A DNA stretch of 64,000 bases from a candidate division FCPU426 bacterium. Its GTDB lineage: Bacteria; Oederibacteriota; Muellerivitia; Muellerivitales; Muellerivitaceae. Under the pieces are notes generated by a model, which saw nothing but the letters and a program-made list of their open reading frames with translations, had not been told where the DNA came from and did no database searches. The stretch is taken from positions 21,138 to 85,137 of the forward strand of contig CAWKAR010000041.1 in the NCBI GenBank assembly GCA_963847625.1, written 5' to 3'. Both the position numbers and the translations under genes were made by a program. Below are positions 1 to 64,000 of the stretch, piece after piece (positions within the stretch are counted from its first letter, which is position 1; each line of letters starts with the position of its first letter).

Positions 1-2
1 GA

Positions 3-1598
3 TTTTTCATATTTACGCTTTCCCTTCTGTCCTTGATTTCCTTTTACCTCACCGCAAATCTCTTCTTCCGGAAAACCCTTTCGTTCTTGTGCTTTTCTTT
101 ATTCTGTTTCGGGTTTTGGCCTCTTTTTACTTTTAAGTTTGTTTATTACTTTTCCGCGGCTCTTTTATTCCAAATACTGGCCTTTTGGGCGCTGGGATCA
201 TGCCTTCGTTCCAATCCCGCTTCAATTGGCTTCGCACTATTGCTCAGTATTTTATTGGGCTTGGGTTTGTGGGTCTCCATTTCCTGGCCGTTGCTTTTGT
301 TGATGGTCATTGTGCCTTTTGTCTTGAAACGGAAGGCATTTTTTCTTGAGCACGGGTTTTGGGTTTCCCTCAGCCCTTTGGGTCTTTTCCTCGGGGTGTT
401 TTTGGCCTGCTTATTTTTTGAAAACAACCTCCAACATATCCGTTGGCTTTTAGTGAACGAATCAACGACAAATGTCTATGGACGATTGCCAAGCCTGTTT
501 TCAAATTGGACGACACTTTTCTGGGAAGGGCATCCTCACAATTCGCTCGGGCCGTCCTGGGGAGGGATTCTGAACCCCCTCGAGGGAGCGGCCTGTTTAT
601 TAGGAATCCTGGAATTGATCAAATATAGAAAAAACAGATTTTCCCAATGGTTGATGGCTGCGGCGATGGTATTTGCTATTCCGGGCTTGTTAACCAACAA
701 TTATGAGTCTTTCCATAATCACCTTCTTCTGCCCGTTCTCATTGGAGTATGTGCTTTGGGAATCCAAGCTGTGCTTTTGGAACTGCCTAAGCCTTTTAGA
801 TGGATCCTGCTTTTGATTTTTTTTCTATTCTCCGCGTCCCTTAATGCTTTTCATATCCTTCAATCCGACAATCCGGCTGTTTATTCGGAGGATGTTTGCC
901 AGCGAGCCTACCGAATATTAAACCACCATGCCAAAACCTTTGGGCCGGGCTTGGTTTTTCAGGATATGGACTTGAATATGGATGACCAAACACTGACCCT
1001 GGCGTCGTATCACTGGAATGCCGCTCAAAATCAAAAGTTGGATCCTTTCCGCGTTCACTGGTCCGCTGTAATCGTTAATTCAAATTATAAATATTTTTTA
1101 TCCCGTCGTTTCCCCGATATCCAGTGGTATTCGCTGGGCCCGGACGCTGTTTGGAACCTAGGAGGCCTTCTGTTGGCGATCATTCCCCAGACCCGTTCTA
1201 ATGAAGGTGACATGCGGGAGTGGAATTTGTTCAATCTCAAATTACACGGCGTCACAACGCGATTCTTCTTCGACCATAGTGCATCTCAAACAAAATCTAT
1301 TTTTTCCCAACTTTTGGAATTGGAGGACCAGGCCGGGAAAGACCCATTTTTGGAATCTATTTTTTGCGAGAAGGTCATTTTCTATCTGCGGAATTCCGAG
1401 AATCCCCTCAACTTGTTGCCCTGGATTCAAAAAGCTGTCCAAAAGGGATATCCCGCGCCCCACCTTTTGGTGGCGGAAGGGCTTCTCCTTCAAGCGTTGG
1501 GAAATCATAGCCAGGCCAAAGCCGCCTTCCAAAAGGCGGTCCAATGCCCTTTGAATGACACCCGGGCCAAAGATTTACTGGCGGCATTAAGCCGTTAA
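3..1598 (+). CDS. Multi-pass membrane protein, probable GT-C (PMT/GT39/ArnT-like) glycosyltransferase with C-terminal TPR-like helices; 5'-truncated by the window edge
   Basis: Frame is open from position 3, upstream of the track's TTG at 33. Many hydrophobic helices, then a soluble domain and a TPR-like end (LLVAEGLLLQALGNHSQAKAAFQKAVQ). Family is inferred from architecture. Confidence 0.5.
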   Translation, partial: FFIFTLSLLSLISFYLTANLFFRKTLSFLCFSLFCFGFWPLFTFKFVYYFSAALLFQILAFWALGSCLRSNPASIGFALLLSILLGLGLWVSISWPLLLLMVIVPFVLKRKAFFLEHGFWVSLSPLGLFLGVFLACLFFENNLQHIRWLLVNESTTNVYGRLPSLFSNWTTLFWEGHPHNSLGPSWGGILNPLEGAACLLGILELIKYRKNRFSQWLMAAAMVFAIPGLLTNNYESFHNHLLLPVLIGVCALGIQAVLLELPKPFRWILLLIFFLFSASLNAFHILQSDNPAVYSEDVCQRAYRILNHHAKTFGPGLVFQDMDLNMDDQTLTLASYHWNAAQNQKLDPFRVHWSAVIVNSNYKYFLSRRFPDIQWYSLGPDAVWNLGGLLLAIIPQTRSNEGDMREWNLFNLKLHGVTTRFFFDHSASQTKSIFSQLLELEDQAGKDPFLESIFCEKVIFYLRNSENPLNLLPWIQKAVQKGYPAPHLLVAEGLLLQALGNHSQAKAAFQKAVQCPLNDTRAKDLLAALSR

Positions 1599-1721
1599 AA
1601 TCAGGATTGTTGCAGGTGTTTTCGGGCTTAACTTTAATTGAATGACACTTATTGCGAAATCCTCGTCTAATGAAGCGCTAAACCTTTTCATCAACAACTC
1701 CCAACACCAGGAGTATCCATC

Positions 1722-2762
1722 ATGAAAAAAATCCTTTTGCGGGCGGCCGGGTTGTGCTTATTGGCAACCCTGGCCGAAAGCTGCATGCACGGCTCGGTCC
1801 GGATGAACGCGGCCCCCACTTCCCTGGTGTCCCTCCGGGTCCAGGGAAACCATTTTGTGGATGCGAACGGAAACACGGTGGTCCTCAAGGGCCTGAACCT
1901 CTGCTATCCCTCCATCCTCCAGCGGGAAGGCCATTGGTCGGAGGATTACTTCAAACAAGCCGCGTCCTGGGGCGCGCGGCTGGTACGCGTTCCCATCGAT
2001 CCGGGCAGTTACAGGAAAATCGGCAAGGAAAAGTACCTGGCCGTGCTCGACCAGGCGGTGGAATGGTCGAAATCACAGGGGATGTACGTGATGGTCGATT
2101 GGCATTCCATCGGCAATCCTATTTCCGGGATTTTCCAGGAACCATGGCAGGAAGAAATGCGGACAACCTTGCCGGAAATGAAGGAATTCTGGGCCGCGGT
2201 CGCGGACCGGTATAAGGACGAGCCGGCCGTGGCCTTTTACGAGATTTTCAACGAGCCGGCCGCCATGGATTGGAAAGGCGGGCATTTGGCCTGGTCCCAA
2301 TGGAGGGACATGGCGGACGGGATCATCGACGTCCTATACGCCCACAATCCCCGGGCCATCCCCGTGGTGGGGGGCCTCCAATGGGCCTACGACCTGAAAG
2401 GCGCCGCCGCCGAGCCGCTGCGAAACCGGGGGATCGCATTCGCGGCCCACCCCTATCCCGGCCACGCGCCCAAGGCGGTTTGGGAGGAAACCTGGGAAAA
2501 GGATTTTGGGTACCTGGCCAAGGATTATCCGGTGATATTGACCGAGTTCGGCTTCGACCCCCATGACACGGTGATGCCGAGCGTCTATCAGGCCGATACG
2601 GATTATGGCCGCCGCATCCTGGCCTTCGCGAAAGAAAGGGGCATGTCCTGGACGGCGTTCGTTTTCTACAACGGCCCGGGTTGGCCCATGCCGCTCTTCA
2701 AGGACTGGAACTATACTCCCACCGAATCAGGATCTTTTTTCAAGGAGATGCTGAACCAGTAG
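1722..2762 (+). CDS. Glycoside hydrolase family 5 (cellulase-like), exported, possibly a lipoprotein
   Basis: AGGAG RBS; signal peptide ending ...LAESC; LRVQGNHFVDANG, VMVDWH, FYEIFNEP (acid/base), AHPY and ILTEFG (nucleophile) motifs. Confidence 0.9.
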   Translation: MKKILLRAAGLCLLATLAESCMHGSVRMNAAPTSLVSLRVQGNHFVDANGNTVVLKGLNLCYPSILQREGHWSEDYFKQAASWGARLVRVPIDPGSYRKIGKEKYLAVLDQAVEWSKSQGMYVMVDWHSIGNPISGIFQEPWQEEMRTTLPEMKEFWAAVADRYKDEPAVAFYEIFNEPAAMDWKGGHLAWSQWRDMADGIIDVLYAHNPRAIPVVGGLQWAYDLKGAAAEPLRNRGIAFAAHPYPGHAPKAVWEETWEKDFGYLAKDYPVILTEFGFDPHDTVMPSVYQADTDYGRRILAFAKERGMSWTAFVFYNGPGWPMPLFKDWNYTPTESGSFFKEMLNQ

Positions 2763-2791
2763 CGCCATCGCTTAAAAGGGGACCAGCGCTT

Positions 2792-5020
2792 TTATTGACT
2801 CGAAAGGTATCCCGCGCAGAACACAAGCGCAGCGGTTTCGGAGGTTTCCCCCTCGTTGGAGGCCCAGGAGCCGTTCGTGTTGTTGGCGTCCACGAAACAC
2901 TTGGCGGGCGGAGTGCCTCGGTTGATGACGGAAACCAACAGGGTATCGGCTCCCGTGGGATATTCATTGGGTCCGCCTGAAACCCAGCCAGGCATGAGTT
3001 TCCCATAGTCATGGCTGGTCCAGTGCCAGGGATGCGCCGTGGAGCGGGTCCCATGGCCAGTGACGAAGGAAAAGCCCAGGCTGTTCTCGCCCAACAGCCA
3101 GTCCATTTGCCTCAGGGCCGCCTCGCGGTACAGGGCGTTGCCCGTGGCCTCGAAACCAAAAAGAAGCAGGTTGGCCTTGTCCAAAAGGTTTTCGTTGGAT
3201 TCCCACCAATACTCGTTTGCCGCCTGGACCACGCCGTAGCCGTTAGCCTGGGACGCCTTTACCAGGCTGTCGCAAGCCTCGGCAAGCGCCTTTTGGATCC
3301 CCTCCTTCAAGGGAGCCGGTGCCTTCGGGTCAAAACACAGGGCCATGTAGCCGAAAAACTGGGGTTCCATCCAACTGCCCTGTTTGAGATTTCCCAACGG
3401 TGCCTCCTTCCCGAAACGTTCCAGCAATTGGGGGTCCCCGGTCACCCGGGCCATTTCCCCCAGGGCCCAGATTTTTTCCTGGGAAGGATCCGTGTCCAGG
3501 TAGTCGGTATCGCGCTCGACCACGTTCGGGTTTTGCTCCAGCCATTTCCATGCTTTGTTGGCGGCCGCGAGGCACTTGCGAGCGTAGGCGGGGTCGGCCT
3601 CGCGGAAGGCCCGGGAGGCCAGGCACAGGGTCCCCACGAAGTCGGCCGCGTCGATGGTTCCGGGTTTCTTGTAGTACCGGGGAAAAGGGTCCTTTTCCGG
3701 CACGGTCCCGACGCAAAAGTGGTCTTCCGCGTCCACCTTGTGCAGGACGCTTCCGTCGGGCCTTTGCATCTTGAGCATCCAGTCCAAGCCCCACCTGGCC
3801 TGGTTGAGCAGGTCGGACATTCCATTGGAGGACTCCGGGATATTGATCTTCAAGCCGGCCATCTGTTTTTCCTTGAACTCGTAAAGCCACAGTATCCAGG
3901 AACAGCTGAGGCCCTCCTCCAGCACCCACTTGCCGTAATCGTCCGCGTTATGCCACCCGCCGGTTAGGTCTAGGACCTTGCCGTCCTCGTGGGACGGCGC
4001 GTCCTTCAGGTGGCAGGGCGGATGCTTGATGCCGGTCACGGGATCGTCAATGGCGGTGCCGCAACGGATGACGTAAAAGGACCGCAGGGCGTCCTTGAAG
4101 AGTGGAAGATAGACCGAGGGGCCGACCTCGAAGGGCTGGGACTTGAGGCCGCCCACTTCCACGGTGTAACGGCCCGGACGGGTCAGGCCCGAAAAATCCA
4201 CCTGGAAGACCTTCTCGCCCGTGGAGGGCGTGTCGTCCACCGCGTCCATGCGCAGGGTTCCGGTATAGGCTGTCTTGCCCGCCTCGTCCAGGATCTTGAA
4301 ACGGTCGCCCAGTTGGGGGCCGCCCTGGAATTGGGTGAGGGCGAAATATTTTTCAGCGTCCGGCAGGTAGCCCTGCTGGTTGACCTTGGGTTCCTTGAGG
4401 ATGGGATTGGCCTCGGGTGGCTTCAGGCTCGCCTCGGCCTTCTTGTAAAACTCGATGCCGTCCACGCAGATATAGCCCTTGGAACCGGCCGAGCCTCCCG
4501 CGGACCATTGGACGCCGGTGACCTGGGTGGGGTCCCAGGGTTTGTGGGTGCCCCAGGTCTGGACCAACTGGGAAAAGGGAAGCTCGTACAATTTCCATTC
4601 GGGGGTGAACTCGATAGGGAAGCTGTAGTGGTTGTACTCAGCGCTGGTGGAAGTGAGGGGGACCTGGCAGTTCCAAAAGCCCTCCCCCTTGGCAAAAAAC
4701 CGAACCCCCTCGTATTCCGAGAGGTCGGTGGCCTTGAAAGTGGTGTTCATGCCGGCGTAGGGATACTGGATCCCGGTTTTGAGCTCGTATTCCACCTTGG
4801 CGCAACGGGCGGACTGGTACCCCCCCTCAGTAAAGGCGAAGGGCTTCGGGAGGATGGTGGAGTATTGGTCGCACCAGGAGGACCAGACCCCTCCCAGGGG
4901 ATTGGAATTGGCCGTGCCCTGGCAGTCGTCCACCAAAAGGGAGGCGGGGGAGGGTCGGGTTAAGAACAATAGGGGAATGGAAATAAACAAAAAATTTCTA
5001 AACAGGAAATGAAAACGCAT
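2792..5020 (-). CDS. Glycoside hydrolase family 9 with N-terminal CBM11/CIA30-like domain and Ig-like (CelD_N) domain
   Basis: GGAGG RBS before ATG at 5020; signal peptide; DLSEYEGVRF...WKLYELPFSQL (CBM11-like); KVNQQGYLP (CelD_N); LDLTGGWHNADDYGK, LGENSLGFSFVTGHG, ASNE (GH9). Confidence 0.88.
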   Translation of the reverse strand: MRFHFLFRNFLFISIPLLFLTRPSPASLLVDDCQGTANSNPLGGVWSSWCDQYSTILPKPFAFTEGGYQSARCAKVEYELKTGIQYPYAGMNTTFKATDLSEYEGVRFFAKGEGFWNCQVPLTSTSAEYNHYSFPIEFTPEWKLYELPFSQLVQTWGTHKPWDPTQVTGVQWSAGGSAGSKGYICVDGIEFYKKAEASLKPPEANPILKEPKVNQQGYLPDAEKYFALTQFQGGPQLGDRFKILDEAGKTAYTGTLRMDAVDDTPSTGEKVFQVDFSGLTRPGRYTVEVGGLKSQPFEVGPSVYLPLFKDALRSFYVIRCGTAIDDPVTGIKHPPCHLKDAPSHEDGKVLDLTGGWHNADDYGKWVLEEGLSCSWILWLYEFKEKQMAGLKINIPESSNGMSDLLNQARWGLDWMLKMQRPDGSVLHKVDAEDHFCVGTVPEKDPFPRYYKKPGTIDAADFVGTLCLASRAFREADPAYARKCLAAANKAWKWLEQNPNVVERDTDYLDTDPSQEKIWALGEMARVTGDPQLLERFGKEAPLGNLKQGSWMEPQFFGYMALCFDPKAPAPLKEGIQKALAEACDSLVKASQANGYGVVQAANEYWWESNENLLDKANLLLFGFEATGNALYREAALRQMDWLLGENSLGFSFVTGHGTRSTAHPWHWTSHDYGKLMPGWVSGGPNEYPTGADTLLVSVINRGTPPAKCFVDANNTNGSWASNEGETSETAALVFCAGYLSSQ

Positions 5021-5253
5021 TAATGGACCTCCTGGAATGAGGGCGGTTTCATGAACTATGGACATCGCCTATTAGACGGTAATTTGAGTCGTAGGTGTCG
5101 GGAAATTTTTCCGGGGATTCAACCGCGGCCACGCTTTAAAAATGCCCTTCTTCCCTTGCTTGCCGGGGCGTCCCCTCATTATGATGCCTCTCATTCAATC
5201 CCTGCCGTAAAGCCGTTAAGGTAATCCCATTCTTTCGGACCGGGGGAGGGTTC

Positions 5254-6186
5254 ATGGCCGGATTGGCCGATCAAGAAACCAATAACACACTGGATACCGC
5301 GGGCGTCGCGGCCGGCATCCGCCGGCGGGTCCTGGAACACACCCTCCGCAACAACGGGGGTTACCTGAGCCAGGCCTGCTCCTCGGCCGAGATCCTCGCC
5401 ACGCTTTACACCCGCGTCATGAAATTGGGTCCTGTGCCTGTCCCCATCAAACCCGCCCCCTTCGCGGGCGTGCCTGGCGACGGCAATCCCGATTACCGCC
5501 GGGGCGACTTCTACAACGGCCCGAAAGGGAAGGATCTGGACCGGTTCATCCTTTCCCCCACCCACTATTCCCTCGTGCTTTACGCCACGCTGGTGGAGAC
5601 CCGCCGCATGGACGAGGAGGGTTTCAAGGATTTCAACAAGGACGGCGGCATCCTGGAGATGATCGGCGCCGAGCATTCCCCCGGCATGGAAGTCATGACC
5701 GGCTCCCTCGGCCAGGGCATCAGCCAGGCCGCGGGCATCGCCTTGGCCCGACGGCTCAAGGGCGACACCGGCAAGGTCTGGGTCTTCATGTCCGACGGCG
5801 AGCTCCAGCCGGGCCAGGTCTGGGAAGCCCTGCAAACCATGAGCTATTACAAGCTGGACAACATGGGAATCTACGTGGATGTGAACGGCCAGCAATGCGA
5901 CGGAAAAACTTCCGACGTCATGGGTTTGGAACCCCTCCAGGCGCGCTTCGAGGCCTTCGGCTGCGCCGCCTACCGGGTCAACGGCCATGAACCCTCGCAA
6001 CTGGCCGCCCCCGCCCTGGCGCCCCATCCGGGCAAGCCCCTGGTGGTGCTTTGCGACACGATCCCCTGGAAGGGCATGGACCCCTTGAAGAGCCGGGCCC
6101 CTAAATTCCATTACATGCGCTTCAACAGCCCCGGGGAGCGAAAGACCTACGAGGAATACCTCAAGACCCTGCCGGGAGGGGGCTGA
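5254..6186 (+). CDS. Transketolase-like protein, N-terminal (ThDP-binding) subunit
   Basis: DRFILS, TGSLGQG, SDGELQ...VDVNGQQCDG ThDP motif; GGAGG RBS. Confidence 0.9.
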   Translation: MAGLADQETNNTLDTAGVAAGIRRRVLEHTLRNNGGYLSQACSSAEILATLYTRVMKLGPVPVPIKPAPFAGVPGDGNPDYRRGDFYNGPKGKDLDRFILSPTHYSLVLYATLVETRRMDEEGFKDFNKDGGILEMIGAEHSPGMEVMTGSLGQGISQAAGIALARRLKGDTGKVWVFMSDGELQPGQVWEALQTMSYYKLDNMGIYVDVNGQQCDGKTSDVMGLEPLQARFEAFGCAAYRVNGHEPSQLAAPALAPHPGKPLVVLCDTIPWKGMDPLKSRAPKFHYMRFNSPGERKTYEEYLKTLPGGG

Positions 6187-6188
6187 CC

Positions 6189-7196
6189 ATGGAAATCCTC
6201 TCCCGGGTGCACGCCAAGAAACTGGTGGAATGGGCTTTCGACAAGCCCGAGGTGGTGGTGTTTTCGGCTGACCTGACCTCCTCCAGCGAGGCGGACCTGT
6301 TCAAGAACGCCTATCCCCAGCGGTTCTTCTCACTCGGCATCGCCGAGCAGAACATGATGAGCTTCGCGGGCGGCATGGCCCGGGAAGGCTTTGTGCCCCT
6401 CGTGCACACCTTCGCGGTCTTCATCTACCGGCGCGCCTACGACCAAGTGGCCATATCCATTGCCTATCCCAACCTGCCGGTCAAGATGTTTGGGTTCCTG
6501 CCGGGCATCCTTTCCCCAGGCGGTGCCACCCACCAAGCCATCGAGGATATTTCACTCATGCGGTCCCTGCCGAACATGACGGTGCTGGAGGTGGGGGACG
6601 CCACGGAGGCGGAGTCGGTCCTGGAAACGGCCTACCGCGTGCCGGGCCCCGTTTACGTGAGGGCCCTTCGGGGGGAAGTGCCCCGCCTTTTCAACGCCTC
6701 GGAACCCATGGTGCTGAACAAGGCGAGGCGCCTGAGCACGGGCCAGGACCTCGCGCTCTTCACCTCCGGCATCTGCACCGAGGAAGCGTGCAAAGCCGTC
6801 GAGGTGTTGAAGGCCAAGGGGGTGTCCATCGAGCACCTTCATGTTTCCACCCTGAAACCCTTCACGGACCCCCAGGTCGTGGAGGCCCTATCCAAAGTAA
6901 AACTGGGCGCCATCACCCTGGAAAACCACACGATCATCGGCGGGCTGGGCACCTCGGTGGCCGAGGTCATCGCCGAAAAGGGGCTTAAATGCAAACTGGT
7001 CCGCATGGGCATCCAGGACCGGTTCCTCCACGGCGCCAGCCGGCCCACCCTGGCGAAAGAAAATAAGATGGACGGCTTGTTTTTGGTCCGGGAAATTGAA
7101 AGTATTACGGGGAAGTCCTTTGGGATCACCCGGGAAGACCTGGGGTCGGTGCACCTGACCCCCGTCCACAGTGATTCCAAGGCGGAGGCGCTTTAA
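6189..7196 (+). CDS. Transketolase-like protein, C-terminal (pyrimidine-binding + C-terminal) subunit
   Basis: SADLTSS, FFSLGIAEQNM, GATHQAIEDI, STLKPF, ENHTIIGGLG motifs; coupled to the upstream subunit. Confidence 0.92.
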   Translation: MEILSRVHAKKLVEWAFDKPEVVVFSADLTSSSEADLFKNAYPQRFFSLGIAEQNMMSFAGGMAREGFVPLVHTFAVFIYRRAYDQVAISIAYPNLPVKMFGFLPGILSPGGATHQAIEDISLMRSLPNMTVLEVGDATEAESVLETAYRVPGPVYVRALRGEVPRLFNASEPMVLNKARRLSTGQDLALFTSGICTEEACKAVEVLKAKGVSIEHLHVSTLKPFTDPQVVEALSKVKLGAITLENHTIIGGLGTSVAEVIAEKGLKCKLVRMGIQDRFLHGASRPTLAKENKMDGLFLVREIESITGKSFGITREDLGSVHLTPVHSDSKAEAL

Positions 7197-8404
7197 TGGC
7201 TGAACCCCATCCTTGCAGCATTGAATTCTGCTCCAACTGCGACCGGTTCGGGGCCTGGTATCGCCTGACCGGAGACCGGCAAGAGGCCCTCACCAAGGCA
7301 AACGACCTTTGCCTGGAACAAACCGTGGAATTTCCCGCGGACCTGGTGCCGGAGGGTTTCATCAAGGACCATGTGATCGGCCAGGTTGCGGAATTCGGGC
7401 CGGACCCCAGCGCTCCGGGGGAAGCCTCCAGGGCCCTCATCACCTTCCTGAACGACGACACCGGATTCGAGCTCACCCAGGTTTTGAACGTTCTCTACGG
7501 CAACATCAGCCTGAAGAAGGGATTCCGGCTGGACCTCATCAAGGACTGCCGGAATTTCTGGAACCGTTTCAAAGGCCCCCGGTTTGGCCGGGAAGGCCTG
7601 AGGAAGTTGCTGGGTGCGCCTTCAAGGCCGCTCCTGGCCACGGCCATCAAGCCTATGGGGCTTTCCGCAACGAAGTTGGCCGAATTGGCCGGGCATTTCG
7701 CCGCGGGCGGAATCGATCTGGTGAAGGACGACCACGGGCTGGCCAACCAGCCTTTCGCGGCATTCACCGAGCGGGTCGAGCGTTGCGTTGAGGCTGTCCG
7801 GCAGGGATCCAAAAAATCCGGAAAGACCGTGCTCTATGCGCCCAACATCACGGCTCCCGCCGGGGAGCTGGAAGAGAGGGCCTGGTTCGCCATGGAAAAG
7901 GGGGCGGGCGCCCTCTTGATCTGCCCGGGTTTGACCGGGTTTGATTCCATGAGGAAATTGGCCGGCGACGATTCGCTTAACCTGCCCATCCTGGCCCACC
8001 CGGCCTTCCTGGGAAGTTTCGTTACCAGTCCCGATAACGGCATCTCCCACTTCGCGCTTTTCGGCCAGCTCATGCGCCTAGCCGGCGCCGACGCCACTAT
8101 TTTTCCCCATAGCGGGGGACGATTCGGTTTCAGCACGGAGGAATGCCGCCGGATTTCCTTGGGGGTCGAGATGCCCATGGGACACATGAGGCCGATTTTT
8201 CCCATGCCGGGCGGGGGCATGAGCCTTCATCGGATACCCGAATTGCTGGAGTTCTACGGCAACGAGGTTATCTTCCTGATAGGCGGCGACCTGGTCCGCC
8301 AAAGCGCCGATATCGAGGGGAACTGCAAAAAGTTCCGGGATGAGGTCGAGAAAAATTTCAAGATCCAGAACGTCTATGAAAAGTCAAAAAAAGCCGGCGG
8401 TTAA
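7196..8404 (+). CDS. RuBisCO-like protein (form IV RLP)
   Basis: CLEQTVE, FKGPRFG, AIKPMGLS, GGIDLVKDDHGL, LAHPA, PMPGGG motifs; start overlaps the upstream stop (TAATG). Confidence 0.92.
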   Translation: MAEPHPCSIEFCSNCDRFGAWYRLTGDRQEALTKANDLCLEQTVEFPADLVPEGFIKDHVIGQVAEFGPDPSAPGEASRALITFLNDDTGFELTQVLNVLYGNISLKKGFRLDLIKDCRNFWNRFKGPRFGREGLRKLLGAPSRPLLATAIKPMGLSATKLAELAGHFAAGGIDLVKDDHGLANQPFAAFTERVERCVEAVRQGSKKSGKTVLYAPNITAPAGELEERAWFAMEKGAGALLICPGLTGFDSMRKLAGDDSLNLPILAHPAFLGSFVTSPDNGISHFALFGQLMRLAGADATIFPHSGGRFGFSTEECRRISLGVEMPMGHMRPIFPMPGGGMSLHRIPELLEFYGNEVIFLIGGDLVRQSADIEGNCKKFRDEVEKNFKIQNVYEKSKKAGG

Positions 8405-8442
8405 GCGGGGGAGAAAAGGTTTTTTTGCTTTTTGAGCAAGCT

Positions 8443-8667
8443 TCAAGGGTTCGCGGAGCGGAGAATCAATTGCGCCCGGTCGAACTGGTTCGGAAACAAA
8501 TCGGGCGGTACTTTTTCGGGGCCGAGTTTGGCCGCCACCATGAAGCGGGCGCAATTCTCGAATTCCGACTTGCAAAATCTTTGTTTGTATAAGGTGCTTA
8601 CCGCGGGCATGTTGGCCATCTGGTCGTTGAAAAAGATACACTTCGGAAGTCTTTGACACTCGGGCAT
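8443..8667 (-). CDS. Small Cys-containing hypothetical protein (C-x5-C...C-x6-CAR...VPPDLFPN)
   Basis: AGGAGG RBS before ATG at 8667; 74 aa with four spaced Cys, a pattern typical of small conserved anaerobe proteins. Confidence 0.7.
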   Translation of the reverse strand: MPECQRLPKCIFFNDQMANMPAVSTLYKQRFCKSEFENCARFMVAAKLGPEKVPPDLFPNQFDRAQLILRSANP

Positions 8668-8793
8668 TTTGGACCTCCTTTTCAATCTGTTTCTTCCATC
8701 CCTCGCTTAAAATCACTTTAAAACCCAACTGAACGATAAACAAGTGGATAAACCTACGCTTTTCACAATTATCAGCCGAAATAAAATTTAAAA

Positions 8794-8828
8794 TTGACAT
8801 TTATAAGAATATTAGTATTATCTTATAT
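8794..8828 (+). promoter_or_regulatory. Sigma70 promoter with overlapping ArsR-type operator
   Basis: TTGACA (8794-8799), 16 nt, TATTAT (8816-8821); imperfect palindrome ATATTAGTATTATCTTATAT (8809-8828). Confidence 0.65.
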
Positions 8829-8845
8829 ATGAAGGGACGAATAGA

Positions 8846-9130
8846 GTGAAAACAGCCCATATCCATCAAGCGGCGCACTGCGTGAAGGCCATCGCGCATC
8901 CGATCAGGCTTTCGATCCTGTCGATGCTGGCCGAAGGGGAGAAGAACGTGCAGGAGCTGACCCGGGGCGTGGGGACCAGCCAATCCAACATCTCCCAGCA
9001 CCTGTTTCAGATGCGGGCCCGGAACATCGTGGTGACACGCCGGGAAGGCAATATGGTTTATTACTCGATCCAAAACCCGAAACTACTCAAGCTCATCGAG
9101 CTGATGCGGGAAATTTTCTGTGAGGGTTGA
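8846..9130 (+). CDS. ArsR/SmtB-family repressor (BigR/SqrR/YgaV-like)
   Basis: KAIAHPIRLSIL...SQSNISQHL...RREGNMVYYSI winged HTH; C-terminal IFC. Confidence 0.92.
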   Translation: MKTAHIHQAAHCVKAIAHPIRLSILSMLAEGEKNVQELTRGVGTSQSNISQHLFQMRARNIVVTRREGNMVYYSIQNPKLLKLIELMREIFCEG

Positions 9131-9146
9131 TTTTTTTTACCCATCT

Positions 9147-9166
9147 ATATTAGAATATATTAATAT
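9147..9166. promoter_or_regulatory. Second copy of putative ArsR operator
   Basis: ATATTAGAATATATTAATAT (ATATTA-N8-TAATAT); 14/20 identical to 8809-8828. Confidence 0.55.
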
Positions 9167-9184
9167 ACTTAAAAGGAACTGGAA

Positions 9185-9709
9185 ATGAGGGTATTAATCG
9201 GGATTTTAATCGGGTGCCTCCTGGGATTCGGCTATTACAAGCTGGTGGGTTGCCCCACAGGCGGCTGCCCCATCACTTCCAATCCCTGGACCAGCACTCT
9301 TTACGGGGCCCTGATGGGCCTCTTGATCGCGACATCCGGCGGATCTTTCGGCGCCGGCACTGACACAAAAAAGGAGGAGACCATGAAAGACACAAAGGAA
9401 TTCACGGTGCAGAACTGGGACAAGGAGGTTTTGAAATCCAGCAAGCCGGTATTGGTGGATTTTTGGGCCCCTTGGTGCGGTCCCTGTCGGATGCAAGGCC
9501 CCATTGTGGAGCAGTTAGCCAAGGACATGGGCGATTCGGCGGTAATAGGGAAGCTCAACAGCGACGACAATCCTGAAATTGCCGCGCAGTACGGAATCCG
9601 GGGCATTCCCACCTTGATGGTTTTCCTCAACGGCAAACCCAAGAGGACCTTTGTGGGCGTGACCCAGTCCGAGGCGCTCAAGGCGGCCTTGCAGGAAGCG
9701 CTGAATTGA
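9185..9709 (+). CDS. trxA: DUF6132-like membrane peptide fused in frame to thioredoxin (internal start at 9383)
   Basis: GYY..VGCPTGGCPITSNPW N-terminal module; VLVDFWAPWCGPC and GIPTL thioredoxin motifs; AAGGAGG RBS before internal ATG 9383. Confidence 0.88.
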   Translation: MRVLIGILIGCLLGFGYYKLVGCPTGGCPITSNPWTSTLYGALMGLLIATSGGSFGAGTDTKKEETMKDTKEFTVQNWDKEVLKSSKPVLVDFWAPWCGPCRMQGPIVEQLAKDMGDSAVIGKLNSDDNPEIAAQYGIRGIPTLMVFLNGKPKRTFVGVTQSEALKAALQEALN

Positions 9710-9724
9710 AAAATGAATCCGCAC

Positions 9725-9753
9725 TGGGGGCAGTCAAGGGGGGCCTGCCCCCA
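9725..9753. terminator. GC-rich hairpin after thioredoxin
   Basis: TGGGGGCAG ... CTGCCCCCA inverted repeat; weak U-tract. Confidence 0.4.
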
Positions 9754-9825
9754 ACCCTTTCCTCATAGGAGGCGGGGTAGGTTATTTTCATGTGATGAGA
9801 TTCAACTAGTTATACTAAGGATTGC

Positions 9826-10293
9826 ATGAGTCGAAAAACTGATTTTTTATCAAAAAATAACCGATGGGGAAAATCCTTGTTATGGGTCCCGACGGTCCTA
9901 CTCTTGCTAAGTTTTCTTGGGGCCGGCATGGCCCTCGCGAAAGACAAGGCAAAACCCAGGCAGTCGGGCGTAATGATCTTAACGGCCGCCAACTGGAATA
10001 AAGCCGTGCTTAGGGTCAAGAAACCCGTTCTGGTGGACTTCTGGGCCACCTAGTGCGGCCCTTGCCGGATGCAGGGACTCATCGTGGAAAAAGTGGCGCA
10101 GGAAATCGGGGACAAGGCGTTGGTGGGCAAGCTCGACACCGACGATAACCGGGAAATCGCAGCCAGGTACGGGATCATGTACATTCCAACCTTGATAGTT
10201 TTCAAACACGGTAAAATCCAGGCGCGTTTCACTTCGGTGACAAGGGGAAGCACCCTCCTGGCCGCGCTTAGGAAGGCAAGGAAAAAACCATGA
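9826..10293 (+). pseudogene. Signal-peptide-bearing thioredoxin paralog interrupted by in-frame TAG (10051-10053)
   Basis: VLVDFWAT*CGPCRMQG... continues in frame as a complete thioredoxin. TAG sits where TGG (Trp) is expected. Confidence 0.8.
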
Positions 10294-10940
10294 AGCAGTC
10301 CTCGGAACAAATGCAACGTGATTTCGACAAAGAAGCCTCATCCTGGGACGAGAATCCGGGGCGTGTGAAGCTCGCGGCGGACGTGGCGGAGGCTATCAAG
10401 AACCATGTGCCGATCAGGAACGACATGGATGTTTTGGATTTCGGCTGCGGAACCGGGTTGGTCACGCTCCATCTCCAACCCCTCGTGGGAACCATCACGG
10501 GCATGGACAGTTCCCAAGGCATGCTCGGGGTCCTGCGGGATAAGGCCGAAAAAAGGGGATTGAAAAACGTAAAAACCAAATTCCTGGACTTGGAAAAGGG
10601 CGGTGTGCTGGAGGGCTGTTACCACCTCATTGTCAGCAGTATGGCCCTGCACCACGTTCCGGAAACGGCCGAGTTGATTTCGAAGTTCCACGCAATTTTA
10701 AAGCCAAGAGGGGTCCTGGCCCTGGCGGACCTGGATCCGGATGGGGGGCTCTTTCACGAGGACAACACCGGGGTTTTCCACCAAGGTTTCGACCGCTCGG
10801 AACTGGCATCCATTTATCGGCAGGCGAGTTTCGAGAATGTCCAGGATTGGACGGCGGCCCAGGTGGTGAAACCCGCGCCCAGAGGCGGGACCAGGAATTT
10901 CACGGTGTTTCTCATGACCGGCGATAAAAAAGGCCGGTGA
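10290..10940 (+). CDS. Class I SAM-dependent methyltransferase
   Basis: VLDFGCGTG motif I; YHLIVSSMALHH; LKPRGVLALAD. Confidence 0.9.
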   Translation: MKQSSEQMQRDFDKEASSWDENPGRVKLAADVAEAIKNHVPIRNDMDVLDFGCGTGLVTLHLQPLVGTITGMDSSQGMLGVLRDKAEKRGLKNVKTKFLDLEKGGVLEGCYHLIVSSMALHHVPETAELISKFHAILKPRGVLALADLDPDGGLFHEDNTGVFHQGFDRSELASIYRQASFENVQDWTAAQVVKPAPRGGTRNFTVFLMTGDKKGR

Positions 10941-10992
10941 ACGGTTCTGGAAACTGAAATTTTGATATGAATTCAAACGGGGAGGAGAAAAA

Positions 10993-11184
10993 ATGAAAAA
11001 CGTGGGATCTTACGACAGGTTGATCCGGTTCATCGCGGCGGGCGTCCTGATCGCCGACGGTTTTTTTGAGGCGGGAACAACCAGGTACGTCTTGTGGGCT
11101 GTTTCGCTGATACCTTTAGCCACCGCCACCTTCAGGTTTTGCCCCTTATGGGTGCCGTTCAAGATCAACACTTATAAAAAATAA
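10993..11184 (+). CDS. DUF2892 (YgaP-like) small membrane protein
   Basis: MKNVGSYDRLIR...FRFCPLW..FKINT signature; GGAGG RBS. Confidence 0.9.
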   Translation: MKNVGSYDRLIRFIAAGVLIADGFFEAGTTRYVLWAVSLIPLATATFRFCPLWVPFKINTYKK

Positions 11185-11484
11185 GCGATTGGATTAAAGA
11201 CCCAATAACACTAACCGGTTTTTCTTCGATCGTTCCCAAGGCCTGGAACCTGCTGGGAGGTTACCTTTCCTATTTGCGCCTTTATCCCCAAGGCCCGGTT
11301 GCGAATTAGAAAAATCATCGTATCTTCAATAACTCTCCCCGTTTTTCCTAAAAAAGATAATATAAAAACAATTTAGCAGCAATAAAGACGGCTCGCGGTT
11401 TGTTTGCCGGACCCTTCGGCGATTTCACCGGCAGTTTCGTTATCTGTTCGATCAAACTTGGGGACCCACTCGTTCTTTTTCCAT

Positions 11485-12393
11485 TTAAGCGAAAAAAGTT
11501 TTCGGGTTTTCGCAGGTTTCCACTTCCGGCTCCAAGGTAACGTGCTGGATGCCCCACTTCTCATGCAGGTATGTTTTGAGGCTCTTGATGAGGCCGGCCA
11601 CGGCTGAAGCGTCGGTTTTAGGGTTTACCACGACATGGGCCGTGAAAAGGCGTTGACCAGGGCCGTTTTCCCAGAGATGGACATGGTGAATGTGGATACC
11701 CGGGAACACCAGGGCCACATCCTTGGCCACTTCCCCCGAATCCATATCGTGCGGAACCCCCTCCAAGAGGGTTGAAAATGTCATGCGCAGGAGCCTGAAA
11801 GCGCCGAAAAATATCAAGAAACCGATAGCTAACGCGGTGAACGGGTCCAGCCAAGGTCCTGCCGCGGTGCGGGCGAACAATGCCGCCATCACCACGGCAA
11901 GGGAGGAAAGGGTATCCTGGATCATATGAAGGAAGGAGCTTCGCACGTTGACGTCGTCGCGGTCGTGACGGCGCAGCAGTAGCACCGACCCCGCGTTCGC
12001 GGCCAGCGCCAACAGGGCCACCGTTAACATGATGCCTTGGGAGGGCGGGTGAGGTTGACACAGCCTTTGGATGACTTCCCGGGTGATAAGAGCGGCTATG
12101 ACGAAAAGGACGACGGCGTTGGTGGTGGCCGCGATCACCTCCGCCCGCTTGAAACCATAGGTGTGGCGGGAGGTGGCCGGGAGGCGCCCGATCCGGCGGG
12201 CGCTAATGGTCAGGAGAAGGGCCACCACGTCCCCGAAATTGTGCGCTGAATCCGAGAGGAGCGCCAGGCTCCCCGAGAAAAGGCCGCCCAGGAGTTCCCC
12301 CAAGCTGATGGCCGAGTTCAGGAGGAAGGAAATCCAAAGCCTTCGGTCGAGGTTCGGGTGGATGGGAGGTTGCGGTTCATGGACATGGCTCAT
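11485..12393 (-). CDS. Cation diffusion facilitator (CzcD/ZitB-like) metal efflux transporter
   Basis: SLALLSDSAHN, TYGFKRAE, FLHMIQD, HHVHLW, HVTLEPE motifs. Confidence 0.93.
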   Translation of the reverse strand: MSHVHEPQPPIHPNLDRRLWISFLLNSAISLGELLGGLFSGSLALLSDSAHNFGDVVALLLTISARRIGRLPATSRHTYGFKRAEVIAATTNAVVLFVIAALITREVIQRLCQPHPPSQGIMLTVALLALAANAGSVLLLRRHDRDDVNVRSSFLHMIQDTLSSLAVVMAALFARTAAGPWLDPFTALAIGFLIFFGAFRLLRMTFSTLLEGVPHDMDSGEVAKDVALVFPGIHIHHVHLWENGPGQRLFTAHVVVNPKTDASAVAGLIKSLKTYLHEKWGIQHVTLEPEVETCENPKTFFA

Positions 12394-12457
12394 GGCGGCC
12401 TACCTTCATACGGTTGGATTTTCTTTCCCCGATATTAACGGATGAAGAAAGAAAAAC

Positions 12458-13273
12458 CTAAAAACCTTCGGCTACGATCTTGATGCTGATGGTGGGATCT
12501 GCCTTCCTGCGCTTGTAAACGACTTCTTCCATATCCTCCAGGACCGGGACCACCGCCTCGCCCGCGCCGATCAGGCTCAAGTGGGCGGATTTCAAGGTGC
12601 CGGGATAGCTGTGAAGACCCGCGAAGTGCTTGGGGGACTGGTGGATGTAGGTATAGCCCTGGGGATCGTAGCGGCAGGCGGATTCGATCACCGGCTTCTG
12701 TTCGCCTTTGTTCAAGGCCTTCGTCAGCATGACTTCCAGGCTGTCCTCGTCCAATCGACGATCTGAAATGTCGAAAAACACGGAGGATACGCAATAATTC
12801 TTTTTAGGCGCCAAACGGAACTTTTTAGACGCCTCTTGGACCGAATGGAACAACTTTTCGGGTTCCTCCTGATGAGCCATTTCCTTGCTGACGATCTCGC
12901 TCAAGCTGACGGTCTTCACCGGTTCCCCAATGATCTGGTTGCTTCTTTCGAACATCAGCTTTCCGTCCTTTTCGGGACTGCAGGTATAGAGTTCGTCAAT
13001 CAACTTTTTAGACGCGGGGTCGTATATTAGGACCCGGTGGGACTCCGAAAGGATCCAGGAATATTTCAACACATCCTCCGCTCCCACATTCCCGAGGCCG
13101 GGATAGGGGACAAAATCCAGGATAATGAAATTGTTTTTCAGGACTGTTTCAGTGCCGAATTCTAGCAGAGCTGAACACCGTTTTTTCACGTCCCCGGGGA
13201 AAGAGACGTTCTCATAAACCGAGAAAAGACCCGTGCCTTTGGCGTATTTTGAATCATCAAAGGATTCAATCAT
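12458..13273 (-). CDS. Hypothetical protein
   Basis: 271-aa ORF filling the gap in a minus-strand operon; no family recognised. Confidence 0.65.
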   Translation of the reverse strand: MIESFDDSKYAKGTGLFSVYENVSFPGDVKKRCSALLEFGTETVLKNNFIILDFVPYPGLGNVGAEDVLKYSWILSESHRVLIYDPASKKLIDELYTCSPEKDGKLMFERSNQIIGEPVKTVSLSEIVSKEMAHQEEPEKLFHSVQEASKKFRLAPKKNYCVSSVFFDISDRRLDEDSLEVMLTKALNKGEQKPVIESACRYDPQGYTYIHQSPKHFAGLHSYPGTLKSAHLSLIGAGEAVVPVLEDMEEVVYKRRKADPTISIKIVAEGF

Positions 13274-13336
13274 TGGGTTTTTGCGCGGCCTTTCTTAAAC
13301 GGTTGGGAATGTGCGTTATTCAAAGCAGATTCATTT

Positions 13337-13735
13337 TTAGTGTTTGGAACACTGTGAGGACGAATAATCTTGTCCGGCCCCATGGCCGCCGCAGCATTCC
13401 GCCATGGTCGCGGCCTGGAGGCTGTTTGATTTATATCCCGTGACGACTTCTCCCACCGTGCGGTGTTCGGAAATAAACACCTGGATACCGGCGGCTTGGA
13501 GTTTGTGAAGGGCCCCCTTTCCAATGCCCCCAACCACGACGCCGTCGACAGTTTCGCCGGATAGCGATTGGACGGGCCGGCATTCCCCGTGCTCGTGGTG
13601 TTGTGACTGTGGGGGGAGAGAACGGCAATTTCCGCTTTCAGTATCAACGATCAGGAATTGGGGAGCGGAGCCGAAATGACGGCTGATCTCGCTTTGAAGA
13701 CCATTGTTTTCTTGGACTGGAATGCAGAGTTTCAT
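13337..13735 (-). CDS. NifB/NifX-family (dinitrogenase FeMo-co domain) protein
   Basis: AGGAG RBS; MKLCIP...HFGSAPQFLIVD...VVVGGIGKGA; His/Cys-rich tail. Confidence 0.9.
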   Translation of the reverse strand: MKLCIPVQENNGLQSEISRHFGSAPQFLIVDTESGNCRSLPPQSQHHEHGECRPVQSLSGETVDGVVVGGIGKGALHKLQAAGIQVFISEHRTVGEVVTGYKSNSLQAATMAECCGGHGAGQDYSSSQCSKH

Positions 13736-13773
13736 GGGGTTGACTCCTTTGAAAAACAGATTCAATCAAATCT

Positions 13774-13801
13774 ATTATGAGCATATGTTCATTACGGTCA
13801 A
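13774..13801 (-). promoter_or_regulatory. Promoter of the NifX-like operon with palindromic operator in the spacer
   Basis: Minus strand TTGACC-N16-CATAAT; palindrome ATGAGCATATGTTCAT (13777-13792). Confidence 0.6.
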
Positions 13802-13892
13802 GGGAAAAATTCGGAGCATTGTATATTTTGGGTAGATATGGGAAATAATAGAAAAAGGTAAAAGGTTAGGAACATTCAGGGATGTAAAAGGG

Positions 13893-14198
13893 TTACTTTG
13901 TTTTTTGTGACGAATTTTTAATTTCTGCCTGAATTTGAAGGGCATTACCCTTGACCAGGGCCGAGGCGACTTTCTTTCGGGCCGACTCGAGGATGCGCCC
14001 GAAAGTGGGACGGGAGATACCCATTTTTTTCGCGGCCTTCTCGTGGTAAAGGCCCTCGTAATCGGCGAGGCGCAGGGATTCCATTTCATCGGCTTCCAAG
14101 CGGATTTCCTCCAACTCGTCCATTGGAATGCCCCGGGGCTTGAAATAATTCGAGTCGGGGCGGCATTCGATGCGGCGTGGGCAGCGTGGTCTGGGCAT
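13893..14198 (-). CDS. DUF134 HTH DNA-binding protein
   Basis: MPRPRCPRRI...YFKPRG...EMESLRLADYEGLYHEKAAKKMGISRPTFGRILESARKKVA. Confidence 0.93.
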   Translation of the reverse strand: MPRPRCPRRIECRPDSNYFKPRGIPMDELEEIRLEADEMESLRLADYEGLYHEKAAKKMGISRPTFGRILESARKKVASALVKGNALQIQAEIKNSSQKTK

Positions 14199-14330
14199 GT
14201 TTTCTCCGGCGCCTATCATAAACCGGCGCGGAAAAACCGCAAGGGGCCGCCTGAAAAACTGTGTGGGGCGACTATTCCGAACCAAACCAGAAATGATTCA
14301 ACCTGGTCAGTGGAAGACCGAATTCATTGC

Positions 14331-14517
14331 TTGCACAAGGCGATGATCTCTGGTATGAAAAACAGGTTGATTGGGTCCGCCGGCGGCAGGACCGGCGCGC
14401 CCAAGAGGATTATCTCGGCGACTTCCCCGCGCAAACGGCCCGGGTTCCCACCCGCCGCTAGAACACCCACCCCCAGCGCCGAAGACCTGAACCTGCCCAT
14501 GAAAGGAAGTCCATCCT
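14331..14517 (+). promoter_or_regulatory. Promoter plus ~150-nt structured 5' leader (riboswitch candidate)
   Basis: TTGCAC-N17-TATGAA; hairpin 14371-14404; TCGGCG/CGCCGA pairing. No known riboswitch consensus recognised. Confidence 0.35.
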
Positions 14518-15693
14518 ATGGCTCATGACCCGCTGACACCCTACGGAAACCGGCCGATGGTGACCCCCATCGTCAACGCCGTGAATTACGAATATCTCTC
14601 GTTCGAGGTGTTGCGCCAAATCACCGACGGCGAGATCGACGGTTACACCTACCACCGCGACGACAACCCGACCGTGAGGCACGTGGAAAAACAAATCGCG
14701 GCCCTGGAGGGCGCGGAAGACTGCATCGTCTGCACGACCGGCATGGCGGCCTGCACCATGGTGTTCCTGACCTACTTGAACGCGGGCGACCACTTGATCC
14801 TTTTCCGCGACATTTACGGCGCGAACTACAAGGTTTCCCTCATCCTGGAGCGCCTCGGCGTGAAGATCACCTGGCTTGATTCCGAGGACGTGCCGCGCAT
14901 CAAAAAGCACCTTCGCCCGCGCACGCGCATGATTTTCCTGGAAACGCCCACCAACCCGCTTTGCAAGGTCATCGACATCGCCGCGGTCCGGAAGGCGGCT
15001 GACACCGTCAAGGCCATGCTTGTGGTCGACAACACCTTCGCCACGCCCTATCACCAAAAGCCGCTCAAGATGGGGGCCGACCTGGTCGTGCACAGCGCCA
15101 CCAAGGCGCTGGGGGGCCATAACGACCTGATGGCCGGGGCCATCGCCGGGTCGAAAGAGCACTACAACGACCTATGGTTCACGCGGCAGGCCATCGGCAC
15201 GACGCTGGACGCCTACTCCGCCTTCCTGCTGGACCGGGGCCTCAAGACCTTCGACATACGCGCCGACGCCATGGCGCGGGGTGGCCAGGCCGTGGCGAAG
15301 TTCCTGTCGAAGCAACCCCAGATTTCCCGCCTCTCCTATCCGGGGCTGCCCGGCACCCCCGGCCACGAAGTGGCCAAGCGCCAGATGCGCAAGGGCTTCG
15401 GCGGCATGATGGCCTTCGACGTGGGCAAGGACGAGGAGGACGCCAAGCGTTTCATCGTGGCCTTGAAAGTGATTTACCACGCCGTGAGCCTGGGGGCCAC
15501 CGAGACGCTCATCTGCATCCCGTACCTGACCACCATGCTTTATATGCCGCCCGAACTGCGCCCCCTTTGCGGGGTCAAAAAGAACACCGTCCGTCTGGCC
15601 CTGGGAATCGAACCGGCCGATAAGCTGGTGGCGGACTTGAAGCAGGCGTTGGCTTGCGTGTCGAAACCCACCAGGGTGGGCACCAAGAAATAA
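14518..15693 (+). CDS. Cys/Met metabolism PLP-dependent enzyme (cystathionine gamma-synthase/lyase family)
   Basis: NPT...LEGAE...GMAA, FLETPTNP, VVDNTFATP, VHSATKALGGHND (PLP Lys), SLG, RLALGIE. Confidence 0.93.
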   Translation: MAHDPLTPYGNRPMVTPIVNAVNYEYLSFEVLRQITDGEIDGYTYHRDDNPTVRHVEKQIAALEGAEDCIVCTTGMAACTMVFLTYLNAGDHLILFRDIYGANYKVSLILERLGVKITWLDSEDVPRIKKHLRPRTRMIFLETPTNPLCKVIDIAAVRKAADTVKAMLVVDNTFATPYHQKPLKMGADLVVHSATKALGGHNDLMAGAIAGSKEHYNDLWFTRQAIGTTLDAYSAFLLDRGLKTFDIRADAMARGGQAVAKFLSKQPQISRLSYPGLPGTPGHEVAKRQMRKGFGGMMAFDVGKDEEDAKRFIVALKVIYHAVSLGATETLICIPYLTTMLYMPPELRPLCGVKKNTVRLALGIEPADKLVADLKQALACVSKPTRVGTKK

Positions 15694-15811
15694 AAAGGGT
15701 TTCTCCGGCAATTTTGCGGCCGGACCCAATTGATAAGCCGGTCAAACTCCATCCGCTAACCCGGTTCCAGGAGGCCGCTAACGCTTTAAAATTCAGGTTG
15801 AAAGGCTGCCT

Positions 15812-16222
15812 ATGGGGAAAGTTTACAAACAAATCGATAAACGGGTCGCTTCCCGGCTCGATACCCAAATATCGGTCATCATCAGGGAGATGGATGGTGA
15901 GGATGAAATAGAAAGGCTTCTTGACCGGGATAAGAAGGAAATAAAAACCGACACGTTGAATATAAGCCTAAGCGGCATGTCCCTGGTGGGGTGCAAGACG
16001 CTAAAGGTCGGCGAAAAATTGAACCTTGATATTATGCTTCCCGGCACGACAGTCATAATAAGGGCCATTGCCGAAGTGGTCAGGTCGAACGAAAAGGGCG
16101 CGGGCATCCATTTCCTGGCCATGAAAAAAGGTGGGATGAAAACCTTGAAAACTTATCTCGATGATGTCGCCTCTAAAAGCAATCAAAAAAAGGGGTTGTT
16201 TTCCCGATGGTTACATTTTTAA
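15812..16222 (+). CDS. PilZ-domain c-di-GMP-binding protein
   Basis: DKRVASR (RxxxR) and NISLSG (D/NxSxxG) motifs; AEVVR...GIHF. Confidence 0.88.
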   Translation: MGKVYKQIDKRVASRLDTQISVIIREMDGEDEIERLLDRDKKEIKTDTLNISLSGMSLVGCKTLKVGEKLNLDIMLPGTTVIIRAIAEVVRSNEKGAGIHFLAMKKGGMKTLKTYLDDVASKSNQKKGLFSRWLHF

Positions 16223-16403
16223 AGACCAAAATATTTAAGAAGTTGGATTTCGGGCGCTCGGGTTGTGGTCAGCCTAAAGTGAAAAATGTCCGCACCGCAT
16301 GCCGAACCTCTATTAGGCTTTCAATGAAAGTTCGGTATAGTACCAATCACATTATCTGTTTTATGGAGAATTGGCACCGCGTAGGGCAGGGCTTCGGGTC
16401 GCC

Positions 16404-16434
16404 ACTTGGGCGGGGCATGGAACCCCGCCCAAGT
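16404..16434. repeat. REP-like GC-rich palindrome
   Basis: Perfect 12-bp stem ACTTGGGCGGGG/CCCCGCCCAAGT with 7-nt loop, preceded by GTAGGGCAGGG at 16381. Confidence 0.45.
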
Positions 16435-16614
16435 ACACGGCTAGGCCCCCGGGCATGCCGACATTCAATAAGATGTCAAAAGTGGCCGGTATAGTACCGA
16501 TTTCCATATAGGCTTTTTTGATGAATCGGCACAAGCCCGGGGCCTTTGCAGTCGGTAAAATCCTTGCCGAACCGGTAACCTATATTGGAATAGACCGAAA
16601 GGAGGCTGTGCTGT

Positions 16615-16643
16615 TTGAATAAATGTATCAAATCGGATACAAT
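16615..16643 (+). promoter_or_regulatory. Toxin-antitoxin promoter with operator; probably leaderless transcript
   Basis: TTGAAT-N17-TACAAT; TGTATC-N6-GATACA palindrome (16624-16641); ATG at 16650 lies 7 nt after the -10. Confidence 0.65.
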
Positions 16644-16649
16644 TACCAC

Positions 16650-17033
16650 ATGAATGAGGGATGGACCGTAAAATATTTCTACACCGAAGACGGAAAAGTC
16701 CCTTTTTCTGAATGGTTTAATAAATTGGATGTTTCGGTTCGGAAAAAGGTAGACCCTTACATCACCAGGATGCGCGCCGGGAATTTTAGTAATTGCAAAC
16801 CGCTCAAGGGAATCCCGGATATTTGCGAACTTGTCATGGATTTCGGCCCCGGATATAGGGCCTATTACATTAGAGCGGGAAAGGTTTTGCTCTTGATGTT
16901 TTGCGGCGGCATTAAGAAGGGGCAAAAGGCGGACGTAAATAAAGCCGTTAAATACCATGGGGATTTCAAGAAACGCTTGAAGGCTGGGAAGTACCACGAA
17001 CCGGAATTGGGGGAACAGCATGAGAAAACCTAA
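16650..17033 (+). CDS. Type II TA toxin, RelE/ParE superfamily (addiction-module killer, HI1419-like)
   Basis: YTEDGKVPFSEWF...GNFSNCKPL...DFGPGYRAYY...LMFCGG. Confidence 0.88.
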   Translation: MNEGWTVKYFYTEDGKVPFSEWFNKLDVSVRKKVDPYITRMRAGNFSNCKPLKGIPDICELVMDFGPGYRAYYIRAGKVLLLMFCGGIKKGQKADVNKAVKYHGDFKKRLKAGKYHEPELGEQHEKT

Positions 17034-17367
17034 TACTGATTACAAAACCGATCTTATTGAAAGATTAAAAAACCGGGAATACGCGATGGATTATCTCCGG
17101 GAATCCTTCAATTTAAGCCTGGAAGATGGCGACGGCGCAACCTACCAATTGGCGCTAAGGGACGTAGCCGAGGCGCAAGGGGGTGTCGCCGTTATTTCCA
17201 AGCGGGCTGGAATGCAACGTGAGAACACCTACCGGGTTTTATCGAAGGAACGTAATCCCCGTTTCGACAGCATCCTCAAATTATCCAAAGCCGTGGGCTT
17301 TGACTTGTCGAATCAGAAGATAAAATGGGATAAAAAACACCATCCGCCTTTAGCTGTTGCCCATTAA
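17020..17367 (+). CDS. Addiction-module antidote (HI1420-like HTH antitoxin)
   Basis: YAMDYL...ALRDVAEAQGG...RENTYRVLSKERNPRFDS; overlaps the toxin end. Confidence 0.9.
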   Translation: MRKPNTDYKTDLIERLKNREYAMDYLRESFNLSLEDGDGATYQLALRDVAEAQGGVAVISKRAGMQRENTYRVLSKERNPRFDSILKLSKAVGFDLSNQKIKWDKKHHPPLAVAH

Positions 17368-17563
17368 TATTGCGACCCTGAACTCCGGGAGAGCTGGTAG
17401 AAGGAAAAAGGGGCCAAACATTCAACACTTTAAAATTTACTTGGTATTCCCCGAACATTTTGCGAAGGATTAGAAAACTCTTACGATAGATCTCCCACAA
17501 TTTCTTCCGCGAAGTTCCATGATTTCAGGCACCTATTTCCCGTCCGGGAAACAGGGGTTCTTT

Positions 17564-18043
17564 TTAACCGCCGTATTTCCAGCCGGTCGAGGACAGCAGA
17601 AGCGGGCCCTTGGCCGGGCCCAGTTCCGCCCCGACCACTTCCGCCACGAAAACCGCGTGGTCGCCCCGTTCCACCAGATCCGTGACCCGGCACTCCAGAT
17701 AACCGGCCATCGACGGGAAAAAGGGGAATTCCAGGACCCGGCTGGGCAGGAAGCGCTCCCCGGCCAAGAAGTCCCCCTCGGGTTCCACGTGCTTGAAAAG
17801 TTTCTGGGCCAGGTCCTTCTGGCCCGCCCCCAGGTAATTCACCAGGAAGGCGCCGGCGGTTTTCACCACCCGGAAGGTATGGGAATCAGCCTTCAGGGCG
17901 GTCATGACCAGGGGCGGCTTGAGGGAGGCCTGGGAAAACCAAGTGATGGTGGAGGCGGCCATGAGGCCGCCCGCCCGCGCCGTGATGACGTAGAGGGCGT
18001 CGGGAATCATGAGCAGAAGTTTTTTCTTGGCAGATTCGTCCAT
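17564..18043 (-). CDS. Flavin reductase family protein
   Basis: ALYVIT, TWFSQASLKPP, YLECRV...GDHAVFVAEVV. Confidence 0.92.
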   Translation of the reverse strand: MDESAKKKLLLMIPDALYVITARAGGLMAASTITWFSQASLKPPLVMTALKADSHTFRVVKTAGAFLVNYLGAGQKDLAQKLFKHVEPEGDFLAGERFLPSRVLEFPFFPSMAGYLECRVTDLVERGDHAVFVAEVVGAELGPAKGPLLLSSTGWKYGG

Positions 18044-18192
18044 AAAGACCTCGGGAAGTAGTTTTTATAAGATTTAACCGATTTTGACAACCCCAATCCA
18101 TAAAAACCGGTTTTGTTCCCCACGTATTATATTTGTAGGGAAAAGGGCTCCGTGTTAAACTTCAAAACCCTGAATAACATCGGGAAATTCCC

Positions 18193-18924
18193 TTGATAAC
18201 GAAAGGCTGGCTCTTGGAATCCTACGAAGCCCTCGAAAAAATGGTCGCTCTCCAAACAACCGATTCCGGCCTGGATGAGCTGGAAAAGCTGAAAAAAGGT
18301 TTCCTCCAGGAAATTTCCGACCTGGAAAAAGACCTGGAGAATGTTAAGGGACGGGTTCAAGAGGCCAAAAAGAGCCAGGAAGAGCTGGTCAAACGCCGCC
18401 GTTCCCTGGAGGTGGAGGTTGTTTCCTGGGACAACAAGATCAAGAAATACCAGGACCAGGAACCCGAGGTGAAAAGCAACGAGCAGTTCATCGCCCTGAG
18501 GTCCGAGATCGAACAAGCGAAAGCGGAAAAGGGAAAGGTCGAGGAAAAAATCCTGGAAATCCTGTTCCAGGAGGACGAGGCGAAGAAAAAGGGCCAGGAG
18601 CTGGCCTCGGAGCTGGCGAAAGGCGAGAAAAAGGTCGCCGAGGATAGGAAAACCCTCCAGGGAAAAATCGAGGACTGCGATAAGGCCGCTGAAGGCAAGA
18701 ATGCGGAGCGCGTGAAACAACTGGGCGAGGTGCCGGAAGAATTCTCCCAAATCTACGAGTCCATCCGGAACCACGGGAAAAAGATAGCGGTGGCCGCTAT
18801 AGAGGAGGACCATATGTGCGGGGGCTGCCACATGACCATCGCGCCCCAGGTCATCAACGAACTCCGGAAAAACATCAAGATCCAGTTTTGCAGGTGCGGC
18901 CGGTTTATTTATTTGAAGGATTAA
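18193..18924 (+). CDS. Coiled-coil C4 zinc-ribbon protein (DUF164/CT398-like)
   Basis: Long heptad coil, then CGGCHM...QFCRCGRFIY; exact start uncertain. Confidence 0.88.
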   Translation: MITKGWLLESYEALEKMVALQTTDSGLDELEKLKKGFLQEISDLEKDLENVKGRVQEAKKSQEELVKRRRSLEVEVVSWDNKIKKYQDQEPEVKSNEQFIALRSEIEQAKAEKGKVEEKILEILFQEDEAKKKGQELASELAKGEKKVAEDRKTLQGKIEDCDKAAEGKNAERVKQLGEVPEEFSQIYESIRNHGKKIAVAAIEEDHMCGGCHMTIAPQVINELRKNIKIQFCRCGRFIYLKD

Positions 18925-18964
18925 ACACAACCCCCGGCTTTTCCATTTTGAATGAAGGTGCGGT

Positions 18965-19933
18965 ATGAGCGTCGCTACGGCCAAAAGGGTCCTTAAAATC
19001 GAGGCGGACGGGCTTTTGCGCCTGGCCCGGCGCACGGGGAAGTCCTTCGAGAAAGCCCTCCGGCTGGTCCTGAAATCCAAGGGCCGCGTGGTGGTCACCG
19101 GCATGGGCAAATCGGGCCTGGTCGGCCAGAAGATCGCGGCCACCCTTTCCTCCACCGGCACCCCCTCTTATTTCCTCAGCTCGGCCGAGGCCCTGCACGG
19201 GGACATGGGAAAGGCCGCCAAGGGGGACGTGGTCCTGGCCCTTTCCAACAGCGGCGAAACCGACGAGCTGAAAAGCCTACTGCCGCACCTCAGGCGCATG
19301 GGCTGTCCCATCATCCTTTTTACCGGCAAACCCGCCTCCAGCCTCGCCCGGCTTTCGGACGTGGTGGTGGACGTCGGCGTCCAAAAGGAAGCCTGCCCCC
19401 TGAACCTCTCGCCCACCGCGAGCACGACCGCGGCCCTGGCCATGGGGGACGCCCTAGCCGTCGCCCTGTTGGAAGAGCGGGGTTTCACCGAAAAGCAATT
19501 CGCCCTGTTCCACCCCGCGGGCGACCTGGGGAGGCGGCTCCAGTTGAAGGTCACCGAAATCATGCGAAAAGGAAAAGCGGTTCCCAAGGTCCCCCTGTCC
19601 GCGGGATTCCGGCAAGTGGTTCGGGAGATCAACGCCAAGCGGGTGGGGTCGGCCTGCGTGACGGACAAGCGCGGGAGAATTTCCGGCATCATCGTGGACG
19701 GGGACATCCGCCGGGCCCTCTTGAAGGACCCCGACATCCGGCATTGGGACGCGGGAAACCTTCGGACTCCCAGGCCCAAGACCATCCGCCCCGGCGTGAC
19801 CCTTGCCCAGGCCCTCCAGTTGATGGAGGAAAACGCCATTTTCCAATTGGTGGTTATCGACGCTCACAAGCGGCCGGTCGGGCTGGTGCACCTGCACGAC
19901 CTGCTGGGACGGGGAAGGATCAAGATCGTTTAA
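18965..19933 (+). CDS. kdsD: Arabinose-5-phosphate isomerase (KpsF/GutQ, SIS + CBS)
   Basis: VVTGMGKSG, STGTP, EALHGD, SNSGET, EACP..PTAST, FHPAG. Confidence 0.95.
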   Translation: MSVATAKRVLKIEADGLLRLARRTGKSFEKALRLVLKSKGRVVVTGMGKSGLVGQKIAATLSSTGTPSYFLSSAEALHGDMGKAAKGDVVLALSNSGETDELKSLLPHLRRMGCPIILFTGKPASSLARLSDVVVDVGVQKEACPLNLSPTASTTAALAMGDALAVALLEERGFTEKQFALFHPAGDLGRRLQLKVTEIMRKGKAVPKVPLSAGFRQVVREINAKRVGSACVTDKRGRISGIIVDGDIRRALLKDPDIRHWDAGNLRTPRPKTIRPGVTLAQALQLMEENAIFQLVVIDAHKRPVGLVHLHDLLGRGRIKIV

Positions 19934-19978
19934 TAACGGTTCTCTTTGAAATTCCGTAAATTATTTTTGGTGAGGCCC

Positions 19979-20530
19979 ATGAGCATCAAAAACATCCGGC
20001 TGCTTTTAACCGACGTGGACGGCATCCTGACCGACGGCAAGGTTTACCTGGACAACCGGGGGGGCGAGTTTACCTCCTTCGATATCCAGGACGGCATCGG
20101 CCAGCGCCTGGCCGCGGCCGGGGGCCTCCAGGTGGGATGGCTCTCGGGCCGAACCTCCAAGCCGGTCGCGTTGAGGGCCAAACGCCTGGATGTGCCGTTT
20201 CTCTTCCGGGGGAAAGTGGACAAAGTGGCGGTCGCCCGGAAGCTTTGCGCCAAGCTCGGCCTCTCGCTTTCCCAGGTCGCCTACCTGGGCGACGATTTGA
20301 TCGATCTGCCCCTCCTCCGGAAGGCGGGGTGGTCCGCCACGGTTCCCTACGGCCGACCCGAAGTGAGGAAGGCGGTCCATTACGTGACCCGGGCGCCCGG
20401 AGGCGGGGGAGCCTTCCGGGAAGTCGTGGAAAAAATCCTGAAAGCCAGGGGCCTTTGGGGGAAGGCCCTCGGACTGTTCCACAACGGCAACGGGCATTCC
20501 GCCTGGTCCTTTCCAAAAGGCCTGGACTGA
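19979..20530 (+). CDS. kdsC: KDO-8-phosphate phosphatase (HAD)
   Basis: TDVDGILTDG, QDG, YLGDDLID, GGGGAFRE. Confidence 0.93.
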   Translation: MSIKNIRLLLTDVDGILTDGKVYLDNRGGEFTSFDIQDGIGQRLAAAGGLQVGWLSGRTSKPVALRAKRLDVPFLFRGKVDKVAVARKLCAKLGLSLSQVAYLGDDLIDLPLLRKAGWSATVPYGRPEVRKAVHYVTRAPGGGGAFREVVEKILKARGLWGKALGLFHNGNGHSAWSFPKGLD

Positions 20531-20538
20531 GGCTCCCC

Positions 20539-21459
20539 TTGGCCCGGCCCCTCCAGAAACTCAAGAACCACCTCATCTATTACTCGGCGCGTTTCCTGAT
20601 GTTCTTCATCGCCCGCCTGCCGTATTCCCTGGCCTCCCGCTCGGGCCGCTGGTTCGGGGCCGCGGTTTACCATTTGGCCCGCGGGGAAAGGCGCAAGACC
20701 CTCCAAAGCATCCAAACGGCGTTTTGCCAGGACCTCGGGCCGGGGGAGGCTAAGCGCCTCGCGTGCCGTGTCTGGAAAAACGCGGGACAAAACCTTTTCG
20801 AGATCGTCCGTTGGACTCGCTGGGAGCGGGAGCAAATTCACGCCCAAGTGTCCCGTGTGTCCGGCCTTGAGAATATCGACAAGGTTTTGACCCGGGGAAA
20901 GGGATTTTTTATCGCGACGGGACATCTGGGAAACTGGGAACTATTGGGCGGTTATTTATCCCGGATTTACCGGGGGGCCGCCATCGCCCAGAAATTATAC
21001 GATCCGCGGTTTGACGGGCTTATCAACAAGTTCCGAAGGGATAAGTTGGGGGAGGGCACCGTGATCAAGAGGGGAATGGCCCTGAGGGGAATCCTGGAAG
21101 CCCTCAGGGACAACAAGTTCATTTTGGCGTTATTGGACCAGGACACGGGAAGCGACGGAGTTTTTGTCCCCTTTTTCGGGAAAATGGCCTGGACCCAGAC
21201 CGGCGTCGCCCGGATCGCCCGTAAGACCGGCGCGGCCATCGTGCCGGCTTTCCTGGTAAGGGGTTCCGACGGCCTATTCGAGGCCCATGTGGAGAAGGAA
21301 ATTGAAATTCCCCGGACCGGCGGCACGGAAAAGGATATCTTGGAAACCGTCCGACGTTATACTGGGATCATCGAAACTTACGTGAGGGCTTACCCGGACC
21401 AGTGGATGTGGATGCATGAACGTTGGAAAACACGCCCCGCGGCTGATAAGTTCAAATAA
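20539..21459 (+). CDS. lpxL: Lipid A late acyltransferase (LpxL/HtrB family)
   Basis: TGHLGNWE, LLDQD, VFVPFFG, PDQWMWMHERWK; start (TTG 20539) inferred. Confidence 0.88.
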   Translation: MARPLQKLKNHLIYYSARFLMFFIARLPYSLASRSGRWFGAAVYHLARGERRKTLQSIQTAFCQDLGPGEAKRLACRVWKNAGQNLFEIVRWTRWEREQIHAQVSRVSGLENIDKVLTRGKGFFIATGHLGNWELLGGYLSRIYRGAAIAQKLYDPRFDGLINKFRRDKLGEGTVIKRGMALRGILEALRDNKFILALLDQDTGSDGVFVPFFGKMAWTQTGVARIARKTGAAIVPAFLVRGSDGLFEAHVEKEIEIPRTGGTEKDILETVRRYTGIIETYVRAYPDQWMWMHERWKTRPAADKFK

Positions 21460-21475
21460 AAAAAGGGGTCGTAAA

Positions 21476-22138
21476 GTGGCCGAAGAAAAAACCCTATTTC
21501 CGGAAGAGGAATCCCTCCTGGAGCAAACGGTCCAGGATGCCCCGCCCGGGCGTCAAAAACGCACGGGATGGCTTTTGGCCTGCATTCTTTTAGCCGTCAT
21601 CCTGCTTTTTTGGTATTTAAGCAAAAGCAACAAACAGCAAAACAACGTGGAAACCTTTGTCCAGGGCCAGAATTCACCGGACGCTGTCATTTTAAAATTC
21701 CACCTGGTCTCTTCCGTCCATGGCCAAAAGCAATGGGAGTTGATGTCCGATAAGGCCATGCTTTACCAGAACCAGAAGCAGGCCTACGCGGACCAGATCT
21801 TTGCGCAATACTATAAAAAGGGTAAAATCGTCTCGACCTTGACCGCCGACAAGGCCGTCATCAACACCGAGACCAACGCGACCGAGGCCCAAGGGCACGT
21901 GGAGCTGATAACGGATAACGGATCAAAATTGGCGACCAACAAACTCAATTGGAACCCCGACACCGACCAAATCCAAACGGAAAGCCGGGTGCACGTCTAT
22001 AAGGGCCAGGACGAGATCAGCGCATTAGGTTTGGTGGCGGATACCCAATTAAACAACATCCGTTTCAAGAGCGACGTCAGGACTAAAATGAGGGATACCC
22101 ATGAAATCGAAGATTTCAGTGAATCCAAGAAATTCTGA
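21476..22138 (+). CDS. lptC: LPS export periplasmic protein LptC
   Basis: Single N-terminal TM helix, jelly-roll (KQWEL...LTADKA...LNW), position in kds-lpt cluster. Confidence 0.85.
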   Translation: MAEEKTLFPEEESLLEQTVQDAPPGRQKRTGWLLACILLAVILLFWYLSKSNKQQNNVETFVQGQNSPDAVILKFHLVSSVHGQKQWELMSDKAMLYQNQKQAYADQIFAQYYKKGKIVSTLTADKAVINTETNATEAQGHVELITDNGSKLATNKLNWNPDTDQIQTESRVHVYKGQDEISALGLVADTQLNNIRFKSDVRTKMRDTHEIEDFSESKKF

Positions 22139-22979
22139 ATGGAAAAGCGTGGGAAATTCGGCCTGGTTTTTGCTCTGCCTGGTCCCGGCGGTTGTCCTGG
22201 GCTATGAAATCAACGACCACTCGAACATTTCGTCCAAAAAGCCTGTTAGAATCACGGCGAACCAATTGACGTTCGACCGGCTGAACAGCCTGACCGTTTT
22301 CAAGGGGTACGTCGTGGCCACCCATGAAAAAGTCAGGTTGAAGACCGACCAACTCCGGGCCTTCTCGGACAACCGGGAAGCCACGGCTTTGGGCCATGTG
22401 AAGGTGGTGGACTCCAGCTCGGGAATGACCTTGACCTGCGGAAACCTGGAATACCTGGACTTGATGGAAACCATGACGGCCCACGACCATCCCTTATTGA
22501 CGGCCATGGATGAGAATGGAATGCCGTTGACCGTTCAAGGCCGCCAAATCGAGTTGGATAACGACAAAAAAACCGTGGCGGTCAACCAAAACGTGGATGT
22601 CTCCAGCGCTGACGGCCATGCGACGGCCCGGAATGCCGTTTACATTTCCCGGGAGGACAAGTTAATCCTGGAGGGCGATCCCAGTGTCGCGTATGGAAAC
22701 GGGAAGATTTCCGGAAGGCGGATCATTTCCAATTTAGGGCAGAATCGGCGGGTTTTCGCGGAAGGCATGGCCGAGGCTGTTTTCAGCACCGACTCATCGG
22801 GGAATACCAGTACCGCATTGCGAGGGAATTCCACCCCCGGCGTTCCGGGAAAAGGGCCCGGTTCACTCCCCGGGGGTGACTCGTCGCACGGGAATCCGGG
22901 GTTGACGCCGACTCCCACCCCCGGGCATGCCCCCTTCATGCCGATCTTGGAACCGTCGCTTAGTCCGCCGGGACATTGA
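22101..22979 (+). CDS. lptA: LptA/OstA-family LPS transport protein with low-complexity tail
   Basis: Signal peptide; PVRITANQL...FKGYVVA...ATALGHVKV; lies between lptC and lptB. Confidence 0.85.
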   Translation: MKSKISVNPRNSEWKSVGNSAWFLLCLVPAVVLGYEINDHSNISSKKPVRITANQLTFDRLNSLTVFKGYVVATHEKVRLKTDQLRAFSDNREATALGHVKVVDSSSGMTLTCGNLEYLDLMETMTAHDHPLLTAMDENGMPLTVQGRQIELDNDKKTVAVNQNVDVSSADGHATARNAVYISREDKLILEGDPSVAYGNGKISGRRIISNLGQNRRVFAEGMAEAVFSTDSSGNTSTALRGNSTPGVPGKGPGSLPGGDSSHGNPGLTPTPTPGHAPFMPILEPSLSPPGH

Positions 22980-23035
22980 TCCCATAGCGGGGATGATCCC
23001 GCCGTTCACGGGGATTCCCCATTCAAGGAAAAAGA

Positions 23036-23770
23036 ATGAAAACTCTTCGGACCCAGAATTTGGTCAAGGCTTACAACAAGAAGAAGGTGGTGGACCATGT
23101 TTCCATAGAGGTCCACGAGGGGGAGGTGGTCGGCCTTTTGGGCCCGAATGGCGCAGGCAAGACCACGACTTTTTACATGGCCACGGGGTTTATCGCGCCA
23201 AACGAGGGAAAGGTCTTTTTCGAGGAGGACGGCCAGGCCCGTGAGATCACCCGCCTGCCCATGTACCAAAGGGCGCGCCTGGGAATCGCCTACCTTCCCC
23301 AGGAACCTTCCATCTTCCGCAAGCTCACGGTCGAGGATAACCTCATGGCGATCCTGGAATTGACTCCCTTGTCCCCCGCAGAACGTGAAAAAAAACGGAA
23401 GGAACTTTTGGAGGAGTTGAAAATTTCCCATTTGGCCAAGCAAATGGCCTATACCCTCTCCGGCGGGGAAAGGCGGCGGACGGAAATCGCCCGGGCCCTG
23501 GTACTCCACCCCCATTTCATGCTGTTGGACGAGCCTTTCGTGGGGATCGACCCTATCGCGGTCCAAGATATTCAAAACATCATCCGGTTTCTTGTTCAAA
23601 GGAACATCGGAATCCTTATGACCGACCACAATGTCCGGGAAACCCTGTCGATCGTGGACCGCGCCTATATCATGTTCGAGGGAAAAATCCTCCTTTCGGG
23701 GACGGCTTCCGAGCTTGCTTCCAACCAAAAAGCGCGCGAGATCTACCTGGGAGAAAGATTTTCACTTTAA
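23036..23770 (+). CDS. lptB: LPS export ABC ATPase
   Basis: [56 protein letters not shown]. Confidence 0.97.
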
Positions 23771-23900
23771 TAGGCTGCTGAAAAATTAAAAATAGGCCCA
23801 CAAAGCAGCCTATGACCCCAAAGATTCCGCAGGAATCGTGGGGTTTCCGCAAATGTCGTCAGCTGAAAAAGTCCGTTGTGGGGACTTTTTCAGCAAACTG
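23770..23900. repeat. Structured ~130-nt element, copy A (MITE/REP-like or cis RNA)
   Basis: Three stems; imperfect terminal inverted repeats; flanked by TTAA (23767-70, 23901-04); homologous to 28012-28139. Confidence 0.75.
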
Positions 23901-23910
23901 TTAAATCCTT

Positions 23911-24522
23911 TTGGAGACAACTATCCAATCCCCAACTCCAACCCCATCGGGAAACAAACTGAAAAATCTCGCCGACCGGATCCTGGCCCCCCTGTGCGGT
24001 TTGTTGGCGTTTTTGCGCATCAGTCCCAATGGGGTGACATTAGCCGGCGTCCTCTTGACTTTCATGGTTCCGTTCGAGCTTCTCCAAGAAAGGTGGATTC
24101 CAGCCGGCTTGTGGCTTTTGGGGGCGGGATTTTTTGACGTTTTAGACGGTTCCCTGGCCCGATATTATGGTTTCAAAGGGACATTTGGGTCTTTTTGGGA
24201 TTCGACCCTGGACAGGGTCTCTGAAGCCGTCGTTTTTATGGGATTTCTATTGTATTATTACCACCAACATTTCCAGGGGGGCTTAGGACTTGCCTTCGCC
24301 GCTTGTGTTTTATCCTTCCTGGTTTCCTATACAAGGGCAAGGGCGGAAGGACTCGGGATCGACTGTGAGGTGGGAATCTTGCCGCGCCCCGGGAGAGTTT
24401 TGCTCCTCTCCTTGGGCCTGATGACCGCCCAGCCCACCCCGGCCTTGGCGTTGGTGGGGTTTTTATCCCTGGTGACCGTGATCCAGAGGGTGTTATGGGT
24501 TTGGAAAAAGACACAGCCATAA
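23911..24522 (+). CDS. CDP-alcohol phosphatidyltransferase (phosphatidylinositol-phosphate synthase-like)
   Basis: SPNGVT; DVLDGSLAR...GSFWDSTLDR motif; VSYTRARAEGLG (PIP-synthase-like); adjacent to ino1. Confidence 0.88.
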   Translation: METTIQSPTPTPSGNKLKNLADRILAPLCGLLAFLRISPNGVTLAGVLLTFMVPFELLQERWIPAGLWLLGAGFFDVLDGSLARYYGFKGTFGSFWDSTLDRVSEAVVFMGFLLYYYHQHFQGGLGLAFAACVLSFLVSYTRARAEGLGIDCEVGILPRPGRVLLLSLGLMTAQPTPALALVGFLSLVTVIQRVLWVWKKTQP

Positions 24523-24575
24523 AAGTCATTTAAACAGCTTTTTAGCCGTCATTTTGCCTGGAGGTTTTCCTGATT

Positions 24576-25676
24576 ATGTCCAAGATCCGAGTGGCTTTGG
24601 TGGGAGTGGGTTGCTGCGCCTCGTCCTTGGTGCAGGGCGTGAGATTTTACCGCGATGCGGAGGAAGACGGTTTCGTGCCGGGCCTCATGCATGTGCGGCT
24701 GGGGAAGTACCACGTGGGGGACATCGAGTTCTCCTGCGCCTTCGACGTGGACGCCGACAAGGTCGGGAAGGACCTTATCGATGCGGTTTTCGCGCCCATC
24801 AACAATACGATCAAATTCTGCGACGTGCCTACCTCGGGTATTAAGGTCCATCGGGGCCCCACCTTGGACGGCTTGGGCAAGTACTACCGGCAAACCATCA
24901 CCGAATCCCCCGAGAAACCCGTGGACGTTGCCTCCATCCTGAAGGAAACCAAGACCGATGTCCTGGTCAACTACCTGCCGGTGGGCAGTGAGGAAGCCGC
25001 GAAGTTTTACATGAACGAGGCCATGAAGGCGGGGGTGGGTGTTGTCAATTGCATGCCGGTTTTCATCGCCTCCAACCCGGTCTGGGCGAAAAAATTCGAG
25101 AAGGCAGACCTGCCCGTGCTGGGGGACGACATCAAGGCCCAGGTGGGCGCCACCATCACGCACCGGGTCCTGGCTAAAATGTTCTCCGACCGGGGTGTCG
25201 TCTTGGACCGCACCTCCCAATTGAATTTCGGCGGGAACATGGATTTCAAGAACATGCTGGAGAGGGAACGGCTGGAATCCAAGAAGATCTCCAAGACCGG
25301 CGCGGTCGTGAGCCAGCTCTCCCATCCCATCAAGCCTGAGAACATCTACATCGGACCATCGGACTATGTGCCTTGGCTTAACGACCGCAAGTGGGCCCAC
25401 ATCCGGTTGGAGGGCAGGGAATTCGGAAACGTTCCGGTCTCCATTGAGCTCAAATTGGAGGTCTGGGACTCGCCCAACAGCGCGGGCGTATCCATCGACG
25501 CCATCCGATGCTGTAAAATGGCCATGGATGCCAAGCTTTCCGGCGCTATGGAGGGCCCTTCCTCCTATTTCTTCAAGACACCGCCGGTGCAATACTCCGA
25601 TGCCGAGGCCCACGAACTGGTGGAGGCTTTCATCGCCAAGTACGCCAAGACGGGGGATCCCATTAAAGTCAGATAA
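24576..25676 (+). CDS. ino1: myo-Inositol-1(3)-phosphate synthase
   Basis: [53 protein letters not shown]. Confidence 0.96.
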
Positions 25677-25710
25677 TTCCGAGTTTTGTGTTGAAAATTT
25701 AAATCGAGAG

Positions 25711-25736
25711 AGCCCGGGAAGGCCCCGGGCTTTTTT
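25711..25736 (+). terminator. Rho-independent terminator
   Basis: AGCCCGGG-AAGGC-CCCGGGCT followed by T-run. Confidence 0.85.
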
Positions 25737-25797
25737 GTGAAACCTACCGGAAAATCCCGGCCGGAAGCCGGGGAAGAATCTTCATGGGGGATAGTTC

Positions 25798-26637
25798 ATG
25801 AGGAAATTTTTCCTCTGCGTAACGGCGGCCAGTTTAATGGCCCCCGGGAATCTCTTGGGCTGGGGTGCGGTGGGGCACGAGACTGTGGCTTTTATCGCCC
25901 AGGACCGCTTGACTCCCCAGGCCCGGGACGAGGTCCGGAATATCCTGGGAAGCAATGAGAATTTGGCTTCGGTTTCCACTTGGGCCGATTCCATCGTGGA
26001 GAACCGGCCCGAGACCGCCCCCTGGCATTACCTGAACCTGGACGTGCGTCAGCTCCAGAACGTGTTCGACCTTTCCGGCTCCTGCAAAAACCACGATTGC
26101 GTGGTGGACCAGATCCTGAAGGACTTGGGAATTCTCCGCAAGCCATTCGCCCCACGGAAGGAAAAGAGGGAGGCCCTCAAGTTCCTCGTGCATTTCCTGG
26201 GGGATATACACCAGCCCCTGCATTGCGTGGACGACCACGACCGCGGCGGGAACGAGAAATGGTTCCGTTATCATCCCGGAAAACCCTCTGACCGTTATAC
26301 TTGGGTCAACCTCCATGGTTTCTGGGACCATTTACTGGAGACTGAAACCCGCGAAAATCCCGGCAGATTTGCCCGGTGGCTGGAGAGAAGAATCAGTTCC
26401 GAAGATGAAAAAAATTGGTCCCGGGGAAAACCGGCCGACTGGGCCTATGAAAGCTTTCTTATCGCCCAAGGGGATATTTACTCCGAACTGCCCAGGGGAC
26501 CCGTGCAAAAAGGCCGCTGGGGAAGGGACCTGCCGAGGGATTACTATACCGGGAAGATGAGGGGAATCGTGGAGCGCCAACTTGAGAAGGCGGGCGTGAG
26601 GCTGGCTTTTCTGTTGAACGGCTTATTTGATCATTAA
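25798..26637 (+). CDS. S1/P1 nuclease, secreted
   Basis: Signal peptide then WGAVGH; WAD, HFLGDIHQPLH, NLHGFWD zinc ligands. Confidence 0.93.
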   Translation: MRKFFLCVTAASLMAPGNLLGWGAVGHETVAFIAQDRLTPQARDEVRNILGSNENLASVSTWADSIVENRPETAPWHYLNLDVRQLQNVFDLSGSCKNHDCVVDQILKDLGILRKPFAPRKEKREALKFLVHFLGDIHQPLHCVDDHDRGGNEKWFRYHPGKPSDRYTWVNLHGFWDHLLETETRENPGRFARWLERRISSEDEKNWSRGKPADWAYESFLIAQGDIYSELPRGPVQKGRWGRDLPRDYYTGKMRGIVERQLEKAGVRLAFLLNGLFDH

Positions 26638-26775
26638 TCGAAATTCCAACACCCATTCCTTCGGGAGTTTTGGGGCTCAGAGCGAGGACACGGGAAAAAG
26701 ATTTAAGGTTAACTGTTGAATCCGGCATTCCGGTTTGTTTGTCTCCCTAACGTTTATCGGCGGTATCGAGGTTTT

Positions 26776-28005
26776 ATGCTCAAAGTCAATACTTCCATCG
26801 AGAAAGCCACGCTCTACGACGGTGTCGGCGAAAAACCGGTTTCCGACGTGACCATTCTCATTGCGGGCGATACCATCGCCTACGCCGGTCCCCACCGACA
26901 GGCCCCGGCCTACGAGGCTGCCGAGGTGTATTACGCCGAAGGCTTGTTTGTCCTTCCGGGTTTGATCGACCTGCACGTCCATGGGCTTGTGGACCAGGCC
27001 AGCCTGCTTTCCTTCCTGCAAAACGGCGTCACCACCATCCGGGACCTGGCCAGCGATGTTTTCGAGGCCCTGGAATGGAAGGCCCAGGAGCGCTCGGGCC
27101 TTATCGACTCACCCCGGATTTTCACCGCCGGACCGGTTTTGACCTGTCCAGGCGGCTATCCCCAGAACGTTTGGGGCCCGAAGATCGCCGCGCTGGTCCA
27201 GGGGCGTTACCAAGCCCAGGAAAAAGTCAAAAAGCTGTGCGGATTGGGAATGGACGTCATTAAGATCGGTTTGGAACACGAACTGGGGCCCTGTCTCTCT
27301 GAAGCCGAGGTGGACGGGATCGTGAAAGCCGCGCACTCCCTGGGAAAGCGAGTAACCGCCCATATCACCAATGAGGCGGATTTCGAGCTTTGCTTGAAAT
27401 TCAACGTGGATGAAATGGCCCACATACCCTCGCGCCCCCTATCGGACGATTTTTGGAAGGAAGCGGCCCGCCAAGGGGTTTTGATCCTGCCCACCCTCCA
27501 CGCCCACGCCGGATGGGCCGAGGAATGGCGCCGCCGCTCGGAACACCCATTCGGGCAATATTGCCGCCTAGGCTTTAAAGCTGGGCACCAACAAAGCCGG
27601 AAGAATTTGGAGAAATTCCTGGGCCAGGGGGGGCGGGTTGCCTATGGCACCGACGCGGGTAATCCCCATATGCCCTACGGCGTTTGCATAAGGGAATGGG
27701 CCGACCTTCAAATTGTCGGTTTGTCCCCTTTCCAATGCCTGAAGATGGCCACTTCCGATGCGGCACGGGTCTTAGGCCTGGAGGACCGATTGGGGTCCGT
27801 CGTGAAAGGCAAGTGGGCGGATCTGGTGATCTTTAAAAACGACCCCCTTCATCATCCCGAGAATTTCAGGACGATTCAAAGGGTTTACAAAGGGGGAAAA
27901 GCCTATCCGGGAGGCGCGCTGGAATTTCCAAAACCCTTCGACCTGGATTATTGGATCCGGCAATGGGAAAAGACCAAATTCAAGCAGGGTTGGCAAGGAA
28001 ATTAA
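26776..28005 (+). CDS. Metal-dependent amidohydrolase
   Basis: PGLIDLHVH, GVTTIRD, AH, GTDAG, GKWADLV. Confidence 0.9.
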   Translation: MLKVNTSIEKATLYDGVGEKPVSDVTILIAGDTIAYAGPHRQAPAYEAAEVYYAEGLFVLPGLIDLHVHGLVDQASLLSFLQNGVTTIRDLASDVFEALEWKAQERSGLIDSPRIFTAGPVLTCPGGYPQNVWGPKIAALVQGRYQAQEKVKKLCGLGMDVIKIGLEHELGPCLSEAEVDGIVKAAHSLGKRVTAHITNEADFELCLKFNVDEMAHIPSRPLSDDFWKEAARQGVLILPTLHAHAGWAEEWRRRSEHPFGQYCRLGFKAGHQQSRKNLEKFLGQGGRVAYGTDAGNPHMPYGVCIREWADLQIVGLSPFQCLKMATSDAARVLGLEDRLGSVVKGKWADLVIFKNDPLHHPENFRTIQRVYKGGKAYPGGALEFPKPFDLDYWIRQWEKTKFKQGWQGN

Positions 28006-28011
28006 GAATCT

Positions 28012-28139
28012 GAAACCTCTGAAAAACTAAAAAAAGCGGCCAACAGAGGTTTCGACCCCAAAGATTTCCGCAGGAAATCGCGGGGTTACCTTTAATGATT
28101 GCTGAAAAAGCTGGCGATAAGCCGACTTTTTTAGAGGTT
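28012..28139. repeat. Structured ~130-nt element, copy B
   Basis: Same three-stem layout and GACCCCAAAGATT(T)CCGCAGGA(A)ATCG core as copy A; ends AACCTCTGAAAAA/TTTTTTAGAGGTT. Confidence 0.75.
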
Positions 28140-28378
28140 ACAATTTATATAAAAACTTTTCGGATCTCTCAAAGCATTTCTGGTAAGTTTTTCGATCCAA
28201 AGGAATTAGTTTCGAAATGATCTTGCGGTCCCAATGCAAGTTTTTGGACTATTAAACCCAAGCGGTTTTGGCAACCCCTCTCGAGCAACAAAACCCTTCG
28301 TTTATATGCTAAAGACCCAAACAACTAAAAAAGGTATAATTCTTGCTCGAGCTTTCTTTTCCCGGAGTGGCATGGATT

Positions 28379-29908
28379 ATGCGCCAACAATTTGGAATGA
28401 ACCAAAAGATGCAGCAACGGATGATCATGACGCCCATGCTGCAGTTGGCCATGAAAATTCTACAGCTTTCGACCCTGGAGCTTAAGGAATGGGTTGAAAA
28501 GGAAATGACCGAGAATCCGGTCCTGGAAGAGGATAACGAAGAAGCCCCTCCCGAGACAGCCGGGGAAAAAAGCATATCCCCTACGATTACGAACATGACC
28601 GAGGAGGCTCCCCTGCCGGACCAGGACATCAACCTGGAAAAAATGAAACAGACCCGCCAGGCGGATTTGGTGGAGAACCTGAGGGAAGGGGACCAGTTTA
28701 AGAACGGGACCTGGGAACTTTACAACGAGAGCGAGGAATATGACGGCGCCGGGGAGGGCTCCTGGGGGAGTAATGAGGATTCACAGGGGATGCAGGAAAA
28801 GCGTGACTTTATGGAGGCCTCCATCAGCCGCGCCCAAACCCTCGCCGAAAGCCTGGAATGGCAGCTGATGATGACTTCCCGGAATGAAGAGGAAAAAAAC
28901 CTGGGAAAAGTCCTCATCGGCAACTTGGACGTGCACGGTTACTTGACCGAAACGATTGAAAACATTGCCGCGACTCAGAAGGTTTCCCCGGGAAAGATCG
29001 AGAAAATCCTAAAGTTGATCCAATCCTTCGACCCGCCCGGCGTAGGGGCCCGGGACTTGCGCGAATGTCTGCTGCTCCAGCTGGAAATCCGAAAGGGTGA
29101 AATCGCCCAAAAGGCCTACCAAATTGTCCGGGATCATTTCGAGGACATGGAAAAAAAACGTTATCACCCGATCCTGCGGGCCCTGCAATGCACCGAGGAG
29201 CAGCTCCGGGAAATCCTGGCTTATATCGGCACTCTGGAACCCAAGCCTGGCCGCTCCTTTGAGGAAGAGGACACCAAATATGTGACGCCCGACGTGAGTA
29301 TCCGCAAGATCGAAGGGGAATACGTGGTTGTCCTCAACGACGAGCCGGTGCCAAAGCTTCATATCTCCTCCTATTATCGCAAGCTCATGAAGGACAAATC
29401 CTCCCTGGGGAGCAAGGAAACCAAGAAATTCCTGGAGGGGAAAATCCAATCAGCCGTTTGGCTTATTAAAAATATCGAACAGCGCCGCAAGACCATTTAC
29501 CGTGTCACGGAGGTCATTTTTAGGATTCAAAGGGAATTTCTCGAGAACGGCGTCAGCGGTTTAAAACCTCTCACGTTGAAACAAGTGGCTGACATGGTCG
29601 GAATGCATGAGTCCACTGTGAGCCGGGTGACCACCCATAAATACGTCCAAACCGAACGGGGTCTTTTCGAGTTGAAATATTTTTTTTCCAGCGGATTGGA
29701 ATCATCCAACGGGATGGATGTGTCCTCCCTCTCAGTCAAGCAGAAAATCAAGGAGATGGTGGAACAGGAAAGCTCCCAGAAACCCTACTCGGACCAGAAG
29801 ATCATGCAAGTATTGAATGGACAGGGCCTTTCTATCGCCCGCCGTACCATCGCCAAGTACCGGGAGGAATTGAAAATTCCCCCAGCTTCTCAACGCCGAA
29901 AACTGTGA
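28379..29908 (+). CDS. rpoN: RNA polymerase sigma-54
   Basis: Gln-rich region I, NPVLE, PPGVGARDLRECL, HESTVSR, RpoN box ARRTIAKYRE. Confidence 0.97.
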   Translation: MRQQFGMNQKMQQRMIMTPMLQLAMKILQLSTLELKEWVEKEMTENPVLEEDNEEAPPETAGEKSISPTITNMTEEAPLPDQDINLEKMKQTRQADLVENLREGDQFKNGTWELYNESEEYDGAGEGSWGSNEDSQGMQEKRDFMEASISRAQTLAESLEWQLMMTSRNEEEKNLGKVLIGNLDVHGYLTETIENIAATQKVSPGKIEKILKLIQSFDPPGVGARDLRECLLLQLEIRKGEIAQKAYQIVRDHFEDMEKKRYHPILRALQCTEEQLREILAYIGTLEPKPGRSFEEEDTKYVTPDVSIRKIEGEYVVVLNDEPVPKLHISSYYRKLMKDKSSLGSKETKKFLEGKIQSAVWLIKNIEQRRKTIYRVTEVIFRIQREFLENGVSGLKPLTLKQVADMVGMHESTVSRVTTHKYVQTERGLFELKYFFSSGLESSNGMDVSSLSVKQKIKEMVEQESSQKPYSDQKIMQVLNGQGLSIARRTIAKYREELKIPPASQRRKL

Positions 29909-30048
29909 CAATAAGTCAGCTGTCAGCAATCAGCCAACGGTCCAAGACTTTTGACGCTGTCAATTCCTTTTTCCCAGTATTAACTCTTAATCCATCGCTT
30001 TCTAAAACAATACGAGGGTGGATGGACGATGGCTACTATTTCCGTGGA

Positions 30049-30076
30049 TTGACTTCCCCCTGTCGAATGTTAAAAT
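30049..30076 (+). promoter_or_regulatory. Sigma70 promoter for hpf
   Basis: TTGACT-N16-TAAAAT with extended -10 TG. Confidence 0.5.
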
Positions 30077-30153
30077 AACTTCTCTTTTTTCAAGCGTTCC
30101 GATAGAGAAACAAGCGACAGGGGGGTTTTTTGTTCAGGAAAACCGAGTCGACC

Positions 30154-30690
30154 ATGAAAATCCTCATCACGAGCCGCCATGAGAACTTAAGCGAGGGTTT
30201 AAAAGATCATATTGGGGGTAAAATCCAACGGGTGCAAAAATACCTGGGAAATATCCGTGAAGCCCACGTCATCCTGACCTTTGAGAAGAACCTGCATACG
30301 TGCGAAGTCACCCTGGCCGCCAAGCACCTCAAGCTGAGCGCCAAGGCTTCCTCCCGGGACATGTACCAGTCAATCGATTCCGCCCTGGAACGCTTGGAGA
30401 AACAGGCCAGAAAACAAAAAGAAAAGCGGGTGGAAAGACGCCACTTCGAGGAAGGACAGGCCCTTTCCGTCGTTCATGGATTGATTTCGACCCCGTTGGA
30501 AGGGGAGGAAATCGAAGTCATTAAGGCCAAGAGATTTGAAATCAAGCCTATGACGGTGGAGGAAGCTGCCCTTCAACTTGCCAATTCAAAGAACGAATTT
30601 CTTGTTTTTTTCGACGCGGAAACCGATAAAACCAGCGTTGTTTACAAAAGGAAGGACAATCATATCGGCCTTATTTCGCCGGATTTTTAA
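30154..30690 (+). CDS. hpf: Ribosome hibernation promoting factor (long HPF)
   Basis: ITSRHENLSEGLK, DMYQSID...LEKQ, C-terminal KPMTVEEA...VVYKRKD. Confidence 0.93.
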   Translation: MKILITSRHENLSEGLKDHIGGKIQRVQKYLGNIREAHVILTFEKNLHTCEVTLAAKHLKLSAKASSRDMYQSIDSALERLEKQARKQKEKRVERRHFEEGQALSVVHGLISTPLEGEEIEVIKAKRFEIKPMTVEEAALQLANSKNEFLVFFDAETDKTSVVYKRKDNHIGLISPDF

Positions 30691-30756
30691 ATTGGAGATT
30701 TTTTTCAAAAAAATGTTTCACCATAGTTTTAACCATATAGGTGGGGAGGAATAGGA

Positions 30757-31221
30757 ATGCAAATTCTGGATTTTTTAGCGATTGATGCCATTAAAATGTC
30801 CTTGGAGTCCAAGAATAAGAAGGATGTTATCAAGGAATTGGTGGAATTGCTGGTGAAAACCGGCAAGGTGAAGGATAAGAAAAAAATGGTTCAAACGCTG
30901 GTGGAAAGGGAGGAACTGGGCTCCACTGGCATCGGCCAGGGGATCGCCATCCCCCATGGCAAATCGGACACGGTTACGGACCTGGCGGCAGCGTTCGGGC
31001 TTTCCGCCGAGGGAATCAGTTTCGACTCTTTGGATGGGGAACCGGTCAATATTTTTTTCTTACTGGTAGCCCCGGAAGGGGCGGCGGGAGCCCACCTGAA
31101 GGCTCTTGCCCGGATTTCCAGTCTTTTAAAGGATAAGTATTTTCGTAAGACCCTGCTCGTGGCGAAAACCCCCGAAGAAGTGGTTAAAATCATCCAAGAG
31201 GAAGAAAAGTTAAAGCACTAA
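30757..31221 (+). CDS. ptsN: PTS EIIA (Ntr/fructose-type)
   Basis: REELGSTGIGQGIAIPH; HLKALARIS. Confidence 0.92.
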   Translation: MQILDFLAIDAIKMSLESKNKKDVIKELVELLVKTGKVKDKKKMVQTLVEREELGSTGIGQGIAIPHGKSDTVTDLAAAFGLSAEGISFDSLDGEPVNIFFLLVAPEGAAGAHLKALARISSLLKDKYFRKTLLVAKTPEEVVKIIQEEEKLKH

Positions 31222-31330
31222 ATCCCGTAATCAGCGGCTACCCTCCGCTTCGAGCCTTTTCGGGTTTCCCCCGAAACAGGTCTTCGGGGCTAAAAAATTC
31301 AAATGCGTTGAAAATTTCCGGGGAAATCTT

Positions 31331-32305
31331 ATGAAAAAAATATCGGTGGAAGCTCTCTTCCAACAGGCCAAGGAAAGGCTCCGCCTTTTACCTCTGGTCG
31401 AAGAAGGCATGGCCGACCGCTACATCGTCAGCGTGGACATCAACCGAATGGGAATGGCCCTGACCGGTTATCTCAAGTGGTTCGCTTACGAAAGGCTCCA
31501 GGTCATCGGCAAAACCGAGATCCATTACTTGGGCACCTTGAAGCCCGCCACGCGCAAGAAAATTTTCAAAGCCCTTCTCTCTTACCGCTTGCCTTGCATC
31601 GTGGTCACTCACAAGATGAAACCCCCGGCTGAGATGGTGTCGGAGGCCCGGAAACAAAAAATCCCCATCTTCACCACCCCCACCCCGACCACCAAGTTCG
31701 TTTCCGAGATCTCGGTTTTCCTGGAGGAGGAGTTCGCCCCTGAGACCACCATTCACGGCACCCTGCTGGATGTTTATGGCGTGGGAGTGCTCCTCCTGGG
31801 GGATTCCGGTATCGGCAAGAGTGAGTGCGCCCTGGAACTGGTCGAACGGGGACACCGGCTCGTGGCGGACGACCTGGTTTACATTAAACGCATGGCCCAG
31901 CGAATCCTCATGGGTTCCCGTTCGGAGATCATCAAGCACCATATGGAGATCCGGGGCCTGGGTATCATCAATATCGAAAGCCTCTTCGGGGTGGGGGCCA
32001 TCCGCGATAAAAAACGCATCGAACTCGTCATCCGATTGGAGGAATGGAACAATAAAAAGGAATACGACCGGATTGGGCTGACGCCCGCCTCACACAAGAT
32101 TTTCGACGTGGAAATTCCCACTTTCGTCATACCGGTTCGTCCCGGCCGTAACCTGGCGGTCATCATTGAGGTCGCCGCCATGAATAACCGCCTGATGAAG
32201 CTGGGCTATTTCACCGCCCAAGAATTCGCCGACCGGGTCACCCGTATCATGGTGGAGGAATCCTCCAGCAAAAACGGCCCCCCTCGCAAGGAAATCAGTG
32301 AATGA
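31331..32305 (+). CDS. hprK: HPr kinase/phosphorylase
   Basis: GDSGIGKSE, LVADD, EIRGLGII, PGRNLA. Confidence 0.96.
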   Translation: MKKISVEALFQQAKERLRLLPLVEEGMADRYIVSVDINRMGMALTGYLKWFAYERLQVIGKTEIHYLGTLKPATRKKIFKALLSYRLPCIVVTHKMKPPAEMVSEARKQKIPIFTTPTPTTKFVSEISVFLEEEFAPETTIHGTLLDVYGVGVLLLGDSGIGKSECALELVERGHRLVADDLVYIKRMAQRILMGSRSEIIKHHMEIRGLGIINIESLFGVGAIRDKKRIELVIRLEEWNNKKEYDRIGLTPASHKIFDVEIPTFVIPVRPGRNLAVIIEVAAMNNRLMKLGYFTAQEFADRVTRIMVEESSSKNGPPRKEISE

Positions 32306-33570
32306 TTGGTTTCCGATGGCTTTACCCCGGCATACGCCTCAAGCGCTGGTTTTTCCTCCTGGCGCTCTCGGTTATCGTCCTCATGGTGGGTTTATCGGGC
32401 ACCATGAGCCGTTACACCTCAGGCCTGCATTACAATCCCCGTCCAATCCAGGAATTCAGCGAGCACCTCAAGCATCTTAAATTCGTCGATTTTCTTTTCA
32501 TCCTCCTGGCCATATCTGGCATTATCCTGGGAATCCGGAGGGCTATTTACGGAGTTCTGACCGTTCTGATTCCCACGCGGGAGAGAGATTTCATCAACAT
32601 CGCCCACAGCCGCTTGCGGTTGAAAAGGGGACCGCGAATCGTCGCGGTGGGCGGGGGAACGGGTCTTCCCAACGTTCTTTACAGCCTTAAGCACTACACC
32701 AGCAACCTCACGGCGGTAGTGACGGTCGCCGATGACGGCGGAAGCTCAGGCCGCCTGCGCCGCGATTTCAACACCCCACCGCCGGGAGATATCCGCAACT
32801 GTATTGTGGCACTCGCCGACCATGAAACCCTCCTCAACGGCCTGTTCCAATACCGCTTCAAGAGCCATGGAGACCTGAAAGGGCACAGTTTTGGAAATCT
32901 TTTCATCACCGTCATGAAGGAAATCACGGGTGATTTTGGAATGGCGGTGGAGGAATCGAGCCGCCTGTTCGCCACCCGGGGCACGGTCATGCCCGTGACC
33001 TTCGATCCCATGACTCTCCAAGCCAGGTTGAAAAACGGGAAATTAGTGACGGGGGAATCCAAGATTCCCCTTGGAAAGTCCCCCATCCAAAGGGTCCTGT
33101 TGAAGGAAAAAAAGATCCGGCCCAACAAGGACGTGTTGAAGGCCATTCTGGAGGCCGACGCCATTGTCTTCGGACCAGGAAGCCTCTTCACCAGCATTCT
33201 GCCCAACCTGCTGATCGAAGAAGTTGCCTCCACGATCGCCTTGTCCCGGGCCGTCAAGATCTACGTCTGCAACATCATGACACAGCCGGGCGAGACGGAT
33301 GGATACACCGTTTCAGACCATGTCCGGGTGTTTCTCGCCCATACTGCCCCGCATTTCATCCACTACGTTATCGCCAACAAGGAGGAAGTGCCTATTCCCC
33401 TTTTGGAGCGGTACTTGGTATCCCATCAGGAACCGGTGAAAATCGATGAGGAAGCAATCGAAAAATTGGGTGTCAAACTCGTCCAGGCGAATTTGTTGCA
33501 CCGAAAGGATTTTGTCCGGCACAGCCCGGAAAAACTTGGTAAAACCATTATACGCCGCTTGGTGATTTAA
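32302..33570 (+). CDS. yvcK: YvcK/GlmR (CofD-like) protein with N-terminal TM region
   Basis: GGGTGL, DDGGSSGRLR, PPGDIRN, GHSFGNL, GPGSLFTS, MTQPGET. Confidence 0.93.
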   Translation: MIGFRWLYPGIRLKRWFFLLALSVIVLMVGLSGTMSRYTSGLHYNPRPIQEFSEHLKHLKFVDFLFILLAISGIILGIRRAIYGVLTVLIPTRERDFINIAHSRLRLKRGPRIVAVGGGTGLPNVLYSLKHYTSNLTAVVTVADDGGSSGRLRRDFNTPPPGDIRNCIVALADHETLLNGLFQYRFKSHGDLKGHSFGNLFITVMKEITGDFGMAVEESSRLFATRGTVMPVTFDPMTLQARLKNGKLVTGESKIPLGKSPIQRVLLKEKKIRPNKDVLKAILEADAIVFGPGSLFTSILPNLLIEEVASTIALSRAVKIYVCNIMTQPGETDGYTVSDHVRVFLAHTAPHFIHYVIANKEEVPIPLLERYLVSHQEPVKIDEEAIEKLGVKLVQANLLHRKDFVRHSPEKLGKTIIRRLVI

Positions 33571-33587
33571 GGGCGGAAAGGACTAAA

Positions 33588-34004
33588 ATGATCGGAATTG
33601 TATTAGCCACGCACGGAGATTTTGGGAATTCCCTCCTAGGAACCCTTCGGATGATCATGGGGGACGATTCGGGGGTGAAATCGGCGGCGCTTTTGAACGA
33701 GGATTCTCTGGAAACTTTCCAGGAAAAACTCGAAAAGGCTCTCTTGAATGCCGATCCCGCGGACAAGGGGTCGCTGGTGTTGGTCGATATGTTGGGGGGC
33801 ACTCCCTTTAACGTCGCAGTGCAGATGGCCCGCAGGAAAAAAATCCGGGTGATCACGGGGGTCAACCTTCCCATGCTCATCAAGATCATCTCCCACCGGG
33901 ACGCGACGGATTTGGAGGCCCTGATGGGGGATGTTCAAAAGGCAGCCCGGGAAGGCATCGTGACGACGGAAGATTTATTCAAAAAGAATAGCGGAACGGA
34001 ATAA
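33588..34004 (+). CDS. Mannose-family PTS EIIA
   Basis: IVLATHG, DMLGGTPFN, TGVNLPML. Confidence 0.93.
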   Translation: MIGIVLATHGDFGNSLLGTLRMIMGDDSGVKSAALLNEDSLETFQEKLEKALLNADPADKGSLVLVDMLGGTPFNVAVQMARRKKIRVITGVNLPMLIKIISHRDATDLEALMGDVQKAAREGIVTTEDLFKKNSGTE

Positions 34005-34028
34005 TCAAGCGCATAAGAAGGGGGGGCC

Positions 34029-34514
34029 ATGGATATCCAATTGATCCGGGTGGACGATCGCCTTATCCACGGCCAGGTGGTTGTGGGATGGGTAAAAGCC
34101 CTTAACATCGGGCTCTTGGCGGTGGTCAATGACACCATCGCGGCCGATAAAATGCAAATAAACCTCATGCGGATGGCCGTGCCGTCGGGATTGAAAGTCG
34201 CCTTTTGGACCGTGGATCAAGCCGCGGAGGCTTGCCGCGAGGAGGCCTCCAAGGATCGGGCGCTGCTGCTATTTTCCAATCCAAGGGATGTTGTTTCTTT
34301 CACCGAAAAGGGAGGTTTTCTAACCTCGGTCAACGTGGGAGGAATGCACTTCTGCGAAGGCAAGAAGCAAGTCGCGAAAACCGTTTGTGTGGACGAGAAC
34401 GACATCCTGGCATTCCAAAGTTTGAAAGCGCGCGGCGTGGAGTTGGAAGTCCGCGCGGTTCCGGGGGACTTGAGGGAGTCTTTGGAAAAGTTCATTCCGG
34501 AGTTAAAAGTTTAA
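34029..34514 (+). CDS. Mannose-family PTS EIIB
   Basis: RVDDRLIHGQV, VNVGGM. Confidence 0.94.
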   Translation: MDIQLIRVDDRLIHGQVVVGWVKALNIGLLAVVNDTIAADKMQINLMRMAVPSGLKVAFWTVDQAAEACREEASKDRALLLFSNPRDVVSFTEKGGFLTSVNVGGMHFCEGKKQVAKTVCVDENDILAFQSLKARGVELEVRAVPGDLRESLEKFIPELKV

Positions 34515-34567
34515 GTTTACCGACATATCCACCCCTGCGTGGTAAGCGAGTTTATCAAGGGATTAAA

Positions 34568-36736
34568 ATGAAAAAATTGACCTTCATTTTCGGCGTCCAC
34601 AACCATCAGCCCGTGGGTAATTTTAGCCAGGTTTTTGAGACCCTTTACCGTCAATCCTACGAGCCCTTTCTGCGCGCGTTGAACCGCCATCCCGCCATTA
34701 AATGCACTTTTCATATCACAGGGTCCCTTTTGGAGTGGCTGGATGAAAACCGTCCCGAGTATATCCGGATCCTGCGCGAAATGGCCGACCGGGGGCAGAT
34801 CGAGTTTTTCACCGGCGGCATGTACGAGCCTATTCTGTCCATCCTGCCCGACCGGGACAAGCTGGGGCAAATCCGTATGATGACCCAATACCTGCGTGAA
34901 AAATTCAAAGCGGATGCCCGGGGCATGTGGATGGCTGAGCGGGTCTGGGAGCCCCACTTGACCAAGTCCCTCGCCGAAGCCGGTGTCCGATATGTTGTGG
35001 TAGACGACGCCCACTTCAAGGCGGTCGGCTTGACGGAAGAGGAGACTTTTTTCTATTACCTGATGGAGGAGCAGGGAGAAACCTGCGCGGTATTCCCCAT
35101 CTCCGAGAAAATGCGCTACCTGATGCCTTTCCGTTCGGTGGAGGAAAGCCTCCAATATATCCAGTCCGTTGCCACCGAGGAGGGGGACCGTTGCCTGGTT
35201 CTCATGGACGACGGGGAAAAGTTTGGCGGCTGGCCCGACACCTATAAATGGGTTTACGAGGACGGTTACCTGGAAAAATTTTTTGTCATGCTCGAACAAA
35301 ACGCCACCTGGCTCCAAAGTTCAACCTTTTCGGAGTTTGTTTCGACGCACCTGCCCCAGGGCCATTTAAGCCTTCCGACCGGTTCCTATACCGAGATGGG
35401 GGAATGGTCCCTTCCGGTGGAAGCTTCTCGGGAGTACGGGAACATCCGCCGCGGACTGAAGGAAAACGGCCAATTACCCCGCTTTGACCGTTTCTTAAAG
35501 GGAGGAATTTGGAGGAATTTCCTGGCGAAGTACGACGAAAGCAACCACCTTCATAAAAAATTGCTTTGGGTTTCATCGAAGTTGGAGGAGGCTCGACGAA
35601 CCCTGGGGAAAAAAGAAGACTCGAAGAAAAGGGCCGTGTTAGAAAAGGCGGAGCGAGCGCTTTACCGGGGCCAGTGCAATTGCGCCTATTGGCACGGAGT
35701 ATTCGGCGGTCTTTACTTGAATCATCTCCGGTTTGCTCTTTACCAAAACCTCATTGAGGCTGAAAAACTGGCGGATTCGATCCTGCCACTTCCTCCCAAG
35801 GGTTTCCGGGTGGACATCACCGATTTCAATAAAGACGGAAAAGACGAGATTATGATCACCAGCACCGGATATCACGTGGTATTGCAACCCTCGGCCGGCG
35901 GAACCCTGATCGAACTGGATTACCTCAAACGCCCCATCAACCTTTGCGACACCCTCACGCGCCGGAAGGAGGCTTATCATTCGCGTCTTCTGGAGCTGGC
36001 CCGGCAGAACCAAGGAGGAGGGGCCGTGTCCAGCATCCACGACATCTTGCGGACCAAGGAGCAAGGCCTGGAAAACCGTCTTTTCTACGATATGAACCGC
36101 CGCGCCAGTCTGGTGGATCGTTTTCTTTCCCGGCAAACCACTCCGGAGGACCTTTGGGCTTCCCGCGCAGGTGAAATTTCCGATTTCCTGAAAAACACAT
36201 ATGATTTCAAGGTGCTTGAACCCAAACGAAAGGGTGGAAATCTCACCGTCAGGATGTCCCGGCAGGGACAGGTCGAAGGGGCACCCCTCTATCTCGAAAA
36301 GAATCTGGAGTTCTCCCCCGGCGCTTTTAGTATGGATGCGGAGTACTCATTGGTAAACCGGGGAGACCATGAAATTCAGTTCCTTTGGATGGTTGAGTGG
36401 AACCTCACCCTTTTGGCCGGGGACGCTCCCGACCGGAACTATTTCGTGGCGGGACGCAGTCTGGCTTCCCCGAGGCTCAACAGCATGGGTGAGGAGACGG
36501 GAGTCCTTGAGATGGGCATGAGGGACGGTTGGCTGGGGATAGAAGTGAACTTCAAGACTGAAAAATCCGCCAGGTTCTGGAGATATCCGGTGGAGACCAT
36601 TTCCCAATCCGAGGGCGGCTTTGAGAGGGTGTACCAAGGGTCCTGCCTTCTGTTGGGTTGGAATATAGGATTGAAACCCGGGGAATCTTTTAAAAATTGC
36701 GTCAAGACGGAATTGAAGGAGACGAAGAATTCATGA
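34568..36736 (+). CDS. GH57 alpha-amylase/4-alpha-glucanotransferase (DUF1925/DUF1926 type)
   Basis: HNHQP, WMAERVWEP, DDGEKFG, SYTEMGEW, GQCNCAYWHGVFGGLY, SQSEGGFERVYQG. Confidence 0.93.
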   Translation: MKKLTFIFGVHNHQPVGNFSQVFETLYRQSYEPFLRALNRHPAIKCTFHITGSLLEWLDENRPEYIRILREMADRGQIEFFTGGMYEPILSILPDRDKLGQIRMMTQYLREKFKADARGMWMAERVWEPHLTKSLAEAGVRYVVVDDAHFKAVGLTEEETFFYYLMEEQGETCAVFPISEKMRYLMPFRSVEESLQYIQSVATEEGDRCLVLMDDGEKFGGWPDTYKWVYEDGYLEKFFVMLEQNATWLQSSTFSEFVSTHLPQGHLSLPTGSYTEMGEWSLPVEASREYGNIRRGLKENGQLPRFDRFLKGGIWRNFLAKYDESNHLHKKLLWVSSKLEEARRTLGKKEDSKKRAVLEKAERALYRGQCNCAYWHGVFGGLYLNHLRFALYQNLIEAEKLADSILPLPPKGFRVDITDFNKDGKDEIMITSTGYHVVLQPSAGGTLIELDYLKRPINLCDTLTRRKEAYHSRLLELARQNQGGGAVSSIHDILRTKEQGLENRLFYDMNRRASLVDRFLSRQTTPEDLWASRAGEISDFLKNTYDFKVLEPKRKGGNLTVRMSRQGQVEGAPLYLEKNLEFSPGAFSMDAEYSLVNRGDHEIQFLWMVEWNLTLLAGDAPDRNYFVAGRSLASPRLNSMGEETGVLEMGMRDGWLGIEVNFKTEKSARFWRYPVETISQSEGGFERVYQGSCLLLGWNIGLKPGESFKNCVKTELKETKNS

Positions 36737-37503
36737 TGTCCCACTGGTTGTCCATATCTCTCTTGCTCGCCTTTCTGGGCTTGGACGTGTCTGCGGTGGG
36801 CCAGTTTATGGTTTCCCGGCCCATTGTGGTGGGGCCTTTGGTTGGGCTGCTGACGGGACACGCGGATCTTGGCCTGGAATTGGGGGCGTTCGTAGAGCTC
36901 ATTTGGTCCGGGGATGTGCCGGTGGGTGCGCACCTGCCGCTTGATCTTTCCATGTTGGCTGGGCTATCGGTGGCATTCGCTTCCGAACTCGTGGGAGGGG
37001 CCTGCCCGAAGGAGGCCGCAGTGACTTATGCCTTGGGGGTGGCGATTCCCCTATCCGCCGTAAGCACGCATGTGGAAATTTTCCTCCGGAAGTTTCATGT
37101 CCGCTGGGTACACTTCGCCCAACGCATGGCCATGAATTCGCGCCTGAGAACCTTCGAATGGGTCAACTATATCGTGATCCTAGAACTTTTCTTGAAGGGA
37201 TTTCTGATGGCTTTCCTGGGCCTTCTCATAGAACATTGGACAGCCGGTATTTTCCATTCATTCCCGCCCCGGGTCATCGAGGGCCTTTATTATGCGAACT
37301 GGCTTCTTCTGGCCCTGGGTTGTTCGGCGGTCATTGACCTGGTGGTGGAAAAGAAAAATGTCCTTTGGCTGGTCCTCTCCATCGCCACGCTTCTGACACT
37401 GGCCCTGGTCTTTCGGGTCCAGGAAGTCTGGCTGGTGGCCTTGTCCCTCTTGGCCGGCTTCGTGGCCACTCTTTTTTTCCTGGGAAAGGGGGAGGCCACA
37501 TGA
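36733..37503 (+). CDS. Mannose-family PTS EIIC
   Basis: QFMVSRPIVVGPLVG...LGAFVELIW..VPVG; ATGA overlap with GH57. Confidence 0.88.
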   Translation: MMSHWLSISLLLAFLGLDVSAVGQFMVSRPIVVGPLVGLLTGHADLGLELGAFVELIWSGDVPVGAHLPLDLSMLAGLSVAFASELVGGACPKEAAVTYALGVAIPLSAVSTHVEIFLRKFHVRWVHFAQRMAMNSRLRTFEWVNYIVILELFLKGFLMAFLGLLIEHWTAGIFHSFPPRVIEGLYYANWLLLALGCSAVIDLVVEKKNVLWLVLSIATLLTLALVFRVQEVWLVALSLLAGFVATLFFLGKGEAT

Positions 37504-38387
37504 CCCCGGAAGAAAAACCTAAAATAAAATTCTCACTGGGATGGCTGACCCTGACCTCCGCGTTCCTTCGAACCTTCTTCATCCAAACTGTCTGGAATTT
37601 CGAACGTTATTTGAGCTATGGTTTCGCCTTCATCCTTCTTCCCGTTCTGAAACGAACCTGTCCGCCCGAGGAAAGAGGGCAAGCCCTGGCCCGTCATATG
37701 GATTATTTCAACACCCACCCCTATATGGCGTCTTTCCTCCTGGGAGCAGTCATACGGATGGAGGAGGAAAAACAGTCGGAACCGCGTTGGAAGCACAAGC
37801 TGAGGGACGAGGAGATCAGCGCCTTAAAAGTGGGCATGATGGGTCCACTGGCGGGAATGGGGGACAACCTTTTCTGGGCCACCATCCGTCCCTATTGTGG
37901 GTTGATCGCCATTTCTCTGGTTTTATCCCACGCCTTTCAGTTCAGGGGGCGTTTTTGGATTGTCCCACTGCTCTATCTTTTGGTGTTTAATGTGGTACAT
38001 GTGGGGATCCGTCTCCTGGGGTTCCTTCAAGGGTACAATAAGGGTGACCAAGTGGTTCTCAGCCTCCGCAAATACGGTTTTCAGGAAGCCATCCGGGGCT
38101 TGAGGCTGGCGTCCCTTTTGCTGTTATCGGTCCTGATCGTGATGGTAAATTTATCGGATTTGGATAAGGAACCGGGGCTTTTCGTGTTGAAATTGACTTT
38201 TTTTAGCGCAATCGTGGGTTTTTTTACCTTCGCTCTGCACCGGAAAATTAGTCCCTCACAGTTATTTTATACAGTTGTCTTATTCGCGCTGATGTTGGCT
38301 TTTTGGCCGGATCTGAGTTCCCCGCCCGTTTTGGACGGTGTTTCTCCGGGGGGTTCCAACACGATCCCCTCGGCCATGATGAAGTGA
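37500..38387 (+). CDS. Mannose-family PTS EIID
   Basis: WNFER, FNTHP, MMGPLAGMGDNLFW; GGAGG RBS. Confidence 0.92.
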   Translation: MTPEEKPKIKFSLGWLTLTSAFLRTFFIQTVWNFERYLSYGFAFILLPVLKRTCPPEERGQALARHMDYFNTHPYMASFLLGAVIRMEEEKQSEPRWKHKLRDEEISALKVGMMGPLAGMGDNLFWATIRPYCGLIAISLVLSHAFQFRGRFWIVPLLYLLVFNVVHVGIRLLGFLQGYNKGDQVVLSLRKYGFQEAIRGLRLASLLLLSVLIVMVNLSDLDKEPGLFVLKLTFFSAIVGFFTFALHRKISPSQLFYTVVLFALMLAFWPDLSSPPVLDGVSPGGSNTIPSAMMK

Positions 38388-38397
38388 AAGGGCTCCC

Positions 38398-38670
38398 ATG
38401 AAATTGAGCGATAAGATAACCGTGGTCAACAAATTGGGGTTGCATTTAAGAGCCGCCGCCGAACTGGTGAAGGTGGCCAACAAATTCAAGTGTCAAATCA
38501 CCATCCATCACGGGGTCCAGAATGTCAACGCCAAGAGCTTAATGGGCCTGATGACACTGGCTGCAGCCAAGGGAACCGAACTGGAGTTTCTGGCGGACGG
38601 GGAAGACGCCAAGGAGGCCCTGGCGGCCTTGAAACAGTTGGTGACGCAAAAATTCGGAGAAAAAGAGTGA
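38398..38670 (+). CDS. ptsH: Phosphocarrier HPr
   Basis: GLHLRAA (His15) and NAKSLMGL (Ser46). Confidence 0.95.
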   Translation: MKLSDKITVVNKLGLHLRAAAELVKVANKFKCQITIHHGVQNVNAKSLMGLMTLAAAKGTELEFLADGEDAKEALAALKQLVTQKFGEKE

Positions 38671-38725
38671 AACCATTTGACGGTTATGGGCGGAATAGAA
38701 GCCTAAACCTTTTTAGGAGATCCTA

Positions 38726-40474
38726 GTGGCGGAGAAAATTCTCAACGGGATTCCGGCTTCCGGCGGCATCGCCATCGGACCGGCTTATTTATACCGTCCC
38801 CAAGGTTTTTCCATTCCCCGGAAAAGCCTGCGGGCTGAGGAAGTGGGCCAGGAATTAGGCCGGTACCTGGAGGCCTTGAAAAAAACCCGTGAACAGATTC
38901 TGGAACTCGAGGGCCGAATGAAGGAAAAACTCGGGGAGGAGCACGCAGCGATTTTCCAGGCCCACCAAGTGGTATTGGATGATCCCCTCTTTCTGGAGGA
39001 AATTCCTGATGCTATCCGCAAGCGCCGCTTGAACGCCGAACACCTATTGATCGAGGCCCTGGAAAAGTTTCAAACGGTTATCGCTTCCGTTGAGGATTCC
39101 TTTTTCCGTGAGCGGGGAGGGGACATTCAGGACGTGGGAGACCGTGTCTTGAAGAACCTAACGGGAGGCGGGAAAGATATTCTCGGCAAATTGGACCATG
39201 AAGTTATCGTATTGGCCTCCGACCTGACTCCCTCGGACACTGCCACGATGCCCACTGATCATGTGAAGGGTTTTTGCACCGAGATTGGCGGACGAACCTC
39301 CCACGTCGCCATCGTGGCCCGGTCAATGGGGTTGCCGTCCGTGGTGGGCACGCCCAACGTTACTTTGGAAGCGCAGGACGGCGACCTAGTCATTCTGGAC
39401 GGCAATAAAGGGTTAATGGTCATCAACCCAAACCCCCAGACCCTGAAACAGTACCAGCGGTTGAAGGTGAATTACGAGACCTTCCAGAGAAGCTTGGATA
39501 AACTTCGGGCCCTGCCTGCGGCCACGCCCGACGGCCACCGCATCACTCTAGCCGCCAACATCGAAATTCCGCTGGAGTTGGACGAGGTTTTCAGCCATGG
39601 GGCTGAGGGCATCGGGCTTTTCCGGACGGAATTCCTTTTTTTGGACCGCGGGGGTGTCCCTTCGGAGGAGGAACAGTTCGAGGCCTACAGTCAGTTGGCC
39701 ACGCGGACAGGGGTGAACCCCGCCATTGTGCGCACTCTTGACCTGGGAGGCGACAAGTTTCTCTCTGAGGTCAACCCCTTTCACGAGATGAACCCCTTCC
39801 TGGGATTGAGGGCCATCCGTCTTTGCCTGAAAAGGCCCGACATCTTCAAGCCACAGCTCAGGGCTATCCTCCGGGCGGCGGTGCACGGGCCCCTCAAAAT
39901 TATGTTTCCCATGGTGGCCACCGTGGACGAGATCCGGCAGGCCAAGTTGCTTCTGAAGGAATGCGGGCAGGAACTTAAAAGGGAAGGGAAAAAATTCCGG
40001 GAAGACATCGAAGTGGGAGCCATGATCGAGATTCCGTCGGCGGCTATTATGGCCGACCTGCTGATCCAGGAAGCGGACTTTCTTTCCATCGGGACAAACG
40101 ACCTGATTCAGTACACGATGGCGGTGGACCGTGTGAACGAGGCGGTGGCCTATCTTTATGAGCCCTTGAACCCGGCGATTCTCAGGCTTATCCGCATGAC
40201 AGTGGAGGCTTGCCATAAACAGGGTAAATGGGTGGGAATGTGCGGGGAAATGGCGGGCGATCCCCAGTTCGTGCCCCTGCTTTTAGGGATGGGCCTGGAT
40301 GAGTTGTCCGTGTCTCCCTCCATCATTCCTGAAGTGAAGAAGGTGATCCGCCTCATGCCCTATGCGAAGTCCAAGGAGATCGCCCAGGAGGCACTCAAGA
40401 GGACCACCGCAAGCGAGGTTTACGATTTGATCAGGGAAAGTGTGCCGGCCGAATTGAAAGGTATCCTGTTTTAA
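38726..40474 (+). CDS. ptsI: PTS enzyme I
   Basis: GGRTSHVAI, GIGLFRTEF, NPFLGLRAIR, SIGTNDLIQY, GMCGEMAG. Confidence 0.97.
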   Translation: MAEKILNGIPASGGIAIGPAYLYRPQGFSIPRKSLRAEEVGQELGRYLEALKKTREQILELEGRMKEKLGEEHAAIFQAHQVVLDDPLFLEEIPDAIRKRRLNAEHLLIEALEKFQTVIASVEDSFFRERGGDIQDVGDRVLKNLTGGGKDILGKLDHEVIVLASDLTPSDTATMPTDHVKGFCTEIGGRTSHVAIVARSMGLPSVVGTPNVTLEAQDGDLVILDGNKGLMVINPNPQTLKQYQRLKVNYETFQRSLDKLRALPAATPDGHRITLAANIEIPLELDEVFSHGAEGIGLFRTEFLFLDRGGVPSEEEQFEAYSQLATRTGVNPAIVRTLDLGGDKFLSEVNPFHEMNPFLGLRAIRLCLKRPDIFKPQLRAILRAAVHGPLKIMFPMVATVDEIRQAKLLLKECGQELKREGKKFREDIEVGAMIEIPSAAIMADLLIQEADFLSIGTNDLIQYTMAVDRVNEAVAYLYEPLNPAILRLIRMTVEACHKQGKWVGMCGEMAGDPQFVPLLLGMGLDELSVSPSIIPEVKKVIRLMPYAKSKEIAQEALKRTTASEVYDLIRESVPAELKGILF

Positions 40475-40835
40475 CTACCTTTTTTCCAATTTCTGAAAAA
40501 TTATTGTATTTTGGGCCCATTAGTTGAGTAATAAAGGCTTTGAAATAAGCGTTTTTGAAGTTTCCCGCCTGAAATAAAAAACAATAATAGTGAATTAAAA
40601 ACACAATTCATCTTTTCCGTTTGGAGGCTTAGGAACAAAGGCAGGGATATAATTTACATACATCAGGAAGAATTTTTCCTTTGGGGAAGCGCTTTTTGGG
40701 CATTTTTAAACAGGGAAGGGTAATAAAAGCAGTTTAAAACGATTTTCATTGTGTTACCAACATATTTTAACGAATCAATTCCAACCCGACTCTCCCCAAG
40801 AACCTTCCTGAATTGAATACAATTTCAGGTTTGAA

Positions 40836-43800
40836 ATGACCGTCAAACGGAAAAATAAAATCTGTCGGGGTTTATTTCCCTTTGAAACCGGTTTAATTAC
40901 CCGGTTGGTTTCTGCACTACTGGCTTTCCTTTGTTTTTGTCTATCTCTGACTCTTCCGTTCCGGTCTTTGGCCCAATGCACCCCCTCCTCGGCCAGGATC
41001 TGCCTAAGCGGTGACGACAACACCCATGTTTGGATGAATGGTTTCGATATTGGGACGCAGATGTATTGCAATTGGGACGGCACCGGCACATGCCCGCCGG
41101 CATGCCTGACCATTCCTACTTCGGATTTCAACCTAGGTCAAACCGTGTGCCTGTCCATCGCCACCACAAATACCTCCGCCGGCTTTGTTTATTCCTCCTG
41201 GATGTTGGACGTGACCTGCTCGAACGGTTCTCATTCGGTTATCACCAACACCACGACCACGCCGAAGCTCTATTTCGACTCCGGCGCCGCGGGTGATGGG
41301 ACGGGCACTTGCGGCACCTCAACGGGGGCCCCCGTCACTGACGGTAGCAGTAATGCCTGGACTTCCCCTAATTACAACCCCGCATCGAGCCCTTTTACCT
41401 GGACGGTTTACAGCGACGCCGGCACAGTCTATTCACCGCCGATCTACAATCCCATCACCGGAGCTTCCGTCCCTTGGATCTCCTGGCAAGCCTCGGGGCA
41501 GGGAAGCGGGAACGGAAGCTGCGGCATCATGTATATGCGCCAATGCACCACGCTTCCGACCACCCAGACACCCTTGGGTCCGACCAGTTTTACCATCAGT
41601 AAGGTTTTCGCTAGTGGAAATCCTGTCATTGGAACCAGCAATGTCATGGTTACCTATTACGTCGAGGTTTGCAACAAGGGCCAGGGGGCAACAACGCCTG
41701 TTACACTCACCGACACCATGAGCAACACTTTGATTGGCATGAACTATACCGCAATCAACGATTTAACCCCGGAACCCACCGAGTCCGTGGGTGCAGTCAG
41801 TTTTCTCGACAATGGCAGTCCACTTACGCTCATATATCTTGGGGGTTATTTCCCCGGAAATGCTTGTGTAACCCTGGTTGTTTCAGCCGCGAATGATTAT
41901 TACACGTCCAGTGATCTCGGGACCCCCATTCCAAATTGTGGCGGCGTGGCTTGGAGCACGGGAAGCGCCAGCTCTTGTGTTACCTTCACCCTTCCGACCC
42001 TTTCCCCCACGCCAACCTTCACTTACACTTTGACCTATACTAATACATACACTTATACACCGACCAAGACGACACCCACCTATACTCCTACCTATACCTA
42101 TACTTATACCCCGACAATCGCGGTTACTCCGACACCCACCCATACCAATACCTACACCTATACTTACACCAATACATTCACCGCCACTTCCACTCAGACT
42201 CGCACCAATTCTCCGACCAATACACAGACGCCCTCGCCTACCCCCACACAAACGAACACGCCAACGCGTTCAGCTACCCCCACACTGACAAACACAATCT
42301 CGCCTACTCCTACCCCCACCATGACACCGACGCCTACTCCGACGCGTTCAAACACACCCACCTCCACACCCACAGTTTCACCGACACCCACCCCTACAAA
42401 TACCCCGACCCGGACACCGAGCCCCACGTCTACGGTTACACCTACCCCAACTCCGACCGTCTCGCCCACTCCTACTCCCACAGTTTCACCGACGCCTACT
42501 CCGACGCGTTCAAATACACCCACCAACAGCCCTACCAATACCATGACGGTTACCCCGTCAAATACTGCTACCCGAACGTCGACACCCACACTGACAAACA
42601 CAATCTCGCCTACTCCTACTCCCACAATGACACCGACGCCTACTCCGACGCGTTCAAATACACCGACCAACAGCCCTACCAATACCATGACGGTTACCCC
42701 ATCAAATACTGCTACCCGGACGCCTACTCCCACCCTGACGAACACCACGACCCAGACACCCACAACATCCTCCACCCCGACGCCTACAAATACGGCTACT
42801 CCTACTCCAACCCGTACACCCACTCCCACTCCGACTAACTCCCCAATCTCTACACCCACAACCTCGCCCACTCCTACACCAACCAATACTCCCACTGTCA
42901 CCCCGACTCGGACGTCAACATCCACACCGACGAACTCCCCAACCTCCACACCCACAACCTCGCCTACTCCTACTCCCACAGTTTCACCGACTCCTACTCC
43001 GACGCGTTCAAATACACCCACCAACAGCCCTACCAATACCATGACGGTTACCCCATCAAATACTGCTACCCGAACGTCAACTCCCACACCGACGAACTCC
43101 CCAACCTCCACACCCACAACCTCGCCCACTCCTACATCGACGAATAGCCCAACGTCTACTCCGACCCGGACGCCTACTCCCACCCTGACGAACACCACGA
43201 CCCCGACACCCACAACATCCTCCACCCCGACGCCTACAAATACGGCTACTCCTACTCCAACCCGTACACCCACTCCCACGTCAACGAACTCGGCTACAAA
43301 TAGCCCTACAAACACACCCACGCCGACCGCGACGAACACACCGACGAGAACACCTACCCCCACCCCGACCCCCACGCCTACGAACACGCTTACTCCCACC
43401 CCCAGCCCGACTGGGACCACATCGCCTACATCCACCGCGACTAACACCCCCACACGCACGAACACACCCACTTCAACTTCCACGCCCACCATTACACCCA
43501 CGCTCACGCCTACTTCCACCCCAACACGGACACCTACACCTACTTTGACGCCAACCCCGACGACGACCCCTACGCCTACGCCGACGAATACACCCACTAA
43601 CACACCAATTTCCACGTCCACGCCAACCCCGACGACAACGCCAACGCTGACCCCCACGAATACACCGACGAGAACACCTACCCCCACCCCGACCTCTACA
43701 CCAACCACAACCCCCACGCTGACCCCGACCAACACGCCCACAAGGACGCCTACGTCCACTCCGACCCCCACGTCTACCATTACCCCCACACCGACGCCAA

Positions 43801-46391
43801 CCAATACGCCTACGAACACGCTTACTCCCACCCCCAGCCCGACTGGGACCACATCGCCCACATCCACCCCGACCAACACCCCCACCCGCACGAACACACC
43901 CACTTCGACTTCCACGCCCACCATTACACCCACGCTCACGCCTACTTCTACCCCGACAAGGACACCCACACCCACTCCGACACCCTCTCCCACAACGACC
44001 CCTACGCCTACGCCGACGAATACACCCACTAACACACCAATTTCCACGTCCACGCCGACTCCGACGACAACGCCAACGCTGACCCCCACGAATACACCGA
44101 CGAGAACACCTACCCCCACCCCGACCTCTACACCAACCACAACCCCCACGCTGACCCCGACCAACACGCCCACAAGGACGCCTACGTCCACTCCGACCCC
44201 TACGCCTACCATTACCCCCACACCGACGCCAACCAATACGCCCACCAACACGCTTACTCCCACCCCCAGCCCGACTGGGACGACTTCACCCACGAATACC
44301 CCGACCAACACCCCCACTCGCACGAACACACCCACTTCGACTTCCACGCCCACCATTACACCCACGCTCACGCCGACTTCTACCCCGACAAGGACACCCA
44401 CACCCACTTTGACGCCGACCCCGACGACGACCCCTACGCCTACGCCGACGAATACACCCACTAACACACCAATTTCCACGTCCACGCCAACCCCGACGAC
44501 AACGCCAACGCTGACCCCCACGAATACACCGACGAGAACGCCTACCCCTACCTCTACACCAACCACAACCCCCACGCTGACCCCGACCAACACGCCCACA
44601 AGGACGCCTACGTCCACTCAGACCCCCACGCCTACCATTACCCCCACACCGACGCCAACCAATACGCCCACCAACACGCTTACTCCCACCCCCAGCCCAA
44701 CTGGGACCACATCGCCCACATCCACCCCGACCAACACTCCCACGCGCACAAACACACCCACTTCGACTTCCACGCCCACGATCACATTTACGCCAACCCC
44801 AACCAATACCCCAACCAACACACCGACTTCCACACCGACGCCCACTCCTACAACGACTCCCACATTTACTCCGACTTTCACTCCAACGAGGACGTCCACA
44901 CCTACTCCGACCCTGACTCTAACGGCGACATCTTCGCCCACGCCCACAACCACACCGACCTCAACCCCGACGAGTACGCCCACACCGACCCCGACAACAA
45001 CGCCCACTCTCACTCCAACCAACACGCCCACATCCACCCCGACCCCGACGCGCACGCCAACCCCCAGCGCGACGGCTTCCCCGACTCCAACGGCTTCCTT
45101 GACATCAACTGGGACGCCCACCATTACGTCTTCGCCGACCCCCAGCCCGACCGGCACGACATCGCCCACGAATACACCCACCATTACGCCAACGACTACA
45201 CCAACCTCAACTCTCACTCCCACACCGACCTTGACACCCACATCGACACCCACCAACACGCCCACCCGCACCCCGACGCCAACTCCAACGGATACTTTTA
45301 CCTCGACGCCGACCTCGACTCCAACTGGCACCTCAACCAACACACCCACCTCGACCTATACCCCCATCTTCACGCCAACATACACATACACCCCGACGAA
45401 CACATCCACTCCCACAACCACCCCGACCAATACGCCGACCCCGACATCGACCCCCACCCCAACAAATACCAACACTCCTACCCCGATACCGACCAACACA
45501 TCCACTTCAACGCCGACCTCGACTCCAACTCCCACCCCGACCGACACCCCCATATTCACGCCAACATCCACCAACACCCCAACGGACACTTATACGGCCA
45601 CGAATACTTCCACTTCGACCAACACACCAACGGACACTTATACGGCCACCCAGACGAATACGCCGACATCAACGAAAACTCCCACCAACACTGCTACGGT
45701 CACAAACACTCCGACAGCCACTTATAGCCCCACGGACACTTTGACCCCCACCTCCACGTTTACCGCCACAAATACACCGACCTCGACCGCCACCCCGACC
45801 ACAACCAACACTCCAACTGATACAAGTACTCCGACATCCACGAGCACCCCCACAAACACCTTCACAGCCACGTTGACCTCGACAGCTACTTATACCTCCA
45901 CGAATACGCCGACCCCGACCTTTACCCGGACCTCGACCTTGACCCCAACCTTTACCAGCACCTGGACCTCCACCTCCACCCCCACGTTCACGCGTACCCC
46001 GACACCGACTAAGACAAACACGCCCCTTTGGACCTCCACTCCCACGCCGACTTCCACGCTCACGGCGACCTCCACGGTCACGCAGGTGCCGACCTGGACG
46101 CCGACGGTAGATTACTTCACGGTGACGAAGAACGTATTCAAGGGAGGGGAGTCGGTATCCATCTATGTGGGGACGAGCCAATACCCCGGGCCGTTCGAAT
46201 TGAGCGTGTACAATTCGGCGGGGGAGCACATTAGGACGTTGGACAGCCGGTACCTGGAAGCACTGTTTGAAGGAAGCTTCTATTGGGATGGGAAGAACAA
46301 GTTCGGGGACATGTGCGCGAGCGGGGTTTACCTCTTCTACCTGACGGAACCCATGGACCGCAAAACCAAGAGGGTCATCTTTATTAGGTGA
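40836..46391 (+). CDS. Giant secreted mucin-like surface protein 1 (Cys-rich head, Thr/Pro stalk, FlgD-Ig/T9SS-like C-terminal domain)
   Basis: Signal peptide ...[10 protein letters not shown]; ~390-aa head; ~1,370-aa (T-x)n stalk; 94-aa C-domain with [17 protein letters not shown]. Confidence 0.88.
41995..46106 (+). repeat. Intragenic Thr/Pro repeat array, including 432/432/426-nt super-units
   Basis: CCCAGCCC(G/A)ACTGGGAC anchors at 43401, 43833, 44265, 44691. Confidence 0.9.
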
Positions 46392-46419
46392 AATAATTTG
46401 GGAAAACGCGAAGGGAAGC

Positions 46420-49400
46420 ATGGTTGAAATGAAATTAAATAATAATATTCAAACGGTCATAAGGATGGGAATAGCATTCCTTTCCATCTTGATAGTCCCC
46501 GTCCTTTCCTGGGCCCAGTGTGCACCCTCGGCGTTAAAGATTTGCGCCAATGCCGATGACCTGATCACCCTCTACTTAAACGGCAATAGCGCAGGAACTT
46601 TCGGATACGTAGGAACGTATGACACGGCGGCGATCAGCTGCAACACCGTCAGCACAAGCTTCTTGAACGCCACCGGAACCAACGTCATCTCGGTGCTGAA
46701 CCAGAGTACTGCTGCCTCACAGATGTGGGCCACTTGGTCGCTGGATATAACCTGTTCCAATGGCCAGCACGTCTACGTCACAGACGCGTCAAGCGCGGTC
46801 TCGGTTTTCGACGAACTTAACAGTTGCTCCGTCACTGCCCCGCCGGGAACGGGGGGCAACTGGTATTCCACTAGTTTTGTCCCGACAGGTTGGACGGTTG
46901 CCTCAACCGTGTCGGGAACCCTTTGGGGCAAACAAATCCTGGACCCCCAGACTGGTGTGGCCATACCGGTCATTTCATACAATAGCAGCGCCTACGCCCC
47001 CGACGCTGGTTGCGATTGGGAATATTTCCTGCAGGACTTCACCTTGAGTAATACGGTCACCCCGCCTGCCGCGCCCGCCTTCACCGTCTCCAAATCCGCC
47101 AGCCCGAACAGCGACGTTATGAACAACGCCAATATCACCTATATCTTGCAGGTATGCGACACGGGCGGCCCGGAACTTGAACCAGTTACTGTCACGGAAA
47201 CCACGCCGGTGGATTTTACGGGAGATTTTAGTTATATGTGGGAAGTCACGCCAGCCGGACCTTGGTATCCCTGGTGTGGCGGCGCCGCGTCGGTTTGCAC
47301 CAATGCTGACTCGACTCAAACATTTTCTATTGTTTATCCACTGGGTTTCGCAGCGAATTCCTGCCAGTCCGTAACCTGGCAGGATTATTCAGGCTGGAAT
47401 TACAGTTGCGATGTCCGTTACAACAAAGCCACCATCTACTACTATAACGGCTCTTCCATAACAACCACGAATTACACGACCCTCGCGCCCATAACGATAG
47501 CTTGTAACACCGCTACCCCGACCTACACACCAACCTACACCTATACGTACACTTATACACCGACCAAGACGACACCCACCTATACTCCTACCTACACCTA
47601 TACCTATACCCCGACAATCGCGGTTACTCCGACATTCACCCATACCAATACCTACACCTATACTTACACCAATACCTTCACCGCCACGTCTACTCCGACC
47701 CGCACCAATTCTCCGACCAATACACAGACGCCCTCGCCTACCCCCACACAAACGAACACGCCAACGCGTTCAGCTACCCCCACACTGACAAACACAATCT
47801 CCCCTACTCCTACCCCCACAATGACACCAACGCCTACTCTGACGCGTTCAAACACACCGACCAACACACCCACCTCCACACCCACAGTTTCACCGACACC
47901 CACCCCTACGAATACCCCGACCCGGACACCGAGCCCCACGTCTACGGTTACACCTACCCCAACTCCGACCGTCTCGCCCACTCCTACTCCCACAGTTTCA
48001 CCGACGCCTACTCCGACGCGTTCAAATACACCCACCAACAGCCCTACCAATACCATGACGGTTACCCCGTCAAATACTGCTACCCGAACGTCGACACCCA
48101 CACTGACAAACACAATCTCGCCTACTCCTACTCCCACAATGACACCGACGCCTACTCCGACGCGTTCAAATACACCGACCAACAGCCCTACCAATACCAT
48201 GACGGTTACCCCATCAAATACTGCTACCCGGACGCCTACTCCCACCCTGACGAACACCACGACCCCGACACCCACAACATCCTCCACCCCGACGCCTACA
48301 AATACGGCTACTCCTACTCCAACCCGTACACCCACTCCCACACCGACGAACTCCCCAACCTCCACACCCACAACCTCGCCCACTCCTACGCTGACCAATA
48401 CTCCCACAGTTTCACCGACTCCTACTCCGACGCGTTCAAATACACCCACCAACAGCCCTACCAATACCATGACGGTTACCCCATCAAATACTGCTACCCG
48501 AACGTCAACTCCCACACCAACTAACTCCTCAACCTCCACACCCACAACCTCGCCCACTCCTACATCGACGAATAGCCCAACGTTTACTCCGACCCGGACG
48601 CCTACTCCCACCCTGACGAACACCACGACCCCGACACCCACAACATCCTCCACCCCGACGCCTACAAATACGGCTACTCCTACTCCAACCCGTACACCCA
48701 CTCCCACACCGACGAACTCCCCAACCTCCACACCCACAACCTCGCCCACTCCTACGCCAACCAATACTCCCACTGCCACCCCGACCCGGACGTCAACTCT
48801 CACTCCGACGAACTCCCCAACCTCCACACCCACAACCTCGCCCACTCCTACGCTGACCAATACTCCCACAGTTTCACCGACTCCTACTCCGACGCGTTCA
48901 AATACACCCACCAACAGCCCTACCAATACCATGACGGTTACCCCATCAAATACTGCTACCCGAACGTCAACTCCCACACCAACTAACTCCTCAACCTCCA
49001 CACCCACAACCTCGCCCACTCCTACATCGACGAATAGCCCAACGTTTACTCCGACCCGGACGCCTACTCCCACCCTGACGAACACCACGACCCCGACACC
49101 CACAACATCCTCCACCCCGACGCCTACAAATACGGCTACTCCTACTCCAACCCGTACACTCACTCCCACGTCAACAAACTCGGCTACAAATAGCCCTACA
49201 AACACACCCACGCCGACCGCGACGAACACACCGACGAGAACACCTACCCCCACCCCGACCCCCACGCCTACGAACACGCTTACTCCCACCCCCAGCCCGA
49301 CTGGGACCACATCGCCTACATCCACCGCGACTAACACCCCCACACGCACGAACACACCCACTTCAACTCCCACGCCCACCATTACACCCACGCTCACGCC

Positions 49401-52335
49401 TACTTCCACCCCAACACGGACACCTACACCTACTTTGACGCCAACCCCAACGACGACCCCTACGCCTACGCCGACGAATACACCCACTAACACACCAATT
49501 TCCACGTCCACGCCAACCCCGACGACAACGCCAACGCTGACCCCCACGAATACACCGACGAGAACACCTACCCCCACCCCGACCTCTACACCAACCACAA
49601 CCCCCACGCTGACCCCGACCAACACGCCCACAAGGACGCCTACGTCCACTCCGACCCCTACGCCTACCATTACCCCCACACCGACGCCAACCAATACGCC
49701 CACCAACACGCTTACTCCCACCCCCAGCCCGACCGGGACCACATCGCCTACATCCACCGCAACTAACACCCCCACCCGCACGAACACACCCACTTCGACT
49801 TCCACGCCCACCATTACACCCACGCTCACGCCTACTTCTACCCCGACAAGGACACCCACACCCACTCCGACACCCTCTCCCACAACGACCCCTACGCCTA
49901 CGCCGACGAATACACCCACTAACACACCAATTTCCACGTCCACGCCGACTCCGACGACAACGCCAACGCTGACCCCCACGAATACACCGACGAGAACACC
50001 TACCCCCACCCCGACCTCTACACCAACCACAACCCCCACGCTGACCCCGACCAACACGCCCACAAGGACGCCTACGTCCACTCCGACCCCTACGCCTACC
50101 ATTACCCCCACACCGACGCCAACCAATACGCCCACCAACACGCTTACTCCCACCCCCAGCCCGACTGGGACGACTTCACCCACGAATACCCCGACCAACA
50201 CCCCCACCCGCACGAACACACCCACTTCGACTTCCACGCCCACCATTACACCCACGCTCACGCCGACTTCTACCCCGACAAGGACACCCACACCCACTTT
50301 GACGCCGACCCCGACGACGACCCCTACGCCTACGCCGACGAATACACCCACTAACACACCAATTTCCACGTCCACGCCAACCCCGACTACCACACCTACT
50401 CCCACTTCGACGAACACACCCACGAGGACGCCTACGTCCACTCCGACCCCCACGCCTACCATTACCCCCACACCGACGCCAACCAATACGCCCACCAACA
50501 CGCTTACTCCCACCCCCAGCCCAACTGGGACCACATCGCCCACTGCCACCCCGACCAACACTCCCACGCGCACAAACACACCCACTTCGACTTCCACGCC
50601 CACGATCACATTTACGCCAACCCCAACCAATACCCCAACCAACACACCGACTTCCACACCGACGCCCACTTCTACAACGACTCCCACATTTACTCCGACT
50701 TTCACTCCAACGAGGACGTCCACACCTACTCCGACCCTGACCCTAACGGCGACATCTTCGCCCACGCCCACAACCACACCGACCTCAACCCCGACGAGTA
50801 CGCCCACACCGACCCCGACAACAACGCCCACTCTCACTCCAACCAACACGCCCACATCCACCCCGACCCCGACGCGCACGCCAACCCCCAGCGCGACAGC
50901 TTCCCCGACTCCAACGGCTTCCTTGACATCAACTGGGACGCCCACCATTACGTCTTCGCCAACCCCCAGCCCGACCGGCACGACATCGCCCACGAATACA
51001 CCCACCATTACGCCAACGACTACACCAACCTCAACTCTCACTCCCACACCGACCTTGACACCCACATCGACACCCACCAACACGTCCACCCGCACCCCGA
51101 CGCCAACTCCAACGGATACTTTTACCTCGACGCCGACCTCGACTCCAACTGGCACCTCAACCAACACACCCACCTCGACCTATACCCCCATCTTCACGCC
51201 AACATACACATACACCCCGACGAACACATCCACTCCCACAACCACCCCGACCAATACGCCGACCCCGACATCGACCCCCACCCCAACAAATACCAACACT
51301 CCTACCCCGATACCGACCAACACATCCACTTCAACGCCGACCTCGACTCCAACTCCCACCCCGACTGACACCCCCATATTCACGCCAACATCCACCAACA
51401 CCCCAACGGACACTTATACGGCCACCCAGACGAATACGCCGACATCAACGAAAACTCCCACCAACACCGCTACGGTCACAAACACTCCGACAGCCACTTA
51501 TAGCCCCACGGACACTTTGACCCCCACCTCTACGTTTACCGCCACAAATACACCGACCTCGACCGCCACCCCGACCACAACCAACACTCCGACTGATACA
51601 AGTACTCCGACATCCACGAGCACCCCCACAAACACCTTCACAGCCACGCCGACCCCGACGGCCACTTATAGTCCCACGAACACTTTGACCCCCACCTCCA
51701 CGTTTACCGCCACAAATACACCGACTTCGACCGCCACCCCGACCACAACCAATACCCCGACTGATACGGGCACTTCGACATCCACGAGTACCCCCACGAA
51801 CACCTTCACAGCCACGTTGACCTCGACAGCTACTTATACCTCCACGAATACGCCGACCCCGACCTTTACCCGGACCTCGACCTTGACCCCAACCTTTACC
51901 AGCACCTGGACCTCCACCTCCACCCCCACGTTCACGCGTACCCCGACACCGACTAAGACAAACACGCCCCTTTGGACCTCCACTCCCACGCCGACTTCCA
52001 CGCTCACGGCGACCTCCACGGTCACGCAGGTGCCGACCTGGACGCCGACGGTAGATTACTTCACGGTGACGAAGAACGTATTCAAGGGAGGGGAGTCGGT
52101 ATCCATCTATGTGGGGACGAGCCAATACCCCGGGCCGTTCGAATTGAGCGTGTACAATTCGGCGGGGGAGCACATTAGGACGTTGGACAGCCGGTACCTG
52201 GAAGCACTGTTTGAAGGAAGCTTCTATTGGGATGGGAAGAACAAGTTCGGGGACATGTGCGCGAGCGGGGTTTACCTCTTCTACCTGACGGAACCCATGG
52301 ACCGCAAAACCAAGAGAGTGATCTTCATCCGGTAA
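46420..52335 (+). CDS. Giant secreted mucin-like surface protein 2
   Basis: ...SWA|QCAPSA; different head; ~1,510-aa stalk; C-domain identical in amino acids to proteins 1 and 3. Confidence 0.88.
47508..52050 (+). repeat. Intragenic Thr/Pro repeat array, including 432/432/360-nt super-units
   Basis: Anchors at 49291, 49723, 50155, 50515. Confidence 0.9.
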
Positions 52336-52362
52336 GGATTACCAAAAAAATATTTGGATTTT

Positions 52363-54411
52363 TTAGCGGTTGAGATATTGGAGCGCTTGGCGGGCCAGGG
52401 TGTGATTAGGTTTCAAATCGAGGGATTTTGAGAGAAGCATCCGGGCTTTTTCCACATTTCCGGCTTGGTAGGCAAGAATCCCCGAGTAGTAATAACCCTC
52501 CGCGAATTTAGGGTCAATCACAATGGCTTTCTCGAACCAGGAGGAAGCTTCCGGAATATTACCCATTTGATAATAAACCACACCGAGATTAAGCGCGTAT
52601 TGGGGATTCTCCGGGTCAAAGGCCTGTACCCAAAAGAGATGGGAAAGAGCCTGCTCATACAGAGCACGGGACTCATGAAACTCGGGGCTGTCCGTCTTTC
52701 CTGCGGCTCGGGTCTTGAGGGCCGAGGCCTGTTGGATTTCAAAAGAAGCGGTCCACAAACGGGATGTTCCGACGTCTTTTAAGAAAACGTCCCAAGAAAC
52801 CTCATCCAAGGAATAATCGGGTTTCCCATAGTGTCTCAAGCGGAGAGCGTCCCAAAGTTGGTCGGCTTTGACTGCGTCAAAGGCGGGGACCGCGGGTGGT
52901 GAATAAGCCTCCTGGACCATTCCGTCGGGAATAAGACTCATGTTTCCCAAACCATCCTCATCCAGATTTGGGTAAGTGAAAAAATACCTCGCGCCCGGAT
53001 TATGTTCCACCATCCACCGCATCAGATGGCCGGAAATATATTCCTTCCCGCTCTCATGTTTGGGGTTTGGCACCTGCAATCCGGGATGATTCCTGGCCAA
53101 GAACATCCGGTACCAATCCATGGTCAGGCTTCCCTCGCCTAATACCGCGATATCAAGCCTTTTGCGACCCACTATTTGATGGTACCAGCACGGAAAATCC
53201 AACACGTCGCCCTTGCAGAAAAAAAGGCCGCCAGTTGGGATCGTCTTCCAGGCGTTCAGGATGTAGTCATAACTGTAGGTGTAATAAATCTGGCTTCCCT
53301 GGTAAACATTGAAGCCCGTCAAGCCCAGCGCCAGCGCCCAGGCCGCGAGAGGGAAAGCTTGCTCAGCTCGGGGGAATTTTTTCCCAAGGAGGGAAACGAG
53401 AAAACGAAAACCCAACGCGGAAAATAAAGGGATCAGCACGAAGGAGGCGATGGAATAATTTTGCATCAGGTAGGATCTCCCGCTGGAATATTTGGAAAAA
53501 ACGCAGACCGCGGCGAAAAGACCTGGCCATCCTAAAAGGAAGGCAATGCTTGGCCGACGGAGCCTTTTCCATCCATCCACTGCGCCAATAAGAGCGAGGA
53601 CCCCCACCCCCCAGAATTCCACAAAAGCAGACTTGAGATAAAAAAGCCCTTCCTTGGCCCAAAGCAGAACGTCCCAGGTGAAGTCCCTGTTTTTATAAAT
53701 ATTACGGCTCAAATGCCGCAGGAAATTCGGGAGGTTGACCGGATGGCCCCAGTTAACCAACGGTTCCTCAGAGGACCGGATAGGGAGATAAAGATAAACA
53801 GATAGGCCGAGCAACAAGAGGCAGGTGTCCCGCAGGAGGTCCTTTGCGGGGTTTTGCCTCTGCCGGTAGAGGGTCCAGACCAGATACAGGAGGCCCGGGG
53901 CAAAAGGAGCCATGCTCATCAAATGGTTGGTCATAGATAGACCGAAGAGGAAAAACGCCAGGCCGGTTTTTCCCCGCAATAGGGCTAGGGTTACAACGAG
54001 GTAGAAAAGGGCGGTCATGATATAGATGCCATTCTTAGCACTCAGAGAACCAGGGTAAGCCGTGGCGCCGGCCATCCAAAGCAAGGCGAAAGGCAGGCTG
54101 AGGGATAAGCCCAGTTTGAAAGGGCCACGCAGCAGGAGGTAAAGGAAAAAACAACAGGAAGCGCCCAGGATCGCCGAAAGCAGGTTGACCCTCAAGAAAA
54201 TCTCGCCAAGCGGGAACAGGGTGAACAGACGGCCCAGCAAGATAAAGAGGGGGTAACCGGGGGGGTGCGCGATTCCCAGGACGGACGAGGCTGTGATGAT
54301 TTCAGAGCTGTCGTCCATATAGAAAGTGGGATTCAAGCCCCAAAGGTACAGCGCGAAACAAAAAAGGAAAAACAGGGTGCTGGTTAATAGGTTTTTGGAA
54401 TGATCGCTCAA
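52363..54411 (-). CDS. DUF2723 / TMEM260-like GT-C glycosyltransferase with C-terminal TPRs
   Basis: DSSE...LGIAHPPGYPLF, RVNLLSA, YLYLPIRS, NWG.P signature; TPRs (NLGVVYYQMG, YYYSGILAYQAG); AGGAG RBS. Confidence 0.88.
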   Translation of the reverse strand: MSDHSKNLLTSTLFFLFCFALYLWGLNPTFYMDDSSEIITASSVLGIAHPPGYPLFILLGRLFTLFPLGEIFLRVNLLSAILGASCCFFLYLLLRGPFKLGLSLSLPFALLWMAGATAYPGSLSAKNGIYIMTALFYLVVTLALLRGKTGLAFFLFGLSMTNHLMSMAPFAPGLLYLVWTLYRQRQNPAKDLLRDTCLLLLGLSVYLYLPIRSSEEPLVNWGHPVNLPNFLRHLSRNIYKNRDFTWDVLLWAKEGLFYLKSAFVEFWGVGVLALIGAVDGWKRLRRPSIAFLLGWPGLFAAVCVFSKYSSGRSYLMQNYSIASFVLIPLFSALGFRFLVSLLGKKFPRAEQAFPLAAWALALGLTGFNVYQGSQIYYTYSYDYILNAWKTIPTGGLFFCKGDVLDFPCWYHQIVGRKRLDIAVLGEGSLTMDWYRMFLARNHPGLQVPNPKHESGKEYISGHLMRWMVEHNPGARYFFTYPNLDEDGLGNMSLIPDGMVQEAYSPPAVPAFDAVKADQLWDALRLRHYGKPDYSLDEVSWDVFLKDVGTSRLWTASFEIQQASALKTRAAGKTDSPEFHESRALYEQALSHLFWVQAFDPENPQYALNLGVVYYQMGNIPEASSWFEKAIVIDPKFAEGYYYSGILAYQAGNVEKARMLLSKSLDLKPNHTLARQALQYLNR

Positions 54412-54518
54412 AAGCTGCTCCTCAATAAAACAGTAAACTCAAAAAACGATTGAATCCCAAAGGACAGGTCACAATTTTTAGTAAACCCGGGAATGAGATA
54501 TGGATAGACCTGATCGCA

Positions 54519-56927
54519 TTAATCCAATTGTTGATCCCAGGTTTTTTTCCTCCAAAACCAACCCAAAACCCCAAAGTAGGCCAGAAGGGCCCCGGTTGAA
54601 ATCCACTTTCCGGCGCTGAACCCGGGTGGATCATAGTTTAAGAAAAAATGGTGTTTCCCAGCGGAAAGAGGGATGGCCCGGGCGATAACGTCGCCCGGTA
54701 TCACCTCGTAATGTTGCTGGGAACTATCGGGGCAGGCCAGGGCCTTCCATCCGAGAGCGTAATTTTCCGTCACCAGTAGGACCTGGGGGCGGGAAGTTTG
54801 GGCCTCCACTTCAATCATATCGGTCGTAGTATCCCGCAGCGACACTTGGTCGTGGGTGGTTCCTTCTTCGGGCGAGGGAATTGGTTCTTTTTCCAGCAGG
54901 ACCACCTTGGTTGGATCGAAGTTCTTCCGGTTGAGGCGCATCATGGCTTGGCTGGCATCCGTCTCCTTTTCCCAGAGGCCGATCAGGATGGCCCGGGGCA
55001 GGACAGGTCCGGGTACCGGTTCCACTTTAAATCCAGCCGTGCTGTCTTCCACCATATAACGAAGGCGCGTCAGCTTGATCTTCGTGGTGGTCAGCAACAG
55101 TAGTTCGGAAAAAGTGGGATTCGGGTTGAACTTCTCGTAGGCGGATCCGTCCCCGTAGGTGATGAAAGTGCCGTACCGCTTGGGGAGGAAGGGATCGTCC
55201 CCCCAGATGTCTTGTTTCCGGAAGGACATAGCAAGATCGTCGTGGCCCTTCCAATAGATCCGGTTTTCCCCGGGACCGGGAGCCATGACGTTTTGGACGG
55301 TTGCTTCCACGCCCTCCAAGATTTTCGGGCTGAAAAACCGTAGGGTGGAATGGGCGAAAAACCATAAGTTGACCATTCCCAGGAGGACCAGGCAAATTCG
55401 GAAGATGGGGTGGGATCGGGCGAGAATCCAAAACAGGCTGAAGAAAAATAGGAATCCAGCGCCCGTGACCAGGTTGACGATTCGCACCGCCGCGACTTGG
55501 GTGGGGAATTGGGGGGATTCAGGTGGAAAGGGAATATCTCCGTTCAGCCGGAGTGTCCCAGTGACCCCATCCAGGCCGGCACCCTCGTAAATTCCCAAAC
55601 CAGCGGCTAGAAGGATAAAACCCAAAAGAAAGGCCATCCAGGCGGGCCAGAATTTTTCGGCCCGGCCGGAAAACCAGGTTTGAATCCCGAGGGAAGCCAG
55701 GAAAGAAAAAGCCAATTGGAAAAAGATGACGGCTTTGAAACTTCCCCGGAAGAAATTGAAAGGAGGGACCCAATCGTACAGGATCGGGTAAACCGGGGTA
55801 TAGAAGCCCATGGCGAAGATTAGGGAAACCAAGGCGAGGCCCGTTAAAACCCAGCTTTTCCTGGCTGGATTTTGGATCAATCCGTAAAAAGCCAACAGGA
55901 TCGCGATGCTTCCTATGAAGAGGGAGGATTCCCACCAAATTCGGCCCCCGCCCCACCCGGAAAAGTGATGGGGGTTCCCGTTCAAGCCGGAAGCCGCCAG
56001 CGTCAAAAGGTTCATGGGGTGGAAGGAAAAAAATTGTTGCAACTCCAGCGAGGACGGGGCCTCCCGAAGGCTTTCCTTCGAGGCCAGAAGGCCGGGCAAC
56101 CATTGGACTGTCGTGAGGACCAGGCTTCCAGCTGCCATGGACAGGCCCCCGCAAACCTTCGCAACCCACCGGGCCCGGTCCAGGAGAATCAAGGCGAGGG
56201 CGTAAAGCCCCGCGAAAAACAACGTGTAAACAAAATATTGTGCGTGTCCGGCTAAAAGTTCCATGGACAGGACGGCTGCACCCCCCAGGACCCACTTGGG
56301 GGAAGGGGACTTCAATTGGCCGTCCACCATGAGGAAGACCAAAGGAATCCAAGCCATGGTGCAGAGGTTGGTCAGATGGCCGGGATAAACATGCAGAAAG
56401 AACGCCCCGCCGAACATGAAGGCGATGGACCCGAACAGGCGGGCGATGAAACGGAAATGGCTCTTGGCCAGCCAGAGGTACATGAAAAATCCGGCGAGGA
56501 AGACGTGGAGGGCGATGGAAAAATTCAAGGCGAAAGTGAGGGGTAATAACATAAAAAACCAGTTGGGGGGATACAAGAGGGCGGATTGGAAACCCGCGAA
56601 GAAAGGAGCGCCACAATAGATGTAAGGATTCCAAAAGGCAAGGTGCCCTTTTTTCAGTTCGGAAAAACCAAAATCCCGCCAGGCGTAGAATTGATTGGCC
56701 AGGTCCCCATCGGCGGAGGAGATAAGGATATCCTGGGAGAAAAGGGCTTTGCCGAAGAGCGCCAAAACCATTGCCGCTAAAATCCCCAAGGCCCAAAGTG
56801 TAGGCCTTTTGTAAAAGAAATTCAGAATATGCTCCGGACTGCCTAGGCTGGAGGGGGGGGCCATAGAGAAGAATTGAGTTTTCACCTTGTCTCCTTGCGC
56901 GGCATTTTGATTCTGGTTAGAAGCCAT
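54519..56927 (-). CDS. YfhO-family GT-C membrane protein
   Basis: FWNPYIYCGAPF...LYPPN, LLAGHAQ, C-terminal LLVTENYALGWKA...LSAGKH + TM. Confidence 0.85.
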   Translation of the reverse strand: MASNQNQNAAQGDKVKTQFFSMAPPSSLGSPEHILNFFYKRPTLWALGILAAMVLALFGKALFSQDILISSADGDLANQFYAWRDFGFSELKKGHLAFWNPYIYCGAPFFAGFQSALLYPPNWFFMLLPLTFALNFSIALHVFLAGFFMYLWLAKSHFRFIARLFGSIAFMFGGAFFLHVYPGHLTNLCTMAWIPLVFLMVDGQLKSPSPKWVLGGAAVLSMELLAGHAQYFVYTLFFAGLYALALILLDRARWVAKVCGGLSMAAGSLVLTTVQWLPGLLASKESLREAPSSLELQQFFSFHPMNLLTLAASGLNGNPHHFSGWGGGRIWWESSLFIGSIAILLAFYGLIQNPARKSWVLTGLALVSLIFAMGFYTPVYPILYDWVPPFNFFRGSFKAVIFFQLAFSFLASLGIQTWFSGRAEKFWPAWMAFLLGFILLAAGLGIYEGAGLDGVTGTLRLNGDIPFPPESPQFPTQVAAVRIVNLVTGAGFLFFFSLFWILARSHPIFRICLVLLGMVNLWFFAHSTLRFFSPKILEGVEATVQNVMAPGPGENRIYWKGHDDLAMSFRKQDIWGDDPFLPKRYGTFITYGDGSAYEKFNPNPTFSELLLLTTTKIKLTRLRYMVEDSTAGFKVEPVPGPVLPRAILIGLWEKETDASQAMMRLNRKNFDPTKVVLLEKEPIPSPEEGTTHDQVSLRDTTTDMIEVEAQTSRPQVLLVTENYALGWKALACPDSSQQHYEVIPGDVIARAIPLSAGKHHFFLNYDPPGFSAGKWISTGALLAYFGVLGWFWRKKTWDQQLD

Positions 56928-56944
56928 GAACCCGCCTTTGTTTT

Positions 56945-56960
56945 ATGAAATGCATTTTAT
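56945..56960. promoter_or_regulatory. Operator type B (ATRAAATGCATTTTAT)
   Basis: ATGAAATGCATTTTAT; one mismatch to the perfect copy at 62101-62116. Confidence 0.6.
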
Positions 56961-57072
56961 GATTTATGACCTAATAACTTTAACTTGATAGTTAAAAATA
57001 CTTGAAAACACGAAGATGAAAGGGTTTTCTTGTCTTTAAGATTATAGGGAATAGTGGTAAAGTTCCCTTATA

Positions 57073-57091
57073 AAAACGTTTTAATTCAATG
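57073..57091. promoter_or_regulatory. Operator type A (AAAACGTTTT, LacI-like)
   Basis: AAAACGTTTTAATTCAATG; matches 62064-62082 at 18/19. Confidence 0.65.
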
Positions 57092-57144
57092 GAAAAAGGT
57101 TTTTTAGATATTATCTTGTTTATTGCCCATTTTGTGCCTGAAAA

Positions 57145-60100
57145 ATGAAACCGGTTCACAGTGAAAACGACATGCGATTTGTAAACGGACTGACATCCAA
57201 TAGGATTAACAGGATTTTGGGATGGGTTAGATTGTCCCTCCCATTCCAGTGTTTTATAGCTTTGTTAATTACTGCGTTCCTAATGGGACTTCCCGTCGGA
57301 GCATTAGCGCAGTGCACCCCCTCCTCGGCATTACTTTGCGTTTCCGTGGATGATAATGCGGAGGTTTGGATCAATGGTTTTGATATTGGCACTGCTACCT
57401 ATTGCAATACTGAAGGCCAAAATTCCGTTACACAATCCTGCACCATCAATTGTTTCACCATTCCATCCGGTGATTTTAACATGGGCCAGAGCATTGTACT
57501 GGCCCTGGCTGTAACCAATACCGCTTCTCCTGAAACCTCCTTTTCGTATTCGCTGGATGTTGCATGCAGTAATGGAGAACATTCTTATCTGACCAACGCG
57601 ACAGCACAATCGTTGATTGATTACCATTCAGACGTTGGTGGGACCTGCACTGCCGATAGCCCTATCACAGATGCAAGCGGGCATTACTGGTACGCGACCA
57701 ATTACAATCCCTCCAGTACCCCTTTCACCGTCACTTCTATGGCTGAGACTTGTTCGGTGTGGGTGGGTAAAATCCAGGATCCCTTAACCGGTCTTCCCAT
57801 TTCACCTAGTTCCACCAGTGCATGCCCGAGCGTGGGAAGTTGCGGGATCATTTATGTCCGGGACGCCACTACCTTGCCGGCTCCCCAACCGACCTTAGGC
57901 CCGGTGAGTATGACAATCACCAAATCCATTCTTAGCGCCCCTGCAACTTTCGCAACTAATGATTGGGGGGTTACGTATGTTTTAAACATTTGCAATTATG
58001 GAAAACCGGCTACCAACGCCGTCACATTGGTCGATTCGGTTAGCTATACTCCATCAGGTATGGGCTTTGCTGAATACTCTGTAGGGCAATACCCACCTGG
58101 TGGAACAGCAACGGTATTCACCAACTGCTGTCCTTGGGCCCAATCTCCGGGCGATCCCATTACCTTTGTGTGCCAATCATCCTCTACCGGCGGAACCACC
58201 TGGATTTATGGAAATTTTCCTGGGGACGGGAATTGTACCTCCGTCACGCTAGGTTATAGAAGCTATTATTGGCTCGACCCAAGCATCTGCGGAGCGGTTA
58301 CGAATATCGCCAACTCCTATTGGAACGGAGGAAGCGTCACTTCCAACACCGTCATGGCCACAATCCCTTGCACCCCCTTCACTGCAACATTTACTTATAC
58401 GCAAACCCCAACTTTTACATTTACTTATACCCCAACCAAGGCGACTCCCACCTTTACCCCCACCTACACTTATACCTATACCCCGACGATTGCGGTTACT
58501 CCGACATTCACCCACACCAATACCTTCACCGTCACTTCTACTCCAACCCGCACCAATTCTCCGACCAATACACAGACGTCCTCGCCTACCCCCACACAAA
58601 CGAACACGCCAACGCGTTCAGCTACCCCCACACTGACAAACACAATCTCGCCTACTTTTTCTCCCACAATGACACCGACTCCTACTCTGACGCGTTCAAA
58701 TACACCCACCAACAGCCCTACCAATACCATGACGGTTACCCCGTCAAATACTGCTACCCGAACGTCGACACCCACACTGACAAACACAATCTCGCCTACT
58801 CCTACTCCCACAATGACACCGACGCCTACTCCGACGCGTTCAAACACACCGACCAACACACCAACCTCCACACCCACAGTTTCACCGACACCCACCCCTA
58901 CGAATACCCCGACTCGGACGTCAACATCCACACCGACTAACTCCCCAACCTCCACACCCACAACCTCGCCTACTCCTACTCCCACAGTTTCACCGACTCC
59001 TACTCCGACGCGTTCAAATACACCCACCAACAGCCCTACCAATACCATGACGGTTACCCCATCAAATACTGCTACCCGGACGTCAACATCCACACCGACT
59101 AACTCCCCAACCTCCACACCCACAACTTCGCCCACTCCTACACCAACCAATACTCCCACTGCCACCCCGACCCGGACGTCAACACCCACACCGACGAACT
59201 CCCCAACCTCCACACCCACAACCTCGCCTACTCCTACACCAACCAATACTCCCACTACCACCCCGACCCGGACGTCAACTCCCACACCAACTAACTCCTC
59301 AACCTCCACACCCACAACCTCGCCCACTCCTACATCGACGAATAGCCCAACGTCTACTCCGACCCGGACGCCTACTCCCACCCTGACGAACACCACGACC
59401 CCGACACCCACAACATCCTCCACCCCGACGCCTACAAATACGGCTACTCCTACTCCAACCCGTACACCCACTCCCACGTCAACGAACTCGGCTACAAATA
59501 GCCCTACAAACACACTCACGCCGACCCCGACGAACACACCGACGAGAACGCCTACCCCCACCCCGACCCCCACGCCTACGAACACGCTTACTCCCACCCC
59601 CAGCCCGACTGGGACCACATCGCCTACATCCACCGCGACTAACACCCCCACACGCACGAACACACCCACTTCAACTTCCACGCCCACCCCGACGACAACG
59701 CCAACGCTGACCCCCACGAATACACCGACGAGAACACCTACCCCCACCCCGACCTCTACACCAACCACAACCCCCACGCTGACCCCGACCAACACGCCCA
59801 CAAGGACGCCTACGTCCACTCCGACCCCTACGCCTACCATTACCCCCACACCGACGCCAACCAATACGCCCACCAACACGCTTACTCCCACCCCCAGCCC
59901 GACTGGGACGACTTCACCCACGAATACCCCGACCAACACCCCCACCCGCACGAACACACCCACTTCGACTTCCACGCCCACCATTACACCCACGCTCACG
60001 CCGACTTCTACCCCGACAAGGACACCCACACCCACTTTGACGCCGACCCCGACGACGACCCCTACGCCTACGCCGACGAATACACCCACTAACACACCAA

Positions 60101-61971
60101 TTTCCACGTCCACGCCAACCCCGACGACAACGCCAACGCTGACCCCCACGAATACACCGACGAGAACACCTACCCCCACCCCGACCTCTACACCAACCAC
60201 AACCCCCACGCTGACCCCGACCAACACGCCCACAAGGACGCCTACGTCCACTCAGACCCCCACGCCTACCATTACCCCCACACCGACGCCAACCAATACA
60301 CCCACCAACACGCTTACTCCCACCCCCAGCCCAACTGGGACCACATCGCCCACATCCACCCCGACCAACACTCCCACGCGCACAAACACACCCACTTCGA
60401 CTTCCACGCCCACGATCACATTTACGCCAACCCCAACCAATACCCCAACCAACACACCGACTTCCACACCGACGCCCACTCCTACAACGACTCCCACATT
60501 TACTCCGACTTTCACTCCAACGAGGACGTCCACACCTACTCCGACCCTGACTCTAACGGCGACATCTTCGCCCACGCCCACAACCACACCTACCTCAACC
60601 CCGACGAGTACGCCCACCCCGACCCCGACGCGCACGCCAACCCCCAGCGCGACAGCTTCCCCGACTCCAACGGCTTCCTTGACATCAACTGGGACGCCCA
60701 CCATTACGTCTTCGCCAACCCCCAGCCCGACCGGCACGACATCGCCCACGAATACACCCACCATTACGCCAACGACTACACCAACCTCAACTCTCACTCC
60801 CACACCGACCTTGACACCCACATCGACACCCACCAACACGCCCACCCGCACCCCGACGCCAACTCCAACGGATACTTTTACCTCGACGCCGACCTCGACT
60901 CCAACTGGCACCTCAACCAACACACCCACCTCGACCTATACCCCCATCTTCACGCCAACATACACATACACCCCGACGAACACATCCACTCCCACAACCA
61001 CCCCGACCAATACGCCGACCCCGACATCGACCCCCACCCCAACAAATACCAACACTCCTACCCCGATACCGACCAACACATCCACTTCAACGCCGACCTC
61101 GACTCCAACTCCCACCCCGACCGACACCCCCATATTCACGCCAACATCCACCAACACCCCAACGGACACTTATACGGCCACGAATACTTCCACTTCGACC
61201 AACACACCAACGGACACTTATACGGCCACCCAGACGAATACGCCGACATCAACGAAAACTCCCACCAACACTGCTACGGTCACAAACACTCCGACAGCCA
61301 CTTATAGCCCCACGGACACTTTGACCCCCACCTCCACGTTTACCGCCACAAATACACCGACCTCGACCGCCACCCCGACCACAACCAACACTCCGACTGA
61401 TACAAGTACTCCGACATCCACGAGTACCCCCACGAACACCTTCACAGCTACGTTGACCTCGACAGCTACTTATACCTCCACGAATACGCCGACCCCGACC
61501 TTTACCCGGACCTCGACCTTGACCCCAACCTTTACCAGCACCTGGACCTCCACCTCCACCCCCACGTTCACGCGTACCCTGACACCGACTAAGACAAACA
61601 CGCCCCTTTGGACCTCCACTCCCACGCCGACTTCCACGCTCACGGCGACCTCCACGGTCACGCAGGTGCCGACCTGGACGCCGACGGTAGATTACTTCAC
61701 GGTGACGAAGAACGTATTCAAGGGAGGGGAGTCGGTATCCATCTATGTGGGGACGAGCCAATACCCCGGGCCGTTCGAATTGAGCGTGTACAATTCGGCG
61801 GGGGAGCACATTAGGACGTTGGACAGCCGGTACCTGGAAGCACTGTTTGAAGGAAGCTTCTATTGGGATGGGAAGAACAAGTTCGGGGACATGTGCGCGA
61901 GCGGGGTTTACCTCTTCTACCTGACGGAACCCATGGACCGCAAAACCAAGAGAGTGATCTTCATCCGGTAA
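57145..61971 (+). CDS. Giant secreted mucin-like surface protein 3
   Basis: ...[10 protein letters not shown]; third head variant; ~1,100-aa stalk; identical C-domain; start may be 57172. Confidence 0.88.
58372..61686 (+). repeat. Intragenic Thr/Pro repeat array, including 294/432-nt super-units
   Basis: Anchors at 59599, 59893, 60325. Confidence 0.9.
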
Positions 61972-62029
61972 AAAGGTTTATGAGAGTTTAAAAGACCAAA
62001 ATATCTGAAATTAGTGCAGGAATCGTAGG

Positions 62030-62117
62030 TTGACACCTAAAAAGGATGTGATAAATTATAATTAAAACGTTTTAATTTAATGAAGTACAACCATGAATCC
62101 ATAAAATGCATTTTATG
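62030..62117 (+). promoter_or_regulatory. Promoter with two perfect 18-bp palindromes
   Basis: TTGACA (62030-62035), 16 nt, TAAATT; AATTAAAACGTTTTAATT (62060-62077); CATAAAATGCATTTTATG (62100-62117). Confidence 0.7.
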
Positions 62118-62229
62118 CCCAGGTTATTTTCCTCCTGTGCCTATTCCCCCACATTTGGATTTATAACGTTTTTCAGCTCAGCGAGAGGATTACTGAAAGA
62201 ATACCTCTTCAACCCTTTTAAGGTGCCGT

Positions 62230-64000
62230 ATGAAATTCAGATTCTCCCAGTTTAAAACATCTAAACATTTTATTCCCTGGAAAACCCTCGCGTTTTGTTG
62301 CGCATTCATGTTCTCACGTGGCCTTGAAGCGACACCGCTCATCGTAAAGTCCACCCAGCAGACACTGGTAGCCCCTGGGGATGCCGTCACTTACACCCTC
62401 GGAACCGATAACGTAAGCAGCACCGTGAGTGAACAACAGGATTTTAGCGGAGGGATCCCGTCCGGGTGGACCCAGGCGGTCACGGGCGGTACCTGGACTG
62501 CTACCGGAGGATATTTGCAGCAAACCGCCACCGGCCTCTCGGGATATCCCCAGATTATGGACTCCACCATGACGCCGATTCATGACGGAATTTTCCAGAC
62601 GGATATGATGATTTCCTCTCTGGATACGGGACACTTCGACGCGGTTTTTATATTCGACTACGTGGACAGCAACAATTTTTACATGGCAAGGATCAACGCG
62701 AATTCTTGTGATCCGAGCAAAACGACATCCAATCTTTTTCTCGATACGATCATCAACGGCACCCAAACCATACCGGCCGCCTCCGTTACCTCGCCGCACG
62801 GACTGAATCTATTATGCGATACCTGGTACACCATCCAGTTTGAGGTATGCGGCAACAATATCTTGATGAAAGTTTGGCCCACGGGCCAGCCGGAATATGT
62901 CGGCTGGGACCTTAACTTAACCCTATCGGCGGGGGTCACGGGAAACGGGATCGTGGGTTTCCAGGCGAACCAGGGGCCTGTGGCTTACGACAACCTTAAA
63001 GTGTATTCCCTGGGTAGCACCGACGACAGCGTAGTGGTAACCGACACGATCCCCACCGCCATCAATTATGTCGGCAGTTCGTGCGGCTTGACCCATAGCG
63101 GGAGCCTTCTGACCTGGAACGTAGGAACCCTTTCACCCTGCGGTAATCCGCCCTCCTGCCAATGGTGGGGAACGGTTTCTTCCACCGCCTCATCCGCTAC
63201 GTCGGTGGAGGTCATTCCCAATACAGCCGCGATCCGGTCCAGCGAGGTTCCGGCACCCAGCAACAGTTCGGCGACTGTCACGGTGTTAGGTTGTAAGACC
63301 GCCCCTAAGCTGGATTTAGAAGTAGAGGCGACTACTTGTAGCGGCACTGAGAGGGATTACACCTTCCGTGTCATCAACTGGGATAACATTCCCGTGAACC
63401 TCAGCGATCTAACCGTTAAATTCTGGGGAAATTATGCCTGTACCATAACGGCGACTGCATTCGGTGGTGGCCCAGTATCCAGCGCGACCGCATGGCTATA
63501 TGGTGCCGGCGCTCCGACAGCCTCAGCCGTAAGCATGGGACCCTGCACATCCCCTTCTGACCGGCAGGCCAACTGGGAATTTAGCATGACCAACGCCGGG
63601 GTTACCGGTACGATTCCCGCGGCAGGCGGGAGCTGGAACCCGCAGGGTTTCCGCATCAATTGCGGGGATTGGTCGACCATGGATGACACTACTTCCTTCT
63701 CACACGGGGTTGCTTGCGACAGCGCGTTCCATGAATCGCCGTACTTCGCGCTTTATTACCGGGGTTATTTGGTCAAGGAGTATACGAGCAGTACGGCGGC
63801 TGACAGCAATACCGGCACGGAGCCATCCTGCTTGGTTTCATCCTGTTCGGGACCGACTCCTACTCCCACAAACACATTTAGCCCAACGCTGACTCTTACT
63901 TCCACAAGAACAGCGACTTCTTCCCCGACAAATACTCTAACCCCCACACAGACTCCTACCCGCACGAATACACCTACGAACACCAACACACCGACTCCCT
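62230..64000 (+). CDS. Secreted surface protein 4 (DUF11-like Ig with inserted ConA-like domain, CBM3-like domain, start of Thr/Pro stalk); 3'-truncated and absent from the ORF track
   Basis: Hand-translated, stop-free from ATG 62230 to the window end: MKFRFSQF...GLEA|TPLIVKS..APGDAVTYTL...VVVTDTIP...LTWNVGTL...FRVINWDNIPVNLSDLTVKFW...ALYYRGYLV...GTEP...PTPTPTNT. Confidence 0.85.
   Translation, partial: MKFRFSQFKTSKHFIPWKTLAFCCAFMFSRGLEATPLIVKSTQQTLVAPGDAVTYTLGTDNVSSTVSEQQDFSGGIPSGWTQAVTGGTWTATGGYLQQTATGLSGYPQIMDSTMTPIHDGIFQTDMMISSLDTGHFDAVFIFDYVDSNNFYMARINANSCDPSKTTSNLFLDTIINGTQTIPAASVTSPHGLNLLCDTWYTIQFEVCGNNILMKVWPTGQPEYVGWDLNLTLSAGVTGNGIVGFQANQGPVAYDNLKVYSLGSTDDSVVVTDTIPTAINYVGSSCGLTHSGSLLTWNVGTLSPCGNPPSCQWWGTVSSTASSATSVEVIPNTAAIRSSEVPAPSNSSATVTVLGCKTAPKLDLEVEATTCSGTERDYTFRVINWDNIPVNLSDLTVKFWGNYACTITATAFGGGPVSSATAWLYGAGAPTASAVSMGPCTSPSDRQANWEFSMTNAGVTGTIPAAGGSWNPQGFRINCGDWSTMDDTTSFSHGVACDSAFHESPYFALYYRGYLVKEYTSSTAADSNTGTEPSCLVSSCSGPTPTPTNTFSPTLTLTSTRTATSSPTNTLTPTQTPTRTNTPTNTNTPTP

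Follow-up and report, generated by a model that had tools for sequence, protein, structure and literature searches.

YfhO-family enzymes of streptococci glycosylate Ser/Thr-rich disordered regions. In the S. mutans Pgf system (PgfS, PgfE, PgfM1/PgfM2; Cnm, CnaB, CbpA), as with GtrB/PgtC2, YfhO-type GT-C enzymes are described as transferring sugars from a lipid carrier to such regions outside the cytoplasm (PMC12041528). In Bacillus and Listeria, the substrates of YfhO homologues are teichoic acids (PMC12041528; PMC5836110). Human TMEM260, from a second GT-C family, O-mannosylates Ig-like IPT domains (PMC10214176; 10.64898/2026.03.17.711096). Mutagenesis of this enzyme identified six residues that matter, with D441 as the catalytic base, and its TPR and Rossmann-like domains grip an extended, proline-spaced peptide (10.64898/2026.03.17.711096). 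The available portion of that structure preprint makes no mention of bacteria, and among the matches listed the literature on DUF2723/TMEM260 dealt with animals throughout, with none on a bacterial member. O-glycosylation in the periplasm before export has been described for cargo of type IX secretion (T9SS) in Bacteroidota (PMC11611037), and in the actinobacterium Cellulomonas a PMT (GT39) O-mannosylates the Pro/Thr linkers of glycoside hydrolases, where a linker of 69 aa carries as many as 65 hexoses (PMC11727336).

The locus compared here lies in the final part of the window, the 64,000-nucleotide stretch of DNA that was analysed, where genes for long Thr-rich exported proteins surround two membrane protein genes (Table 1). 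The architecture put forward in the original prediction was borne out by the reading frames: genes 1–3 run uninterrupted from signal peptide to tail, their products share a signal peptide-head-stalk-tail design with tails of 100% protein identity, and their mature heads are Cys-rich (12–16 Cys). Gene 4 had rightly been read as truncated, with a different head; it is cut because the window ends where the contig ends. Genes 1 and 2 are probably co-transcribed, given the 28 nt between them, and the TMEM260-like gene is convergent with gene 2. No RNA run appeared among the matches listed for the sequence words sampled, and four DNA runs, all from one peat-metagenome study, contained 6–16% of these words.

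Table 1. Features of the locus, in window positions.
Feature	Position	Strand	Basis or remark
Stalk gene 1, 1851 aa	40836..46391	+	ORF call, Pfam, head-family comparison
Parts of gene 1 product			Signal peptide ~1-46; QCTP-family head ~47-392; Thr/Pro stalk ~393-1757; 94-aa sorting tail
Gene 1 tail DNA	46107-46388	+	94-aa sorting tail
Stalk gene 2, 1971 aa	46420..52335	+	Design as gene 1
Predicted TMEM260-like (DUF2723) GT-C glycosyltransferase with C-terminal TPR domain, 682 aa	52363..54411	-	Pfam, 9rql_A alignment
Predicted YfhO-like GT-C glycosyltransferase, 802 aa	54519..56927	-	PF09586 records of relatives, fold model
AT-rich divergent intergenic region, yfhO-like gene / gene 3	56928..57144	.	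217 nt
Stalk gene 3, 1608 aa, QCTP-family head	57145..61971	+	ORF call, head comparison
Stalk gene 4, open at 3' end	62230..63999	+	Different head family; stalk just beginning

The head-stalk-tail design is genome-wide, cellulases included, and is not a private four-gene system. In this genome, 62 ORFs have at least 300 T/P/S-rich residues and together make up 6.5% of the genome; the tail is present in 32 of them. The heads on other stalk proteins include GH5, GH8, GH9, GH12, GH30, GH44 and expansin-like domains. The array had been taken as self-contained, but it accounts for only 4 of the genome's 62 stalk genes and, among the roughly 20 paralogous GT-C genes, for 2, and the GH5 and GH9 genes alongside which it was proposed to act are 35 kb away.

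By sequence comparison, the tail appears to be a FlgD-Ig/T9SS-like sorting domain found genome- and phylum-wide; like the stalk, it is not peculiar to the array, and a role as an anchor found no support. Its sequence was matched at 51 places in the genome and its profile in 82 ORFs, the best 44 of which finish within 1 residue of the ORF end; at least 44 proteins of the genome terminate in the common tail, which was also found in all 31 genomes sampled from the phylum. Twenty aligned copies have a mean column identity of 70%. At E <= 0.01, FlgD_ig was matched by all 20, CHU_C (a T9SS signal) by 17, TIGR04183 by 6 and PF18962 by 1, and the tails of PorU and PorZ were matched by 19 and 10 copies, respectively. 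The copy in the window scores above the cut-off for FlgD_ig only (27.9 bits, cut-off 27) and below those of the T9SS models (CHU_C, 19.8 bits, cut-off 27). As for the secretion machinery, the SprA model TIGR04189 is matched by a protein of 2013 aa at 236 bits (cut-off 200) and three proteins score 125–172 bits on NF033709, the PorV/PorQ family (cut-off 90). A PorU-type peptidase (Peptidase_C25), GldL and GldM gave no match in this 93.9% complete genome, with control genomes being silent too; positions 1–961 of the PorU model were unmatched, its match being confined to the model's own tail. A literature search returned no work joining "FlgD Ig-like" with "type IX secretion", and the available part of a Goldbacteria paper (PMC7031533) mentions neither threonine, linkers nor T9SS.

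Homology and a fold model support the assignment of both membrane proteins as GT-C glycosyltransferases. The DUF2723/TPR part of the original prediction was upheld by Pfam: the 682-aa protein scores 71.4 bits on the TMEM260-like family PF11028 (cut-off 24.2) and matches TPR families at residues 577–677. Its residues 15–451 align with chain residues 33–490 of the human TMEM260 structure 9rql_A (E 2.5e-21), and five of the six essential residues are kept, with D34, H49, R236, Y239 and D402 corresponding to human D52, H67, R264, Y267 and D441; the sixth, human R355, falls in a gapped part of the alignment, opposite N318. The naming of the 802-aa protein as YfhO did not hold by its own match to Pfam YfhO, PF09586, which falls below the gathering score (E = 0.22, 10.2 bits, cut-off 28.5). 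It is recovered through relatives: PF09586 is on record for the 74%-identical orthologue and for most listed homologues, so the protein is a divergent branch of the YfhO family. Its predicted structure (pLDDT 81, pTM 0.84) returned GT-C enzymes for all of the top 40 Foldseek matches (AftA, EmbC, STT3, AglB, PglB, ArnT), and the Asp of the first outer loop, D75, is conserved: 117 of 120 homologues have it. Separately, a profile of the YfhO-like family run against PDB sequences gave weak matches to PgpB that are probably spurious.

We put at roughly one half the probability that members of an exported head-stalk-tail class here flank GT-C enzymes that add O-glycans to their Thr-rich stalks while these are still periplasmic, ahead of export. 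Each protein would be exported by Sec through the N-terminal signal peptide that can be read from its sequence; the periplasmic GT-C pair, judged by its families, would then use polyprenyl-phosphate sugars to glycosylate the Thr of the extended, proline-spaced stalk. The C-terminal domain could route the protein to an SprA-type outer-membrane translocon with PorV/PorQ-type partners, as homology suggests, and at the surface the stalk, calculated as an extended chain, would hold the head up to ~0.28–0.47 µm from the cell.

The link of the GT-C pair to stalk glycosylation is plausible but unproven. Linkage in relatives, on which the original prediction had staked this link, was found in part. In five further genomes (G001, G002, G018, G010 and G005) the two GT-C genes are likewise next to each other, and 6 of the 9 relatives' loci examined have T/P/S-rich ORFs at most about 5 kb from the YfhO-like gene. 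In the same-genus relative G001 (20 contigs), five complete stalk genes of 1549–1693 aa surround the matching pair. Neighbours differ by genus: their heads are of the QCTP family in genus g1, and in G002, G018 and G010 they are of GH5 and S8-protease type. In the genome analysed, a second DUF2723 paralogue, on another contig, also adds to the linkage: it is the second gene downstream of a stalk gene of 2173 aa, and a GT2, two GDP-mannose dehydratases and a PGI/PMI-type isomerase lie 12 kb away. At three loci (G001:C4, G034:C9 and G010:C17) a YfhO-like homologue stands without a DUF2723 gene beside it, and the last two also have no Thr-rich neighbour. Because related genomes are not independent, the shared synteny may be inherited. 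No GT2 lipid-sugar synthase was found within 40836–64000 (ORF list and Pfam).

The best-surviving alternative, unlikely in our judgement while deserving serious weight, is that the pair acts on an envelope polymer other than protein (LPS O-antigen or core, capsule or peptidoglycan), that clustering of surface genes explains the neighbourhood, and that the stalks are handled by other enzymes or are bare. It draws on the teichoic acid activity of the Bacillus and Listeria homologues (PMC12041528) and on 80 loci of distant YfhO-like homologues in other phyla, where DUF2723 occurred at 5, a T/P/S-rich ORF at 1 and the tail at none, so that, taken as a whole, the YfhO-like family is not tied to Thr-rich substrates. 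Most GT-C paralogues of this genome also lie away from stalk genes: only 1 of 9 YfhO-like and 2 of 11 DUF2723 paralogues are within two genes of one, the latter not clearly above chance because the background is 4.3%. The C40 cluster, which includes a DUF2723 paralogue, has in addition a GT9 heptosyltransferase-like gene and deoxy-sugar genes, which are typical of LPS work. Against a polymer acceptor, the TMEM260-like enzyme keeps the catalytic base of the luminal domain (D441 as D402) and the TPR domain, which serve peptide acceptors in the human enzyme, and secreted neighbours with Thr-rich linkers and sorting tails persist across genera although the genes themselves change.

The stalks of genes 1–3 span 1109–1507 aa and consist of 47–48% Thr, 22–23% Pro and 9–10% Ser, with another Thr/Ser at i+2 for 86–87% of Thr/Ser residues. 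In fold searches the second head domain is Ig-like and resembles pilin/MSCRAMM adhesin domains (Z 10.3 against the Cnm N2 domain); Foldseek with the head gave generic Ig and integrin matches at low TM-scores, and for the N-terminal head domain the fold search gave no assignment (Atlas score at most 0.86). The gene 2 head has a weak Pfam match to DUF7507, and that of gene 4, from a family with three members in the genome, a weak match to DUF11, a domain that recurs in other cargo. It could be argued that the TMEM260-like enzyme targets these Ig-like (DUF11/CnaB-like) domains, as human TMEM260 targets Ig-like IPT domains (PMC10214176), leaving the stalk to the YfhO-like enzyme or bare. We consider this improbable: the heads have no match to an IPT family in Pfam or NCBIfam, and the stalk offers hundreds of Thr beside regularly placed Pro, as the enzyme's groove binds.

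Somewhat more doubtful still is an adhesin system of flocculin type, dedicated and co-regulated, whose glycan-binding tips are interchangeable and which has two glycosyltransferases of its own, as the original prediction had it. The yfhO-like gene and gene 3 are indeed divergent across a shared region, which has 83% mean column identity to that of G001, and the fold of the second head domain is adhesin-like. Co-regulation gained nothing from a scan of 52200–62400, where promoter-like sites (4 observed, 6.2 expected) and terminator-like sites (15 observed, 15.4 expected) were not above chance and are therefore uninformative. The heads of genes 1–3, which had been described as divergent, show mutual homology (E 2e-62 and 2e-31) and are paralogues in one 18-member family (QCTP) of this genome, and none of the three matched a lectin family, PA14 included, in Pfam or NCBIfam. 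A design that serves many glycoside hydrolases genome-wide, and a tail that appears to be a sorting signal common to at least 44 proteins, also speak against such a system.

Stalk DNA is 94–99.6% identical between genes, with the stalk and tail DNA of gene 3 reaching 99.6% identity to genes 1 and 2, while the heads of G001 are 1:1 orthologues of those at this locus. Within each genome the paralogues have homogenised stalks and tails, while the heads evolve as ordinary orthologues, making the locus a clean example in which one part of a gene undergoes concerted evolution alongside normal divergence of another. That near-identical repeats were collapsed or mis-joined in assembly, giving wrong lengths or head-stalk pairings, is suggested by this identity and by the 10 of 62 stalk ORFs, gene 4 among them, that reach a contig end, but it is very improbable given the unbroken frames and the matching G001 locus with its complete stalk genes and orthologous heads.

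Returning to glycosylation of the stalks by the GT-C pair, the locus, which is conserved in several genera, points to a specific acceptor for bacterial DUF2723 proteins that can be put to the test, a proline-spaced Thr repeat. A broader and only tentative extension is that of a soil or peat bacterium, from a phylum that has hardly been studied, with a mucin-like glycocalyx, in which ~60 enzymes (cellulases among them) and adhesin-like heads would be carried on O-glycosylated Thr/Pro rods of ~0.3–0.45 µm, exported by a reduced SprA-based T9SS, with TMEM260- and YfhO-family GT-Cs as the stalk glycosyltransferases. If true, this would supply the first substrate for the bacterial DUF2723 family and a third mode of display for plant-cell-wall enzymes, besides cellulosomes and the surface systems of Bacteroidota; glycosylated rods would be an undescribed means of holding cellulases far from the cell.

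The original prediction recognised no described system of this composition, but the S. mutans Pgf cluster, which encodes YfhO-type GT-Cs beside Thr-rich surface adhesins, is an analogue (PMC12041528). The present host differs in being diderm, in having a T9SS-type tail in place of LPXTG and in its TMEM260-like partner enzyme; its array has no GT-A or epimerase, its stalks exceed 1100 aa, and some 60 proteins, cellulases among them, are built to the design. With human TMEM260 (PDB 9rql) the 682-aa protein shares PF11028, the GT-C core, a luminal domain, the TPR and five of six tested residues, but R355 is replaced by Asn and the known human acceptors are IPT domains rather than mucin-like repeats. 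Like T9SS cargo of Bacteroidota (Cytophaga hutchinsonii cellulases, Tannerella TfsA/TfsB), the proteins combine a Sec signal with a C-terminal beta-sandwich, cellulases are among the cargo, and SprA and PorV/PorQ homologues are encoded. The phylum, however, is another, PorU, GldL and GldM were not found (silent controls, 93.9% complete genome), the tail scores best as FlgD_ig, and the linkers are far longer, with only 1 D(S/T)(A/I/L/V/M/T) motif per stalk. Cellulomonas PMT is likewise a GT-C enzyme that decorates the Ser/Thr-rich linker in secreted cellulases with many hexoses; here the GT-C families are different, the linkers are 15–20 times longer, and the host is diderm with an export tail. 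The layout of a head, a Ser/Thr/Pro-rich stalk of recombining tandem repeats and a surface tail is also that of fungal Flo/Epa adhesins and animal mucins, but with no PA14 or lectin match, no GPI anchor and no common descent, the likeness is one of design only.

The locus comprises three complete stalk genes and a fourth whose 3' end is open, the right edge of the window (C41:21138-85137) coinciding with the end of the contig. The three complete proteins share a four-part layout, in which a hydrophobic N-terminal signal with A-Q-C as its last residues is followed by a head of about 340 to 350 residues containing 12 to 16 cysteines, a stalk of 1,109 to 1,507 residues, and a tail of 94 residues that is identical in all three. 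The design described in the original prediction, with its signal, Cys-rich head, Thr/Pro stalk of more than 1,100 aa and identical tail, is borne out. The stalks consist of 47% to 48% Thr, 22% to 23% Pro, and 9% to 10% Ser, with about 3% charged residues, and Thr or Ser occupies every second position in 86% to 87% of cases. At the DNA level they consist of nested tandem repeats (units of 72, 96, 144, and 432 nt) with a GC skew of about −0.6. If the chain is extended, with an assumed 0.25 to 0.31 nm per residue, the stalks would span 277 to 467 nm.

Features of the stalk gene locus (window coordinates)
Feature	Coordinates	Strand	Remarks
Stalk gene 1, 1,851 aa	40836-46391	+	ORF
Stalk gene 2, 1,971 aa	46420-52335	+	ORF
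TMEM260-like protein, 682 aa	52363-54411	-	ORF between genes 2 and 3
YfhO-like protein, 802 aa	54519-56927	-	ORF between genes 2 and 3
Stalk gene 3, 1,608 aa	57145-61971	+	ORF
Stalk gene 4, 3' end open	62230-63999	+	ORF

The heads of genes 1 to 3 are homologous (E = 2e-62 for gene 1 versus 3 and 2e-31 for gene 1 versus 2) and belong to a family with 18 members in this genome (G000), all starting AQCTP(S/T)..A..C..DD, while the gene 4 head belongs to another family with 3 members. A model of head 1 (pLDDT 76) has two beta-sandwich domains, and in a fold search residues 202 to 344 resembled the CnaB/DEv-IgG domains found in pilins and MSCRAMM adhesins of Gram-positive bacteria (Z of 13.3 for EbpB, 13.0 for LrpA, 11.9 for FnBPA, 11.7 for SdrD, and 10.3 for Cnm N2) as well as a “CLIPPER” domain from a fibrillar adhesin of Gram-negative origin (11.9). 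Fold searches gave no assignment for the N-terminal domain. None of the heads of genes 1 to 3 matched a lectin or enzyme family, and an adhesin-like role is a reasonable one for the predicted domains. Glycan binding by these heads, a part of the original prediction, is not supported.

Comparison with G001, a genome of the same genus, separates the history of the heads from that of the rest of the protein. The heads are 1:1 orthologues between the two genomes, with nucleotide identities of 76.6%, 79.3%, and 74.7% over about 1,130 nt, whereas paralogous heads share no DNA similarity or share it over only about 100 nt. Tails are 98.9% to 100% identical within G000 and 93.7% to 100% within G001, but only 81% to 83% between the two, and stalks give long alignments at 69% to 94% identity within a genome versus about 62% between genomes; the stalk DNA of genes 1 to 3 is locally 94% to 99.6% identical. 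Because heads are orthologous one to one while stalks and tails are closer within than between genomes, the paralogues are older than the species split, and their stalks and tails were homogenized inside each genome after it.

Upstream, at positions 28343-40474, the genes rpoN-hpf-ptsN-hprK-yvcK-PTS(Man) IIB-GH57-IIC-IID-ptsI form a conserved block. In two relatives (G002 and G006) ptsI is followed by a paralogue of the TMEM260-like (DUF2723) gene instead of a stalk array, which suggests that stalk genes were inserted or expanded at this site in the genus of G000 and G001. The intergenic stretch between gene 3 and the divergent yfhO-like gene (56928-57144) is 83% identical to that of G001 (L007:15767-15955), with long invariant AT-rich blocks, versus 75% for the flanking head-coding DNA; it may contain a shared regulatory site. 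Co-regulation, as originally proposed, is not supported. Farther from the array, a gene for the C-terminal half of a transketolase and, immediately after it, one for a RuBisCO large-chain-like protein (402 aa) occupy positions 6189-8404, with GH5 (1722-2762) and GH9 (2792-5065, minus strand) genes nearby.

The stalk design extends well beyond this locus. G000 has 62 ORFs with at least 300 T/P/S-rich residues, 43 of them with at least 800, and combined the 62 account for 6.5% of the genome; the tail is present in 32 and 10 touch a contig end. Of the 93 heads that do not belong to the family seen in the window, 40 were scanned against Pfam, and these returned glycoside hydrolases (GH5 and GH8, 3 each; GH9, GH12, GH30, and GH44), DPBB/Barwin (expansin-like) domains (3), NHL propellers (5), one IgGFc_binding domain, PA14 with DUF11, DUF11 alone, a legume-lectin-like domain, and two Sortilin/BNR matches, both under the cut-off; 6 of the 40 had no Pfam match. 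The remaining large set, 10 heads with DUF7948 and SBBP, represents paralogous beta-propeller proteins with a Thr-rich linker (L171, L178, L182-L185, L187-L189, L200). Several of these stand in tandem on contigs C28, C45, and C57; 8 of the 10 bear the sorting tail, L178 (C28) being one without it, and their linkers are short except for the 1,026-residue stalk of L171 (C19). Since 62 stalk ORFs with diverse heads occur genome-wide, the window contributes only some of the genes of a broader display class, and exclusivity of the system is not supported.

The 94-aa tail has 51 matching places in G000. A profile made from these finds 82 ORFs, and in the best 44 of them (E ≤ 5e-18) the match ends within one residue of the ORF end. 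Scanned one by one at E ≤ 0.01, 20 copies all matched FlgD_ig; 19 aligned with the PorU model in its C-terminal tail, 17 matched CHU_C (a type IX secretion signal domain), 10 the tail of PorZ, 6 TIGR04183, and 1 PF18962. A 2,013-aa protein scores 236 bits on the SprA/Sov model, above its cut-off of 200, and three others exceed the cut-off of the PorV/PorQ family model. The PorU body, Peptidase_C25, GldL, and GldM were not found in G000, a result that does not establish their absence, since the search controls were silent and the genome is 93.9% complete. The tail profile matches all 31 genomes sampled from the phylum, with 3 to 50 matches each. The tail is best read as a type IX secretion system (T9SS)-type export signal, and the stalk proteins, judging by sequence, appear to form a general class of T9SS-type cargo.

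At C45:145448-156228 (L121) the SprA-like gene comes after lptF/G-like genes, as judged from N-terminal sequences only, and directly 3' of it, with overlapping stop and start codons, a tail-bearing 1,580-aa protein without a match in Pfam or NCBIfam is encoded. In a 582-aa protein (C26:27125-28876, L124), a PorV/PorQ-family barrel (159 bits) is fused to a middle domain resembling FlgD_ig and to an OmpA peptidoglycan-binding domain; this protein could be a wall-tethered PorV. In a second tail class, on several contigs (e.g., C49:83183-96881, C37:10864-22922, and C50:98896-104262), the FlgD-Ig-like match stops 174 or 271 residues short of the C-terminus, and the proteins match PorU model positions 962 to 1094. 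PorV-like genes often adjoin genes with divergent tails.

The 682-aa protein matches the Pfam TMEM260-like family (71.4 bits, cut-off 24.2), and its C-terminus matches many TPR families. Its residues 15 to 451 align to the human TMEM260 structure 9rql_A (E = 2.5e-21), and counted along this alignment human D52, H67, R264, Y267, and D441 correspond to D34, H49, R236, Y239, and D402; human R355 falls on N318, within a gapped stretch. Mutating any of these six human residues is reported to abolish or strongly reduce activity, D441 in the luminal Rossmann-like domain is described as the catalytic base, and the TPR domain as holding an extended peptide stabilized by regularly spaced prolines (10.64898/2026.03.17.711096). 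The 802-aa protein reaches only E = 0.22 against Pfam YfhO, but PF09586 is on record for most of its 120 listed homologues, including a 74%-identical orthologue. Its AlphaFold model, built on 16 homologues (pLDDT 81, pTM 0.84), has GT-C enzymes without exception among its best 40 Foldseek matches (AftA, EmbC, STT3, AglB, PglB, ArnT, AftD, Pmt4, and ALG9 included), and Asp75, directly after the first membrane helix, is conserved in 117 of the 120 listed homologues. Because of the TMEM260 alignment, the PF09586 homologues, the fold matches, and the retained Asp75, both proteins are classed as GT-C glycosyltransferases.

In G001 the locus runs from ptsI through three stalk genes and the GT-C pair to three further stalk ORFs, two complete and one ended by the contig edge. 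G002 and G018, of another genus (53% to 59% identity), also have the two genes in tandem, and the neighbouring proteins there are Thr-rich and bear the tail; in G010 the pair is accompanied by a Thr-rich protein of 990 aa and a gene with the QCTP-type head of genes 1 to 3, and in G005 it lies on a 5.4-kb contig. Neighbours in G002, G018, and G010 are GH5-like enzymes, joined in G002 by an S8 protease, each with a linker rich in Thr and a tail resembling Por_Secre; across relatives, then, the identity of the neighbour varies and the Thr-rich feature persists. Linkage in relatives, the check attached to the original prediction, was positive in part: a T/P/S-rich ORF lies within about 5 kb at 6 of the 9 loci examined and a DUF2723 gene is adjacent at 5, but it is absent at 3 (1 was not assessable), and the genomes are akin, so that these counts are not independent. 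A second paralogue of the DUF2723 gene occurs in G000 two genes downstream of a 2,173-aa stalk gene, and in G001 immediately after a 1,773-aa one. Against linkage, only 1 of 9 YfhO-like genes and 2 of 11 DUF2723 paralogues in G000 have a stalk gene no more than two genes away (background 4.3%), and 80 loci with distant YfhO-like homologues in other phyla yielded 5 DUF2723 genes, 1 T/P/S-rich ORF, and no tail.

The second paralogue in G000 is 12 kb from a GT2, two PMT_2 GT-Cs with PA14, two GDP-mannose dehydratases, and a PGI/PMI-type isomerase. This region (C40:22000-48414; L128, L125) is a glycan cluster followed by the paralogue and the 2,173-aa stalk gene; the PMT_2 proteins are 924 to 930 aa long with PA14 C-terminal, the GT2 is DPM1-like, the dehydratases are of the 4,6 type, and a GT9, an NPCBM protein, and several methyltransferases, among them a C-methyltransferase, are also encoded. 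Similar GT2/DUF2723 surroundings occur in three relatives (G001:C8, G003:C11, and G004:C4), by N-terminal sequence likeness only.

We place the probability that the GT-C pair O-glycosylates the stalks at about 0.5. The original interpretation is partly supported: the pair is a good candidate for this role, and the locus offers a real chance to give bacterial DUF2723 enzymes a substrate. In published accounts, YfhO-family GT-Cs of S. pyogenes and S. pneumoniae add glucose to disordered regions rich in Ser and Thr, and S. mutans has a Pgf cluster with PgfS, PgfE, and two YfhO-type GT-Cs alongside the Thr-rich adhesins Cnm, CnaB, and CbpA, where glycosylation shields the regions from proteolysis (PMC12041528). 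Actinobacterial GT39 enzymes are reported to load a cellulase linker of 69 aa with as many as 65 hexoses (PMC11727336), T9SS cargo can receive glycans in the periplasm ahead of its export (PMC11611037), and T9SS is on record for the FCB superphylum (PMC11205867). The system described here differs from these streptococcal, actinobacterial, and T9SS precedents in combining a TMEM260-like with a YfhO-like enzyme, in its T9SS-like tail in another phylum, in stalks of more than 1,100 aa, and in the genome-wide use of the stalk design for cellulases.
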